Of a DNA stretch of 48,506 bases, positions 1 through 48,506 are shown piece after piece. The DNA lies in the UHGV virus genome UHGV-0991693; one strand, given 5' to 3'. The notes below the pieces were generated by a model. It did not search any database. It had not been told where the DNA came from and was given only the letters and a program-made list of their open reading frames with translations. How positions within the stretch are numbered: position 1 is the first letter of the stretch; each line of letters opens with the position of its first letter. The position numbers were made by a program, and so were the translations under genes. The stretch is from a virus.

Positions 1-480
1 AATACCAATTCCACAAATAGAGCAAAAAACTTAAGCCCTGACTGTGAAAAAATTAAAACAGTCAAAGACTGGGAGCAAGCCGATACCTTCTGGCGCATTG
101 GGCACGAAGAGTGCCGACCAAAGGCCCCCGAATACAATTATACATGGACGCAGAAAGACATTGAGACTTTCATAAAGAAATCCTTACCTACGTACTCCAA
201 ACTTGGGGGCTATAAACTGGTTTTTGAAAAAAATTCAAAGAATTGGTGCGCAATAGCTTTGGTTTTCCCCAGTCCTCTTAACGAAATGGATACCCGCAGA
301 ATTTCAAATTCGGGTATCCGTGCGTTGGAAAACTTTTTTGATGCGAATGGAGCCGTAAAAATTGTTACGGCCCGCGCTTATGGAAAAGGACAAAAAGGGG
401 ATATGATCTCAATGAAAATTCCCGGAAAAGAGTCTGTCCATGAATATGTTCCCAATTATCTAAAAGAGTTACAGAAATAA
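1..480 (+). CDS. 3' part of a hypothetical protein continuing from before position 1 (low-GC moron); probably the C-terminus of the ORF that starts at 47994
   Basis: Frame 1 is open from nt 1 to the TAA at 478-480, which is unusual for ~40% GC DNA. It is in phase with the 259..480 track ORF. If the window is circular it is in phase with the 47994..48506 ORF. Confidence 0.45.
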   Translation, partial: NTNSTNRAKNLSPDCEKIKTVKDWEQADTFWRIGHEECRPKAPEYNYTWTQKDIETFIKKSLPTYSKLGGYKLVFEKNSKNWCAIALVFPSPLNEMDTRRISNSGIRALENFFDANGAVKIVTARAYGKGQKGDMISMKIPGKESVHEYVPNYLKELQK

Positions 481-512
481 CCTCAATACATGATTTTTTA
501 AGGGGGAGTGCA

Positions 513-1583
513 ATGGATTTTTCGGAAAGAATTGCTGAGTTGTCGAAAAAGGTAAAGAATCTGGGAGATAGCCTCAAGACCGAAGAGGCCACGAAAAACG
601 CCTTGGTGATGCCTTTCATCGCGGCCCTGGGATACGACGTTTTCAACCCTGCGGAAGTCGTACCCGAATTTTCAGCCCCCATCGGCGAGTATAAAGACGC
701 CCGCGTGGACTATGCGATTCTTGTTGACGGCAAGCCTATCCTTCTTCTGGAATGCAAGGCTTTGGGCACGTCTCTTGACATGAAGCACTGCAACCAGCTC
801 CAGCTTTACTTCCACGGGACGGAAGCCCCCATTGCCATTCTGACGGACGGCAACCGTTACCGGTTCTATTCCGACCTTGAAGCAGCAAACAAAATGGACA
901 GCAAACCCTATATGGAGTTCGTCCTTGACGATATGGATGAAATGCTGCTTCCGGAACTGCGCAAGCTGGCAAAAGGCAAATTTAATCGAGACGCCTGCAT
1001 GAGCGCGGCAAACGAACTTAAGTACAACCGTGAGTTCAAGCGCATCATGGGGGAACAGATGGAAACGCCCCACGAAGATTTCGCACGCTTTTTCATCGGA
1101 CAGACGTATGATGGGCGTATCACGCAAAACGTTCTGGATCGCTTCACTCCAATCCTTACCGCTGCGCTTGACCAGTTCATCAACGACCGCATCAACGACC
1201 GATTGAAAAATGCCATGACGCAGCAGAAACCGGAAATTGTAGAGATAGAATCCGAAGATGCCCCACAAGGAAAAGAGCAGGATTCGCGTATAGTCACCAC
1301 CGAGGAAGAAAAAGAGGCGTATTACCTTGTCAAATCGCTTCTGGTGGGCACCGTTGATCCGGGGCGCGTAGCCATGCGGGACAGTATCAGCTACTGCTCT
1401 ATCCTTCTTGACGACAACAGGCTCAAGCCTCTGTGCCGCCTGTATTTCAACGGAAAACAGTGGAGGGTCGGACTGTTTGATGGGGAGAATAAGGACGCAA
1501 AGGAAGACATCGAAAAACTGGAAGATATTATCCCCTTTGCGGATCGAATCCGGGCTACGGCCTTGAAATACGATAACAAGTAA
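513..1583 (+). CDS. HsdR-N-like PD-(D/E)xK nuclease-domain protein (type I restriction enzyme R-subunit N-terminal domain family) with an unknown C-terminal domain
   Basis: N-terminal sequence EEATKNALVMPFIAALGYD...RVDYAILVDGKPILLLECKALG has the D...E-x-K catalytic arrangement typical of HsdR_N-type nucleases. RBS GGGGGAG sits 7 nt upstream. GC is intermediate (~52%). Confidence 0.6.
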   Translation: MDFSERIAELSKKVKNLGDSLKTEEATKNALVMPFIAALGYDVFNPAEVVPEFSAPIGEYKDARVDYAILVDGKPILLLECKALGTSLDMKHCNQLQLYFHGTEAPIAILTDGNRYRFYSDLEAANKMDSKPYMEFVLDDMDEMLLPELRKLAKGKFNRDACMSAANELKYNREFKRIMGEQMETPHEDFARFFIGQTYDGRITQNVLDRFTPILTAALDQFINDRINDRLKNAMTQQKPEIVEIESEDAPQGKEQDSRIVTTEEEKEAYYLVKSLLVGTVDPGRVAMRDSISYCSILLDDNRLKPLCRLYFNGKQWRVGLFDGENKDAKEDIEKLEDIIPFADRIRATALKYDNK

Positions 1584-1594
1584 AACTTTCCAAC

Positions 1595-1657
1595 GTGGCG
1601 TTGCCCGCCAATGATGAAGAACATCCAGATGCGGGCAACGCCACTGCTTTTCTCTTT
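1595..1657 (+). terminator. Rho-independent terminator after the nuclease-domain gene
   Basis: 14-bp inverted repeat GTGGCGTTGCCCGC...GCGGGCAACGCCAC followed by TGCTTTTCTCTTT. Confidence 0.5.
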
Positions 1658-1934
1658 ACATTTTCCGAGTTTTGTGCTGTCTTTTGTGCACGGGCTTCAG
1701 AACCCCGTAGGCGGACAAACGCCACCCGATAGCATGGCGCTTTTTTATGCCCTTTTTCCAAAGTCAAGAGTTTTTCTTGGCTGTCTTTTGGGCTATTATT
1801 GCATCCAATGTTTGCCGGGTGTGGCGGATATGTCCAAGCGAAAGCTAAAGGCCGCCAGCGGTTCCTACGCCGTTCTGAACACCCGGCGCTTTCTATTTCA
1901 GAGAGTGCAATTCAGACAACGTAGGAGTTGCATT

Positions 1935-2852
1935 ATGGAAATGGCCCTAATCTTCAACGAATTTATCTTCACGCCTGTCACTCACCAAAACAGTCTCTGG
2001 ATTCGTTCTTCTGAATTGGCTAAAGCACTTGGCTATTCCGACGACCGCAAGGTTGGTGTGCTCTATGCCCGACATAAGGATGAATTCTCCAATAATATGA
2101 GCGTGGTTCTCAATTTGAGTACCACGGATGTACCCGCTATGAATCGCATCTTTTCCCTTCGGGGCTGCCATTTGGTTGCGATGCTAGCGCGTACTCCTAT
2201 TGCCAAGGCGTTCCGCCGTTGGGTGCTGGATGTGATTGAACAGTACGGCGACAGGGTGCCCGTTGCCGAACCCGTGACGCTCAACGATGAGCTGATCAGC
2301 GCGTCGGAACGTGCCGAGCTCAAGCTCATCGTAGACGCCAAGCTCTCGACCTACCCGGCGGCGGTGCAGGGCAAGGCCCGCGCCGAGATATGGGCGAAGT
2401 TCAACCGTCACTTTAGGATTGCCGAATACAAGCAGCTTCCCACTCGGCTTATGCCCGAGGCCCGCGAGTTCCTGCTTTCCGTCCGCGTCCGCGCCATCAA
2501 CGCCATACCCACGGCGGAATCCGCGATCCCGTACCCTGCGCTTCCCGCCTCCAGCGTCTACGCCGCCCGCATCGCGGCCCTCGACCGCCTCGAAGAGGAA
2601 TGGATCGAATTCGCGGGGGAAACCCGCTCCCGGCTCCACCGATTCGTCAACGAGCTCTTGCGCGTCAAGGAGAGCACTTATCCCGAACTGCTGAACCGGG
2701 TATGTTCCCAGCAGAACATCTCGAAGGATCCGCTTCTCGGCATCCTACAGTCCAACTCGTACAACGCCCAGACATGGATTGACGCGGGAATCTCGGAAAT
2801 GAGAGCGGCAATCCGTGCCGCGAAGACCGCGAACAGGTTGATGCTAGGATAG
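1935..2852 (+). CDS. Bro-N domain phage antirepressor (KilA-N/Bro family) with a C-terminal antirepressor-like region
   Basis: N-terminus MEMALIFNEFIFTPVTHQNSLWIRSSELAKALGYSDDRKV...GCHLVAMLARTPIAKAFRRWVLDVI matches the Bro-N fold signature. Start chosen at the internal ATG (1935) of track ORF 1611..2852. Confidence 0.7.
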   Translation: MEMALIFNEFIFTPVTHQNSLWIRSSELAKALGYSDDRKVGVLYARHKDEFSNNMSVVLNLSTTDVPAMNRIFSLRGCHLVAMLARTPIAKAFRRWVLDVIEQYGDRVPVAEPVTLNDELISASERAELKLIVDAKLSTYPAAVQGKARAEIWAKFNRHFRIAEYKQLPTRLMPEAREFLLSVRVRAINAIPTAESAIPYPALPASSVYAARIAALDRLEEEWIEFAGETRSRLHRFVNELLRVKESTYPELLNRVCSQQNISKDPLLGILQSNSYNAQTWIDAGISEMRAAIRAAKTANRLMLG

Positions 2853-3002
2853 CCCTTGACCCCGAGCACGGGAATGGCTATTGAAAAAAGGAAGGGCGGC
2901 AAGTGGTGACACACCTGCCGCCCCGTGGGACACCCTCCCGAGATTGATCATCTCAAGTTTGCGCCCCGGTTGGAGTTCGCACCTCCTACCGGGGCAACTG
3001 CG

Positions 3003-3089
3003 TTATTGGTTCAGCATGAACCGAATCACCACAGCCACAATGACGCCGCCAATCACTTGGACAGCGACGTCCCGGAGGAAGTGTCGCAT
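3003..3089 (-). CDS. Small hydrophobic peptide of 28 aa (MRHFLRDVAVQVIGGVIVAVVIRFMLNQ), a type I toxin-like or small membrane protein
   Basis: Hand-translated; not in the ORF track because it is under 60 aa. RBS GGAGGG is 6 nt upstream of the ATG. A candidate sigma70 promoter TTGACA-17-TAGAAA lies upstream on the minus strand. The peptide has one predicted TM helix with a charged N-terminus. Confidence 0.4.
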   Translation of the reverse strand: MRHFLRDVAVQVIGGVIVAVVIRFMLNQ

Positions 3090-3240
3090 GGAGTACCCTC
3101 CTTTCAGGAGAGTGCCCCACAGCGGTTTTCTATCCTTTCCCTATTCCCTTGTCAAAGAACGACTATCAGAACACCGAGGCGCATTTCTGCTTACTTTTTG
3201 CATGTAGAGGACAGAAGTTATCATTACTGAGCAGAGCCCA

Positions 3241-3286
3241 AAGATGTAAAGAAAGCCCCAACCGTTAAACAGGCGGTTGGGGCTTT
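3241..3286 (-). terminator. Terminator of the head late operon (strong hairpin, partly bidirectional)
   Basis: Perfect 13-bp stem AAAGCCCCAACCG/CGGTTGGGGCTTT immediately downstream of the capsid gene stop. A T-rich tract follows on the minus strand. Confidence 0.55.
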
Positions 3287-3308
3287 CGCATGGGGGGGGA
3301 GGATGGGG

Positions 3309-4322
3309 CTAAGCTCCAGTCATTTGGGCAAAGGCAAAGGGCATGAGCACGATGCCGCCGTAGGTGGTGCCGACGAACTTCTGGCGGAAGCTGGAGAGGT
3401 CGGGCACGACACGGCCGGCACGCATCTTTTCGCCGAAGGCCAGCGTTCCGGAGCGCTGCCCGTTCACTTCGGGGGCGATGAGGAACATGGTTTCCCCGGC
3501 GGTCATGCTGTGCAGCTCGGGGACGGTCACGATGTCAATGCGGGTGAAGTACCGCTTCAACATATCCAGCACGGACACGTTGAAATCGGTAGCCGCGCCG
3601 AGGCGAACGGCCAGTTCGGGGGAGAGGCAGAGCTTGAGGGGCGTGTCCTTGTCAATGAGGCCGCTGGACTGCTCGGAAAGCTGCGCGAACAGGGCGAGGA
3701 CGTCATTGTAGATCTGCACCGTGGTCTTGTCGGCCCATTTCGTGGAGCCGCCCGTGCCCGTGGCCCCTGCGGTGATCGCAGCAGGGAGGTTCGGATCGTT
3801 AAGGATGCCGTAGATTTCCTTCCCGGCGACGCCGAGCAGGTAGAAACGGTTCTGGTCGATGTCGATGACGTTGGCGGCCGCACGCTGCTTGGAGACAGCG
3901 AGGTTGACTTTCGCCGTGCTCGACATGTCCACTTCAAAGTCTCCGTAGGTGATGGACGTCTGGAAGACGTACTGCACGCGGGTTTGCCATTCGGAGTTCA
4001 CGCCCGAAGTCGTGCCGTTGGCATAGTCGGAATACGGCTCGGTCTTTCCGGTCATTTCGTCCACGCGCCACTTCATGTACGGGGTCGTCCAATCGCCCTT
4101 CTTCTCTTCACCGAAGATTTCACGGGCGCGCCGGGGCGCGGTCAGGATTTCGATGACCATCGGGTCGATATACGCCAGAAGCTCGGCGGGGACGGTCGTG
4201 TTCGGAGTAGTGATGAGCGCGGCGTCCTGCGCGATGCGAGCGCGGTTCTCCGGGGTTGCCCACATGCGGGCGCCCGGGAAGATAAAGCCGTAGCGCTTGG
4301 CCTGTTCAAAAGTCGGATTCAT
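3309..4322 (-). CDS. Major head (capsid) protein, Mu gpT-like
   Basis: 337 aa. Position follows the protease/scaffold gene. Sequence character fits the Mu-like major head subunit family. It is the last gene of the head operon, directly before the terminator. Confidence 0.65.
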   Translation of the reverse strand: MNPTFEQAKRYGFIFPGARMWATPENRARIAQDAALITTPNTTVPAELLAYIDPMVIEILTAPRRAREIFGEEKKGDWTTPYMKWRVDEMTGKTEPYSDYANGTTSGVNSEWQTRVQYVFQTSITYGDFEVDMSSTAKVNLAVSKQRAAANVIDIDQNRFYLLGVAGKEIYGILNDPNLPAAITAGATGTGGSTKWADKTTVQIYNDVLALFAQLSEQSSGLIDKDTPLKLCLSPELAVRLGAATDFNVSVLDMLKRYFTRIDIVTVPELHSMTAGETMFLIAPEVNGQRSGTLAFGEKMRAGRVVPDLSSFRQKFVGTTYGGIVLMPFAFAQMTGA

Positions 4323-4332
4323 GTAGTACCTC

Positions 4333-4971
4333 CTACGCTCCGGCGGCGGCTGCGCCGAGGTTGGTGCGGGCCTGTTCCGCAGTGGTTGCGCCAGTTCCGC
4401 CGTTGGCCACGCCGAGCGCTCCGGTGGCGTTGCTGAAATCTTTCTGCATCAGGTTCGAGGTGTCGCCGCCGGATCCCGACGCTGCGGCCTGTCCCCAATT
4501 GCTGATGATGATCGGTTCCCCGATTTCGCCGGGCGTCTTGACGACCCACCCCGTATCGAGGTGCGTGGCGTCGGGGGTCCCGGTGCTGATTGAACCGTCA
4601 GCGGTGGAGGCAAGGACGGCCTGCCCCACCGTGGCCTTGGTCGTGGAAACGGCCCAATAGTCGCCCTTCACGGCCACGGTGAGGTTCGAGCCTGCCGGGA
4701 CGGTCAAAGTGCCGTCAGAAAGCAGTTCGTAGTTCACGTAGTTGATGACGCGCTCCACGAAGCCGAGCACGGCTGTGGCGGTGCCAGCAACGTTGGTGGC
4801 CTGCGTGTTGTCGATCACGCCGGAATCCACGACGGGGAAGACGAAGCGCCCCACAGGGAGGGCCACCGCCGCCAGAGGGTTGAGCGGGGTGTAGATGCTC
4901 TGGTCGGGCGTCGCTTTATCGCCAGCAACGCCGGGAGCGACGGAGAGATTGACTTGGGACTGCAAAGGCAT
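4333..4971 (-). CDS. Hypothetical head-associated structural protein (possible decoration or minor capsid protein)
   Basis: Start placed at the internal ATG preceded by GGAGG. It lies between the scaffold and capsid genes. Gly/Ala/Thr-rich with a C-terminal ARTNLG motif. Confidence 0.4.
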   Translation of the reverse strand: MPLQSQVNLSVAPGVAGDKATPDQSIYTPLNPLAAVALPVGRFVFPVVDSGVIDNTQATNVAGTATAVLGFVERVINYVNYELLSDGTLTVPAGSNLTVAVKGDYWAVSTTKATVGQAVLASTADGSISTGTPDATHLDTGWVVKTPGEIGEPIIISNWGQAAASGSGGDTSNLMQKDFSNATGALGVANGGTGATTAEQARTNLGAAAAGA

Positions 4972-4981
4972 GGTGTGCCTC

Positions 4982-7670
<2,689 letters not shown>

Positions 7671-8399
7671 CCCGGAAGCTCACCACAAAGCACTTTGCGC
7701 TTCACGTCAGAGTCGTAGACCCCTTCCGCGATGACGAACTTTTTCCCATCCATGAGCTGGTGGGTATGGCGGCTCGTTTTCTTTCCCGGCACATGTACCC
7801 AGATGCCTTCGGTGATGCCGAGTTCCTTGTCCTGCACCCGCTTAAGGGCCTCGGTCGCCTTGTTGGACTGGTCGCGGGCGATAAATTCTGCCCGGCGCCG
7901 GGTGATCTCGTACCGCTTGTGCAGTTCGTCGGTAAGAAAGGCCACGTCCCGACCCATGCTGGCGGATCGCTGTACAAGCCCCGTCACTTCCGTAAAATAG
8001 TGCTGCGGAATAGACTTGATGAGGTTGACATTTTCCTCGAAGAGAGCCCGCGCCACGTCGCTCATGGCCCTGCTTCCCTCCATCTTCACCGTGAAGCCCG
8101 CATCTTTGAGGGCCTGCATCATGCTGGCTTCCGTGCGCCGCCTCGTACTGCCCACGAACTCCCGTGCAAAACTCTCCGCGCTTTCCCTCCACCGCTTCGT
8201 CCAGTACCGGAACAGGCGCTTGAGACGGTCTTGCAGGTCACTTGCCGGGGATGCATCCTGCGCTATCCGAGTTTCCTGCTGCCGATACTCAGCGCGTATC
8301 CACCACACGACGGAACGCTGCATCTCGTCGAGAAGCGACACCAGCCGCTTCCGGTATTTCGCCCGGATGCCCGCGTTGGGCTTGATGGCGCGGATGACC

Positions 8400-9944
8400 T
8401 TAGCCATAGACGGCCCCTGCCTTGTCCACGTCGTCGATGTCGGGCATCAAGCCCTCTTCCCCGGCTTCCGGCAGGGCATCAGGCATTCCATTGCCCTGCG
8501 GCACTTCCGCCGGGTCGATGTCGGAGAAGCCGCTGTCCGGGTCACTGGCAAGGGATTGCCGGGCTTCTTCCTGAGAGATGATGTCCCGATCCATGTAGAC
8601 GGCGATGGTGTCGGCCTTGGTCTTCTGGAGCGTCGCAAGGGCCTCCCTATCCTCTTCGCCGAGGGGCGCGAAGTCGAAAGTCACGGAAGGGTCGATGGTT
8701 CCGCGCAGGTAGAGCTGGATACAGTCGAGCGCCTTCTTGATGCCGTCGCGCAGGACTTTCTCCTGCTGGCTCCTGACATGGTCGTAATAGTTGCGGATGT
8801 CCGATTCGCCCGTGGCATTGAACCCTGACGGGCTGATGCCGAGCAGCTTGACCGCCGGGGTTCGGTTCAGGGCGGCGAGGATTTCAAGGGACTGGCGCAC
8901 GATGTCGGTCACGCCTGAAAGCGGGGTTTCCAGCTTGACCACGTCTTCCGATTCTTTGTCGACGGCAAGCACGCCGTCATTGGTCATGGTCTGAATCATG
9001 TACCGGATGCGGGTATCGATCTGAGCGGTGCCCCCGGCTGAGTACAGGATGTCTTCCATCTTCGTCTTGAAGACGGTCAGCGAAAACTTGGTCAGTAGCC
9101 GGGCTTCGGCGGCGCGGCATTCCTGAAAATGCAGGACGTAATCCCAGAGGATCTGCGCCTGCGGGATGCCCAAAAAATTGTAGGCGGGCCGCAGCAGCAC
9201 CGGGCATTCGTTCGCAACCAATCGGATGAGGCGCGATGCGTGTACCCGCTGTCCGAGCACCCACCACCAGCGCGGGCGGAAGTAGTCCGGCTCAAGCGGC
9301 GAAAGGCTGTTGTAGTCTCCGGGGAAGACGTTCACGGGGTCGATGACGACGAAGCGCAGCACGCCGCCGGGCCTGAGTTCGGCGGAATACGGGCTGACGT
9401 TCAGCGGGCGTTCCAGCTCTTCCCCGACTGCTCCGGTGTCGATGAAAAGGAAGGCCCCGCCCTCGTACCCCACAAGCTCGGTCGCCTCATGGAAAAGGCG
9501 TTGCAGTGCGAACCTCTTACACGCCTGCGCAAGGTCGGTGAGCAATGACTCGTCGCCGCCCTCCCCTTCGCGCTTGAACTCAATCCATGCTCGTGTCATG
9601 TCGTCGGATACCGTCTCGACGCAGGCACGAATCAATCCGTTCTGGGCAAGATTCTGGAGGACGCCGTAGCCCATGAATTGCGGCGCAATCCCGACCCCAA
9701 GCTCAAGCGAGTGCTGGAGCAGGGAATAGACGCCGGAATCCGCAAGCCGCGCATCCATCGCAAGCTGCACCTCTTCGGGCGCGCCGAGCGTCTTCGCAGG
9801 ACCGTACAACCGGCTGATGTCGTCGGGCGTAGGTGGCAAAGACTGAGCAAGGCCGCCGCGCACGTCCGGGGAGAGATTCAGACGGCGCGACGGTTGCACT
9901 TGAGGTATGGAGGTGGCGTGTCGATAAGTGCGCTTCTTGCTCAT
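8400..9944 (-). CDS. Portal protein
   Basis: 514 aa. It is immediately downstream of the terminase large subunit, with an acidic C-terminus typical of portals. Confidence 0.7.
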   Translation of the reverse strand: MSKKRTYRHATSIPQVQPSRRLNLSPDVRGGLAQSLPPTPDDISRLYGPAKTLGAPEEVQLAMDARLADSGVYSLLQHSLELGVGIAPQFMGYGVLQNLAQNGLIRACVETVSDDMTRAWIEFKREGEGGDESLLTDLAQACKRFALQRLFHEATELVGYEGGAFLFIDTGAVGEELERPLNVSPYSAELRPGGVLRFVVIDPVNVFPGDYNSLSPLEPDYFRPRWWWVLGQRVHASRLIRLVANECPVLLRPAYNFLGIPQAQILWDYVLHFQECRAAEARLLTKFSLTVFKTKMEDILYSAGGTAQIDTRIRYMIQTMTNDGVLAVDKESEDVVKLETPLSGVTDIVRQSLEILAALNRTPAVKLLGISPSGFNATGESDIRNYYDHVRSQQEKVLRDGIKKALDCIQLYLRGTIDPSVTFDFAPLGEEDREALATLQKTKADTIAVYMDRDIISQEEARQSLASDPDSGFSDIDPAEVPQGNGMPDALPEAGEEGLMPDIDDVDKAGAVYG

Positions 9945-9977
9945 GTGCCCATAATGCTACGAGCCAAAAAGAAAACA

Positions 9978-9994
9978 CACCGTGAACAAGGTTC
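9978..9994 (-). promoter_or_regulatory. Copy A of the 17-bp late-operon motif CACCGTGAACAAGGTTC, upstream of the portal gene
   Basis: Exact 17-mer shared with copies at 13946, 46997 (1 mismatch) and 47872. It reads GAACCTTGTTCACGGTG on the coding (minus) strand, containing the GAAC-3-GTTC dyad. Confidence 0.5.
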
Positions 9995-10001
9995 GCATAG
10001 G

Positions 10002-10033
10002 GCAAAAGAAAAGCCCCCGTTTCCGGCGGGGGC
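10002..10033 (-). terminator. Terminator after terL (hairpin GCCCCCG/CGGGGGC plus T-run on the minus strand)
   Basis: On the minus strand this reads GCCCCCGCCGGAAACGGGGGCTTTTCTTTTGCC. It directly precedes motif copy A. Confidence 0.5.
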
Positions 10034-10151
10034 TCTGTTTGCTAGTTCGCTTCTGCGATTGTTCTGTTTGCCGCCCGTGCCGAGACGATAGCCAGCCTCA
10101 TGCGCGACAGTCCGGCGTCAATCCAGTTGTAGGCGTCGTACGACTGGACGC

Positions 10152-11633
10152 TCAACGCGCTGGACAGCCTGTCGACATCCCCCGGATGCGCGGCGGCTGA
10201 AGGATGGCGGGGTTGATGCACATGGGCCGCTTGGTATCGAAATCGCGCAGCGCCTGCGTGGTGGCGTCCACTTGGTCGTCGTGGGGCGCACCGGGGAACT
10301 GTGTCAGTTCCGCGACGTACTCCCGCGCCCACGGGCAATGCTCAGGGTGCGGGAGCAGGACGTTCCCAGCCTCGAAGAACGTAGTCACAGCATGGGCGCG
10401 AGCCGTCTTGCTGCCGTCCGGCTCCACGGGGATGATACCGGGCACGGCATGTTTCAGCGCGTCGATAACCGCCGGGCCGTTGGCCTTATCCTCCACCAGC
10501 TTACGGGTTGCGCCGGGCCATTTAGCGGCGAGCGCCCGGAACGCGGCCACCGTATCCGTAAAGCCCATACGCCGTCGTACCTGATCCAGGAGGTAGAGGG
10601 CGGCCCCCTTGCGGCCCCACACCTGCCCCACAACAAAGTCGGTATCGTCGCCGTCCTTGAATGTCATGTCCCACGAGATAAGGAGCTGGTCGAACTGCTC
10701 CGGAAGGTCTTTGGGGAGCCAGAACCGCAGCCACTCGGATTTGAAGATGGCGCCGCCGTCTGGCGTAGGCCGCTGCTGGTACAGGGCTTCCCAGTCGCGT
10801 GTGCCGAGGGCTTTCTTAATGGCAAGAAGCTGCTCCAACGGGTAACGTTCCGGGTGCAAGGCTTCCCCGGCCTTACGATGTGGCTCGTCCGCCATGGCGA
10901 TGGCGGGGAAGTCCACCACACGCCAGTGGTCACCCTCCCCCCGTGCGGCGGCCTCAAGCAGCCGCCCTGAGAGGTCAGCCATGTGCCAGCGAGTGTTGAT
11001 GATGAGCACCCCCCCGCCGGGCGCGAGGCGCGTGTACAGCGTGGACGTGTACCAGTCCCAGACGTTCTGGCGGATGGTCGGGGAATCGGCGGACGCCCGG
11101 TCCTTGAACGGGTCGTCGACAATGACGATATGCCCGCCCATGCCCGTGATGCCGCCGCCCACGCCAGCGGAACGGTAGCATCCAGCGTGCCCCACTACCT
11201 CGAATATATCCGAGTTGCGGAGGTATGAACCGTTCCCCACGGTGCGGATGTTCTTGCTGTATAGCGCCGTGCCGGGAAAGAGTTCCCGGTATTCCGGACT
11301 GTCGATGACGCGCTGAACGTCGCGGTTCATGCGCGAGGACAGGTCGGCGGCGTAGCTCGTTGAAATGACGGATAGATCGGGATAGCGGCCCAAGGCGTAA
11401 GCCGGGAAGCGGCGGGAGGCGAGCTCGCTTTTCCCGTGGCGGGGCGGCATGGTCAGCATGAGGCGCGGGGAACGCCCGGCTACGACATCGGCAAGGAAGG
11501 CGTCTAGCTCGGAACAGATTTCCTCATGCACCCATCCCATGCGGTAGCCGGGCATGGTGTAGCGCACGAAGGCCGCGAGACAGCTCCGGGCCAACGCCTT
11601 CCGGATATCGGAAAGGATGGCTGGGCTATTCAT
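10152..11633 (-). CDS. terL: Terminase large subunit
   Basis: 493 aa. Walker A LTMPPRHGKSE. C-terminal nuclease region with acidic residues. Overlaps the terS stop/start (ATGA). Confidence 0.8.
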   Translation of the reverse strand: MNSPAILSDIRKALARSCLAAFVRYTMPGYRMGWVHEEICSELDAFLADVVAGRSPRLMLTMPPRHGKSELASRRFPAYALGRYPDLSVISTSYAADLSSRMNRDVQRVIDSPEYRELFPGTALYSKNIRTVGNGSYLRNSDIFEVVGHAGCYRSAGVGGGITGMGGHIVIVDDPFKDRASADSPTIRQNVWDWYTSTLYTRLAPGGGVLIINTRWHMADLSGRLLEAAARGEGDHWRVVDFPAIAMADEPHRKAGEALHPERYPLEQLLAIKKALGTRDWEALYQQRPTPDGGAIFKSEWLRFWLPKDLPEQFDQLLISWDMTFKDGDDTDFVVGQVWGRKGAALYLLDQVRRRMGFTDTVAAFRALAAKWPGATRKLVEDKANGPAVIDALKHAVPGIIPVEPDGSKTARAHAVTTFFEAGNVLLPHPEHCPWAREYVAELTQFPGAPHDDQVDATTQALRDFDTKRPMCINPAILQPPRIRGMSTGCPAR

Positions 11634-12165
11634 GATCCGGCGTTTTGAAGGCTTCCTTCGTCAGGCGAAGCAGCTCGTCCGGGGAGAGATGCGAGAGATC
11701 CACCGGACGCTGATACAGCGAACCGTCGGATGAAGTATGATCCAACGCAGCTTTGTCCACGATGCCCCACGCCTTGCGCTCTCCCTCCTGCCGGATCTTG
11801 ATCGTCTCGGCGGTAATCTTGGCGAGCTTGGCCTTGTCGAAGCTGCCTTCGGACAACGCCTCATCCATAATGGACTGATGCCGATCCCACTCCCGCTGGT
11901 GGCGGGTGATGACAGCGGCCTTGGCTTCGGCGGCGCGGTCCAAGGCTTCGGCCTTTTTTTGAGGGTTGCAGCCTGCAACCACGCCCACAACCTTGGCCTC
12001 TGCCATGCGGTTCACGGTGCCGGAAATATCCTGCACCCAGCCTTCGGCCCGGATGCGCTTTTGGATGGCCGTCCGGCTCACACCGTACCGCTTGGACAGA
12101 TCGGACTGGCTCGCCCCTACTTCGTACTCGGCACGGATGGATTCCCAATCAAATCGTGCAGCCAT
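11626..12165 (-). CDS. terS: Terminase small subunit with N-terminal HTH
   Basis: 179 aa. HTH SQSDLSKRYGVSRTAIQKRIRAEGW. Immediately upstream of and overlapping terL. Confidence 0.6.
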   Translation of the reverse strand: MAARFDWESIRAEYEVGASQSDLSKRYGVSRTAIQKRIRAEGWVQDISGTVNRMAEAKVVGVVAGCNPQKKAEALDRAAEAKAAVITRHQREWDRHQSIMDEALSEGSFDKAKLAKITAETIKIRQEGERKAWGIVDKAALDHTSSDGSLYQRPVDLSHLSPDELLRLTKEAFKTPDHE

Positions 12166-12610
12166 CGTCGCACCCCCCGTTTGGCCTGCGTTCTTCCTGT
12201 TCTCTCAAAAAACTTTCATGCCCTCGTTTCTCCTCTTCCTCGGGCCTCGTACTGTGCGCCAAATCATACTCCCAAGGGGCCCTTTTCCGCTTCAATTGCG
12301 GACACCCGTGACCGGTCTGATAGGACACCGGTGGCCGGTCCACTCTTCCAGTACTCTTTCCAGAACCAGCAACCAAAACCGAGGAGCGTCCGGTTGCCAC
12401 GGAGACGAACACTCCGGAGGATACGAGCGCAGCAATGGCCCTGCGCACTGTTCGCGCAGACACGCCACACTCCTGCGCGACGGTTTCCTGCCGCACGCGG
12501 ATTTTTCCGGTCCGCTTGTCCATGTGTAGGGCGAGAACCATACCTACAAGCTTTTCCGTTGGAAGAAGTTCCGCCTGAAGAAGCTGACGCTGGAGCGCGT
12601 AGGTGTCCAT
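12149..12610 (-). CDS. Winged-helix/HTH DNA-binding protein of the late operon
   Basis: HTH segment VAQECGVSARTVRRAIAALV. Overlaps the terS start. Confidence 0.4.
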   Translation of the reverse strand: MDTYALQRQLLQAELLPTEKLVGMVLALHMDKRTGKIRVRQETVAQECGVSARTVRRAIAALVSSGVFVSVATGRSSVLVAGSGKSTGRVDRPPVSYQTGHGCPQLKRKRAPWEYDLAHSTRPEEEEKRGHESFLREQEERRPNGGCDDGCTI

Positions 12611-12627
12611 TCATGCACAGGGCATTC

Positions 12628-12900
12628 TCAAAACATCCGGCCCACAATGGCACCGATGCAACCGCCAACTCCCGAGAGGGCGGTTATAATGGCGATGGCC
12701 GTTGTCCTGCTGCCCTGCCGCTCCCCGCGTTCCCGCGCGCACGTCTCGGCCATAACCGAGATATGATCCTCAAGATCCCGAATGCGTTTTCCATGATCGC
12801 GGAGTTGCGTGAGTATCGCGTCGTCAAGACGCTGGTTGAGCGCTTCGAGCAATGCCTCAATGCGGGAAAGCCGGGATTCATGGTCCAGTGTATGCTCCAT
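12628..12900 (-). CDS. Small coiled-coil protein with a C-terminal transmembrane anchor (lysis-associated; spanin or antiholin candidate)
   Basis: 90 aa. Hydrophobic C-terminal tail TTAIAIITALSGVGGCIGAIVG. Adjacent to the lipoprotein gene in the lysis cassette. Confidence 0.4.
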   Translation of the reverse strand: MEHTLDHESRLSRIEALLEALNQRLDDAILTQLRDHGKRIRDLEDHISVMAETCARERGERQGSRTTAIAIITALSGVGGCIGAIVGRMF

Positions 12901-13223
12901 CAGCTTCCAGCCTCAACGCCCTTGATCCACAGGAGCAAGTTCCCGGCCTCCCCAGCAGGCAGATGCACCCACTCGCCGGGCTCGGTAAACGTCTCGCCGC
13001 CGTAGCGATATGACCAGCCGTCAGTCACGACGGCCCCCGGCGTCAGCGGAGCCGGGCTTGTCGCGGCGGTCGGTTCCGCCCATCGAGCGCACCCACTCGC
13101 CGCCAACGTCATCACGAACAGCAGCGCGATCAGCCTCGCGGCGTTCGCCGTACCGTTGACGCAGCCACAGCTTGATAAGTTCAACGAGCGAGGTGAAGAA
13201 CTCAAGGACGGCCCGCACATCAC
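12900..13223 (-). CDS. Putative lipoprotein (o-spanin-like) of the lysis cassette
   Basis: Hydrophobic stretch LIALLFVMTLAASGC ending in a lipobox-like Cys. Pro-rich mature part. Its start overlaps the holin stop. Confidence 0.4.
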   Translation of the reverse strand: MMCGPSLSSSPRSLNLSSCGCVNGTANAARLIALLFVMTLAASGCARWAEPTAATSPAPLTPGAVVTDGWSYRYGGETFTEPGEWVHLPAGEAGNLLLWIKGVEAGS

Positions 13224-13510
13224 TTCCCCGTCACGGCCTTGACTTCGGCCTTCACGGTTTCGGACTTGCCGTCAGCCACGGCGCCCTTGTTCTGTCCGAA
13301 GTGCGCGGCAAGGGCGTGGGCCCAGCGGTACACGGCGGCATACAGCCCCGCCGGTTCCTTGGGGACAGGCATCCATACGGTGGCCACGGCGCACAGGCCG
13401 CACACGGTCATGACCACGCTCAGGGCGGTCACGAGCCACGCCGCATCGGGGTACTGCGCGGAAAGGCCCATCAAGGTCGAAAGGATGAAATCAATCACGG
13501 TCGCTTCCAT
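13220..13510 (-). CDS. Holin (two predicted TM helices)
   Basis: Start placed at MEATVIDFILSTLMGLSA, forming an ATGA overlap with the endolysin stop. Two hydrophobic helices and a charged C-terminus. Confidence 0.5.
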   Translation of the reverse strand: MEATVIDFILSTLMGLSAQYPDAAWLVTALSVVMTVCGLCAVATVWMPVPKEPAGLYAAVYRWAHALAAHFGQNKGAVADGKSETVKAEVKAVTGK

Positions 13511-13898
13511 CAGTACTTGCCTCCATGCTGGTAAAAGGCCACGTCGCGCGGCTTGTCGGGGTCGTTGTCCACATGGATCCACGTCGGAGCCAGCTCGACG
13601 CGCCGGAACCCGGCCTCAAGCAGGGCTTGCAGCATGACGAAACGGGAATGGGAATCCACGCAGCGGATATCCACGGCATAGCCGCGAGTGTGCGCGGAGG
13701 TGGGCATGCCACCGACCGCCTTGTTGTGCTTCGGGCAGCGGTAGGCGGAAGAAAGGGGGAACGGGATACCCGCCAGATCACGGGCCTCATCGAGCATCTG
13801 GAGCAGATCGGCGTCCATCTTCTCCATGCCCGCGCCGCACCCGCATTTGCAGCGGAACTCGAGGGGAGAGAAGTGGCGCAAGGGAAGAACAGCCATAA
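13510..13898 (-). CDS. Endolysin, peptidase M15 family (zinc D-Ala-D-Ala carboxypeptidase-like / L-alanyl-D-glutamate peptidase)
   Basis: FSPLEFRCKCGCG...SAYRCPKHNKAVGG...SAHTRGYAVDI matches Peptidase_M15 His/Asp zinc ligand motifs. Start at the internal ATG (MAVLPLRH...) with a GGAGGA RBS. Confidence 0.65.
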
Positions 13899-13945
13899 AA
13901 AATATCCTCCTGCGTCCACTCTCGCACAAGAGAATAGGGGGAGGA

Positions 13946-13962
13946 CACCGTGAACAAGGTTC
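13946..13962 (-). promoter_or_regulatory. Copy B of the 17-bp late-operon motif, upstream of the lysis operon
   Basis: CACCGTGAACAAGGTTC lies 47 nt upstream of the endolysin ATG and abuts the Mor gene stop. Confidence 0.5.
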
Positions 13963-14330
13963 TACAACAGCCGATATTGCTGCTGTGGTTCCGGGTTCCC
14001 GCAAAGCTGCTTTTTGAGCCGACGGACGTACCTGGTGGTCACGCCAAGGGCTTCGGCGATGGCGTCCGGCTTCTCCCCTGCTTCCAGACGGGACAGGATA
14101 CGTCCTTTGAACGGTTCACCACGGCGCAGGTTGGGCACGACGATCTGCATCCCCCCAAATTCGGTGCAGAGGGCCGCCATACGCTGCCGACCAAGCAACT
14201 CCAGAAGAAAACCTGTGGGCTTCCGGGGGATAAAGTATGAACGTCCACCGCACTGTGCGCAGAGGATGACCGCCCCCACGTCACCGATGGCCTCTGACAG
14301 TTCGAACTGGCTCACCCACACGTCACTCAT
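13962..14330 (-). CDS. Mor/C-family transcription activator (Mu late-gene activator C-like)
   Basis: C-terminal HTH PDAIAEALGVTTRYVRRLKK plus an upstream dimerization-like region, characteristic of the Mor family. It is positioned immediately upstream of the lysis genes, as C is in Mu. Confidence 0.65.
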   Translation of the reverse strand: MSDVWVSQFELSEAIGDVGAVILCAQCGGRSYFIPRKPTGFLLELLGRQRMAALCTEFGGMQIVVPNLRRGEPFKGRILSRLEAGEKPDAIAEALGVTTRYVRRLKKQLCGNPEPQQQYRLL

Positions 14331-14625
14331 GAGCACCAACCTTGTGTTCCCCAAGCCATAGCCGCAGTGCGGTCACAGCTACATCGAGGGCTTCGTCGCG
14401 GATACGCTCCGGAGTTTCGTGCTCAACGGCGTGTACAAGCTCACGGTACTCCCCCCCGATAACGCCGAGCGCATGGTATTTGCCCTCCGCGAAAACAGGG
14501 TGCTTCCCGCGTGCTTCCGACAGCCGCTGCATGAGTGCCGCAAGAGCCTGTTCACCAAGTATCGTGATGTCGATGTTATGCACTGGTAGCCTCCTTGTGG
14601 GCGTCAAGCTCGTCGGTATAGGCAC
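14323..14625 (-). CDS. Hypothetical protein (possibly an all-alpha MazG-like NTP pyrophosphohydrolase)
   Basis: 100 aa. Contains acidic E-x-x-E/D segments (GEYRELVHAVEHE...IRDEALDVAV). The start is uncertain. Confidence 0.3.
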   Translation of the reverse strand: MPIPTSLTPTRRLPVHNIDITILGEQALAALMQRLSEARGKHPVFAEGKYHALGVIGGEYRELVHAVEHETPERIRDEALDVAVTALRLWLGEHKVGAHE

Positions 14626-14758
14626 AGACGCCGTACCCGTGATGAGTTGCCCTGTCGCAGTCGTGGACGGGGTAGGCGTAGCGGATCATGAGGAGGCGGC
14701 TAACTCCGGTGTAGGCTGTGATGGCCTTCCAGCCGAGCAGCAATTTCCGTTCATTCAT
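14576..14758 (-). CDS. Small hypothetical protein (possible DNA-binding)
   Basis: Start at MNERKLLLGWKAITAYTGVSRL, directly after the RusA stop. Confidence 0.3.
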   Translation of the reverse strand: MNERKLLLGWKAITAYTGVSRLLMIRYAYPVHDCDRATHHGYGVCAYTDELDAHKEATSA

Positions 14759-15186
14759 TACGCTTCCTCCTGTGTGTACACGGCTACCTCCCAATGCGGG
14801 ACGGCGGCGTAGCGTTTTGAACAGCGTAGGGCCACCACCTGCTTATCATCCCTCCAGAACCCCGCGCGCGTCATGGCGTCTTTGAGCTGCTTCGCCATGT
14901 TGTCGAGGTCCGGCTTCTTCGTATGGGCGATTTCGCCGCGTAACATGGCCTCTCGTTGTTTTTTCGAGGTCGATGCAGGTATGGGCATCCCCGCGATGAA
15001 TTCGAGTACGAGCGGCCCATCTAAAGGCTTTTCCGGGGCGCGCTTCGAAAGAAGATCATCAAGCACGGCTTCCGCGCTCTTCTGCCCGGCAGACTTGTAA
15101 GCCACGCTGTGCCCACAACGGACGGTGTGCCGGACTCGGGCCTGTGCCGTGGGCGTGCAGGACAAGGTGAAGCGTAAGACCGTCAT
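14758..15186 (-). CDS. rusA: RusA-family Holliday junction resolvase
   Basis: KKPDLDNMAKQLKDAMTRAGFWRDDKQVV contains the RusA catalytic DLDN motif. Start at MTVLRF. Confidence 0.7.
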   Translation of the reverse strand: MTVLRFTLSCTPTAQARVRHTVRCGHSVAYKSAGQKSAEAVLDDLLSKRAPEKPLDGPLVLEFIAGMPIPASTSKKQREAMLRGEIAHTKKPDLDNMAKQLKDAMTRAGFWRDDKQVVALRCSKRYAAVPHWEVAVYTQEEA

Positions 15187-15602
15187 AACGCCGCCTTCCT
15201 GTTGTCCGAGGTTCTCGGCTGTTTTAAAATGCGCCACACCTGCCGTTCGGAAAGCCCGTGCAGCGTGGCGAGCCTGGCGACAAGCGCTCTTTCACTCAGC
15301 CCCTTACGAGCCAACTCGTCCCGCTCGGCGTTGATGTCCATGTCCCGTGCGCGGATCTTCGCCCGGCGCAAAGTGGGGATATAGATTCTCGTACCGCCAT
15401 AGGTGTGCAGAAAGTCGGAAAGGGCATCCTGCCCCAAGAAGGCGCACAATTCCCGAGTTAGCTGCGTCTTCCGGCTTTTGGCGGGAATAATAAGAGTTAT
15501 ACCCGCGAAGCGTTCAATCATGTGCCGGACAAAGGGCTTTCCGAAACGGTCGGACATGTCTTGCAGTGTTTCCGGCAACGATTCTTCCCTGTACGTGCTC
15601 AT
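15183..15602 (-). CDS. Second Mor-family/HTH transcription activator-like protein (middle activator candidate)
   Basis: C-terminal HTH LSERALVARLATLHGLSERQVWRILK. Start at MSTYREE. Confidence 0.45.
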   Translation of the reverse strand: MSTYREESLPETLQDMSDRFGKPFVRHMIERFAGITLIIPAKSRKTQLTRELCAFLGQDALSDFLHTYGGTRIYIPTLRRAKIRARDMDINAERDELARKGLSERALVARLATLHGLSERQVWRILKQPRTSDNRKAAL

Positions 15603-15673
15603 CACACACTCCTTTTCGTCAAACACCCCTGCACACGCTCCGGGGCCGAAGATTTCACAGTACCGTGGGCACA

Positions 15674-17083
15674 TCACAAATCGTTTTCCTGTACCGCAGG
15701 ACGTCCGGCCCATGCTTCACCCTCGGTAAACTCAGAAAAAGCTTTTTCGAAACGCAAGAACGATGCACCTGTTCCCGTGCTGCGGGATTTCCCGACGATG
15801 CATTTCACGTCTGGTCTGGCATCAGCCCTGTCCAGATCGCGGGTGTGCAGCAAAATGATGATGTCCGCGTCCTGCTCAATCGCTCCAGACTCTCTGAGAT
15901 CGGAAACACGGGGTTCCCGCTTGCCTTCTTCGCTTGAGCGGTTAAGCTGAGAAAGCAGGAGTACAGGAACTTGCAGATCAAGGGCCATTTGCTTAAAGGA
16001 ACGTGACATCTCCGCAACTTCTCGTTCTCTGCTGGTGCTTTTCTCGTCAGGATGCAAAAGCTGGAGATAGTCCACTACGATGAGCCCTAAATCCTTGATG
16101 CCCCGCGCCAGCCTGCGGACTTCGCGGGGGCACATGGGCACAGTTGACTTTTCCACGATGGACAAGGGAAGGGCTTCAAGCTGCCCTATGGCGGCGTCAA
16201 TGGCTCCACGGATCTGCGGCGTGACGCCCATCCCTTCACGGAAAAACCGTCCGTCGATACGCCCTACGCGGGAGATGAGACGATGCCCAAGGCTTTCGTC
16301 GCTCATCTCGCATGAGACAAAGAGCACACCCATTCCGCGCCATGCGGCACCCAACGCCACATTTGCGGCTAAAGCCGTCTTTCCAAGGCCGGGACGAGCG
16401 GCAACGACGATCAATTCCCCCGGCATGAATCCCCCACGCAAAACGCTGTTCAAGCTTTTCCACGGAGTCTGAACCCTGCGCAGCGATTGCGGATTATCTA
16501 GCTTTGCCCGAATGCGGCCCATGAGGTTCGACATGGTTACGGATTCCTGAATCCCTCCCGAAGCTTCAACAAGCTTGCGGGCACGGTCAGCGATGTATTC
16601 GGAGTCCACGCCGTAAACCGATGCTTCCGCAGCAATTTCGAGCAATCCGGCATGGAGTTCCGCCCGGCGATGTTCATCGGCAAGCTTTCGGGCCAAACTC
16701 TCGGCATGGCCTTTCAGCCCCCACGCGGACGTAGAAAGTTCAGCCATGCGCGCCATATCCGGGGCGGGCCAAAGTTCAGGATCTTTCGCCCAACGCGATT
16801 GCATCTGCGTTGCCAACGCGGTGAGATTGGGACGTTGACCGGACTGACGGAGCAAATCGAGAGCCACGGCAAGCGGCGCAGCTTCCGGCGTCACAAAACA
16901 ACCTGCGGGGCAGATATCGAGTACATCCCCAAGCAAATAGGCATCCCGGTTCATGCCCGAGAGAGTCGCGGCAATGACGCTGGACTCAAGCTGTGCACGG
17001 GCTTCCGAGGCCATGACGGGCTTTGGCGCAGGAGCGTTCTGCCTGCGGGCCATGATGCCGCGTTCAAGCGTCTGAACTGCCAT
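15674..17083 (-). CDS. dnaB: Replicative DNA helicase DnaB
   Basis: Walker A GELIVVAARPGLGKTALA, Walker B LIVVDYLQL, and a DnaB N-terminal domain. Start set at MAVQTLERG with a GGGAGGTG RBS. Confidence 0.85.
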   Translation of the reverse strand: MAVQTLERGIMARRQNAPAPKPVMASEARAQLESSVIAATLSGMNRDAYLLGDVLDICPAGCFVTPEAAPLAVALDLLRQSGQRPNLTALATQMQSRWAKDPELWPAPDMARMAELSTSAWGLKGHAESLARKLADEHRRAELHAGLLEIAAEASVYGVDSEYIADRARKLVEASGGIQESVTMSNLMGRIRAKLDNPQSLRRVQTPWKSLNSVLRGGFMPGELIVVAARPGLGKTALAANVALGAAWRGMGVLFVSCEMSDESLGHRLISRVGRIDGRFFREGMGVTPQIRGAIDAAIGQLEALPLSIVEKSTVPMCPREVRRLARGIKDLGLIVVDYLQLLHPDEKSTSREREVAEMSRSFKQMALDLQVPVLLLSQLNRSSEEGKREPRVSDLRESGAIEQDADIIILLHTRDLDRADARPDVKCIVGKSRSTGTGASFLRFEKAFSEFTEGEAWAGRPAVQENDL

Positions 17084-17084
17084 T

Positions 17085-17999
17085 TCAAGCCACCTCCCGA
17101 TTGTCGTACTTGCCTTCAATCACGCCCATAAATCCGCTTGGGGACATGAGCTTGTCGAAATCCACCCGGTACACTGTCCCATCTCGAAAAGCCTTTTTTC
17201 CAGTGAGAATATCAGACCGGGAAGCCCTTGCAAACAGCCGCCGAAAGTAATCCAGCCTTTCGGCGGCGGAGGTGTCCCTGTTCAGCATTCGCAGCCTCTC
17301 TCCGGCCTCTGTCCATCTGGCCTTCATTGCCCCCTTGCGCTTTGCGTTCACGATTGCAACTCGGGGATGCTCCGGGAAAGCCTCGTGATACAGGCCGACA
17401 ATGGCGTCATAGGGGCAGGCTGGCGAGGCATGGGCCTGCCGCTTTTCGCCGGGCTGGGAGGCGTCGGCGTCTTCGGCGTCGACAACTACCCCGTCAGGGG
17501 TAGTATCTTCTTCTAGGCTTGGTTTGGTTTGGTTTGGGGCATTGCTTAACGATGCGTCCAGTATGCTATTAGCATAGTGTAAGCATAGCTCACTTGAATC
17601 ATTAGCATTGCTAGTTTCATTTTTTGGCATACCGGAGGCATTCTTATTGCCCCAACGAGCATCGGCAGCCCTGCGCGCACGATCCTTTCGTTCTTCTTCT
17701 TTGCTGGCATATTCTTGATGCTCACACCAATCATGCAACGCATAAACTCCATCAGTTTCGTCTATAAACCGCAGATCCACGAGCGTCTGGCAAAATTCTC
17801 CGGGTTCCCCATCCCACTTCGCGGCAATTTCCACATCCTCGCAGTCTATTCCGCTCAACACGCCGTTTGAACGATTTTGAGCCGTCCAAATCCAAAGCCG
17901 TTGCAGGCAGATAACAGCACCAACACCAAGACGTCTCTGGAGCTTGACCGTCTTCGGGTGATCGAAAAACTCCACGGAAAGGCGGATGTCATTGTTCAT
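17085..17999 (-). CDS. Phage replication initiation protein (replisome organizer N-terminal domain plus a conserved C-terminal replication domain)
   Basis: N-terminus ...GVYALHDWCEHQEYASKEEERKDRARRAADARW is replisome-organizer-like. It is immediately upstream of dnaB. An AT-rich repeat tract lies within the gene. Confidence 0.6.
   Translation of the reverse strand: MNNDIRLSVEFFDHPKTVKLQRRLGVGAVICLQRLWIWTAQNRSNGVLSGIDCEDVEIAAKWDGEPGEFCQTLVDLRFIDETDGVYALHDWCEHQEYASKEEERKDRARRAADARWGNKNASGMPKNETSNANDSSELCLHYANSILDASLSNAPNQTKPSLEEDTTPDGVVVDAEDADASQPGEKRQAHASPACPYDAIVGLYHEAFPEHPRVAIVNAKRKGAMKARWTEAGERLRMLNRDTSAAERLDYFRRLFARASRSDILTGKKAFRDGTVYRVDFDKLMSPSGFMGVIEGKYDNREVA
17520..17650. other. Candidate origin of replication inside the replication initiator gene
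   Basis: Local GC drops to ~40%. Contains (GGTTT)x3 and repeated TTAGCATAG/TAAGCATAG/TTAGCATTG iteron-like motifs. Its position is analogous to lambda ori within gene O. Confidence 0.4.
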
Positions 18000-18156
18000 G
18001 CCTTCTCCACCTTTTCGAGGCTCGCTATCTTATCGCGCTCGACTTGAATCTTTGCATTGATAGCATCGACAATACGCGCCTTGATTCGGAATAGGCGTTC
18101 GACCTTCTTGAGCGATTCAATAATTATCGGATTGACTTTACTCTGCGATTCCATCA
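17996..18156 (-). CDS. Small coiled-coil protein of 53 aa
   Basis: Hand-translated MESQSKVNPIIIESLKKVERLFRIKARIVDAINAKIQVERDKIASLEKVEKA. GGAG RBS. ATGA overlap with the replication gene start. Confidence 0.4.
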
Positions 18157-18223
18157 TAATTACTCCGTCAGTTTAGTTGTTTTGATTTGGCCCGGTGTTC
18201 CCGCATCGGGCCTTTTCTTTTGC

Positions 18224-18460
18224 CTATGCCGATTCCTGAAACCGCTTTTGTCTGGCCTTTTCCAGATTACCCCGCATTCTCTCGCGTTGCTCTTCTGTCA
18301 TCACGCGGGGTTTCCGGTTCGGATTTTTCCCGTGGCGGTACGCGTACAGCGGGCAGTCTTTGATCTGGCATCTATCGGCCTCGCTTCTATTCCCACCCGA
18401 GCACTCAATGCACTTGGCACGGATTGCCTTAACTGGCGTAAGCGTTTTCTGTTCTTCCAT
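18224..18460 (-). CDS. Small zinc-ribbon protein
   Basis: CIECSGG...CQIKDCPLYAYRHGKN: two CxxC-type pairs. Start at MEEQKT. Confidence 0.4.
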   Translation of the reverse strand: MEEQKTLTPVKAIRAKCIECSGGNRSEADRCQIKDCPLYAYRHGKNPNRKPRVMTEEQRERMRGNLEKARQKRFQESA

Positions 18461-18655
18461 TTTCCTTCCCCCCTTCAAGTTTCACTTCAACAATGTCCGG
18501 CCTCTTCTCGCAGTACAGGCGGCAAAAGTTCACGTCTTTGATGAACCCATTTCGAGCCGTCCACGTTGGGACTCCGTATTCTTGCGACCAATCTGCGAAG
18601 CACAGGACGCGGCGCCCATCACGGTGAAGCCGACCGTGAAGGCAGGGGCCCGGCC

Positions 18656-19093
18656 CTACCAGTCCCATTCCATCCCCCCGGATCTTCTTCCGTGAAATTC
18701 GTATGAGGGAAGCCCCTCAGCGTCGGATCCTTTACGCAGCTTTTCCCAGCATTGAGGGCATCTGTAGTCAGTGATCCACCGCCCACAGCTCTTGCCGGCA
18801 ACCCCCGCGCACAGATGCTTTCCCTTGCGGGGGTCTGCCTTGGCTGCGCTTTTTTTTGCGAGATACGCTTCCCGGCTCAAGCCGCTTTGCGCTGCGCTGG
18901 CACAGATGCGGGAGCAAAAACGCGGGTTCTTGCGGTTGAGGGGATTGAACTCCTTTCCGCAGCATTCGCACTTGGCCTCTTTTTTCTGGGTGGCGGCAAT
19001 CTGGCACTCCTTCGAGCAGTACCTTGCCGAATGCTCGCGGCTGGGAGTCACCTCAAACATCCGGTCGCACTGTTGGCAAATCAGGATCGGCAT
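18656..19093 (-). CDS. Cys-rich zinc-binding protein
   Basis: Multiple CxxC pairs (CQQC, CSKEC, CECC, CSRIC, CPQC). 145 aa. Confidence 0.4.
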   Translation of the reverse strand: MPILICQQCDRMFEVTPSREHSARYCSKECQIAATQKKEAKCECCGKEFNPLNRKNPRFCSRICASAAQSGLSREAYLAKKSAAKADPRKGKHLCAGVAGKSCGRWITDYRCPQCWEKLRKGSDAEGLPSYEFHGRRSGGMEWDW

Positions 19094-19578
19094 TCTCCCT
19101 TCCTCCCTTCATGCTGCACAGCCGTCTCCGTTTCCATCAGGTCGATGATCAGGGCCCCCAACAGCTTTGCCCGCACCTTCTGCGGCGCATTCCTACGTAT
19201 GGCCCTTTGCAGGTCTGCAAGACGCTCCACATCATCGAGCTGTTCGCCTTCCACGCCCTTGTCAGGTTCCGCACACATCGGAAGAAGCGAAAATCCGAGA
19301 TCCGCCGCAAGAAGCTGGAGGGCGGACACGTCGCCCGTCTGATGCATGATGAACGCGGCCTGTTCCAGCCCGAGCTTGACGGACGTACGATCGGCGTAGG
19401 GATTGAGGACATTGCCGAGACTCGACGGAGCCATATCCATTTCCGCCGCCATTGCCCGGACGCCGCCGGGATACTTCTTCACCGCCGTCTGTACGGCTTC
19501 GATAACGTGTTCAAGTGTGGGGATTGTCATCATTTCACCGTTCATCCTGTTTGTGTGCCGCCCTATTCTGGAGGGCAT
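19081..19578 (-). CDS. CII-like phage regulatory protein (CP76/CII family)
   Basis: TLEHVIEAVQTAVKKYPGGVRAMAAEMDMAPSSLGNVLNPYADRTSVKLGLEQAAFIMHQTGDVSALQLLAADLG resembles the CII-family HTH region. It sits between cro and the replication genes. The start may be the internal MNGEMM or MMTIP. Confidence 0.45.
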   Translation of the reverse strand: MPSRIGRHTNRMNGEMMTIPTLEHVIEAVQTAVKKYPGGVRAMAAEMDMAPSSLGNVLNPYADRTSVKLGLEQAAFIMHQTGDVSALQLLAADLGFSLLPMCAEPDKGVEGEQLDDVERLADLQRAIRRNAPQKVRAKLLGALIIDLMETETAVQHEGRKGECRS

Positions 19579-19790
19579 GGAACTTGTTCACCTACTCCTC
19601 ACCCTGCGCGGCCCCGTGTGGCGCATCCGCATCCTGATCCATGGGGATCCCCGGATACGCTGGCGGGCGTATCGCGTCGCGGAGTACCCGACGCCCGAGG
19701 CCGTGGTCCGGCGGTGCGCAGAGGGGCTAGTCACGGTCAAGCCAGAAAATAAACCCCATGAGGGCGAAGAAGGCCACCTTCACGGCGACA

Positions 19791-20036
19791 TCAGGCCAGT
19801 CCATGATTCACCTCTTCGGGTTCGCTGGGAGTGCTGGGGGCGGCTGGAGGCCATAGGTCGGGCCTGAGCTCGGAACGGGGAATGCCCAAAATGCTCTCGT
19901 AAAGTAGCGCAGAGCGTACGCCAACATTCCTATCACCTTTATATTGTTTATAAATAGTTTGATATGGTGCACCAAGCCGTGCGGCTAGGGCACACGTTAG
20001 GCCGCGCCTTTCAAATGCTTCTTTCAGGTTATTCAT
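19791..20036 (-). CDS. cro: Cro-like HTH repressor
   Basis: 81 aa. HTH LTCALAARLGAPYQTIYKQYKG. Divergent from the CI repressor gene. Confidence 0.6.
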   Translation of the reverse strand: MNNLKEAFERRGLTCALAARLGAPYQTIYKQYKGDRNVGVRSALLYESILGIPRSELRPDLWPPAAPSTPSEPEEVNHGLA

Positions 20037-20098
20037 AAAACTATTTTATACAATAGTAAACAATATTGCAATACTTTATACTTATGCAGATTTGACAA
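20037..20098. promoter_or_regulatory. Divergent immunity-region promoter/operator (OR-like)
   Basis: 62-bp AT-rich intergenic region between cro and cI containing ACAAT half-site repeats and the palindrome CAATATTG. Confidence 0.5.
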
Positions 20099-20875
20099 AT
20101 GTATAAAAATCATGTTTTAAATAACACTATGAAATCTCTACTTGATTCTGCTCTGGCTGTGATTCAGGGCTACATTGAAAAAAATCACGATGGGAATGTG
20201 GCTTCAGCGGCTAGGTCGCTCGATGTTAGCGTTCCCACTCTTCACACTTGGCTGAAAGGCACTAGGATACCTAGTTTTAGTAAAATGGCTCCTTTATTAG
20301 AAAAAATAGGTGCATATATTGTCAGCCCTGATGAAAAAGACATATCTCGAGAAGTCTGTTTCGTTGATGCTAAGGTAGCCCCAGCCGGAGAAGACCTTCC
20401 CCCTCCCCCGGATGAAGATTATCTTGCTGTCCCTCTGGTCGAAGAGGTCGGGGCTGGACCCGGTATCATTCCACAAGGACAACTTATCTCATGGTTCCTT
20501 GTCTGGCGTCATCAACGAGCAATTCAACATAAACGCGACCTTATCGCCGTTATGCTCGGTAAGCACTCCACATCTATGGTTCCCACGCTCAAGCCACAAG
20601 ACATTGTGCTTGTAGACCGACAAGATAAAGACGTGATGAACTTCAAAGGTAGGATCATGCTTGTCCTCGATCCTTTCGACGGTAGCGGGAAAATCAAGCG
20701 TGTAGCGGCAGAAAACCAGCCGAAAAAGCGCGACTATCGCATCACCTACTATTCGGATAACGCCGCCGAGAATCCCCCCGAGGTCTACAGCCTTATGGAA
20801 GACTTCGATGGCGACTGGAACAAGTCCATCGTCGGGCGCGTCGTATGGGCGTGGAGTGACGTGAGCTGCAAATAG
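20099..20875 (+). CDS. cI: CI-like repressor: N-terminal HTH plus C-terminal S24 (LexA-like) autopeptidase domain
   Basis: HTH VASAARSLDVSVPTLHTWLKG. S24 motifs GKHSTSMVPTL (Ser) and KGRIMLV...SGKIKRV (Lys). Confidence 0.7.
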   Translation: MYKNHVLNNTMKSLLDSALAVIQGYIEKNHDGNVASAARSLDVSVPTLHTWLKGTRIPSFSKMAPLLEKIGAYIVSPDEKDISREVCFVDAKVAPAGEDLPPPPDEDYLAVPLVEEVGAGPGIIPQGQLISWFLVWRHQRAIQHKRDLIAVMLGKHSTSMVPTLKPQDIVLVDRQDKDVMNFKGRIMLVLDPFDGSGKIKRVAAENQPKKRDYRITYYSDNAAENPPEVYSLMEDFDGDWNKSIVGRVVWAWSDVSCK

Positions 20876-20973
20876 CTCCCTATGAGTACATAGAAACCGC
20901 CCTCACCGTATTTAGCCGTCCACATCGCTATAATAGGCAAGCCGTTAGCTAAGATATCTTCCATCATTCCTCC

Positions 20974-20999
20974 GGCCCCTCCCATGAAGGGCTTTTTTT
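20974..20999 (+). terminator. Terminator after cI
   Basis: GGCCCCTCCCATGAAGGGC followed by TTTTTTT. Confidence 0.45.
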
Positions 21000-21039
21000 G
21001 TGGCCGCCAAGCGTGACCGCCGATGCCTTCATGGTGTCG

Positions 21040-21120
21040 GCGGTTATTGTTTTATCTCGTATTTATGCTTTTGTAAATTTACACTGGACAAAGTATTCTA
21101 CATTTGTATATTATCTCTTC
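21040..21120 (+). promoter_or_regulatory. Candidate early-left promoter/operator region (PL-like)
   Basis: AT-rich island TTGTAAATTTACACTGGACAAAGTATTCTACATTTGTATATT containing ACAAA/TTTGT half-sites similar to those of the cI-cro region. Followed by a ~450-nt leader. Confidence 0.35.
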
Positions 21121-21576
21121 ACGACGAACGGGGAAGGCGAACACGGCGCGGCAACGGCCCGCCGAAAGCTGGAACCGGACGGAGGAAGCCCCAACAAGTA
21201 CGAGCTCGGCAAGCGCAAGCCTTTGGGAGCGGGAAGCACGCGACGGCAGGAAATGGGGTGATGTGAAGACAATCAGAGCGAAGAAGCCCCCCATTGAGGC
21301 GTTGTACCCGGAACTCCCGGCAAGGCGTCCAAACAAGGGCTGAGCATACACGGTTACGACACAAAGATCGGGCCGTGAAACGTGATGAAATACGAATTTT
21401 TACATCCGGGCGGTCAGTTGACTTTCTGACGATTCACCGCCCCGCATGAAAGGGAGCGCGAGAAATCGTACTCCCGAACCGTGCGATAATACATTCAGGC
21501 CGTGCGCTCCCATGCAGGGCTAAGCCCGGCTGGGCGCAGCGCAGTTTGGCAATCCAAAACAATGCAAGGAGTTTTT

Positions 21577-22167
21577 ATGTTTAACATCCATGTGACCATC
21601 GAGGGAACGACTCCCCTCCTCATGAACCGTTTCAGCGAAGAAAACGAGGTTAAGGTTTCCTCCGGGGTGTCCAAGGTTGCCGTAGGCACCAAGGGGACGC
21701 CGAGAGAACAGGCTGAAAAGAAGGCTTACAAGGATTCCAATGGGATGCTGTATATCCCCGGCCCAAACATCTTCGCTTGCATCATCCAAGCTGGGAAATA
21801 CCACAAGAACGGGAAATCCAAAGTCACAACGCTCAAAAGCAGCCTGATCCCTGCGGGTATGGCCCTGAGCGAAATCGTCTGTCCGCTCGGCACAAAGGAT
21901 TTTGAGGTGGACAGCCGCAGCGTGGTCATCCCCGCTACCGGGGGCCGCATCATGGCGCATCGCCCGCGCCTCGACGAATGGAGCCTGAGCTTCACCCTTG
22001 AAGTTGACGAGGACATGTTCTCAGCAGAGTTCGTCCGCCTTGTGGTTGACGACGCGGGCCGCAAGATCGGCCTGGGAGATTTCCGCCCCGACAGAAAGGG
22101 GCCATTCGGCAAGTTCGTCGTCACCGGATGGAAGGTCATCAAGGAAAAGTCGGGACGGGCTGCGTAG
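21577..22167 (+). CDS. Hypothetical protein, first gene of the early-left operon
   Basis: Start at MFNIHVTIEG with an AAGGAG RBS 6 nt upstream. 196 aa. No recognised family. Confidence 0.5.
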   Translation: MFNIHVTIEGTTPLLMNRFSEENEVKVSSGVSKVAVGTKGTPREQAEKKAYKDSNGMLYIPGPNIFACIIQAGKYHKNGKSKVTTLKSSLIPAGMALSEIVCPLGTKDFEVDSRSVVIPATGGRIMAHRPRLDEWSLSFTLEVDEDMFSAEFVRLVVDDAGRKIGLGDFRPDRKGPFGKFVVTGWKVIKEKSGRAA

Positions 22168-22233
22168 AGAAAATCTTCCTCAAGGAAAGGCTGGGCCGGG
22201 CACGGCGGGGCGGGGCGAGGCTTTGCTGGGCGA

Positions 22234-22256
22234 GGCTATGCATAGCAAGGCAAGGT
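22234..22256 (+). repeat. Direct repeat copy 1 (GGCTATGCATAGCAAGGCAAGGT) in a noncoding stretch
   Basis: 21/23 identical to the copy at 22398..22420. Followed by a perfect 10-bp stem hairpin at 22264..22286. Confidence 0.5.
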
Positions 22257-22397
22257 TACCAAAGGAGCCGGGACACTCCCGGCTCCGAACGGTATCCTTG
22301 AAATACCATGTGTCTCACACCGGGTATGGCAGTGCGGTGTGTGGCGCGGTACAGCACAGTGTTGTGTGGCTCAGTAACGCCATGCGCAGTTTGGTAG

Positions 22398-22420
22398 GGC
22401 TGTGCATAGCGAGGCAAGGT
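22398..22420 (+). repeat. Direct repeat copy 2 (GGCTGTGCATAGCGAGGCAAGGT)
   Basis: See copy 1. Followed by a terminator-like hairpin at 22473..22499. Confidence 0.5.
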
Positions 22421-22472
22421 GTGCGCGCCCCGGCGGGGATTGGCCCCGTCGGGTGCTTGCCTTGAATCATCG

Positions 22473-22499
22473 AAGCCCGGCGTAGTTCCGGGCTTTTTC
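22473..22499 (+). terminator. Intra-operon terminator-like hairpin (AAGCCCGG...CCGGGCTT + TTTTT)
   Basis: Stem-loop with T-run 45 nt upstream of the next ORF. Confidence 0.4.
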
Positions 22500-22546
22500 A
22501 TTGGTTCTGGGACTCCGGAACGAACTTTAACCAAGAGGATACAGCC

Positions 22547-22813
22547 ATGCGTAACCCCTACGAATATGAACCGGAAGATGAGCCCCACGTATGCGCAACC
22601 TGCGCCCGCTACTTCGAGAGCGACCAGCTGTGCAATATCTCTTCGGACATGGTGAAGGCCATCAAGGAACGGTTCGGCATCATGCTTGCCGATGCCGAGG
22701 TTGCCATCGACCCGAAGAAGATCACCGACTGCGAGGGATGGGTAAGCGCAGAACTTCACGACAGGTACGCGCTGTATCGGGACAAGTTGGAAAAGAGGAG
22801 GAACGCGGCATGA
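22547..22813 (+). CDS. Small hypothetical protein with a CxxC motif
   Basis: 88 aa. Acidic N-terminus. CATCARYFESDQLC. Confidence 0.4.
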   Translation: MRNPYEYEPEDEPHVCATCARYFESDQLCNISSDMVKAIKERFGIMLADAEVAIDPKKITDCEGWVSAELHDRYALYRDKLEKRRNAA

Positions 22814-23016
22814 ACGGCACCATCTTCTGCCCGCACTGCAAGCTCAAGTACGACAAGGCCGTGAGGCTCAGAAGGCACCGCGACTTCTGGATCTGCTCGT
22901 CCTGCGCGGAATACTACACCGCCGAGACGCTGGCCACGGCGTGCGAGAACGCCGCACGGTCGTTTCTGGCAAAGGCCAACTACCTTAAAATCATGGCACG
23001 GAGGGCGGCGGCATGA
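22810..23016 (+). CDS. Zinc-ribbon protein
   Basis: MNGTIFCPHCKLKY...WICSSCAEYY. ATGA overlap with the upstream gene. Confidence 0.4.
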   Translation: MNGTIFCPHCKLKYDKAVRLRRHRDFWICSSCAEYYTAETLATACENAARSFLAKANYLKIMARRAAA

Positions 23017-23285
23017 AGATCGACATCTGGAAAAGGCCGTGGCTGGCGGTGCTCCTCCTGTTCCTTTGCTTTCTGCTCGTGGGCTATTTTGAGCGGCAGG
23101 ATCAGGAACTCTTTGAACGAATGGCCCCGTTCACGGAGGCAATGCGATGAACTGGACGGACGACGCCTACGGCGAAGAACACGGCCCTTGGACGGACGAG
23201 GAACTGATGATCGCGGCGGGCAATGCCGCCTTTGCGCGAAACCGGCGCAAGCACACGGAAACGGAATAGTGCGGGGAGTAAGTAT

Positions 23286-24137
23286 ATGTGCGACACCCAC
23301 AGCGAACAGATCAACGAACTGGCGAAGGCCCTTGCCGCCGCGCAGGGAGAACTTGAGCCCGCAGAAAAAAACTCCACCGCCGCCGTCGGGAAGGAGGGAA
23401 AGCTCAAGCGCAAATACGCTGACCTGACGGCAATGATCGATGCCGTCCGCAAGGTGCTTCCGAAGCACGGCCTCTCCATCGCGCAGATTGTCCTCCCCTC
23501 GGAAGGGGTTGCGCACGTCAGGACGATGCTGATGCACGAGTCGGGGCAATGGCTGGCATCGGAATGCAGGATGCCCTACGACAACACGGGCTCCAAGAAC
23601 GCCATCCAGTCAATGGGCAGCGCCATCACCTACGCCCGGCGCTATTCCCTTTCGGCGCTGGTCGGCGTGGTGGCCGACGACGATGACGACGGGGAAGGCG
23701 CATGGAGGCGGGACGACGACCGGGAACCGCCCCGGCGTAACGCCCCCGAGCCCGCCCCGCAGTCCAAGCCCGAGCGCGTGGATCTCGCCGCCCTCGCCAA
23801 GGAGTTGAGCGAAGTGCGGGACGGTACGGGGTTCGTCGCCTGTTACAACCGCCATCGGATTACCGAGGGACACCCTGACTACGAGGCGGTCAAGAACATG
23901 TTCGGCAAGAAGCGCCGGGAGATCGAGGCCAAGGCCGAAGCCGGAACCCCGCCCGAATTCGTGCCGCTGGACGCCGTGATCGCCGCCTTTGAAGCGGCGG
24001 AAAGCGTAACCGCGCTCAAGGAGGCGGCAACCCGGCTCGGCATCCCCGAAAACCACCCGGCCAGTGAGGCCATCTACGCCGCCTACCGGGAACGGCAGCG
24101 CAAGATCGAAGCGCAGGACAAGGAATGCGCCGCGTAA
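23286..24137 (+). CDS. erf: ERF-family single-strand annealing protein (recombinase)
   Basis: KNAIQSMGSAITYARRYSLSALVG is the ERF superfamily signature. An SSB gene lies immediately downstream. Confidence 0.7.
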   Translation: MCDTHSEQINELAKALAAAQGELEPAEKNSTAAVGKEGKLKRKYADLTAMIDAVRKVLPKHGLSIAQIVLPSEGVAHVRTMLMHESGQWLASECRMPYDNTGSKNAIQSMGSAITYARRYSLSALVGVVADDDDDGEGAWRRDDDREPPRRNAPEPAPQSKPERVDLAALAKELSEVRDGTGFVACYNRHRITEGHPDYEAVKNMFGKKRREIEAKAEAGTPPEFVPLDAVIAAFEAAESVTALKEAATRLGIPENHPASEAIYAAYRERQRKIEAQDKECAA

Positions 24138-24194
24138 CAACAGCCCCGCCCTGATAATCAGGCGGGGCTTTTCTTTCCCTCAGCAGGAGATTGT

Positions 24195-24656
24195 ATGAGC
24201 AGCCTCAACAAGGTGATGATCATCGGAAGGCTCGGGCGCGATCCCGAGATGCGCTACACCCAGGCCGGAAAGCCCGTATGCAGTCTGAACGTGGCTACGG
24301 ATGAGGGCTACACCAACGACCGGGGCGAGAAGGTCGACAAGACGGAATGGCACAAGGTCGTCTTTTGGGACCGGCAGGCCGAAACCTGTTCGCAGTACCT
24401 CGCCAAGGGGAGCCTCGTGTTCATCGAGGGCAGGCTCTCCACCCGCAAGTATCAGGATCAGCAAGGGCAGGACCGCTACGTCACCGAGATTCAGGGGCAG
24501 CGCGTCCAGTTCCTCGACCGCAAGGCGGACGGCGACGGGCAACAGGGCCGACAGGGAGGCGGACGCCAGACACAGAGGCGGCACTCCGCCGACTATGAAG
24601 ACCTCGGCCCCGCCTTCCCTTCCGAAGCCTCCGGCCTCGATGACGTGCCTTTTTAG
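24195..24656 (+). CDS. ssb: Single-stranded DNA-binding protein
   Basis: OB-fold N-terminus MSSLNKVMIIGRLGRDPEMRYTQAGKPVCSLNVAT, a Gly/Gln-rich linker and the acidic tail DDVPF. Confidence 0.85.
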   Translation: MSSLNKVMIIGRLGRDPEMRYTQAGKPVCSLNVATDEGYTNDRGEKVDKTEWHKVVFWDRQAETCSQYLAKGSLVFIEGRLSTRKYQDQQGQDRYVTEIQGQRVQFLDRKADGDGQQGRQGGGRQTQRRHSADYEDLGPAFPSEASGLDDVPF

Positions 24657-24677
24657 GCAAAACCAATAGGATAGAAT

Positions 24678-25631
24678 ATGGCACAGACCGCAGAAATTCT
24701 GGAAGCCCTCCCGCCCGCGCAGGAGCAACCCGCCGGGCTCGCCCTGCTGGACCTGAACGTCACCGCGACGCCGTTGGTCATCACATGGGACAAGGACGCC
24801 GTGTCCACGCTGTTGGATACCGTCCTAGCCCAGTATGCGGGGCTGGAGGTACAGGAAGCCGACGTGCCCGCCATCAAAAACGAAATGGCGGGGCTGAACA
24901 GGCTCAAGGAACGGATGGACAACGCCCGGAAGGACATTAAGCGGCGGATTGCCGGGCCGCTGGACGGGTTCGACGCCGAGGTCAAGGCGCTGATCGCCCG
25001 CATCGTGGATGCCCGCATCGCGCTGGACATGCAGGTCAAGGACTTCGAGCGGCGCGACCGTGAAGGCCGGCGCGCAGCCGTCCAGTGTGTCGTCGACAAC
25101 ATCAAGAGCTGTGAAGGCGTGCCGGAACTGGACATCCCCATCAACCCTTCATGGCTGAACAAATCCACGAGGCAAGCCGAGATCCACGAGGATATCAAAC
25201 GGATCATCGCCGCATACAAGCGGGAGTGCGAAGAAACCCGCCGGATGGAACAGGCCAAAGCCGACCGCATCGCGCTGGTGGAGGCCACGGCAAAGGCTCA
25301 GGCGGAACAACACGGTTTCGCGCTTCCCCTGTCGAAGTTTGCGGCCTGCCTGACGCCGGACATTTCCGGGGAGGACGCCGCGGGCATCATCAGGCAGGTA
25401 TATGCGGCGGAAGCCAAGGCCCGCGAAGAGAGCAGGCCCACCCCCGTCGTCAAACCTGCGGAGCCGCGCCCCGATTCGTTCATTGAGCAGGAGGAGGGCT
25501 TTCCCTTCGCCCCGCCCGTGAACGTGGCTTGTACCCTGACCCTCAGCGTCAAGTACGCGCCGAAGTACGAGGATACCGTACAGGAGGCCCTTGCCCTGCT
25601 CCGCACGGTCGGCGTGGTCACAGTTTTCTAA
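24678..25631 (+). CDS. Hypothetical protein of the recombination module (possibly DUF1351-like)
   Basis: 317 aa, coiled-coil rich, directly after ssb. Confidence 0.35.
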   Translation: MAQTAEILEALPPAQEQPAGLALLDLNVTATPLVITWDKDAVSTLLDTVLAQYAGLEVQEADVPAIKNEMAGLNRLKERMDNARKDIKRRIAGPLDGFDAEVKALIARIVDARIALDMQVKDFERRDREGRRAAVQCVVDNIKSCEGVPELDIPINPSWLNKSTRQAEIHEDIKRIIAAYKRECEETRRMEQAKADRIALVEATAKAQAEQHGFALPLSKFAACLTPDISGEDAAGIIRQVYAAEAKAREESRPTPVVKPAEPRPDSFIEQEEGFPFAPPVNVACTLTLSVKYAPKYEDTVQEALALLRTVGVVTVF

Positions 25632-25705
25632 TCCTCCGGCGCCCACCTCTCGCGCCGTCCCCATAGAGCCCGCCGGGGGGCATGTACCCCGGCAAAGGAC
25701 TTTTC

Positions 25706-25942
25706 ATGAGTCAGGAACAACAGGACGCCACGGATTACGTCCGCGTCACCCTCACCATCCATGAGTTCTCCGAAGACGGCGAATGCTGCATCGTCTCGGA
25801 CAAACACGGCCACGGTACGGAACTCTCTACCGACGCCTTCCTGCATGACGCCGAGGACATAGACGTCGGCGACACCATCGCCTGCGACATCCTGCGCGAG
25901 GCGTGGGAAGACACCGGGCTCACCCCGGACGATGCGGGGTGA
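25706..25942 (+). CDS. Small acidic hypothetical protein
   Basis: Start at MSQEQQDAT. 78 aa. Confidence 0.35.
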   Translation: MSQEQQDATDYVRVTLTIHEFSEDGECCIVSDKHGHGTELSTDAFLHDAEDIDVGDTIACDILREAWEDTGLTPDDAG

Positions 25943-26633
25943 GCATGACGTGCGCGCCTGCGGGCGGGAAAACATCGAGGTGCTGGTGGATCTCACCGAT
26001 GAACAGCTCCTTGATCTGGGCTCCGAAATGGCGGACGCCCTGCGCGAACGCGACAAGCTGGAAACGGAACTGCTCGCCGTGAAGAAGGACTACAAGGCAC
26101 GCATCGACCTTTCCGTCTCCAAGGCTGCGGAAGCGGCAGCGGAATACCGTTCCGGCAAACGGTTTGAAACCGTCTCCTGCGACCGCTTTGAAGATCGGAC
26201 GACGATGGAGGTCGTATGGTGCGATTCCGTGACGGGCAAGGAAATCAGCCGACGCCCGATGACCGCCGAGGAGCGGCAGCACCGCCTTGAACTCGTCACC
26301 CCGGACAAGCCCGCGGACAACGGCGAAGGCCGGGCGGAAGTGCTCACCTTGCCCGCGCCGCCCGCCGCCAACGCCCGCACCTGTCTGTCGTGCCGATACC
26401 TTTCCGCTGACGGCACGGAAAAGGCCGAGCCCTGCATGGCCTGCGCACAGGCAAACGGCGGCGATGCCGACAATTGGGAACCGCGCCGCGAGTGCAAGAC
26501 CTGCGCCCACGTCACCAGCACCGTGGACGGCTTCCCCTGCGGCGGGTGCAGCCTGAACCCCGATCCCGGACACGGCGGCGACGAGGACCGCTGGACATGG
26601 AAGGATGCCCCGAAGGAGGGAATACCGTGCTGA
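25932..26633 (+). CDS. Hypothetical protein with an N-terminal coiled coil and a C-terminal cluster of four CxxC motifs
   Basis: CLSC, CMAC, CKTC, CGGC. Confidence 0.4.
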   Translation: MRGEHDVRACGRENIEVLVDLTDEQLLDLGSEMADALRERDKLETELLAVKKDYKARIDLSVSKAAEAAAEYRSGKRFETVSCDRFEDRTTMEVVWCDSVTGKEISRRPMTAEERQHRLELVTPDKPADNGEGRAEVLTLPAPPAANARTCLSCRYLSADGTEKAEPCMACAQANGGDADNWEPRRECKTCAHVTSTVDGFPCGGCSLNPDPGHGGDEDRWTWKDAPKEGIPC

Positions 26634-26664
26634 CCAGAGAACAATCTCCAAACGGAGCCTGACC

Positions 26665-26862
26665 ATGTCCGGCTACGACGACCCGAACCGCCCGGAATGG
26701 ACCGGCAAGCGCAAGGCAAAGAACTTCGCCCGCATCAACGCCGCCTGCAAGGGGCTGAAAACCTCCGGCGGCAAACCGCCGACGGAATGCCCCAAGTGCG
26801 GCACAAGCCACAAGTTCGCGGCCTGCCCCGTGTGCGGGTGCCCGCGACCGAAGAAGAGATAG
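26665..26862 (+). CDS. Small zinc-ribbon protein
   Basis: Start at MSGYDDP. CPKCGTSHKFAACPVCGC. Confidence 0.4.
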   Translation: MSGYDDPNRPEWTGKRKAKNFARINAACKGLKTSGGKPPTECPKCGTSHKFAACPVCGCPRPKKR

Positions 26863-26870
26863 CACCCCAC

Positions 26871-26898
26871 GCCCCGCCCTCCCCCGGCGGGGCTTTTC
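26871..26898 (+). terminator. Terminator-like hairpin within the early-left operon
   Basis: GCCCCGCC...GGCGGGGC followed by TTTTC. Confidence 0.45.
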
Positions 26899-26926
26899 AT
26901 ACCCCACCATCATACTGGAGAACATC

Positions 26927-27103
26927 ATGAACACTGTTGGCGAACTGATTTCTGAACTGGAATCCTTTCCCCCTGAAACGCCTGTCGTCCACCACGACGA
27001 CGAGGAAGGCAACACGGTATCTAAGGTTTCCATCGGCTTCATGACGGACGGAGACGGCGACCCCGTGTGTGTCATCCTCTTTCCTGGCGAAGAGATTGAA
27101 TGA
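26927..27103 (+). CDS. Small acidic protein of 58 aa
   Basis: Hand-translated MNTVGELISELESFPPETPVVHHDDEEGN... Confidence 0.3.
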   Translation: MNTVGELISELESFPPETPVVHHDDEEGNTVSKVSIGFMTDGDGDPVCVILFPGEEIE

Positions 27104-27208
27104 CGAAATGGGAAAGGCGGCTCACTCTCGCGTGGGTCGCCTTCTTTCTTTGGACAATCTGGATGGTGTGCAGGGGCGCGGCTGCATGAACAACGCGCGG
27201 GGTGAAAT

Positions 27209-27550
27209 ATGCTGACGGAACAGGAAAGGAAGTGGCTGGAGGAGCGGAAGAAACGCACCCAACATTGTGATACTTGTCCGAATCGGGTTGGCTATTATGA
27301 ACTGTGCTCTTCTTGTCGTTCCAGAAGTTTGTACGGGCTGTCTCTTTGTCCAGACTACCGCGACGCCGCCGAATTCGAGGCGAGGGTATCACGATATATC
27401 GCTGAGAACGCATCAGAACTAGATTTTAGTTCTAATAACTGGCAGTTCTTTGATGGTTTCAAAGCCAAAAGCCTAGCGTGGTACGTCCTGCGGGAAGCGC
27501 GTATCGCCGTTGAAGAGGAGATGGACGAATGCCTGAGCCCCAGATTGTAA
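27209..27550 (+). CDS. Cys-rich hypothetical protein
   Basis: HCDTCPNRVGYYELCSSCRS. Lower-GC segment. Confidence 0.4.
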   Translation: MLTEQERKWLEERKKRTQHCDTCPNRVGYYELCSSCRSRSLYGLSLCPDYRDAAEFEARVSRYIAENASELDFSSNNWQFFDGFKAKSLAWYVLREARIAVEEEMDECLSPRL

Positions 27551-27810
27551 TCGTGGTCAACTCCCTCACAGAGGCCCACAAGCTCGAACGGGAACTTGTG
27601 CGGGATAGGCAGAATGCATGTGGCTACAGGCCGCGTCAAAAGGATGAGTGCAGGTTTTGCAAGCACGTGGGGCGCTACTCCAGCTACACATACCAAACAA
27701 CCTACTTTTGCGACTTACACAATTTTTGTGTAGCTGCACGAGGGATATGCAACGACTTTGAAACAAATATACCGGGGGAACGAACCAATGACAGCGCAGG
27801 AGTGGCTTGA
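27529..27810 (+). CDS. Cys-rich hypothetical protein
   Basis: CGYRPRQKDECRFCKH...CDLHNFC. Confidence 0.35.
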   Translation: MPEPQIVIVVNSLTEAHKLERELVRDRQNACGYRPRQKDECRFCKHVGRYSSYTYQTTYFCDLHNFCVAARGICNDFETNIPGERTNDSAGVA

Positions 27811-28171
27811 CGAACTGGAGCGGCTTAGGAAGGCGGCAACACCGGGGCCGTGGATATGCAAAGAAGGTGAAGGCTTTGATGAAGATGACGCATGTATCAC
27901 TGCCGAAGAACGTGAAGGGATGATCGACATTGCGAAAATCGAACGAGGTAGTCCAAATGCCGGAATGGATGAGCCATTCCAAAGTGAGCAAACCGCCAAC
28001 GCCGCCTACATCGTCGCCGCGTGCAACGCCGTGCCGATGCTGGTGGAGATGCTCAGGATTGCTGTGAGTCTTATTGAAGCTCAGAATGCACAGAGAGCAC
28101 GCAAAGGAGAAAGAATACCTGTGAGCGACGTGATGCAGTTGCTTTTTACCATGACGGAGCCGAAAGAATGA
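27758..28171 (+). CDS. Hypothetical protein
   Basis: 137 aa. The start may be the internal MTAQEWL. Confidence 0.35.
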   Translation: MKQIYRGNEPMTAQEWLDELERLRKAATPGPWICKEGEGFDEDDACITAEEREGMIDIAKIERGSPNAGMDEPFQSEQTANAAYIVAACNAVPMLVEMLRIAVSLIEAQNAQRARKGERIPVSDVMQLLFTMTEPKE

Positions 28172-28944
28172 AAAATACCATCCGGCAGTATTCACTGCCC
28201 GGATACGAACTGCGCGACTATACAACCGAGGCGATAGCCTTCCTGCGGGAGAAAGAACCGCCGGAAGGCTTTTTTGTCGGGTTCAGCGGCGGTAAAGACT
28301 CTATCGTGTCTCTTGAGTTATGCCGCATAGCAGGGGTCAAATATCAGGCGTTTTACTCGTGCACCCGCATCGATCCGCCGGAAGTCGTACGCTTCATCCG
28401 GCAGCACTACCCCGAAGTGACATGGTTATACCCAAAAATGACGATGTGGGATGGGATCAAAAAAAAGTGTCCACCGCTGCGAACGGCCCGTTGGTGCTGT
28501 GACGTTCTGAAAAAAGAACCGGCGCGGCTTCATCCCCTCAAGCATCGAATTATGGGCATACGCGCCGAAGAAAGTGTACGCCGAGCATCACGCCCCAGAA
28601 TTGCGATGTTCAATGGGCAGACGACATATAAGCCGATTTTTGCATGGCCAGAATGGGCCGTATGGGAGTTCATCGAAAGCCGAAAATTGCAATACCCTTC
28701 ACTGTATGACGAGGGATTTCACCGAATTGGCTGTGTAGTATGCCCATTTATTCTTGGCAAAGCTCCGGGGGCTACACGACAGCGTGAAGAATCCATGCGA
28801 CGCTGGCCGGGAATCTGGAAAGTCTTTGAGCGAACCGTGAAAACGTGGTGGATGCGCAAAAAAGAGGATGGGAATCTACGTAATGACAATAAATACAAAA
28901 CTTCATCTGATTATTGGCAGGCATACCTGAGAGGTTTTGAATGA
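28168..28944 (+). CDS. PAPS-reductase-like PP-loop ATP pyrophosphatase family protein (DndC/IbrA-like); candidate DNA or nucleotide modification enzyme
   Basis: PP-loop FVGFSGGKDSIVS. C-terminal Cys cluster CC...CVVCP. 258 aa. Confidence 0.6.
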   Translation: MKNTIRQYSLPGYELRDYTTEAIAFLREKEPPEGFFVGFSGGKDSIVSLELCRIAGVKYQAFYSCTRIDPPEVVRFIRQHYPEVTWLYPKMTMWDGIKKKCPPLRTARWCCDVLKKEPARLHPLKHRIMGIRAEESVRRASRPRIAMFNGQTTYKPIFAWPEWAVWEFIESRKLQYPSLYDEGFHRIGCVVCPFILGKAPGATRQREESMRRWPGIWKVFERTVKTWWMRKKEDGNLRNDNKYKTSSDYWQAYLRGFE

Positions 28945-29138
28945 CCATCACCCCCGAAGAACTCGACTACATCCGAACCGCCGCCATTGGCGACATGCTC
29001 GGAGACTCCAAGGCGCTCGACGAGATGGGGTCAGCGGCTACCATTTTCAGGCTGTGCCGGGAACTGGAACATGCCCAGAATGAAAAAACAGAACTGCAAG
29101 AAGTTGTCGTCCGTATTTACAAGGCACTAAAGGGATAA
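28941..29138 (+). CDS. Small hypothetical protein
   Basis: 65 aa. ATGA-type overlap with the upstream gene. Confidence 0.35.
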   Translation: MTITPEELDYIRTAAIGDMLGDSKALDEMGSAATIFRLCRELEHAQNEKTELQEVVVRIYKALKG

Positions 29139-29291
29139 AAATGATATGAACCCAACAAAAGAAGAGCGCGACCAGTGGCGCGAAAGACTGTCATCACCAT
29201 ACACATGCTTTGATGCGGCCCATGCGGACTTCACCATCCGGCTACTTCGTGGAGAAAATATGCCCCCAACCAAAAGAGCTAGGAGAAGTGA

Positions 29292-29777
29292 ATGAGTACG
29301 TTGACGTTGAATCTGAGTGAGAAGCTGGTGAAGAACATCATCGAGAGTGATGCCAGTGTGAAGGCCGAGATCGACGCCTTGGTCATCGACAAGGCCGCGA
29401 AGAGTTACCTCACCAAGGGTATCGAAAAGCGCGTTGAACGGATGATAAAGAACGATCTGTCCGACGCCGTAAATAAAGCTATTGAAAAGTACATTCAAAG
29501 CGGCGCATTCGGGCTGAACCACTATAGCACCATCAAAGAGGTCCTGTACGACAGGATTGCTTCTTTGGTAGATGCCGAGGTTGAAAAGAGAATTAGAAAG
29601 TGCATCGAGGAATATGCTGAGGTCAAGATCAAAGAACTTGTCGATACCAGATTGGGTAAAGAGAGTGATACGATTCTTTCATACATTGATCGTGTCATAG
29701 AATTTAAGATCAACAGCATCATCGCCGGATTGATGGATATGAGAAAGAAGGAAGGTGGGGCATGTGTGAAGGACTGA
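29292..29777 (+). CDS. Alpha-helical hypothetical protein (lower GC)
   Basis: 161 aa, Lys/Glu-rich. Confidence 0.4.
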   Translation: MSTLTLNLSEKLVKNIIESDASVKAEIDALVIDKAAKSYLTKGIEKRVERMIKNDLSDAVNKAIEKYIQSGAFGLNHYSTIKEVLYDRIASLVDAEVEKRIRKCIEEYAEVKIKELVDTRLGKESDTILSYIDRVIEFKINSIIAGLMDMRKKEGGACVKD

Positions 29778-30112
29778 CGTTGCTACCGTGCCCGGCGTGT
29801 GGGGCTTCCGATGTGGTCCTGAGAGTAGATACGAGAGCCTACGTATTCTGTACTGCGTGCGGTATGTGCGGGCCTTGCGCTCCAAAGGTCGACGCGGAAT
29901 ATGCGATCAGGCAATGGAATTCCATCCCCCGTGCGCTGGAGTGGACGGACAGACCGCCGAAGGTGCCGGGGTGGTACTGGTATCGCCACAAGCCTAGCCG
30001 TACAATCGCCATGATCAATGTAGACGTCGAGCCAATAGAATATGAATCCCTTCCCGGACAATGGGCAGGCCCCATCCACGAACCGAAAGAACAAGGAAGA
30101 CATGATGAATAG
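29762..30112 (+). CDS. Lar-family restriction alleviation-like protein (zinc ribbon) with a C-terminal extension
   Basis: LLPCPACGASDVVL...CTACGMCGPCA...AEYAIRQWNS matches the Lar family pattern (CPFCG...C..C...A...WN.R). Confidence 0.5.
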   Translation: MCEGLTLLPCPACGASDVVLRVDTRAYVFCTACGMCGPCAPKVDAEYAIRQWNSIPRALEWTDRPPKVPGWYWYRHKPSRTIAMINVDVEPIEYESLPGQWAGPIHEPKEQGRHDE

Positions 30113-30572
30113 CTGGACGTTGTGGAGCGAGCAGCAGCCTACGGACGCCAGTCTAGTATATCGCTGGCGTATTCCCGCACAGGAAATTCTGGGACTGGTT
30201 ATGCAGCCGGAATGGTCGGATAAAATCTTTTCCCCCCTATGCCAACCTGATATTTATTGTCCGAGTTGTGCGAAATGGGACGGGTGGAAATGGCATATAC
30301 CCAAAGGATTAGAATGGCGTGTTGCGTTGCCAGATGAGCCCGAAGGTGAAAAGGGAGTCGTATGGGGCGACCTTGGCTTGCTTCCATGCCCCTTCACCGG
30401 GAAACTTCCGACTGTAATCTACCATGGTCGATATATCGGGGCTCCACCATACCATGCAGAATGGCTGGGCATAGCATCGCATATTGTCAGATCTATCGGA
30501 TGGCATAGCGCCAAAGATATGCGCGACGCATGGAATATGAGGTATATCCCCGAACCCCGCGAACCGAAGTAG
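30102..30572 (+). CDS. Second Lar-like restriction alleviation-related protein
   Basis: CPSCAKWDG...LLPCPFTGKLP...SAKDMRDAWNMRY repeats the CPF..G / AWN.R signature. Confidence 0.4.
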   Translation: MMNSWTLWSEQQPTDASLVYRWRIPAQEILGLVMQPEWSDKIFSPLCQPDIYCPSCAKWDGWKWHIPKGLEWRVALPDEPEGEKGVVWGDLGLLPCPFTGKLPTVIYHGRYIGAPPYHAEWLGIASHIVRSIGWHSAKDMRDAWNMRYIPEPREPK

Positions 30573-30608
30573 CCCCGAAAGGGGCTTTTCCTTTTTCTGG
30601 AGGAGAAC

Positions 30609-31100
30609 ATGCGAAGACCCATCAACCCCGTAATCCCGTACCCGCACGAGGCCATCCAGCACACTCGCTGTGTTCTGGCCTTGTCCATGATCACCGTGGC
30701 GCTATCCCTCCTCAAGCCCGAAACGCTTCCTCAGCTTGGCGACCTTGGCAGACAAGTCGAGAAGGTCGACCGCTGGATCGAACGGTGTAGCGATGATGTC
30801 CAGCGCAGGCTGTCTGCTGGCGCAAAGCGAGACCTCGCCAGGAGTTTCCATGTACTGGCGGAACATGTCGATTCTGCACTTACTGAAACCGATGAGGACG
30901 CGAAATGGGAGAAATGGGCCGCCGGAATGTGGGCGGCCCTCACCTTTCTCGAAGACGCCCGGAACACTTGCCCCGCCTACTTCCGGGGCCTTCACTGGCA
31001 CAACCTGCTCAAGACGCTGACCACGCTGTGTAATGCGCTCGAAAAGGTCGACCCGCAGATCGCTGAGATTGGGACGCGGGTGTACGAGCGGGCCGCGTAG
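30609..31100 (+). CDS. Hypothetical protein
   Basis: 163 aa. Confidence 0.35.
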   Translation: MRRPINPVIPYPHEAIQHTRCVLALSMITVALSLLKPETLPQLGDLGRQVEKVDRWIERCSDDVQRRLSAGAKRDLARSFHVLAEHVDSALTETDEDAKWEKWAAGMWAALTFLEDARNTCPAYFRGLHWHNLLKTLTTLCNALEKVDPQIAEIGTRVYERAA

Positions 31101-31116
31101 GATGAAAGGAGAAAGG

Positions 31117-31329
31117 ATGGAAACGACAATCTCGGAAATCCGCTCAATCGTACAGCGGCGTCGGGAGTTAGAGATTGAAGACCAACGTCTCTACCAACGG
31201 TTTCTCGAACTGCTCGAACTCAACCAAGGGACTAGAAAATCTTCCCGCGATAGGCTATCCCCAGAATCAGGGAAGGCGCTTTTTGCTGGCTTGAAGAGAG
31301 GTTCTCATGAGCGTAGCAAAGCGCGGTGA
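31117..31329 (+). CDS. Small basic coiled-coil protein immediately upstream of and overlapping int (candidate excisionase/RDF)
   Basis: AAAGGAGAAAGG RBS. 70 aa. Overlaps the int start. Confidence 0.3.
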   Translation: METTISEIRSIVQRRRELEIEDQRLYQRFLELLELNQGTRKSSRDRLSPESGKALFAGLKRGSHERSKAR

Positions 31330-32359
31330 CGGCAGATTTGTCGTCAAGTTCAAAGATGAAGAAGGGCGCTGGAAACAGCGCTCTTTCCGTACTGATGAAG
31401 AGGCCCGGCAGTTCGATGCGGATTGCCAATATGATAAGGTGGAAAACACGCGCCTGACGCTGTTGGAGGCGGTGCTGGTGTACTTAAAGAACACTGAGTA
31501 CGCCGAAAAAACCATAGCAACGTACGAGTTTTTGGTCTGTGGCCATGACAGGCAAAACGGCTATCACCGGGAAGGTCCAGCGGAGTTTATTGCCGACCGT
31601 TTTGTTGACACATTGACACGTCGTGACCTCGAAAATGTGCGCGAGAGGTGCAGGAATGATGGCCTGACTATGACAAGCATCAACTCCTACGTTTCAAAAC
31701 TCAAGGCCGCAATCAATTGGTGCGTCGAACAGGATTTGCTCCACGAGAATCCTTGGGGGAAATATCGGCAACTCCCAGGCGCAAAAAACAAGCCACGGAC
31801 GGGAACGCTGGAAGACTTCCACAAACTCTTTCCTGTACTCCCTCCGTGGCTTCAATGGGCAGCCCAAACAGCCATTGCCCTATGTCTGCGCCCCGGCATA
31901 TCCGAACTTTTCCGTCTCGAATGGTCGGCATTCAACTGGAAGGCTAGAACCGTATGCGTCTACATGTCGAAAGTAAATACCACCAAAACAGTATTTCCGC
32001 CAGAAGCATATATGGCGGAAGCTTGGGAGCGTTTCCAATCTGACAAAGTGAAGGGTTATAAGCTTGTTTGCAGGAGCAGAAAAGACAAACCAGTATCGAT
32101 AGATATGTACAGAGAGGCATGGGCCAGCGCGTGCAGAAAAGTTGGGGTGTCTATGCCCATGTATGCCCTTCGTCACATCGCAGCGTCAGAAATGCTGGCA
32201 AAAGGCGTAGACATTGCCGCCGTAGCCGCGCAACTGGGACACAAAAACATTACGACGACAGGGGCCTTCTATACTCATGCGCTGGCATCATCACAGCGAC
32301 GCGCAGCAGAGGCTATCCCCACCTGCACCAATTTGGTGCAGATTGGTGCGGAAAAATAG
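31307..32359 (+). CDS. int: Tyrosine recombinase / phage integrase with an N-terminal arm-binding domain
   Basis: C-terminal catalytic motifs ALRHIAASEMLAKGVDIAAVAAQLGHKNITTTGAFYTH (R, H-x-x-R, Y). Convergent with the tail genes, as lambda int is. Confidence 0.8.
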   Translation: MSVAKRGDGRFVVKFKDEEGRWKQRSFRTDEEARQFDADCQYDKVENTRLTLLEAVLVYLKNTEYAEKTIATYEFLVCGHDRQNGYHREGPAEFIADRFVDTLTRRDLENVRERCRNDGLTMTSINSYVSKLKAAINWCVEQDLLHENPWGKYRQLPGAKNKPRTGTLEDFHKLFPVLPPWLQWAAQTAIALCLRPGISELFRLEWSAFNWKARTVCVYMSKVNTTKTVFPPEAYMAEAWERFQSDKVKGYKLVCRSRKDKPVSIDMYREAWASACRKVGVSMPMYALRHIAASEMLAKGVDIAAVAAQLGHKNITTTGAFYTHALASSQRRAAEAIPTCTNLVQIGAEK

Positions 32360-32480
32360 ATATGAATAAAGTTATTATAGCTAGTTAAAGCGAAGTCCTT
32401 GCTTCTTTTAAGGAAGCGATACTATCTAATCATTTTAATATGTAGCGAACATCCTGCACCAAACAGCTTGGTGCAGACGG
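32330..32480. other. Candidate attP region
   Basis: Low-GC DNA at the int 3' end and beyond. Repeated TTGGTGCAG/TTGGTGCGG motifs. Perfect inverted repeat CTGCACCAA-5-TTGGTGCAG at ~32452-32474. Confidence 0.35.
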
Positions 32481-32543
32481 CAAAAAGCGTCTTCCCAACG
32501 CCTCAAAAAAGTGAGCATCGGTATGCTGTGTGAATGCGAAAAA

Positions 32544-32580
32544 CCCCCTCTCGGTTCGCGCCGGGAGGGGGATTTTTTTG
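32544..32580. terminator. Bidirectional terminator between the convergent int and tail-fiber transcription units
   Basis: Stem CCCCCTCTCGG/CCGGGAGGGGG with T-runs on both sides. Confidence 0.55.
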
Positions 32581-32585
32581 TGTCT

Positions 32586-32816
32586 TCAATCCGACTTTTT
32601 CGCCACGAATCGGATCTCATCTCGGTGCTCAGGCAGCCACCTGCATTTGTTCAGGCACCACCACGGCGTGATGATGAACCGACCATCAGCTTTCGCTTTC
32701 CTGTCGGGATGAGCCCCCGACACGGCACAGTCCAGAGAACATAGCATCAGGGCTTGGACACGTTCACCGTGTGGGCAACGCAAGTTTTCCTCTTCTTCGG
32801 GCATGGGTAGCGGCAT
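32586..32816 (-). CDS. Small Cys-rich hypothetical protein at the end of the tail operon
   Basis: AGGAGG RBS. 76 aa with CPHG...CSLDC...CLNKC. Confidence 0.4.
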   Translation of the reverse strand: MPLPMPEEEENLRCPHGERVQALMLCSLDCAVSGAHPDRKAKADGRFIITPWWCLNKCRWLPEHRDEIRFVAKKSD

Positions 32817-32868
32817 GGCCTTCCTCCTTTTTTCTAAAGAGTCTAGCCATGCCTACGATTTTTGCAAA

Positions 32869-33426
32869 TTATGGCTTGACAGGCCACGGACAAGCCGGAT
32901 CATCCGGACTATTCCACGGAAAACCCGGTTCCTGAGGAAGGTCGCGCAAGGCTTGGCGGTACGCCTTGATCTCTTCAAGCTTTTCTTGAGAGATCGGATA
33001 GTCTGGCATGACGAGATAGTCGGTTGCAGCAATGCGCTTATTACGCTCTGTGCGTACACTTACAGCAAGTTCTTCGATGGTGGGCGCTGGTTTTTCCGGT
33101 TTTGTCAAAATTGCCTCAGCGGGAAGCGAACCAAGCTCATCAGTATACCGGGGCTCGGAACGCCACGTATCGCCGGGAAGCCAGTAAGGCGTCCCGCCTT
33201 CTTTCCGCCCGCGCTCGTCCATGTGCTGGCGATGGTCCTCAACCGTCTCCCATGCATCCCCGGTCCAGCGGGCGACATGACCGGAGGGGATGGATGCGGG
33301 CAAAGCAACGGGCGTCGCGCCAGTCGCCTCAAGAATATACTCGCCATTCGGACGCTGAGTGGCATTGCGGGATCCTATGTATTCTCCAGTGACAAGGTCA
33401 TACATGTATAATTGAGGAATTTTCAT
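32869..33426 (-). CDS. Tail fiber assembly protein (Tfa / gpU-gpG-like chaperone)
   Basis: C-terminal ATDYLVMPDYPISQEKLEEIKAYRQALRDLPQEPGFPW is the Tfa family signature. Directly downstream of the fiber gene. Confidence 0.65.
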   Translation of the reverse strand: MKIPQLYMYDLVTGEYIGSRNATQRPNGEYILEATGATPVALPASIPSGHVARWTGDAWETVEDHRQHMDERGRKEGGTPYWLPGDTWRSEPRYTDELGSLPAEAILTKPEKPAPTIEELAVSVRTERNKRIAATDYLVMPDYPISQEKLEEIKAYRQALRDLPQEPGFPWNSPDDPACPWPVKP

Positions 33427-33435
33427 GTGTGGTCC

Positions 33436-34590
33436 TTAGCTATGGTTACCGAGATAAATAATTATGGGGTAGTTTACAGAAGCAGGCATTACGGTGGGAG
33501 ATCGACCATAAACCGCGCTAGATCGAGAAGCGTCGAAGTTTACGCCGTTCCAAACATACCCAGTCCCTCCGGTGGAAAGGGAGCTATTTGCAAACGCTAT
33601 ACCGTTCGCTATTATGGCTCCGCTTTGGCCAGGTGCGGGAACTTCTACAATGGGCACGTGCAGGTCTTCCCATCCCCCTACTATATTCGGCACCCCCGCA
33701 GTGTTCGCAGTGCCGAACGCGTTTGTGTTTATGGTGGAGTTTATGAAACGCTCGCTCAAATTAGGCACGTATAGTCCGGTAGGAGAGCTCGCGTTGAGGC
33801 GCCAGCGCCCGCAGTATTGAGCTATGGTTGAGGGAGGCACGTCGTAGGAAAGAAGCATTCCTTCCAGGCCCCCTGATCTGTACAGGTTTTCTAGCTCTGG
33901 CCAGTCGGAGAAAAGGGCGAGGTCTCCGTTCGCCCAGACGTGCCCAGCTGGCAGGGTCGTGGAGCGCCAGTAGCGCGGGACGCCGAGGAAAGAGACGCGT
34001 AAGGCTTCCAATCTGTCGTACACTGCTTTTACAGCCTTCGCGGACGCCGCAGTCGTCGAATCCGCCAGACTCACGCTGTCCGTCAGCTTCGCAGCGAGAG
34101 TCACATCAGCGGAGAGCGGGCCCCCGCCAGTGAGCCCGGTTCCAGCGATAACATGCCGAGAATCCGGAACAAGACCTCCGGAGACAAAAGACGCAAGAGA
34201 AATCCAATAGTTGCGATTTGCCTCCAGAGCAGGATCTTTTGCTCCAGTTCCCGATACATCTGGCCCGGAAGGTTGCAACGCGATGTACTCGACATCATCA
34301 CTACCTTTGACATGAGAGCCCGCGATATAGTTCAGCGTAGCTTGCCACGGGTAGACGCATCCGGATTGTTGGAAAAAGGCGTGTTGACCAAGCAGGTTGA
34401 AAAGCGCGTTCATCCATGAACGTTCAACCATGACGCCGCCAGCGTCCGGGTCGACCTGCGTGATGAACGGAAAGAGATCTCGGAAAGAGGGAATACCTTG
34501 CCCCGTGGGGGTCGTTTCAGGGATCTGCACGGTATCCGCTGCATATCCCAAGACAGTGGGCATGATACTAGGAGTCGAGGGAATAGGCAT
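33436..34590 (-). CDS. Tail fiber protein
   Basis: 384 aa, Gly/Ser/Thr-rich with beta-rich repeats. It follows the baseplate genes and precedes Tfa. Confidence 0.55.
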   Translation of the reverse strand: MPIPSTPSIMPTVLGYAADTVQIPETTPTGQGIPSFRDLFPFITQVDPDAGGVMVERSWMNALFNLLGQHAFFQQSGCVYPWQATLNYIAGSHVKGSDDVEYIALQPSGPDVSGTGAKDPALEANRNYWISLASFVSGGLVPDSRHVIAGTGLTGGGPLSADVTLAAKLTDSVSLADSTTAASAKAVKAVYDRLEALRVSFLGVPRYWRSTTLPAGHVWANGDLALFSDWPELENLYRSGGLEGMLLSYDVPPSTIAQYCGRWRLNASSPTGLYVPNLSERFINSTINTNAFGTANTAGVPNIVGGWEDLHVPIVEVPAPGQSGAIIANGIAFANSSLSTGGTGYVWNGVNFDASRSSAVYGRSPTVMPASVNYPIIIYLGNHS

Positions 34591-35251
34591 CTACAGGGCC
34601 TCCGTACGGCTGAAAAACGCCGTTGCTGAAATTCTGACCGCCGGATCCGGCGAAACCGAAGGTATGTTTCGGGATGACTTGATAGACGTCATAGCCGACG
34701 CCCGCAGGCTTTGGGGGAACGTCATCGCGCAGGAGAAGCGCACGCTCGTATGGCTGGAGCTTGAAGCCGATAACGTAGCGTATTTTCATCGTTCCGACAT
34801 GCACGACGGCAATATGACCGTGATCCGAGAAAAGCCAATGAACGATCTTGTTCAAATCTAGGAGGCTGCCGTCGGTGATGTTCGAAGCTGCTTTCATCCA
34901 GATCAAAAGATGATATGCGTTATCTTGAAGTATGAACGTGTTCGATTTGCTCTCATATGCAAAAGGACCGTGCCCAAAGTTGCTGAGGTTTGAACCGGAG
35001 AAACCGAACGGCTTGATGTCCGTCGCCTCTACTTCAAGCGTACGCGGAATGGCGACGATGCGTCCCCACACGTCAAGCCCCCATCCGAATGCCGTTTCTG
35101 GGTCAAAGACGGACTCATAGAACGCCGCAATATCCGCCGTGGGCTCAATGACGGCATTCATCGATTCGATGAGCGCCAGCAGCCGTTCAGAGTTGTCGTA
35201 TTGCGAAAGGAGCGTTTCGCGCCAGTTATCCACGGCCCGACCTCGCTTCAA
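34568..35251 (-). CDS. Baseplate protein (gpI-like / DUF2612-type)
   Basis: 227 aa, directly after the baseplate J-like gene. Confidence 0.45.
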   Translation of the reverse strand: MKRGRAVDNWRETLLSQYDNSERLLALIESMNAVIEPTADIAAFYESVFDPETAFGWGLDVWGRIVAIPRTLEVEATDIKPFGFSGSNLSNFGHGPFAYESKSNTFILQDNAYHLLIWMKAASNITDGSLLDLNKIVHWLFSDHGHIAVVHVGTMKIRYVIGFKLQPYERALLLRDDVPPKPAGVGYDVYQVIPKHTFGFAGSGGQNFSNGVFQPYGGPVDAYSLDS

Positions 35252-36479
35252 TGATGGTTACAGTGACGTTATCGGAGACGAGCGTGGGGGCTTCATCTAT
35301 ATTAATGGTGATGTAGTCGCCCCACGTTGGCGAACCTTCACCGACGGGCGCCGCGATTTCGATACTCACCAAGTCGGTAACGCCCGTTCCGAGCACGGCG
35401 GAATAAAAGCGGCTGGCATACACCGTATCCCCGATATGAACGCGCTGACCCGTATTTCCGCAGGCGTCGGCGGTTTCTCCGTAGAATTCGGCGACAACGG
35501 CAGTTTTGATGAGTTCTTCGACGTTGCTCGGCATTGAGGCATTTTTGCGGATAGTCACCTGAATGCCCACCGGGAGCGATTCCGGGCGCTCAAAGAGTAC
35601 CGTCTCGACCGCTCCGGTTACCGGATCAGTCACAGTGACGCTGGTGTTGCCGTTGTAATCACATCCGGCTGAACAACGGGCGTAAATGGACTCAGCAATA
35701 TCACTATCCGTCGCGCTGCCGACGACCGCAACATAGATTGAGTGCGGCTTGAGCGTGACGCCCTGCACTTCAAGCGGCGCGCTGGTTTTGTTCTCGCGCA
35801 CACAGACATCAAGCACGCCATCCAGATCGCCGACGTTGGCATAGACGGCGGCGGCAACGCTCCGGGCGTTCTTCGCGACGCTGGCGTAGCGCCGGGACTC
35901 GAACGCGGACCGGCTCTCGACGTTTTGCCCGGTGATCCCGACTTCATTGGTGATCGTGTCCCATCCGGGGATAGTACGCACGATCGTGGTCACGGTTCCC
36001 TGCCGGATTTCAATAGGTCCCGGAACCTGACAGGCAAAATCAAGGATAATACTGCCAGATTGGGGGATCGTCCCCCCCGTTTGACAGACCAAAATGTTCC
36101 CGTCCGCATCTTTTGCAAGCGCCGGGGCGTCGCTACCGATGCCGGGGATGACGGTGCCGGGAAGCCCCGTACAAGTACAGGGGACGACCGTGGAGCGTGC
36201 GGGCTGCCGGGTCAGAAAGTAAATCTTGGCGAGCGCGTCTTGATAGATACCCTCCGCAGTCTCGGGGTTGAACATATTCGCGAGGAACAAAAGCTGGCTG
36301 TTCTTGTCCTGCACGATGGCCGTTTCGGATGTGATGAGCTGTCCCTGCGGCGTGGCCGGATCCGGGTTCAGCCGATTGTCGAATGCCGCCTGCCAATTCG
36401 TTTCGACAGCGTCCCGGACGGTCGCGGTATCGGGTACGACCGGGCCGTTTTCGGTAAAATCGATACTAGACTGCGACAT
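35226..36479 (-). CDS. Baseplate J-like wedge protein (P2 gpJ / Mu gp47-like)
   Basis: 417 aa, positioned after the W-like gene. Sequence character fits the Baseplate_J family. Confidence 0.55.
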   Translation of the reverse strand: MSQSSIDFTENGPVVPDTATVRDAVETNWQAAFDNRLNPDPATPQGQLITSETAIVQDKNSQLLFLANMFNPETAEGIYQDALAKIYFLTRQPARSTVVPCTCTGLPGTVIPGIGSDAPALAKDADGNILVCQTGGTIPQSGSIILDFACQVPGPIEIRQGTVTTIVRTIPGWDTITNEVGITGQNVESRSAFESRRYASVAKNARSVAAAVYANVGDLDGVLDVCVRENKTSAPLEVQGVTLKPHSIYVAVVGSATDSDIAESIYARCSAGCDYNGNTSVTVTDPVTGAVETVLFERPESLPVGIQVTIRKNASMPSNVEELIKTAVVAEFYGETADACGNTGQRVHIGDTVYASRFYSAVLGTGVTDLVSIEIAAPVGEGSPTWGDYITINIDEAPTLVSDNVTVTIIEARSGRG

Positions 36480-36900
36480 CTGCGGTTTCCCCCGTCTCTG
36501 TAGTGATGCGGATCGTCCCGCTCAAGATGCGTTTTTCAAGCCGGGAAAGCTGCGTATCAGCCTGCGCTACGCCGGGGACTTCAAGCGCACGGGCATTCGA
36601 GCGCGCACGCACGAGCTCGGCGGGAGGGAGGGACCCAAGCTCACGCATGAAGTACGGGATTCCGTCTTGCTGCACGTAGTACAGTTCTCCTTGGAATGTG
36701 CGTACATACGATGCGACATCCTGCACGATGCGCACAGTCCCCCCTGCCGAAGCAAGATTGCCCCCTACGGAGAGCGTCAAATCCCACTGTCCATCAAGAC
36801 GTAATGATAGGAGCCCCGAATCTACCACTTCGGCAGTTGCTTGCACTTCATCACGAATATTAGACAGTGCGCGGATATTCAGAACCGCTCGGAAATTCAT
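36466..36900 (-). CDS. Baseplate assembly protein W-like (gp25/GPW family)
   Basis: 144 aa. Order is spike - W - J. Confidence 0.45.
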   Translation of the reverse strand: MNFRAVLNIRALSNIRDEVQATAEVVDSGLLSLRLDGQWDLTLSVGGNLASAGGTVRIVQDVASYVRTFQGELYYVQQDGIPYFMRELGSLPPAELVRARSNARALEVPGVAQADTQLSRLEKRILSGTIRITTETGETADVAV

Positions 36901-37724
36901 GAAGCCCCTTCTTCCGCTTTTACAGATTCAGCAAACCGAGCCTGCGCAGCGGCGACAAGCGTCGCTATGTCCCGCCATTCTCCATCGCCACACAGCACGT
37001 AGGTGGCTTGCCCGGCGGCTGCGGGCGGAACAAGGCCGCTTGTCCCGGAGGTAGATGCCGTCGCGCCCTCATACTCGGGCACGGAGATAATGCACAGTCC
37101 GCCCGTACCATCAGCAAGGGCTTTTGAGCGCGATATCTTAATACCATCACCAATATAGTTTGTCTGAACGAGTTGTTGCCACGGCTGCCATGTGCCGTCG
37201 CGTATGCGTCGGCGCGACCATTCAGGCCCCGCCGTACCCATACGCGAGTAGATTTTCTGAACCGCCGCATTGGGGTTTGTAGCATCGCCGAACACACGAA
37301 GGACATAATATCCGTCCATCCCATTCATCGGCACATTGGTACAGTTTCCGGAGTAAACAATGTATGTGCCGGATGAGATAATATCGTTCAGATCGGTCCC
37401 TGCAGGAAGCTTGGTGCGATAGTCACCAATCTGCCCCCGCGCACTCGCAAGATCCTCAAGGTTCCCCCCAATCGCCACGTCTTTCACGGTGATCGCGCCG
37501 TCCGCGTCGGCCTGCGTGGTCTTCCCGTCGACAAGGTTTGATGCTTGGGCACGCTCAAGTGCATCGTTTGCCGAGTTCTGCGCAACTATCGCGGTAGACT
37601 GTGCTGCGTCTGCGGCTCCCTGCACTTGCTGAAAGAACCGTGTGGTTTGTCTCTCGAATTCGCTTCCGGAAAGCGGTCCTGTCGGCGGCTGGTACTGAAA
37701 ATCAGGCATAAAAACACCCTCCAT
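36897..37724 (-). CDS. Tail protein with a C-terminal receptor-binding knob domain (pyocin/tail-fiber knob-like)
   Basis: TDLNDIISSGTYIVYSGNCTNVPMNGMDGYYVLRVFGDATNPNAAVQKIYSRMGTAGPEWSRRRIRDGTWQPWQ follows the conserved D-L-N..G.Y....N.P...G.L.V......VQ.Y......R....G.W..W pattern. Confidence 0.5.
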   Translation of the reverse strand: MEGVFMPDFQYQPPTGPLSGSEFERQTTRFFQQVQGAADAAQSTAIVAQNSANDALERAQASNLVDGKTTQADADGAITVKDVAIGGNLEDLASARGQIGDYRTKLPAGTDLNDIISSGTYIVYSGNCTNVPMNGMDGYYVLRVFGDATNPNAAVQKIYSRMGTAGPEWSRRRIRDGTWQPWQQLVQTNYIGDGIKISRSKALADGTGGLCIISVPEYEGATASTSGTSGLVPPAAAGQATYVLCGDGEWRDIATLVAAAQARFAESVKAEEGAS

Positions 37725-38446
37725 TACTGTGGTTGTCCGGATATGCCGGAACCGGGCTCGACCCCGGTATGAACATGGGTTTCCAAGACCTTACCGTTAC
37801 TCTCAACCGTCCCTCCCATGTTCGTGAGTCCGCCGGAGAACCGGGCCGGGCCGCCGTCACCCTGCGCCGTGCCCGTCCACGTCAAGGATCCGTTGATGCG
37901 CACGTCGGCGTTGATGGTGAGGCCATTTTCCGCCGTCAGGACGGAAGTTTCCCCGTGCATCGTCAGTTTGGCCACTCCTTCGATGGTGACGCCCTCGTCG
38001 TCGACCATGACATAGCGTTCCGGCGCGGCGTTCAAGAAGCCTCCGAGATAGAAGCCGTCGCCTTTGCTCATGGCGCGGGCTGACCCCGGATTGACGTTTC
38101 CATCCTTCCCCCGGCTTTCCTTGAGCGATTCCGTGTCGCGCATGGCGTAGACGGCGAGGCCGATGTCACCCGGCTGCGGGTCGATGACGAGGGCGTTTTT
38201 TCCGCCTTGGACGCGCAGGTACGGGAGCTTGAAGAGCACGCTCTGCTCCTGCGCCTTCTGGTCGCCCGTCACGAGGTTGACGAGAGGCTGCACGTCGACG
38301 AAGCCCACCGGGGAGACGCCCGAGCCGGAGACGGCGACCACGCGCACGGGTTCAGCCGTGGCGATGCGCCCGAGCATCTGGCTGATCATGAAGTCCTGCG
38401 CGTTGTACTCGCTGGAATTTGTCGAGAGGCCGCGTTGTCCCTGCAT
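37724..38446 (-). CDS. Baseplate spike protein gpV-like (OB-fold N-terminus, C-terminal H-x-H apex)
   Basis: VRVVAVSGSGVSPVGFVDVQPLVNLV OB-fold segment. C-terminal ETHVHTGV metal-binding HxH typical of gpV/gp5/VgrG tips. Confidence 0.55.
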   Translation of the reverse strand: MQGQRGLSTNSSEYNAQDFMISQMLGRIATAEPVRVVAVSGSGVSPVGFVDVQPLVNLVTGDQKAQEQSVLFKLPYLRVQGGKNALVIDPQPGDIGLAVYAMRDTESLKESRGKDGNVNPGSARAMSKGDGFYLGGFLNAAPERYVMVDDEGVTIEGVAKLTMHGETSVLTAENGLTINADVRINGSLTWTGTAQGDGGPARFSGGLTNMGGTVESNGKVLETHVHTGVEPGSGISGQPQ

Positions 38447-39348
38447 TATTTCTTGTCCTTCTTCGGCTTCGCGCCGGGATAGCTTGCCTTGACCTGACTC
38501 CCCCACTGCGTTGCGCCGGGATAGCCTGCCTGCAATTTGTGGCTCAGGCTCACGACCTGCCAGAGTCCTGATGCGCGAGGGACGATGCTCTCGATGCGCA
38601 CCGGGCCGCCAAGCTGGATCTTCGGCTCGTAGATGCCTTTCACCGTCACGCCCTCGTTATCGAAGCTCGGATAGCCAATCATGCCACTTTTCGCGGACCA
38701 GACGGGCGTCGAGCCGCCGTCATCGCTGCGAAGCGTCGCAAGTGGGGAGATGACCATCTCGCCATCGTCCACGATGAGGTCAATACGGGCATCGTGGGCA
38801 AGCTGCTGCGCCTGTTCCATCGGGCCCCCGACGATAGCGACATTGCGAAGGGAAACGGACACGCCTCTGTTGACGAAAGCGAGCCCCATTTGCTTCGCAA
38901 GCCCCTGCATGAGCGTGGCAACGTCCTGCGAGCCCTGCGCCGTCAACGGCGGCACGGGCGTAATGCTGGCGACGTATCCCGTGATGCACTCAATATCGAA
39001 AGAGGGATCAGGGGCGGAATTGAAGTTCGGAACGGCGCTCACGATGTCGCCTGAGAATGCTAGCGACATCCCGTGCTCTTCATCGCCCGCGTACACGGCA
39101 ATGCGGTTTTTCGACGCCTGCAACGGCTTGAACGCCAGCGTCGTCAGCGTCTCCATATCAACCAATGGCATGTTGAAAATTTTGACCTTGGCCTTGTTCT
39201 TCTCTTTCCCGCCGGGCTTCTGGATGTCCACATCCATGCCGAGCCGGATGATCTTTGTGTTCGCACCTTGCCCGGTAGCCGTGTTGAAGCCGCCCTCGGC
39301 GAGCGTAATGTGCGCTTCAAGCAGCTTTTTGGTGAAGCTCGTGTTCAC
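38446..39348 (-). CDS. Baseplate hub protein (Mu gpP / P2 gpD-like)
   Basis: 300 aa, immediately upstream of the spike gene. Confidence 0.4.
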   Translation of the reverse strand: MNTSFTKKLLEAHITLAEGGFNTATGQGANTKIIRLGMDVDIQKPGGKEKNKAKVKIFNMPLVDMETLTTLAFKPLQASKNRIAVYAGDEEHGMSLAFSGDIVSAVPNFNSAPDPSFDIECITGYVASITPVPPLTAQGSQDVATLMQGLAKQMGLAFVNRGVSVSLRNVAIVGGPMEQAQQLAHDARIDLIVDDGEMVISPLATLRSDDGGSTPVWSAKSGMIGYPSFDNEGVTVKGIYEPKIQLGGPVRIESIVPRASGLWQVVSLSHKLQAGYPGATQWGSQVKASYPGAKPKKDKK

Positions 39349-39647
39349 AGCGTTTCCCCTTCTTCGACATAGACGAGCTGGAATCGGTTGCCGAGGCCCG
39401 ACCAGTGCGGATCCTCTTCGCCTTGCATATCGACAAAGTAGAGCTGCCCCCGGAAGGCGAGATAGTCGTACAGCTTCAAGCCGACGAGGTTACGGCAGAT
39501 GAACCCAGACCAGATGACCGTCTGGTCGACAGCAAGGTCGCAGTACAGGTTCACGCCTCGGGAGATGAACCGGAGGGTACAGTTCTGTTCCCCAAGCACA
39601 ATCTGGAGGCTCTGGTTCGGCTCATGCCGGAGCGGTACGGTCATCAT
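39345..39647 (-). CDS. Hypothetical tail protein
   Basis: 100 aa, between the post-TMP gene and the hub. Confidence 0.3.
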   Translation of the reverse strand: MMTVPLRHEPNQSLQIVLGEQNCTLRFISRGVNLYCDLAVDQTVIWSGFICRNLVGLKLYDYLAFRGQLYFVDMQGEEDPHWSGLGNRFQLVYVEEGETL

Positions 39648-40201
39648 CCGAAAATCCCCTCGCCCAGCTTTTTCAGTGTGCTTTTTTGCGTCGTCTGCCC
39701 CTGCTGTTTCCCTGCAACCGTCGTACTGGCATCAGTCGGATTTTTGGCCTGCGCCTTGCTGATCGGCTTTATGGTTTCATTACTGTACTGCGGCTCGACC
39801 TGCCGGATCTCTTGCAGCATGAGCCCCACGAGCAGCCTGTCCACACCGTTTTCGGCCTTGCGGTCGTAGTCGTAGGAGACAAGGTTGTAGTCGAGAAACG
39901 TTTTTTCCGGGGTGACGATGCTCACGAGGTCGGTGCTTTCCGCCAGCTTGTCCAGCGCCGTCAGAAACGCCGCAAGCTCGTCGCTCTTCCCCGTGCGGCC
40001 CAGCACGACCGACACCGCCGTGGGAGAAGCGACCTTGTTGTAATCCGCGAAACTCCCTTTCTCGACGGGGTTGGAGCTGATTTTGTTCTCGGCCTTGATC
40101 GAGCATGAAAAGAACGTGTCGAAGTCGAGGGCCTTGGCGCCGTCTTTATCGAAAATCGACCAGTTGCCGGGCTGTCCCGGCGGGAGCGCGCCGAATGCCA
40201 T
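39644..40201 (-). CDS. Tail protein following the tape measure (possible DNA-circulation N-like protein)
   Basis: Start at MAFGALPPG, overlapping the TMP stop. Confidence 0.35.
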   Translation of the reverse strand: MAFGALPPGQPGNWSIFDKDGAKALDFDTFFSCSIKAENKISSNPVEKGSFADYNKVASPTAVSVVLGRTGKSDELAAFLTALDKLAESTDLVSIVTPEKTFLDYNLVSYDYDRKAENGVDRLLVGLMLQEIRQVEPQYSNETIKPISKAQAKNPTDASTTVAGKQQGQTTQKSTLKKLGEGIFG

Positions 40202-40202
40202 G

Positions 40203-42011
40203 TCAGTACCCGAATGCGCTGTCTGCCTGCGCGGTCTGATTACGAAGTGCCGGAACCACTCCTTCGGCCACCCCCTCCGCATCCGTAGCCTGCGTGTAGA
40301 CCTTGACCTCACCCACATTGGTGGTTGACGTCATCTGACGAGAATTGTTGACGTTGCTCACGTTTCCCGGACGCGCATCCCCGGCGCGCACCTGCGGCGG
40401 CAGAATAGACGGGCGGACATCACCAACCCGCATCGAATCGGCGACGCCGCCTGGCTTGGCCTCGGCCTTCGTTTCTTCCGGGCGCGAAGACTCATCGCCG
40501 CCGAGCCAATCCTTGATCCAGTCGGGAAGCAAGTTGTAGAGCTTCTGGGCTACCCAATTCAGCATTTCGACAAGCACATCGTTGATTTTGGAGATGCCTC
40601 CCCAGATCGTTTTGAGGGCTTCGATAACGCCTTTTCCGTCCAGCGTAAGAACGGAGTTGAAGAGCTTGGCGACCCCTGAAAGCGCATCCCAGACGCCCCC
40701 GAGGATACTTTTGATGCCTTCCCAAATAGCCTTGAAACGGGCCCCGATTTCGTCGCCGGTTCCGAACATCGCCCAGAGCCCGGAAAGTGCGGATTCTCCG
40801 CCGTTGATGTAGGTAATGAGATCGTCGACAACCAGCGCGATTGCGCCGATGGCCGCAATCAACGGCGTAAACGGGGCAATCGCAGCCCATGCCGCCGTCG
40901 CCATCGCGGTCAGGGCCGGAAGCATGAGCGTCGTAATGACCCCGGCCAACGCCGTAAAGAAGACGATCACGAACTGCTTGTTTTCTTTCACCCACCCGAG
41001 GAGGTCGCCGAGCAGGTTCGTCAAAAACGTGATCGCAGGGGAGACGGTGCTGGCAAAAAGGGCTGAGATGGCCTCCCATGCGTCATTGAGCCGCTGCTGC
41101 GCCTCCCGTTGCTTCTTCGCGTTTTCGATGTCCTGCTTGCTGTAGATGGCTTGAGCCTTCTGGACTTTCAGAAGATCCTCAATCCCTTTGCGGCCTTTAA
41201 GAATGAGCGGGATGGTCTTTTCGTCGAAGCCTATCTGCGTGAGGATTGAGGTCGCTTTCTGGCGGTCGATTTTTGACGTGGCGTCGGAGAGACGAAGGAG
41301 TCCTTCTTCAAAGGAAACGGCCTTCCCTTTCGCATCCGTGAAGCTCACCCCCAAGTCTTTGGTCGCGTCTTTGAGCGGCCCCGAGTCGTGCAGGATGAGA
41401 TCCTGCATCCAGTCGCCCAGATCCATGAACCGGGTCGAAAGCTCCTCGGCGTCAACCCCGGCGGAGGCTGCCGTCCTTTGCCATGCCTGCCAGTCTTCAA
41501 TGCTCATGCCGAGCGCGTCCGAAGTCTTCTCAATAGCCTGAGCCTGCTCGTAATACTGCGCTATGGAGCTTTTCAGGATGGAAACGCCGCCGATGACGGC
41601 GAGGGCCTGCGCTGCCACGCTCTTGAGCCGTTCAAAGCCAAACGCGCCTTTGTCCGCCGCGTCTTCCAGCGAAACGCCCAATCTTTTCGCGGCGGCATCA
41701 AGGGCCTCAAGACGTTCTTTTGCCGCTCCGGTGCGGATAAGCTCCTTGCGCATCCGCTGATACTCTTTCGTAACCTCACTGATTTCGCGGCCTTTTTGCA
41801 CGGCTTCCTCAAAAGCGGCCTGCAACGAAGAGGCGGCATCGGCAGACTGGCCAAGCCCTTGGGCCCCCTTGACGCCTGCGTCATATGTCGCGCGCCCCGC
41901 GTCAACGGCTGCGGCCTGCACGCCGTCCAGTCCTTTTTGGGCGTTCTGCACTTGAGCTTTGAAAGCCCCTGCGGAGAGGATGAGGGAAACGACGAGTTCA
42001 CCTGCGTTCAT
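40203..42011 (-). CDS. Tail tape measure protein
   Basis: 602 aa, alpha-helical, with a hydrophobic segment LAGVITTLMLPALTAMATAAWAAIAPFTPLIAAIGAIALVV. Follows the G/GT chaperone genes. Confidence 0.75.
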   Translation of the reverse strand: MNAGELVVSLILSAGAFKAQVQNAQKGLDGVQAAAVDAGRATYDAGVKGAQGLGQSADAASSLQAAFEEAVQKGREISEVTKEYQRMRKELIRTGAAKERLEALDAAAKRLGVSLEDAADKGAFGFERLKSVAAQALAVIGGVSILKSSIAQYYEQAQAIEKTSDALGMSIEDWQAWQRTAASAGVDAEELSTRFMDLGDWMQDLILHDSGPLKDATKDLGVSFTDAKGKAVSFEEGLLRLSDATSKIDRQKATSILTQIGFDEKTIPLILKGRKGIEDLLKVQKAQAIYSKQDIENAKKQREAQQRLNDAWEAISALFASTVSPAITFLTNLLGDLLGWVKENKQFVIVFFTALAGVITTLMLPALTAMATAAWAAIAPFTPLIAAIGAIALVVDDLITYINGGESALSGLWAMFGTGDEIGARFKAIWEGIKSILGGVWDALSGVAKLFNSVLTLDGKGVIEALKTIWGGISKINDVLVEMLNWVAQKLYNLLPDWIKDWLGGDESSRPEETKAEAKPGGVADSMRVGDVRPSILPPQVRAGDARPGNVSNVNNSRQMTSTTNVGEVKVYTQATDAEGVAEGVVPALRNQTAQADSAFGY

Positions 42012-42261
42012 TGAATCTGCTCCAGAGGCGTTGGTTGTGGCCGTCCACGGCGATGATTTCTAGCATCTCGTAGGCATCGGACAGGCCGTACACTGTTTGC
42101 ATCTCGTGCAGCGTCGCGAGGTTCCGGCTTACCGGGATGCCGACGCATCCGGGGAGGTTTGCGTAGTCCCGGAGCCCGAGGGGTTGATGATCTGCGACAG
42201 GCGGGAGGTCAAGCCCTCGCCGCCCTGCAAAAAATCCAGACAGACGGCGATAGCCTCCCAA
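41998..42261 (-). CDS. Tail assembly chaperone frameshift extension (T portion of a G-T fusion)
   Basis: -1 frame relative to the upstream chaperone ORF. The overlap contains the slippery heptamer T-TTT-TTG. Confidence 0.55.
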   Translation of the reverse strand: MGGYRRLSGFFAGRRGLDLPPVADHQPLGLRDYANLPGCVGIPVSRNLATLHEMQTVYGLSDAYEMLEIIAVDGHNQRLWSRFNERR

Positions 42262-42638
42262 CGCAGGCGGTAGATCGTGCCCACATCCTCGACATGGGCG
42301 TCGAGGTTTTGCGGGGTAAGCCTGATGACGTCATCGGGCTTGCCGGGGTTCGGGACGCGGTAGATCTGTCCGAGAAGCTCGTCATAGAGCGGTTCGGCCT
42401 GTTCCCACCGGAGCCCCGAGAGCCCCCGGAGCCCGGCGGAAAGCAGCGCGGCGGTGTTCGAAGACGCTGAAAGCGTCCGGATGTCGGCGGGCATCTCGGA
42501 ACCGAAGACGGCGAGCAGCGCACGGGCGCCCCATTTTTCCAGCTTGGTGACGGGCATTTCCTTGACCTTGAAGGTCTTCCCGGCGTCGCGGCCCTTGTCG
42601 ATGGCAATGATCTTTTCGTTGAGCATGACGGCCTCCAC
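42129..42638 (-). CDS. Tail assembly chaperone (gpG-like)
   Basis: 169 aa, between the tube and TMP genes. Confidence 0.55.
   Translation of the reverse strand: MEAVMLNEKIIAIDKGRDAGKTFKVKEMPVTKLEKWGARALLAVFGSEMPADIRTLSASSNTAALLSAGLRGLSGLRWEQAEPLYDELLGQIYRVPNPGKPDDVIRLTPQNLDAHVEDVGTIYRLRWEAIAVCLDFLQGGEGLTSRLSQIINPSGSGTTQTSPDASASR
42228..42235 (-). promoter_or_regulatory. Programmed -1 ribosomal frameshift slippery site (GAT TTT TTG)
   Basis: X XXY YYZ heptamer inside the overlap of the two chaperone ORFs. The -1 frame reads through ...FFAGRRGLDL..., matching the downstream ORF. Confidence 0.55.
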
Positions 42639-42641
42639 GGT

Positions 42642-43091
42642 TTAAAGCGGGCTCGCGGTCCACTGGTCGAAGGTGATGACGAAGGCGCTCGCCTGCAAGG
42701 TCTGAGCGGCGTTGGGGCTGGACTGCACGGAGGTGAGGCCGCCCCGCTTCCCGGTGATCTTCCGGTTGATGCTCGGCATGGCGAACTCGGCATTGCAGAG
42801 CATCACTTCCCGGGCGGTTTCCTGATACGTCGCCCAGTCTTCCATGATCTGACGGCTCGGACTGTCCGCCGCGAGAGTGATTGTGACTTCCTTGTTGGTC
42901 GGCACCCACCCGAAGGAGGTATGCCCGTCAACGCCCTTTTCCGCGACGACGGGGGTATTCGTGGCCACGCTGACCATTGCGTCGGTGCTGAACCCCTCGA
43001 TCTGCACGGGACTGTCGTAGAGCCCGGGAACCGTCAGGAAAAGCGTGCAATTTGCCGCTGTAATCGTCATGTTGCCGAAGTTGTCAGCCAT
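42642..43091 (-). CDS. Tail tube protein
   Basis: 149 aa, directly after the sheath gene. Confidence 0.6.
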   Translation of the reverse strand: MADNFGNMTITAANCTLFLTVPGLYDSPVQIEGFSTDAMVSVATNTPVVAEKGVDGHTSFGWVPTNKEVTITLAADSPSRQIMEDWATYQETAREVMLCNAEFAMPSINRKITGKRGGLTSVQSSPNAAQTLQASAFVITFDQWTASPL

Positions 43092-43102
43092 GTTTTACCT
43101 CA

Positions 43103-44608
43103 TCACTGAATGGCCGTGGCGGGCATGACGATTTGCTGCACGCTGCCGCCGTCCATGTAGTAGAATTTGCATTTGGGGGACTGGCGCTGTCCGCGCACGG
43201 TCGCGCCGGGGTCCTTGACCTGCATGTACCAGCCCTGCGTTTCAAGCGTCTGGGAAACGTCCAGCCCGATTTCCGCGAGGAGCTGCACCTTTTGGGTGTT
43301 CGAGAGGGTCACGCCCGTGCGGATAGCCCCGAAGTCGAGAAACCGCGTGATGGTGTCGAGGCAGGCCGTGCGGATCATGCCGTAGCCGCTCTCGTTGTAG
43401 GGGATGCAACTTACGGCCTTGAACAGATCAAGGAGGTTAAGCTGGAGGCCGTCTTTGATGGCGATGGCGTCAAGGTAGGTGTCGAGCCAGCCCCATTTGC
43501 CGGAAACCTGCCCATTCTGGAAAAACTTGAACTGGCTGGAGGCCGTGGCGAAGTCCGCATAGCAGTTGTAGCCATTGGCGATCAGCGCATCATAGTTCTC
43601 GTCGTTGTCGCAGGTTACGGCAAGCCCTTCGCCCTGCTTGAATGCGAAGGTGAGCCGTCCGTTCGTCTCTTCAAAGTTGATTGAGGCCGCCGTGCCCATG
43701 ACCCACGCGGCGAGTTCAGGCGTGTTGAACACGGGAACCGTCCCGTCGAGTTCGAGCACCTTGGCAATCTGATACCCCGCCGAGGCTGTGGAGCCCGCGA
43801 CCTGCGCGGCGTTGTCGGTATCCCACATCACATAGACAAAACGGGTGTCATACCCGGCGCACCACTGGGCGAGCGCGATCTTGTCGTCAAGCTCTGGCTC
43901 CCATACCGTGGAGAACGTCACCCAATCGCGGGCGTACAGGAGCACGTTGGTCATACAGTCGGGGAGCGTCTGGCCAGCCATGCCTACGGACTGGACGGCA
44001 CCGGACTGTTCGGTGAGCAGAAGCAGTGCGCCGAGGTCGGTCCCGGCTTCCGGCGGCGTCGGAAAGGCCACGGCGGAACTTGCCCCGGTCGTCGGGCTGT
44101 CGATCTGGAACGCCCCGGTCTGGCTGGAGTACGTCACCTTCGCCCCGGTAGCGCCCGCCGTCGTGAGCGCGGTCTGGATCGCCTCCGCAACCTGCGAGAA
44201 GCTGGTCGCAGCGGACAAATCCACGGAGGAAAGCGTGTGCGGCGTGTTGTCGATGGAAATGACCATCGCGCCGTTGGTGACGGCCTGCAACACGGCGATA
44301 TTGCCCGTATACTTCGCGCCGCGCAGCCATGCGCCCACGGCCTCGCCGTTGTACCGGGCAAAGAAGATCTTGTCCGGGAGGCTCGTCGTGTTCACGTAGC
44401 CGGAGAAGTACATGGAAGCCATGCTTGCCTCTTCCGAAAGCGAGCCGAAATAATTGGCCACGGCCTGCGCGCTGGCGAACTGCACGACTCTGCCTGCGGG
44501 CAAAAGCTCGGACTGCGAAAGGATGAGCCCGGCGAAGGTCAGGCCCGGCGTGCCGCCTTCGATGATGCGGGGGATGATTTGAACCAGTTTGTCGGCATTG
44601 ACGCTCAT
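43103..44608 (-). CDS. Contractile tail sheath protein
   Basis: 501 aa. Position and size match Mu gpL-type sheath proteins. Confidence 0.7.
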   Translation of the reverse strand: MSVNADKLVQIIPRIIEGGTPGLTFAGLILSQSELLPAGRVVQFASAQAVANYFGSLSEEASMASMYFSGYVNTTSLPDKIFFARYNGEAVGAWLRGAKYTGNIAVLQAVTNGAMVISIDNTPHTLSSVDLSAATSFSQVAEAIQTALTTAGATGAKVTYSSQTGAFQIDSPTTGASSAVAFPTPPEAGTDLGALLLLTEQSGAVQSVGMAGQTLPDCMTNVLLYARDWVTFSTVWEPELDDKIALAQWCAGYDTRFVYVMWDTDNAAQVAGSTASAGYQIAKVLELDGTVPVFNTPELAAWVMGTAASINFEETNGRLTFAFKQGEGLAVTCDNDENYDALIANGYNCYADFATASSQFKFFQNGQVSGKWGWLDTYLDAIAIKDGLQLNLLDLFKAVSCIPYNESGYGMIRTACLDTITRFLDFGAIRTGVTLSNTQKVQLLAEIGLDVSQTLETQGWYMQVKDPGATVRGQRQSPKCKFYYMDGGSVQQIVMPATAIQ

Positions 44609-44623
44609 TGCGCCCTCCTTTTG

Positions 44624-45109
44624 CTATGCCAGCGGATGTACGGAAAGTTCCGCGTCGGTAAAAGTATCCATCTCAACGTGTTCAACGCGGTTTGCCTGAA
44701 CCAGCACGTTGAGCATGAAGCGGGGGTTGTACTGCTCGTCACCTTCCACCTGCGTCATGTCCTGCGGGTCTTCGACGTACAGGGGGGCAATCCCGTACGT
44801 TTGCAGGAAGCGGCACCCGACGCCGTCGCGCAGGAGCGTTGCGAGCGTCTGGGCACGGTCGGCGGCGGTCGGGCCGTAGACGTCAAGCTGGACACGGCGG
44901 CGCTGCGGCTGCACGATGGCCTCTCCGCCGCACTCGGTCTGGTGCAGGTTCGTCGAGAGGCGCGTCATGCTCATCGGGGTGACGAGCACGTAGTTTTTCG
45001 CCTTCGGCTTGCTCACGCGGTTGACGTAGCCGCGTACAACGACGACGGAATCGCCGAGGTAGCGTTTGCAGAAGTCCCCAAGGGCCTGCACGAGGATGCC
45101 GTCACTCAT
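44624..45109 (-). CDS. Tail completion / terminator-like protein
   Basis: 161 aa, immediately upstream of the sheath gene. Confidence 0.35.
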   Translation of the reverse strand: MSDGILVQALGDFCKRYLGDSVVVVRGYVNRVSKPKAKNYVLVTPMSMTRLSTNLHQTECGGEAIVQPQRRRVQLDVYGPTAADRAQTLATLLRDGVGCRFLQTYGIAPLYVEDPQDMTQVEGDEQYNPRFMLNVLVQANRVEHVEMDTFTDAELSVHPLA

Positions 45110-45533
45110 CGTCTCCCCCTTTGGGCGGTTCCGTGGCCCCGACTTCCGGCGGCGCGGTTTCCCTGAGCTTCACGCACCGGATTTTCGTCCAGCCCGCCGT
45201 GGGATTCCAGCGCTCCAGAACTTGATCTACCTGCCACTCGGCGCCATCCCAGTAGAGAAGATCGCCGCCCTGCTCCGCCGGACGATCGAGGGCCGACCAG
45301 TCCCCTGAAAGATAAAAGTCGTGCCAGATCGTGTTCTGGCGCTGCTGCACGAGGAATTGCAGCGTCTTGTCGGCGACAGGCTGAGGCTGCGCCATGACTT
45401 CCACGGCGGGGGCCCATGCCGGGACCTGCTCATACTGCGCGTTTACGGTGAAGCCTGTGGAGACGAGAATCACGACCGACTGGAAAGGGTTCACGATGCC
45501 GATAAGCGGACGCACAAGTTCATGGAGATTCAT
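45102..45533 (-). CDS. Neck / head-tail joining protein
   Basis: 143 aa, overlapping neighbours. Confidence 0.35.
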   Translation of the reverse strand: MNLHELVRPLIGIVNPFQSVVILVSTGFTVNAQYEQVPAWAPAVEVMAQPQPVADKTLQFLVQQRQNTIWHDFYLSGDWSALDRPAEQGGDLLYWDGAEWQVDQVLERWNPTAGWTKIRCVKLRETAPPEVGATEPPKGGDDE

Positions 45534-46090
45534 CTTTTGACTACCTCGTAATCGATGGATTTGAGCAGGCTTCCGGAATCGATGAGCGTCCCCTTTCCCG
45601 CGCCCTTGGCGTTTTTGCGGCGCTTGGTGGATTCGGCGTTGTCCGGGGGCATATTGCTCTTAATCGTCGCCTGAATGTCGTCTGCCATGCGGCGTCCCAC
45701 AAGCCGCATCGCCTCTTTCGGCGTCCGTCCGGCTTCCAATGCTTCCGCGAGGTTATCGCACCATGCGTCTGCCTTGGCATCGAGCGTTGAGCGCAGGAAA
45801 GGCCGGGAGGGGATGGTGACGGTGTGGGCTTTGACCGACGCATCCTGCGCAAAATCACTTTTGCCCTTCTTCACGAACCGATTCCCGACGCTGCCGTCAC
45901 GCTTCCGCTTGAAGTACAAGGTTTGCGTCCGCTCAGGGATTTCGATTGTTGCGCCGTATTCGTTGTACGCCGCATACTCTGCGACGGGAGTACCACCTTC
46001 GCCCCGCGTCGCATTTTCGAGCACCCCGGCCTTCACGACGATATCGGGGGTAATGTACCGCTTGAGCAGCTTTTCGAGTTCTCCGGACAC
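45530..46090 (-). CDS. Virion morphogenesis / head-tail connector protein
   Basis: Start at MVSGELEKLL. 186 aa. Confidence 0.35.
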   Translation of the reverse strand: MSGELEKLLKRYITPDIVVKAGVLENATRGEGGTPVAEYAAYNEYGATIEIPERTQTLYFKRKRDGSVGNRFVKKGKSDFAQDASVKAHTVTIPSRPFLRSTLDAKADAWCDNLAEALEAGRTPKEAMRLVGRRMADDIQATIKSNMPPDNAESTKRRKNAKGAGKGTLIDSGSLLKSIDYEVVKR

Positions 46091-46092
46091 CA

Positions 46093-46524
46093 TTACCCCC
46101 ACGGATGCCAATACCGGGCGGCATAGTAGCGCCCGCCTACGGCATAGGGCTGGATGGCCTGCCAAAACGTCTGTCCGCACGGCGTCTGCGCGTAAAAGGC
46201 TTTCCCGGTGTTCTGGGGCACGGAGAAGCTGATGCTGACAGTTCCTTCCGTCGCCGAGGCCACTGGCCCGGCCTGCCCCATCGGCCACAAGGCCAGCGTC
46301 GCCAGATGGCAAACGAGGAGATACAGAAGCGTCTTGCGGATCATGACGCCGTGGGCCGGGTCGTAGGGAACCGGGGATGAGTTTGTGTTGTCCAAGAGCA
46401 GACAGGCGACGTCGAATGCCTGCCGAAGCTGTGTATCGGTCAGGAGGGGCTGCCCGGTCTTCGGATCGACGAAGCGCGGATAGGCCTCCCGGAACTCCTG
46501 CGGGTCAAAGACAACAACAGCCAC
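46093..46524 (-). CDS. Head-tail connector protein (DUF4054-like)
   Basis: 143 aa, a family common in Mu-like head-tail modules. Confidence 0.35.
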   Translation of the reverse strand: MAVVVFDPQEFREAYPRFVDPKTGQPLLTDTQLRQAFDVACLLLDNTNSSPVPYDPAHGVMIRKTLLYLLVCHLATLALWPMGQAGPVASATEGTVSISFSVPQNTGKAFYAQTPCGQTFWQAIQPYAVGGRYYAARYWHPWG

Positions 46525-46527
46525 GGG

Positions 46528-46941
46528 TTAGAACCCCACCTTGCTCTGGAGCGGTTCGGTCTGCGCCTTGGGGTCGTTCTCCACATCCACGGGCTCCAGC
46601 CCGTTGCGCAGTTCCGCCCTTTCGTCGGCCTCGTCCACGGCGTCGGCCTTGCGCGCCTGCGCGAAGATGAGCCCAGACTTGAAGATTTCCATGTGCGGGC
46701 CATAGGTCTTTTCAATGTACGCCCAATCGTCGGCGTTCACCCGCGTCAGCCCAAACGCGCCCACGGGCAGCACGCCCTTTTCCTTTCCGCGCAGGCTGGC
46801 GGCGTTGCCTTCGATGAGCACTTTGCGTCCGTCGGGCATGGGGAACGTGATCCCGGTCGTCCGGTTCAGGGCAACCATCACTGTATCCGTCTTCGTCGCC
46901 TGCGTTGTTTCCGGGGCGGTATTCTTTTTGGGTCTGGCCAT
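46528..46941 (-). CDS. Hypothetical protein, first gene of the head-tail/tail late operon
   Basis: Start set at MARPKKNTAPE with a GGAGGG RBS. Motif copy C lies ~55 nt upstream. Confidence 0.4.
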   Translation of the reverse strand: MARPKKNTAPETTQATKTDTVMVALNRTTGITFPMPDGRKVLIEGNAASLRGKEKGVLPVGAFGLTRVNADDWAYIEKTYGPHMEIFKSGLIFAQARKADAVDEADERAELRNGLEPVDVENDPKAQTEPLQSKVGF

Positions 46942-46996
46942 ATCTCTGTATCCCTCCGTTGTTTTGGTCATCATGGCAAAAGAGCCGGGACGAAAT

Positions 46997-47013
46997 CACC
47001 GTGAACAAAGTTC
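46997..47013 (-). promoter_or_regulatory. Copy C of the 17-bp late-operon motif (CACCGTGAACAAAGTTC)
   Basis: 16/17 match. Upstream of the head-tail joining/tail operon, 3 nt downstream of the Bro-N stop. Confidence 0.5.
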
Positions 47014-47015
47014 GG

Positions 47016-47819
47016 CTATGCGGCACGGCGAAGGCGGTACTTGCCCAGCATGTTCAGGTCGTTTTTCAGGGACAGCCGGAAGGCTTCGATCACGTCGACG
47101 TGGTACGCCTTCACGCTCCCGAAACGGCTGTCCTCGATTTCCCGGATTTCGTAATCCATACGGCGGGACATATCGGAAAGCTTGCGTCCTGCGACGGAGT
47201 ACGCGGCTGGCGTATCTGCGAAGACGTCAAGGAACCACGGGATGCCCTTCACGGACTTGTAGTCCCTGCCCCGCCCAAGTTCGTTCTCAAGAGCCGCAGC
47301 CTTGCGTACGGCTGCGGAGGCGGTTGCCATTGCGGTGGCCTCGCGGCGTGAACCGATTTCGGCCTTGGTGCGGATTGCATCGTCGCGCTCGGCTTCGATG
47401 CGCCTGATGGTGTCCTGCGCGACCAGCACGGCGCGGGCAAGGATGGCTTCGGGGGTATCGTCCAGCTTGGCTATCAGGTAGCCGCCCGTCTTACGGATGG
47501 AGGGGATGACCTCATGCGTCACCCACCGCTTGAACGCCTTGGCTTCGGGCTTGCGGGAACGCAGGATGAGGGAATACAGGCCCGGTTCTGAAATGATACG
47601 GCTATCGCGTCGCAATCCTGTGGAATCATTAAGAGTGTGGATAATATCGACAATAGGGCGTTGCTCGTCGTGCTCCAGAATGTCCGGCAGATCCCGCGTC
47701 TCCGTCCCGAGGACGGCGCATACATCCCGCGCCACAAACCACGGCTCACCCTTGTGCTCGATCACGCGAAGGGAACCGAACTTTTCATGCTCAAAAAGAG
47801 CCAAGGGAGAATTTTCCAT
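47016..47819 (-). CDS. Bro-N/KilA-N domain antirepressor
   Basis: MENSPLALFEHEKFGSLRVIEHKGEPWFVARDVCAVLG...GLYSLILRSRKPEAKAFKRWVTHEVIPSIRKTGGY. GGAGGTG RBS. Start at the internal ATG of track ORF 47016..47972. Confidence 0.7.
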   Translation of the reverse strand: MENSPLALFEHEKFGSLRVIEHKGEPWFVARDVCAVLGTETRDLPDILEHDEQRPIVDIIHTLNDSTGLRRDSRIISEPGLYSLILRSRKPEAKAFKRWVTHEVIPSIRKTGGYLIAKLDDTPEAILARAVLVAQDTIRRIEAERDDAIRTKAEIGSRREATAMATASAAVRKAAALENELGRGRDYKSVKGIPWFLDVFADTPAAYSVAGRKLSDMSRRMDYEIREIEDSRFGSVKAYHVDVIEAFRLSLKNDLNMLGKYRLRRAA

Positions 47820-47871
47820 CGCTGCACCTCCATAGTGTTTTGGAGATGATGCCGCATGGCGGCGTGGGGGC

Positions 47872-47888
47872 ACACCGTGAACAAGGTT
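47872..47888 (-). promoter_or_regulatory. Copy D of the 17-bp late-operon motif, upstream of the Bro-N gene
   Basis: Exact CACCGTGAACAAGGTTC 52 nt upstream of the Bro-N ATG. Followed (plus coordinates) by GGCAAAAGAAAAGCCCC-hairpin as in copy A. Confidence 0.5.
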
Positions 47889-47894
47889 CGTGCA

Positions 47895-47919
47895 GGCAAA
47901 AGAAAAGCCCCTTTCGGGG
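47895..47919 (-). terminator. Hairpin GCCCCTTTCGGGGC with T-rich tract (minus strand), a paralogue of the terL terminator cassette
   Basis: On the minus strand this reads GCCCCGAAAGGGGCTTTTCTTTTGCC. ~55 nt are shared with the copy A region. Confidence 0.4.
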
Positions 47920-47993
47920 CGGAGGGCGGCGGCGGTGGATTTTTGGAACGGCCTATGCCATGATAGCCTCATCTATAATAAGGGGGATGATGT

Positions 47994-48506
47994 ATGGCTA
48001 CCTACATCAAATTTCTGGCAGGGGACTACGGGAAAGAAGAATATATTTACATTAAAAATAAAAACCAGTTGCGTTGCTCTTCAAAAATGTTTGGAGCAAA
48101 GGAACTTTTTCTTTCCAGTATTGCCTCTTGCGAAGTAGCCAATGAAGAATCGGTCAAAAAGCTCGGCGGAACTTTGGGAGGCGCACTTGTCGGCGGCGTC
48201 TTGCTTGGAGGCATCGGAGCGGTTGCGGGTGCGGTAGCTGGAGGCAAGACGACTGAGTCTACCGTCATTATTGAGTTCAAAAATGGAAATAAGGCATTGG
48301 CAAAGGTGAATAGCCCCATGATGGAGGTTATCCGCGCACACCTTTTTGATGAACAATTGGCCCAAGAGCGTGGAAAACCAACCCCATTTGCACAGCAAAA
48401 CAAAAAAAAGCCAAGCAAAGCAAAAAAATTACTGGTTCTATTCGTTTGCTTGGTAGTTGCAGGGGCATGGCTCAACTCAAGGCACCCAGAAGGAATCGCG
48501 CCCCAA
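47994..48506 (+). CDS. 5' part of a membrane protein gene running off the window end (low GC ~42%); probably continuous with 1..480
   Basis: ATG preceded by AAGGGGG. Translation is MATYIKFLAGDYGKEEYIYIKNKNQLRCSSKMFGAKELFLSSIASCEVANEESVKKLGGTLGGALVGGVLLGGIGAVAGAVAGG...LLVLFVCLVVAGAWL, with a glycine-zipper TM and a second TM. There is no stop before the window end. A TATAAT -10 lies at 47974. Confidence 0.5.
   Translation, partial: MATYIKFLAGDYGKEEYIYIKNKNQLRCSSKMFGAKELFLSSIASCEVANEESVKKLGGTLGGALVGGVLLGGIGAVAGAVAGGKTTESTVIIEFKNGNKALAKVNSPMMEVIRAHLFDEQLAQERGKPTPFAQQNKKKPSKAKKLLVLFVCLVVAGAWLNSRHPEGIAPQ

Follow-up and report, generated by a model that had tools for sequence, protein, structure and literature searches.

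Our results suggest that a 17-base element, GAACCTTGTTCACGGTG on the minus strand (CACCGTGAACAAGGTTC on the plus strand), is the upstream activator element of four late promoters of the host sigma-70 type in the virus genome UHGV-0991693, and that its activator is most likely MorA, a putative divergent Mor/C-family protein encoded directly before the lysis genes. We consider this reading probable. It draws on sequence anatomy, conservation, co-occurrence and family assignment, from which binding, activation, timing and start sites are predicted. It would make this phage a new example of a known mechanism, Mu-like late activation, and not a new mechanism. The phage is a temperate Bilophila myovirus, its host a Desulfovibrionaceae bacterium, and its early region is lambda-like (cI/cro/cII, integrase, ERF, SSB, DnaB, RusA) with no transposase.

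MorA, the product of the last gene of the early-right operon, would bind the imperfect dyad of the element together with the adjacent GGTG, and would then recruit or activate RNA polymerase. Its accumulation would turn on transcription of the lysis-terminase, portal-head, Bro-N and tail units, and the terminators before two of the promoters (P_portal and P_bro) would insulate those units.

Four copies in front of the late blocks

The window, i.e. the whole stretch of 48,506 nucleotides, contains four copies of the element. The first-pass annotation had proposed a search for weaker variants; our scan of the whole window found a sharp gap: the four sites have 0-1 mismatch, no sites appear at 2-4 mismatches, and 5 mismatches give background only. 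The chance expectation is 0.15 matches at three or fewer mismatches, and none of 100 shuffles reached four copies. Each copy is intergenic and lies on the minus (coding) strand, in the common orientation reported earlier, and the four precede the endolysin-terminase, portal-head, Bro-N and tail blocks. The gaps to the start codons (49, 33, 53 and 55 nt, respectively) are close to the 33 and 47-55 nt first given. Three of the earlier positions were also exact (9978, 13946 and, with one mismatch, 46997), and the last copy starts at 47873 rather than 47872. The dyad GAAC-CTT-GTTC described before is present as an imperfect dyad, (gC)GAAC-CTT-GTTC(AC), whose perfect part is only 4+3+4 bp. All features below are on the minus strand.

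The putative activator site of P_lys (13946..13962) begins with the G of the MorA stop codon TAG. It is followed by an extended -10-like sequence, TGcGAGAGT (13918..13926, hexamer 13923-13918), with a predicted start at about 13911 and the endolysin ATG at 13896. This hexamer, GAGAGT, is a weak one and lies one base out of register; relatives carry TGcGAGAGT, TGcCAGAGT or TGcGAGGGT, one base closer. The promoter would serve late unit 1 (10152..13896), which encodes an M15 endolysin, three small ORFs, an HTH_36 protein (12149-12610), and the small and large terminase. Since we found no terminator upstream of P_lys, early transcripts could also run on into the lysis genes.

At P_portal, the putative site (9978..9994) is followed by the -10-like hexamer CATTAT (9951..9956), with a predicted start at 9944. 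This is also the first base of the portal ATG (9944-9942), which begins 7 nt past the hexamer and lacks a Shine-Dalgarno sequence, and we therefore predict a probably leaderless portal mRNA whose first base is the A of the start codon. In two relatives (L063 and L064), gene calls made independently also put the portal start at motif +34, and in IMG/VR the 17-mer stands before all portal starts of this type. Late unit 2 (3309..9944) encodes the portal, a MuF-like protein, an ADP-ribosyltransferase, a DUF2213 scaffold-like protein, a cement protein and the major capsid protein.

The putative P_bro site (47873..47889) has the -10-like hexamer CATCAT at 47846..47851, a predicted start at about 47839, and the Bro-N ATG at 47819. 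Late unit 3 consists of this gene (47016..47819), whose product of 267 aa matches Bro-N at 78.5 bits and anti-repressor PHROGs. For the antirepressor that had been proposed to be under late control, the word antirepressor is a family annotation only. Two nucleotides past the Bro-N stop codon, with no terminator found between them, lies the putative P_tail site (46997..47013), a variant, GAACTTTGTTCACGGTG, that is present in 27 related instances. Its extended -10-like sequence TGcCATGAT (46970..46978) gives a predicted start at about 46963, before the first ATG of the tail block at 46941. Late unit 4 (33436..46941) encodes the neck, sheath, tube, tape measure, baseplate and fibre of an E217-like myovirus tail.

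Two of the promoters lie just downstream of intrinsic-terminator-like hairpins with T-runs. The one before P_portal (10010..10036) has 10 pairs, 7 of them GC, and the tail TCTTTTGCCC; this terminator-like structure would end the lysis-terminase unit. The one before P_bro (GCCCCGAAAGGGGC, 47907..47920) belongs to a cassette that is also found upstream of Bro-class copies in relatives. The earlier description of a cassette common to the portal and Bro-N copies agrees with our repeat D10, and its suggested terminator role fits the minus-strand hairpins and T-runs at 10036-10010 and 47920-47907.

Promoter anatomy

The sites of this phage and its relatives, reduced to 21 non-redundant contexts in front of about nine different downstream genes, follow one grammar: [C]GAACCTTGTTCACGGTG, 21 nt, CATnAT (often with TG before it), 6 nt, and A as the predicted +1. 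The hexamer, at motif positions +22 to +27, has the composition C17 A16 T13 n A15 T16; position +34 is A in 17 of the 21 contexts; the tail, lysis and baseplate classes have TG at +19/+20. A -10-like hexamer thus lies at fixed spacing after the motif, as in promoters of the Mu type. At none of the four sites did a consensus scan detect a sigma-70 -35/-10 promoter, and they have no -35 hexamer. By its fixed spacing to the -10-like hexamer and the A, the element falls at about -50 to -34: with +1 set at motif +34, our inferred start, the 17-mer is centred at -42 and the dyad at -45. The element would thus abut the place expected for sigma region 4. Promoters that lack a -35 need help, and the anatomy of the four sites supports activator-dependent sigma-70-type late promoters of the Mu C/Mor kind, with start sites and -10 assignment predicted from the alignment. 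The conserved upstream element, the fixed -10-like hexamer and the missing -35 all favor the activator-type late promoters first proposed.

Conserved sequences of about 20 bp before operons also resemble T7-type or phage-sigma promoters, and two copies follow terminators, so one might think of a promoter for a phage sigma factor or RNA polymerase, or of an RNA-level element such as an antitermination site. We regard these readings as very improbable. There is no RNA polymerase or sigma gene among the annotated ORFs, a sigma-70-type -10 lies at fixed distance downstream, and at ECF-type spacing there is, as we reason from the alignment of related contigs, no conserved -10. The 17-mer stands after the terminators, not before them, and only 33 nt from a portal ATG without a Shine-Dalgarno sequence.

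Conservation in relatives and in the host

We compared about 40 related Bilophila phage and prophage contigs, with 131 motif instances. The 17-mer is nearly invariant among them (11 of 17 positions never vary) and is followed by the -10-like hexamer at fixed spacing; a motif search across related prophages had been suggested in the first-pass annotation. Its surroundings are very different: the 5' flank is swapped for unrelated sequence between phages, changing completely, and the 21-nt spacer is poorly conserved (0.1-0.8 bits per position). The portal copy alone has four or more unrelated upstream flanks, with the 5' edge of the motif as mosaic breakpoint. Selection thus appears to act on the element. 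The relatives are mostly more than 95% identical in shared genes, so that motif instances are not independent, and independence rests on the roughly nine gene contexts and the flank swaps.

The coincidence of the motif edge with mosaic breakpoints, in phages this closely related, could also mean that the 17-mer is a recombination linker between modules, or a trace of recent common descent, with no transcriptional role. This seems highly unlikely to us: it leaves unexplained the co-orientation, the -10 at fixed distance, the A at +34 and the placement before every late block, and the motif persists in diverged relatives (L123, L145, L075). Its use as a linker is more likely the result of promoter conservation.

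The short palindromes GAAC-N3-GTTC and CAC-N-GTG in the element are of the type bound by many dimeric regulators, and might point to an operator through which a repressor or a host factor (e.g., CRP/FNR-like) gates the late genes. We find this improbable: activator sites typically lie where this one does, at about -50 to -34 and clear of both the -10 and the +1, the promoters lack a -35, and the presence of the element varies together with that of a phage gene. Within Bilophila genomes, exact copies are also restricted to prophages or islands, which argues against a site of a host regulon. In B. wadsworthia ATCC 49260 they are confined to a prophage scaffold, and the random scatter in the host genome that would have spoken against late promoters was not seen. 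Outside Bilophila and Desulfovibrio there are single hits only, at about the estimated chance number.

MorA as the candidate activator

An activator of the four promoters is most likely MorA (13962..14330, 122 aa), judging from its family, its location and its distribution. Its gene is the last one before P_lys, in line with the reported arrangement of C and lys in Mu. Homologs with 69-100% identity to MorA also have the 17-mer directly after their stop codon, and share an invariant recognition helix, GVTTRYVRRL. Across contigs the 17-mer tracks MorA, a co-occurrence that cannot separate MorA from other genes of the late module, e.g., that of the HTH_36 protein.

The two activators of the Mor/C family claimed for this phage both match PHROG 836, yet differ in how clearly they belong to the family. 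MorA matches this 'late transcriptional activator' PHROG at E 1.2e-13 and near full length, but in Pfam its reading frame (13962-14354) matches HTH_23 at 25.2 bits and Mor at 21 bits, under the cut-off of 24.9. Ten of 13 close MorA homologs do match Pfam Mor (best E 1.1e-7). The hhalign comparison of MorA with the MorB family gives 92.6% (E 4e-7, 102 columns), and the deep MorA profile matches Mu Mor at 83.9% (E 8e-6), versus only 13% for Mu C. Fold searches return generic HTH matches only. In a PDB profile search the Mor crystal structure, 1rr7, comes up with no better than E 0.15, behind LuxR/NarL-type HTH domains. The kinship of MorA to the Mu proteins, as judged from these profiles, would thus be remote. 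Mor/C proteins have about 100-150 aa, an N-terminal helical dimerisation region, a beta-strand linker (xIYIP-like), a C-terminal HTH and a basic C-terminal half (PMC2582627). MorA shows this architecture in its length, in its AlphaFold model (pLDDT 77.8; helices 8-27 and 40-58, strands 31-34 and 61-64, the latter QIVVP, and three helices at 74-110), and in a C-terminal half in which we counted 12 basic and 6 acidic residues.

MorB and the proposed cascade

MorB (15183..15602, 139 aa) lies in the replication module and is the clearer member of the family: its reading frame (15183-15713) matches Pfam Mor at 39.4 bits, above the cut-off of 24.9, it matches PHROG 836 at E 3.8e-22, and hhalign aligns it to Mu C at 77% (E 2e-5) across the beta-linker and the HTH. 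Its HTH is invariant among its homologs, it has the dimerisation region in common with MorA, and Mu activators bind as tetramers (bioRxiv 10.1101/2025.05.02.651988). MorB, or a MorA/MorB pair acting as a Mu-like Mor-to-C cascade or a hetero-oligomer, could accordingly be thought to activate the late genes. We consider this unlikely, if less so than the other alternatives, because MorB shows no linkage to the 17-mer and its gene is part of a replication module that can be exchanged. Large contigs (46-53 kb) with MorA but no MorB keep 4-5 motif copies, the MorB slot being occupied by a primase-helicase module. Conversely, an exact 17-mer is missing from contigs of 53-59 kb that encode a 96-97% identical MorB without MorA; their homologous endolysin (74% identity) lies behind a different cassette. 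Bilophila relatives without MorA (L196) may use another scheme, with a hairpin and a 179-aa zinc-finger protein ahead of the endolysin. We also found no middle promoter. In relatives such as L066 the genes from MorB to MorA overlap, and there is neither an intergenic gap nor a second conserved or repeated motif between MorB and MorA.

The Mu-type middle/late cascade through both paralogs that had been proposed is thus not supported, as many phages with the motif lack MorB and there are phages that have MorB without the motif. The parallel drawn with exactly four C-dependent promoters in Mu is a coincidence, because relatives carry 4-5 or more copies.

Comparison with known late regulation

In Mu, Plys, PI, PP and Pmom are activated via C, and Pm via Mor. 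C binds a 16-bp imperfect dyad whose centre is at -43.5; the bases from -52 to -34 are required, and a -10 but no -35 is present (PMC2582627). The Mor site has its centre at -43.5 as well (PMC4390567). The phage resembles Mu in having a small two-domain candidate activator that probably belongs to the Mor/C family, several predicted late promoters with one common element, a recognisable -10 without a -35 (PMC2582627, PMC4390567), and an element that abuts the -35 position (-52 to -34 in Mu, about -50 to -34 here from the inferred start). Conserved bases right after the dyad also matter in Mu. The activator gene precedes the endolysin promoter in both, and the order endolysin, small genes, HTH protein, small and large terminase, portal and MuF is shared, late unit 1 paralleling Mu C-lys...gp26-gp27. 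Unlike Mu, this phage has no transposase, a lambda-like early region and a Desulfovibrionaceae host. It also lacks the terminator that Mu has between the activator gene and P_lys, its perfect dyad is shorter (4+3+4), its similarity to Mu C and Mor is remote, its portal unit is apparently leaderless, and its second paralog is outside any demonstrable cascade and dispensable in relatives.

The arrangement recalls lambda Q/PR' in that the late regulator is encoded last in the early-right operon, directly before the lysis genes, in a phage with a lambdoid early region. However, lambda has one late promoter and antitermination through terminators, whereas here there would be one activator-dependent promoter per block and terminators that end units. 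In P2 and 186, late operons have a conserved dyad upstream of a promoter without -35, activated by Ogr/B. The likeness lies in several late operons, each with such a dyad and promoter, under one small phage activator. Yet Ogr is a zinc-finger protein unrelated to Mor/C, with a site centred near -55 (TGT-N12-ACA), whereas the candidate activator here is an HTH protein whose site abuts the -35. The satellite P4 carries the same promoter element as P2 (in Psid and PLL), so that the helper's activator switches the satellite on.

A copy of the element in a Bilophila island

A Bilophila island adjoining host genes (L088) encodes a P4-type integrase and an AlpA-family protein. The exact 17-mer and a correctly spaced -10 lie between the two genes, in front of alpA, and the junction recurs in a second assembly (L211). 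As in P4, the island carries the promoter element of the phage late blocks, and the late activator of a helper phage would then switch it on directly. We only tentatively suggest, as a possibility that falls short of even odds, that a phage satellite has captured the MorA-dependent promoter as a portable cassette. Helper-dependent alpA expression is a published property of E. coli PICIs, and the inducer of alpA in Gram-negative PICI-like elements was reported as unknown (PMC6092414). If true, our suggestion would explain concretely, through a cis-regulatory site, how a helper phage induces alpA in such elements.

Results

The 17-mer GAACCTTGTTCACGGTG occurs on the coding (minus) strand of the window at 9978-9994 (copy A), 13946-13962 and 47873-47889 (copy D), and a one-mismatch copy (GAACTTTG...) is found on the same strand at 46997-47013. 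The expectation by chance is 0.15 matches at three or fewer mismatches, and none of 100 shuffled sequences reached four. When the search was relaxed to five mismatches, the four sites remained at 0-1, followed by a gap at 2-4 and then by background. The scan thus confirms the four copies proposed in the first-pass annotation and three of their coordinates; the fourth copy starts at 47873, one nucleotide off the proposed 47872. Every copy is intergenic and, as also proposed, has the orientation of the genes that follow, which encode the Phage_portal_3 portal (8400-9944, minus, behind copy A), an M15 endolysin (13510-13896, minus, behind 13946-13962), the first protein of the neck/tail block (46528-46941, minus, behind 46997-47013) and a Bro-N protein (47016-47819, minus, behind copy D). 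We call the corresponding predicted promoters P_portal, P_lys, P_tail and P_bro. Copies A and D come after minus-strand terminators, each a hairpin with a T-run (10036-10010 and 47920-47907, respectively), and the cassette they were said to share was recovered in a repeat scan (D10) with a length of 41 nt. The hairpin of the Bro-N cassette (GCCCCGAAAGGGGC, with its T-run) recurs in the opposite orientation at 30572-30604 (+), 3' of the plus-strand gene 30042-30572, as a reused terminator module (repeat scan, I1).

An exact scan of IMG/VR returned 62 stretches on about 40 contigs, including a lone match in contig 2974763039_000001 (L057) that had no related context and was taken as chance. The IMG/VR stretches and other fetched loci provided 131 instances at two or fewer mismatches, in which 11 of the 17 positions are invariant and variation is confined to positions 4, 5, 6, 13 and 17. 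The 5' flank is replaced by unrelated sequence between phages (at least four different flanks for the portal copy), and the 21 nt 3' of the motif conserve just 0.1-0.8 bits per position. We then considered 21 non-redundant contexts, covering about nine downstream genes (portal, endolysin/lysozyme, tail block, Bro-N, a 90-aa gene, baseplate operon, alpA and diverged versions). After the motif, positions +22 to +27 are C (17/21), A (16/21), T (13/21), any base, A (15/21) and T (16/21), which reads as a -10-like hexamer, CATnAT. A TG at +19/+20 makes it an extended -10 in the tail, lysis and baseplate classes, and an A is present at +34 in 17 of the 21 contexts. When the promoter +1 is put at motif +34, the 17-mer covers -50 to -34. 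A scan for sigma-70 consensus promoters found none at the four window sites, which have no -35, and an invariant GGTG directly follows the dyad (gC)GAAC-CTT-GTTC(AC).

Relatives carry 4-5 copies, as lower bounds, and these are always co-oriented. Two classes of extra promoter have no counterpart in the window. Class X (L054 1146, L017, L019, L024) precedes a 90-aa gene of unassigned function located between the terminator and the Bro-N promoter, and the baseplate class (L024 8035, L069 4682) precedes a sheath-initiator/baseplate operon. The match to the number of late promoters in Mu, exactly four, is therefore a coincidence.

Several readings of the motif as a core promoter element were dropped. 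Taken as an ECF-sigma site (GAAC as -35) or as a sigma-54 site, it has no conserved partner element at the required spacing, and TTGTTC or TTCACG as a -35 would leave a spacer of 24-27 bp to the -10. A promoter for a phage sigma factor or RNA polymerase, or an RNA element, is very improbable: the annotated ORFs include no gene for the former two, and the -10 is of the sigma-70 type. That the 17-mer is a recombination linker and nothing more is just as hard to credit, as this leaves the promoter grammar unexplained.

The host of this phage is Bilophila. An exact scan of 185,579 species genomes (596 Gb) returned 93 stretches, and the only taxa with multiple matches were B. wadsworthia ATCC 49260, two Bilophila metagenome-assembled genomes (MAGs) and one Desulfovibrio MAG. 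The other matches were single ones in unrelated taxa, near the ~70 that we estimate a 17-mer would give by chance in this much sequence. A random spread of the motif in the host genome had been named as an argument against late promoters; in B. wadsworthia ATCC 49260 we found every copy within one prophage scaffold, NZ_JNJP01000012, whose phage is nearly identical to that of the window and has 5 copies. The absence of the motif from the host genome proper, its placement upstream of the core promoter and the missing -35 all speak against an operator for a repressor or host factor, which we regard as quite unlikely.

Two Mor/C-family activators had been proposed. MorB (139 aa, 15183-15602, minus) can be assigned clearly to the Mor family by its matches to Pfam Mor (39.4 bits), to PHROG 836 'late transcriptional activator' (E 4e-22) and, in hhalign, to Mu C (77%). 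The window's MorA (122 aa, 13962-14330, minus) itself scores under the cut-off for Pfam Mor, which 10 of 13 close homologs do match (best E 1e-7). It matches PHROG 836 over nearly its full length (E 1e-13) and the MorB family in hhalign (92.6%, E 4e-7, 102 columns), its profile of 113 sequences matches Mu Mor (83.9%, E 8e-6), and its predicted model has the expected order of helix, helix, strand and three-helix HTH. We take MorA to be a probable, divergent member of the family, and about 1000 representative clusters were matched in its profile search. Fold searches with MorA gave generic HTH matches and nothing more specific; searches of PDB sequences with both proteins, by single sequence or shallow profile, gave nothing meaningful, and a deeper MorA profile reached Mor 1rr7 at no better than E 0.15.

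The HTH region is invariant among homologs of both proteins, so conservation cannot tell which of them is the activator. To see whether the motif changes along with MorA, we looked for more distant relatives of this protein in IMG/VR and the protein database and found only homologs of at least 69% identity, all with the identical 17-mer; presence or absence of MorA and MorB was thus used in place of covariation. In every phage whose lysis region was seen, MorA has 97-100% identity and its gene is the one directly upstream of the lysis copy, and in homologs as low as 69% identity the same 17-mer is immediately behind the stop codon. MorB is absent from about half of the phages with MorA and the 17-mer, among them 46-53-kb contigs with 4-5 copies, and its slot is then occupied by a primase-helicase replication module. 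MorB at 96-97% identity, together with its replication module, occurs without MorA and without the exact 17-mer in contigs 166273 (58.8 kb), 165926 (53 kb) and 3300029433_000025; loci L193, L196 and L197 are from phages of this kind. The 17-mer hence goes together with the late module, MorA included, and not with MorB, which makes MorB, alone or together with MorA, an unlikely activator. By co-occurrence, another late-module protein could also be the partner of the motif; MorA, however, is the sole regulator-family gene ahead of the first late promoter.

The same dispensability of MorB across relatives leaves unsupported the suggestion of a Mu-type middle/late cascade, in which MorB would act on a middle promoter to produce MorA. 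In relatives such as L066, the genes from MorB to MorA overlap, with zero intergenic gap. The repeat scan of the window gave no second repeated motif, and alignment upstream of MorA, where the sequence is the 3' end of the preceding gene, gave no convincing middle promoter. Just 5' of the MorA ATG, at 14331-14356 (-) and inside that gene, GGGGAACACAAGGTTGG looks like the motif's inverted dyad with one base extra (GAAC-ACAAG-GTT). It is conserved in L170, L181 and L184, and could be a weak autoregulatory site or a chance resemblance.

Discussion

Mu and P2 are the textbook cases of late promoters that depend on an activator and share an upstream element. In Mu, the C site is an imperfect dyad of 16 bp with its centre at -43.5, Plys requires bases -52 to -34, and Mu late promoters have a -10 and no -35 (PMC2582627). 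The target of Mor has a pair of 5-bp inverted repeats inside a 16-bp element, also centred at -43.5 (PMC4390567). With an element at -50 to -34, a -10-like hexamer and no -35, the 17-mer sites have the anatomy of a Mu-type activator-dependent promoter, as the first-pass annotation had suggested. Bases just 3' of the dyad matter in Mu, and the invariant GGTG of the 17-mer sites has the equivalent position. The arrangement C-lys of Mu is also reproduced, the MorA stop codon overlapping motif base 1, and MorA, endolysin, three small genes, HTH protein, TerS, TerL, portal and MuF follow the order of C, lys, ..., gp26, gp27 onward (Mu record). Mu has a terminator between C and Plys, whereas there is none between MorA and P_lys.

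Our results suggest that early-right transcription would end with MorA, oligomers of which would bind the dyad and adjoining bases (-50 to -34) at the four promoters, which lack a -35 and have a -10 or extended -10, and recruit the RNA polymerase holoenzyme there. The predicted late units run from endolysin to TerL, where the terminator at 10036-10010 closes the unit, and from portal to major capsid, with Bro-N and the tail genes as the other two. Transcripts are predicted to begin at window positions 9944 (the A of the portal ATG), about 13911 (P_lys), about 46963 (P_tail) and about 47839 (P_bro). Since no terminator precedes P_lys and the MorA stop overlaps the motif, the lysis genes may additionally be reached by read-through from the MorA side. 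P_tail starts 2 nt behind the Bro-N stop codon, and read-through of Bro-N transcripts into the tail genes is therefore probable. The portal ATG is exactly at motif +34 in every portal variant, including the diverged L123, a choice also made by independent gene calls in L063 and L064. It comes 7 nt past the -10-like hexamer (window 9942-9956, minus), the six bases between are free to vary, and a Shine-Dalgarno is missing, whereas GGAGG is present in the other units. This combination indicates that the portal-head mRNA is probably leaderless.

By annotation, the window is a temperate myovirus with an E217-like contractile tail. In keeping with the lambda-type genome that had been proposed, its early region is lambda-like, with a CI-like repressor (20099-20875), a Cro-like protein (19791-20036), a CII-like protein, a replication organiser, DnaB and RusA, and with ERF, SSB and an integrase on the other arm. 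A megablast of 9000-20000 against GenBank phages gave zero matches, leaving no annotated relative to use. Mor/C-family proteins beyond Mu are known, chiefly in prophages (PMC2582627). What is new here is a well-defined case of a known type of late promoter, in an unstudied host and with a lambda-like early region; the general view of phage late control is unchanged. The case presents Mu-style late activation as a module compatible with an early region of the lambda type. The likely leaderless portal unit, the natural swapping of late-control cassettes and the alpA island are more unusual. The outcome is a testable regulatory map, with 4-5 late promoters, one probable activator and predicted starts, for a temperate phage family common in Bilophila wadsworthia, a sulfide-producing gut pathobiont whose phage genetics is almost nil. 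For Desulfovibrionaceae, the 17-mer together with MorA could also provide an orthogonal inducible promoter system.

The late-activation module can be exchanged among relatives for another late-control cassette before a homologous endolysin. In L196 (4606-5200, IMG/VR contig 3300045988_166273), the MorA slot is taken by a protein of 179 aa whose matches, to DUF4096 and of zinc-finger-like type, are weak. The hairpin AGCTCCTA-N11-TAGGAGCT and a T-run follow this gene, directly before the endolysin, which is 74% identical to that of the window and preceded by different sequence. A different scheme, e.g. antitermination, may have been swapped in.

An exact 17-mer also occurs at 1224-1240 (-) of L088, from uncultured Bilophila sp. 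MGYG-HGUT-01277 (NZ_CABKMN010000016.1), and in L211 (816-837), with a -10-like TAAGCT at +23 to +28. The site is flanked by a P4-type tyrosine integrase and an AlpA-family gene of 76 aa, next to LysR and TRAP-transporter host genes, and the actual prophage of this MAG is on a different contig. A targeted metagenome scan for the island returned a single 1.7-kb contig. The island looks like a satellite, PICI-like, that captured a late promoter of its helper before alpA. In E. coli PICIs, the helper induces alpA via an unknown factor (PMC6092414), and the position of the 17-mer hints at how a satellite might sense its helper.

Two further regions of the window deserve mention. The head operon encodes an ADP-ribosyltransferase toxin-domain protein (6771-7670, minus; Pfam ADPrib_exo_Tox, 95 bits), labelled 'Alt-like RNA polymerase ADP-ribosyltransferase' in PHROGs, whose gene overlaps that of the MuF-like protein (7625-8407) at the latter's 3' end; the transferase may be an effector packaged in the virion and injected. 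Between the head and tail blocks, an island of opposite-strand genes with low GC (~48%; 513-2852, plus, and 47990-48506) encodes an endonuclease-like protein of 356 aa that has the N-terminal domain of type I restriction HsdR (PHROG 4225, E 6e-114), and a further Bro-N/anti-repressor-like protein, 413 aa long and the second in the window. This island, within which both window ends fall, is probably a moron region.

What the first reader, a model, noticed from the sequence alone, without database searches (positions are those of the whole stretch)
22168..22546. 380-nt noncoding interval inside the early-left operon with two 23-bp direct repeats each followed by a hairpin
No plausible ORF occupies 22168..22546. 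The interval contains GGCTATGCATAGCAAGGCAAGGT (22234) and GGCTGTGCATAGCGAGGCAAGGT (22398), which are 21/23 identical and 164 bp apart. The first is followed by a perfect 10-bp stem hairpin (22264..22286). The second is followed by a hairpin plus T-run (22473..22499). No N-like protein gene is evident after the PL-like region, so the interval could be a cis-acting RNA such as a put-like polymerase-modifying element or nut-like sites, or an sRNA.
Basis: seen in the sequence. Interest (0 to 1): 0.55.

Follow-up and report, generated by a model that had tools for sequence, protein, structure and literature searches.

The report
Guide-RNA array of a phage VIPR system
The "noncoding gap with two repeats and hairpins" most likely encodes two small guide RNAs, made of 5-base repeats, that sit next to a Cas7-like phage protein (Vipr). 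VIPR is a CRISPR-related RNA-guided DNA-silencing system first described in 2026, so this is a new example of a known kind of system.

Summary
Two 23-nt direct repeats lie 164 nt apart (22234 and 22398). A 10-bp hairpin follows the first, a hairpin with a T-run follows the second, and no credible ORF occupies the interval.

The interpretation (put-like or nut-like element) is not supported. Each 23-mer is the 3' end of a long 5-nt-periodic tract, (N-G-Y-N-N)n. Tract D1 (22189-22258) has 14 units and tract D2 (22323-22422) has 20 units. A third tract, U (21498-21552), lies upstream of the adjacent gene.

That gene (21577-22167, 196 aa, PHROG 4652 "unknown function") is a homologue of the SUSP1 Vipr protein (PDB 36pp: E 6e-11; hhalign probability 98%). 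Its predicted fold matches Csm3/Cas7 RAMP proteins.

Vipr plus flanking GGY/NN pentamer-repeat RNAs with a structured 3' tail is the defining anatomy of VIPR systems (two bioRxiv preprints, April 2026). In 39 of 45 non-redundant related loci the vipr flanks carry the strongest period-5 signal. Guide tracts are swapped between near-identical relatives. The tracts end in a family-wide CAAGG motif followed by a hairpin, a hammerhead ribozyme or a tRNA.

RNA-guided DNA binding by the 1-nt-skip code, and silencing of competing phages, is inferred by homology only. I found no natural target.

Verdict: a new, unannotated member of a recently described kind, with some local peculiarities. No accessory vap gene is evident, the first repeat position is relaxed, and the tail is a stem-loop.

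The parts
21085..21114 (+). Sigma-70-like promoter (TGGACA-16/18-TATATT/TATTAT) downstream of the CI-like repressor gene. It is a possible early ("PL-like") promoter that would read into the module. A perfect 12-bp palindrome, TGTAAATTTACA (21072-21083), abuts it just upstream of the -35 hexamer.
   Evidence: 10/12 match to consensus; the palindrome occurs only once in the window. Function is inferred.
21482..21490 (+). Putative extended -10 element, TGcGATAAT. It would place a transcription start at about 21497, the first base of tract U. This would be a candidate dedicated promoter for U and vipr.
   Evidence: Read from the sequence. The consensus scan did not detect it. In the relative L017 the swapped cassette carries GATAAG at the equivalent place. 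Inferred only.
21498..21552 (+). Upstream vrRNA tract U, 11 pentamer units: GGCCG TGCGC tccca TGCAG GGCTA AGCCC GGCTG GGCGC AGCGC AGTTT GGCAA. The last 8 units are uninterrupted.
   Evidence: The tract is entirely replaced in L017 although Vipr is 98% identical. Nearly all close relatives carry an upstream tract ending 8-33 nt before the vipr ATG.
21553..21576 (+). Conserved 3' extension of U: TCCAA AACAA TGCAAGGAG. The family-wide terminal CAAGG motif (GCAAGG, 21564-21569) overlaps the vipr Shine-Dalgarno sequence AAGGAG (21566-21571).
   Evidence: The same ...GCAA-nCCAAGGAG-ATG arrangement occurs in L012, L026, L027, L034, L071, L094, L095 and others.
21577..22167 (+). vipr gene, 196 aa. It encodes a minimal RAMP (Cas7/Csm3-like) protein of the Vipr family.
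   Evidence: Profile of 36 homologues against PDB 36pp_D "SUSP1 Vipr protein", E 5.9e-11. hhalign against SUSP1 Vipr: probability 98.1%, E 8.8e-14, 169 columns. AF2 model pLDDT 83.8. Foldseek top hits are Csm3 and type VII Cas7, E ~5e-7. PHROG 4652, "unknown function". No Pfam, NCBIfam or PADLOC hit.
22189..22258 (+). vrRNA D1 repeat tract, 14 uninterrupted units: GGCTG GGCCG GGCAC GGCGG GGCGG GGCGA GGCTT TGCTG GGCGA GGCTA TGCAT AGCAA GGCAA GGTTA. The NN dinucleotides that would form the guide are TG CG AC GG GG GA TT TG GA TA (AT AA AA TA).
   Evidence: a run of 14, against a maximum of 11 in 300 Markov simulations. It has the strongest period-5 signal in the whole window.
22234..22256 (+). 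It is the last 4.5 pentamers of D1, including the family-wide GGCAAGG end.
22251..22300 (+). D1 3' tail, a three-tier stem-loop: CAAGG/CCUUG (22251-22255 / 22296-22300), UACC/GGUA (22257-22260 / 22291-22294), and a 10-bp inner hairpin (22264-22286).
   Evidence: Fold, z = -7.5. The same architecture is present in the Mailhella MAG locus L070. All 18 pairs are kept in 3 sequences, with 2 compensatory pairs.
22323..22422 (+). vrRNA D2 repeat tract, 20 in-phase N-G-Y-N-N units, 9 of which start with GG. A 1-nt deletion in L017 puts the first 5 units out of register, so the functional guide may be only the 3' ~15 units.
22398..22420 (+). It is the last units of D2.
22415..22464 (+). D2 3' tail. 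The outer helix CAAGGUG/UGCCUUG encloses a G+C-rich hairpin (22425-22456). As in D1, the tail is followed by AA (CCUUGAA).
   Evidence: Fold. It is 100% conserved in L015 and L017.
22472..22499 (+). Intrinsic terminator: a 9-bp stem, a 7-nt loop and a U-run. It ends the vipr-vrRNA module.
   Evidence: In L015 and L017 the stem is kept while the loop is inverted or changed.

Best explanation
The interval is the downstream guide-RNA array of a VIPR (Viral Interference Programmable Repeat) system carried by a temperate phage, probably of Desulfovibrionaceae.

The module is: [promoter] - vrRNA U - vipr - vrRNA D1 - vrRNA D2 - terminator, all on the + strand.

Proposed mechanism, taken from the SUSP1 and P. 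fulva systems:

1. The transcript yields RNAs of roughly 100-130 nt, each a run of N-G-Y-N-N pentamers followed by a structured 3' tail.
2. One Vipr protomer binds each pentamer. It flips out the G-G-Y bases and presents the two variable NN bases.
3. The resulting helical filament pairs the NN dinucleotides with double-stranded DNA that reads NN-x-NN-x (the 1-nt-skip rule, 3 DNA bases per 5 RNA bases).
4. An R-loop triplex forms and blocks transcription of the target, which is most likely a gene of a competing phage or prophage.

Its CAAGG pairs with a downstream CCUUG around a hairpin. [quoted passage not shown] The T-run hairpin terminates the module.

**Shown here:** the homology and fold of Vipr; the pentamer tracts, their statistical significance and their orientation; conservation of this architecture across about 80 loci; hypervariability of guides between near-identical relatives; conservation of the tail structure.

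**Inferred only:** expression and processing of the RNAs, formation of the ribonucleoprotein, DNA targeting, and the biological role.
For: **The protein is a Vipr.**
- The profile matches the solved SUSP1 Vipr structure at E 5.9e-11, and hhalign gives probability 98.1% over nearly the full length.
- The AF2 model matches Csm3/Cas7 RAMP proteins.
- SUSP1 residues that the structure paper reports as RNA- or DNA-contacting have conserved equivalents: R138->R129, D177->D168, R179->R170, K82->K74, K88->K80.

**The tracts are real and in the expected places.**
- Only three uninterrupted in-phase NGY runs of >=7 units exist in the 48.5-kb window: U (8), D1 (14) and D2 (20). All three flank vipr. In 300 simulations the mean maximum was 5.6 and the largest 11.
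- The period-5 power is the highest in the window.
- As a positive control, the same detector run on phage SUSP1 recovers exactly the published arrangement of 1 upstream and 3 downstream vrRNAs (paper read).

**The architecture is a family trait.**
- In 39 of 45 non-redundant IMG/VR loci, the vipr flanks have a stronger period-5 signal than any distal window.
- The same architecture is seen in nearly all of the 17 full-length GTDB loci (L080 has no tract) and in all 14 metagenome loci.

**Guides are hypervariable while the handle is conserved.**
- Tract U is completely replaced in L017 although Vipr is 98% identical. The D1 changes fall in NN positions.
- Identical Vipr proteins carry different U guides (L095 against L096).
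- The indel in L090 is 25 nt, exactly 5 units.

**The 3' end is conserved.**
- Tracts end in GCAAGG/CCAAGG across the family.
- The D1 tail fold is conserved in a Mailhella prophage, with 2 compensatory pairs.

**Published definition.** VIPR is defined as Vipr plus GGY/NN vrRNAs plus an invariable structured tail. Relaxed variants of the repeat (e.g. YNNNG) and hammerhead-interspersed arrays are described (bioRxiv 10.64898/2026.04.26.720920; 10.64898/2026.04.26.720927). Hammerhead-II ribozymes do follow tracts in the relatives L022, L024 and L051.
Against: - No natural target was found. No site in the window exceeds background under the skip-1 rule. No exact 10- or 11-unit match exists in IMG/VR, GTDB genomes or JGI metagenomes for the guide segments tried. 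An 8-unit U pattern gave only 3 hits, whose flanks match at chance level.
- The skip-1 rule showed no enrichment over skip 0, 2 or 3 in the roughly 0.5 Mb of DNA held locally. That test has almost no power.
- Identity to the experimentally studied Vipr proteins is only 27-30%.
The code could therefore differ.
- No vap accessory gene is conserved next to vipr.
- D2 has 20 units, more than the published 9-16.
- There are no expression data for any of these RNAs.
Confidence: 0.86

Rival explanations
1. The tracts bind Vipr but are not DNA-targeting guides. They would act in cis as regulatory or decoy sites. For example, Vipr could polymerise on tract U and occlude its own Shine-Dalgarno sequence (autoregulation), and binding to D1/D2 could modulate termination or mRNA stability in the early operon.
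For: The terminal CAAGG of tract U overlaps the vipr Shine-Dalgarno sequence, and this arrangement recurs across the clade. No target was found for any of the three guides. A terminator sits directly after D2, inside an operon.
Against: Guide tracts are swapped or hypervariable between near-identical relatives while the protein and the handle stay constant. That pattern is expected for programmable guides, not for cis-regulatory sites. The homologous SUSP1 and P. fulva systems are shown experimentally to target DNA. Autoregulation and guiding are not mutually exclusive.
Confidence: 0.07
2. The interval would be a put-like or nut-like cis-acting antitermination RNA that modifies RNA polymerase, so that the early-left operon reads through the terminator at 22472-22499.
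For: The interval lies downstream of a PL-like promoter where lambda has N and nutL. A terminator lies before erf and ssb, and no antiterminator gene was identified.
Against: No Rfam family matches, even at E<=5. The repeats are in-phase parts of pentamer tracts that accompany vipr in about 80 loci, regardless of the neighbouring genes. The same tract type also lies upstream of vipr, and in lytic phages such as SUSP1. I saw no boxA/boxB or two-stem put anatomy when reading the sequence.
Confidence: 0.03
3. The 12-bp palindrome GCTATGCATAGC inside each 23-mer is a DNA operator for a dimeric helix-turn-helix protein (the repressor, a Cro-like protein or a partition protein).
For: Copy 1 is a perfect palindrome and copy 2 has one mismatch (I2).
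Against: There are no further copies near either promoter. The PL-like promoter carries a different palindrome, TGTAAATTTACA. The palindrome is in register with the pentamers (GGCTA TGCAT AGC). It is absent from the homologous D1 end in the Mailhella relative L070, where the tail structure is nevertheless kept.
Confidence: 0.02
4. The interval encodes protein-independent base-pairing sRNA(s), for example an immunity RNA of the P1 c4 / P4 CI type, ending at the terminator.
For: The + strand is highly structured and ends in an intrinsic terminator. C4-type antisense RNAs do occur near vipr in the relatives L022 and L051.
Against: No C4 or other Rfam match occurs in the window. The strict 5-nt periodicity, and its linkage to vipr across phyla, is not explained by a conventional antisense RNA.
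Confidence: 0.02

Closest known systems
VIPR systems of Escherichia phage SUSP1 and the Pseudomonas fulva prophage (type II VIPR; bioRxiv 10.64898/2026.04.26.720920 and 10.64898/2026.04.26.720927)
   Same: - A minimal RAMP protein of about 195 aa, with a conserved G-loop (GDFRP here, GDWRP in SUSP1) and a conserved thumb arginine.
- Guide RNAs made of GGY/NN pentamers, located both upstream and in an array downstream of the gene.
- A variable tract followed by a conserved, structured 3' tail.
- Carried by a phage.
- No self-target.
   Different: - Only 27-30% protein identity.
- No vap gene lies between vipr and the array, and none is conserved nearby.
- Repeat position 1 is relaxed (N-G-Y-N-N), and the G1-reading residue H17 is replaced by N17.
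- The tail is a nested stem-loop that sequesters CAAGG, where SUSP1 is reported to have a pseudoknot. I did not test for a pseudoknot here.
- The upstream guide abuts the vipr Shine-Dalgarno sequence, leaving no ~110-nt gap as in SUSP1.
- The host is a temperate Desulfovibrionaceae-type phage, and the module occupies the lambda-N position.
VIPR systems with hammerhead-ribozyme-interspersed vrRNA arrays (shown for types I and V in the same preprint, fig. S19 legend)
   Same: Closer relatives of this Vipr (72%, 69% and 49% identity: L022, L024, L051) carry Hammerhead_II ribozymes directly after their tracts. This clade therefore probably belongs with those types.
   Different: The window has no ribozyme. 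Stable stem-loops and an intrinsic terminator occupy that place. I could not assign the type because the preprint's classification tables are not held.
Class 1 CRISPR Cas7/Csm3 backbone on crRNA
   Same: The RAMP fold (Foldseek E ~5e-7). One protomer binds per RNA repeat unit, a thumb periodically disrupts pairing, and a 3'/5' handle is joined to a variable guide.
   Different: The period is 5 nt with 2 pairing bases, against 6 nt with 5 pairing bases. The specificity is written inside a tandem repeat rather than in spacers between repeats. There is no CRISPR array, no cas1/cas2 and no other cas genes.
Lambda nutL/N and HK022 putL antitermination elements
   Same: Only the genomic position (just downstream of the early-left promoter) and the presence of hairpins in a transcribed leader.
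   Different: There is no sequence or structure match. The element travels with vipr, not with early operons. It is not a member.
TRAP binding to 11 (G/U)AG repeats in the trp leader (from my own knowledge, not tested here)
   Same: An RNA with a roughly 5-nt periodic short motif, read by a homo-oligomer with one subunit per repeat.
   Different: The protein fold is unrelated and forms a ring rather than a helical filament. TRAP acts in cis in attenuation and does not guide DNA recognition.

Membership tests
VIPR system | A Vipr protein: a minimal RAMP with an RRM core, a glycine-rich loop and a thumb, homologous to the characterised Vipr proteins | tested here: met
   PDB 36pp_D "SUSP1 Vipr protein", E 5.9e-11. 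hhalign probability 98.1%, E 8.8e-14, 169 aligned columns. AF2 model pLDDT 83.8, with top fold matches to Csm3 and type VII Cas7. The G-loop motif G-L-G-D-F-R-P, R129, K74 and K80 are conserved.
VIPR system | vrRNA loci: tandem pentamer repeats of GGY/NN (or the relaxed variants NNNGG, YNNNG, NNNNG), about 9-16 units, in the intergenic DNA flanking vipr and on the same strand | tested here: met
   Tracts U (11 units), D1 (14) and D2 (20) are the only long in-phase NGY runs in the window, and they exceed 300 simulations. The same detector recovers the published SUSP1 vrRNAs. D2 is longer than the published range, and position 1 is G in only 9 of its 20 units.
VIPR system | GGY positions conserved and NN positions hypervariable among close relatives | tested here: met
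   Tract U is fully replaced in L017 although Vipr is 98% identical. Among the substitutions in D1 and D2, 3 of 4 fall in NN positions. Identical Vipr proteins carry different U guides (L095/L096), and an indel of exactly 5 units occurs in L090. The numbers are small for D1 and D2 themselves.
VIPR system | An invariable, structured 3' tail after the repeat tract | tested here: met
   Both downstream tracts end in the same 23-mer and in a CAAGG...CCUUGAA stem-loop. A CAAGG end is found family-wide. The D1 tail fold is kept in L070 with 2 compensatory pairs, 18/18 pairs; only 3 sequences were available. I did not test for the pseudoknot reported in the SUSP1 clade.
VIPR system | An associated vap accessory gene (typical but not universal: the preprint also lists stand-alone vipr genes) | tested here: not met
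   The downstream 88-aa and 68-aa genes occur only in the nearest relative, L017. The neighbours of vipr differ from locus to locus. They have no PADLOC, Pfam or NCBIfam annotation suggesting a DNA-binding protein or a nuclease.
VIPR system | vrRNAs are expressed, processed to about 100 nt, and co-purify with Vipr | not testable with these tools
   This needs small-RNA sequencing and a pull-down. Only a candidate promoter (21482-21490) and a terminator (22472-22499) can be read from the sequence.
VIPR system | DNA target recognition by the NN dinucleotides under the 1-nt-skip rule, with natural targets in competing mobile elements | tested here: inconclusive
   No self-target was found, as the preprint also reports for its systems. 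No exact 10- or 11-unit match was found in IMG/VR, GTDB or JGI metagenomes. Three 8-unit hits are at chance level. The tools allowed only exact patterns, not the preprint's criterion of >=80% NN matches.
Lambdoid nut / HK022 put antitermination RNA | boxA/boxB (nut) or two-stem put structure; acts in cis on RNA polymerase; associated with an N protein or with the polymerase beta' zinc-binding domain | tested here: not met
   No Rfam match at gathering threshold or at E<=5. No N-like gene is present. The repeats are accounted for by the pentamer tracts. The functional criterion (read-through) cannot be tested here.
CRISPR array or solitary CRISPR repeat | Direct repeats of 24-40 nt separated by unique spacers of similar length | tested here: not met
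   There are only two 23-nt copies, 164 nt apart. The sequence between them is itself 5-nt periodic.

The most novel reading that the evidence does not exclude
The most novel reading that the evidence does not exclude is that this Desulfovibrionaceae-phage clade is a mechanistically distinct VIPR variant. It would have four features.

- It has no vap gene.
- It uses a relaxed N-G-Y-N-N code, linked to the H17->N17 change in the G1 pocket.
- Its 3' handle (CAAGG) is sequestered in a stem-loop, not in a pseudoknot or followed by a ribozyme.
- The handle of the upstream guide doubles as the vipr Shine-Dalgarno sequence, so that Vipr filament assembly on its own leader sets its own translation.

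The whole module would then be a self-contained moron (promoter to terminator) inserted at the lambda-N position of the early operon.
Probability: 0.2. Interest if true: 0.55.

Novelty: new member of a known kind. Interest (0 to 1): 0.42.

Why it matters
VIPR was described only in April 2026 as an RNA-guided, noncontiguous-code DNA-silencing system, and was proposed to be ancestral to the CRISPR RAMP proteins.

This locus shows that the family is present, and unannotated, in temperate phages of gut sulfate-reducer-type bacteria. The protein is PHROG 4652 "unknown function" with no Pfam domain, and more than 2,000 protein clusters match it at E<=1e-3.

It also shows that the guide RNAs can be recognised from raw sequence, as 5-nt-periodic tracts ending in CAAGG plus a hairpin.

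Comparison with relatives gives a compact view of how the 3' ends of vrRNAs are made in one clade: a stem-loop or terminator here, hammerhead ribozymes or tRNAs elsewhere. It also points to a possible autoregulatory coupling between the upstream guide and vipr translation.

For annotation, such "noncoding gaps with repeats" next to this gene family should be labelled as vrRNA arrays and not as nut or put sites.

Tried and rejected
1. **DNA similarity to known phages.** Neither the 3-kb region nor the interval matches INPHARED phages, in near or distant mode.
2. **Known RNA families.** There are no Rfam hits (gathering threshold on the whole window; E<=5 on 21050-22650) and no tRNA or tmRNA genes.
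3. **Coding potential.** Five ORFs overlap the interval; none has a Pfam or PHROG hit.
4. **Operator hypothesis for the palindrome GCTATGCATAGC.** Rejected: there are no copies at the promoters, it is not conserved in L070, and it is in phase with the pentamers.
5. **Other explanations for the 5-nt periodicity.** I considered a G-quadruplex or simple low-complexity sequence, and a TRAP-, CsrA- or Hfq-type sponge. I dropped these once the neighbouring gene proved to be a Vipr and the SUSP1 control reproduced the published vrRNAs.
6. **Search for a vap gene.** The window's neighbouring proteins were compared by tblastn with all loci held. The 88-aa and 68-aa proteins are found only in L017.
[quoted passage not shown] - All guides from relatives against the window and all loci. 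The best case was the L033 guide against window 37506, 20/24 matches over 12 units. Matches of that quality occur about equally often under the control skip rules, so I treat it as chance.
   - The window's guides against 0.55 Mb of fetched loci.
   - Exact-pattern scans: D1[units 1-10], D2[1-10], D2[7-16], U[1-11] and U[4-11] in IMG/VR; D1[1-10] in GTDB genomes; D2[7-16] and D1[1-10] in JGI metagenomes. Only U[4-11] gave hits (L067-L069). Their flanking units match at chance level. The L068 site lies in a coding frame with the skip base at codon position 1, not at the wobble position.
8. **VIPR type assignment.** Not possible: the preprint's supplementary tables are not held.
Full report
**1.

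The two 23-mers lie at 22234-22256 and 22398-22420. They are 21/23 identical and 164 nt apart. They are the only matches in the window at up to 3 mismatches, against none in 100 shuffles.

The perfect 10-bp hairpin (22264-22273 / 22277-22286) is real. So is the hairpin with a U-run at 22472-22499.

The mechanical ORFs that overlap the interval have no Pfam or PHROG match. The + strand folds far better than shuffled sequence (z = -6.3).

The genomic framing is also reasonable. On the + strand the order is: a CI-like repressor gene (20099-20875), a terminator, a sigma-70-like promoter (21085-21114), the region of interest, and then erf, ssb and a DUF1351 gene. An O-like replication gene lies on the other strand. 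The window has no DNA-level relative among deposited phages and contains no Rfam family or tRNA.

**2. What the repeats really are**

Written in fives, the sequence upstream of each 23-mer is strictly periodic.

- D1 reads GGCTG GGCCG GGCAC GGCGG GGCGG GGCGA GGCTT TGCTG GGCGA GGCTA TGCAT AGCAA GGCAA GGTTA (22189-22258, 14 units).
- D2 is 20 in-phase N-G-Y-N-N units (22323-22422).
- A third tract, U, of 11 units lies at 21498-21552.

The period-5 power of this region is the highest in the window. These are the only uninterrupted in-phase NGY runs of >=7 units on either strand, apart from the reverse complement of D1. In 300 first-order Markov simulations of the window the longest run averaged 5.6 and never exceeded 11.

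Each tract is closed in the same way. The terminal CAAGG pairs with a downstream CCUUG (followed by AA), enclosing a G+C-rich hairpin of different sequence.

- D1 tail: 22251-22300, z = -7.5.
- D2 tail: 22415-22464, followed by the terminator.

**3. The neighbouring gene gives the identity**

The three tracts flank one gene, 21577-22167 (196 aa). Its start is preceded by AAGGAG. PHROGs files it under family 4652, "unknown function". Pfam, NCBIfam and PADLOC have nothing.

The gene has more than 2,000 homologous clusters, all "hypothetical" and very conserved: about 70% identity from Desulfovibrio to Methylococcus to Phycisphaerae.

A profile of 36 homologues matches one solved structure, 36pp "SUSP1 Vipr protein", at E 5.9e-11. 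hhalign against the SUSP1 protein gives probability 98.1% over 169 columns. An AlphaFold model (pLDDT 83.8) matches Csm3 and type VII Cas7 backbone subunits (Foldseek E ~5e-7).

**4. What is known about Vipr**

[quoted passage not shown] A full-text search found no other papers on the subject. Their main points are these.

- The system consists of a minimal RAMP protein (Vipr) plus vrRNAs.
- vrRNAs are about 100 nt long. They consist of 9-16 GGY/NN pentamers followed by an invariable structured tail.
- They are encoded upstream of the gene and in arrays downstream of it.
- One Vipr protomer binds each pentamer and hides G-G-Y. The NN dinucleotides pair with double-stranded DNA, skipping every third base, and form an R-loop triplex that silences transcription.
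- The natural targets found were competing phages, satellites and prophages.
- Seven types are proposed. Relaxed repeat consensuses (NNNGG, YNNNG, NNNNG), staggered arrays and hammerhead-ribozyme-interspersed arrays all exist.

As a positive control, my tract detector run on the SUSP1 genome returns one tract upstream of vipr and three downstream of vap, exactly as published.

**5. The architecture is a family trait, not a local accident**

I fetched 53 IMG/VR loci with homologues of 41-99% identity, 18 GTDB genome loci and 14 metagenome loci with 77-85% identical proteins.

- In 39 of 45 non-redundant IMG/VR loci, the period-5 signal in the vipr flanks exceeds every distal window of the locus.
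- Nearly all of the 17 full-length GTDB loci and all of the metagenome loci show tracts immediately upstream and/or downstream of the gene, on its strand. L080 shows none, and the 18th GTDB locus, L087, holds only a gene fragment and was not examined.
- Over 103 tracts, position 1 is G in 53% of units. Positions 4 and 5 are mixed. The detector imposes G at position 2 and Y at position 3, so those two positions are not an independent result.
- Tracts end in ...GCAAGG or ...CCAAGG across the family.
- The element that follows varies: a hairpin or terminator in most loci, a Hammerhead_II ribozyme in L022, L024 and L051, or a tRNA, as in L098 where tRNA-Pro begins 7 nt after the tract. That variety is what one expects of interchangeable devices for forming RNA 3' ends.

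**6. Guides vary while the handle and the protein stay constant**

An alignment of the window with its two nearest relatives (Vipr 99% and 98% identical) shows the following.

- Tract U is replaced wholesale in L017, between conserved flanks.
- D1 differs by CG->TA in the NN of unit 2 and by one change at position 1.
- D2 differs by one N5 change and by a 1-nt deletion that de-phases its first five units.
- Both tails are identical except for inverted loops, and the terminator stem is kept while its loop changes.

Elsewhere, loci encoding an identical Vipr carry different upstream guides (L095 and L097 against L096), and L090 has a 25-nt (5-unit) duplication.

The D1 tail of a Mailhella MAG prophage (L070, Vipr 82% identical) folds into the same three-tier stem-loop. 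On the 3-sequence alignment all 18 pairs are maintained. Two show compensatory double changes (C-G->U-A and C-G->A-U) and three show G-C/G-U changes. When the 3' partners are slid by 1-3 columns, pairing falls to 31-56%. Three sequences are too few for statistics, but the result points the right way.

**7. Points of difference from the characterised systems**

- Identity to SUSP1 Vipr is only 27-30%.
- Residues reported to contact G2, Y3 and the DNA strands are conserved: R138->R129, D177->D168, R179->R170, K82->K74, K88->K80. The G1-reading H17 is N17 here and nearly invariant in the clade. That fits the relaxed first position of the repeat.
- No vap gene is conserved. The 88-aa and 68-aa genes after the array occur only in the nearest relative, and the neighbours differ from locus to locus.
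- The upstream tract ends only 25 nt before the ATG. Its terminal CAAGG overlaps the Shine-Dalgarno sequence, and this arrangement recurs across the clade. I suggest, without evidence, that this couples filament assembly to vipr translation.
- Hammerhead-bearing relatives suggest the clade belongs with the preprint's type I or type V. I could not assign the type because the supplementary tables are not held.
- The host is probably Desulfovibrionaceae. The nearest genomic relatives are Mailhella and Desulfovibrio MAGs.

**8. Targets**

Using the published rule (NN joined by one wildcard base, both strands), none of the three guides has a site in the window above the level of shuffled guides. 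The preprint likewise found no self-targeting.

Exact-pattern scans of IMG/VR, GTDB genomes and JGI metagenomes with 10-11-unit segments found nothing. An 8-unit segment of U gave three hits whose flanking units match at chance level.

Scans of the roughly 0.5 Mb of DNA held locally showed no enrichment of skip-1 matches over skip 0, 2 or 3. This is a limit of the tools, which require exact matches, and of the databases, not evidence against targeting. It does mean that the functional claim rests on homology alone.

**9. Rival explanations**

- **put/nut-like antitermination.** There is no anatomical or database support. It also cannot explain why the same tracts accompany vipr in unrelated genomic contexts and upstream of the gene.
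- **DNA operator (the 12-bp palindrome).** Rejected for three reasons: the palindrome is in phase with the pentamers, it is absent from the promoters, and it is not conserved in L070.
- **Conventional antisense or immunity sRNA.** This does not explain the periodicity.
- **Vipr-binding cis-regulatory tracts.** This is the only rival I keep at a non-trivial level. It is compatible with the overlap between tract U and the Shine-Dalgarno sequence. It is contradicted, as a sole function, by the cassette-like hypervariability of the guides.

**10. Verdict**

The finding is real and is best explained as the vrRNA array of a VIPR system, so it is a new and unannotated member of a kind described a few months earlier.

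It is of moderate interest. It is not surprising to someone who knows the preprints. It remains a clean example with clade-specific features that are cheap to test: no vap gene, an N-G-Y-N-N repeat with N17, a stem-loop tail, and a guide abutting the Shine-Dalgarno sequence.

How early transcription passes the terminator at 22472-22499 to reach erf and ssb remains unexplained.

Noticed in passing
L022 3656-3725 and 1095-1164; L024 3699-3766; L051 1264-1328: Hammerhead type II ribozymes (Rfam RF02276, 42-76 bits) lie directly after vrRNA tracts in relatives whose Vipr is 49-72% identical to the window's. The window has none at the equivalent place.
   Followed up: partly
L098 2341-2617; L061 2882-2956 and 3941-4167: tRNA genes abut VIPR modules. 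In L098, tRNA-Pro starts 7 nt after a vrRNA tract and is followed by tRNA-Ala and tRNA-Ser. In L061, tRNA-Thr lies just upstream of vipr and two tRNA-Leu genes follow the array. This suggests that RNase P or RNase Z could release the vrRNA ends.
   Followed up: partly
L051 220-304; L022 2684-2763: C4 antisense RNA (RF01695, the P1/P7 immunity RNA family; 60-67 bits) lies 240-330 nt upstream of vipr in two relatives. No such match occurs in the window.
   Followed up: no
L052 2506-2970 and 3581-3940; L066 3525-3849; L055 3601-3950; L054 3605-3884: These loci carry very long, nearly uninterrupted pentamer arrays of 56-93 units next to vipr, far beyond a single 9-16-unit vrRNA. They may be the "staggered/overlapping" arrays mentioned in the preprint.
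   Followed up: no
L008 (IMGVR_UViG_3300032164_003159), - strand, locus coordinates 1085-480 (gene) and 470-1 (array): A distant Vipr (30% identity over the G-loop region) is followed by at least 5 short tracts. Four of them end in GGCAAGG, and they are separated by AT-rich spacers that look like promoters (e.g. TTGACA...TATAAG). That suggests one promoter per vrRNA. This locus was found only because one tract happens to end in TGCATAGCTAGGCAAGG.
   Followed up: partly
window 21553-21576, and the equivalent positions in L012, L026, L027, L034, L071, L088, L094 and L095: The terminal CAAGG motif of the upstream tract coincides with the vipr Shine-Dalgarno sequence (GCAAGGAG-N5-ATG) throughout the clade. 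This hints at coupling between Vipr binding and vipr translation.
   Followed up: partly
window 22472-22499: A strong intrinsic terminator lies inside what looks like the early operon, 47 nt before the next gene (22547). No promoter is recognisable in between, and no antiterminator gene was identified. How erf and ssb are transcribed is unexplained. The vipr-vrRNA unit may be a self-contained moron.
   Followed up: no
window 21072-21083: A perfect 12-bp palindrome, TGTAAATTTACA, lies immediately upstream of the -35 hexamer of the PL-like promoter. It occurs only once in the window and is a candidate operator for the CI-like repressor.
   Followed up: partly
window 21115-21480: A stretch of about 370 nt between the PL-like promoter and tract U has no convincing gene. 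It contains only TTG/GTG-start ORFs of 51-88 aa, partly conserved in L015 and L017. Its role is unknown.
   Followed up: no
L091 2167-2215, 2301-2345 and 2413-2450: In this relative (Vipr 83% identical), four downstream vrRNAs are present. Three of them carry a different conserved tail, GGAAGCCUACCCGGAGGCUUUGUAUCCGGGG. Its two overlapping complementarities (AGCCU/AGGCU and CCCGG/CCGGG) could form an H-type pseudoknot, like the one reported for SUSP1.
   Followed up: no
window 37506-37541 (+), against the L033 tract at 2805: The first 12 units of an upstream guide from a relative match the window at 20/24 NN positions under the 1-nt-skip rule. Matches of that quality occur about equally often under the control skip rules, so I treat this as chance.
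   Followed up: yes
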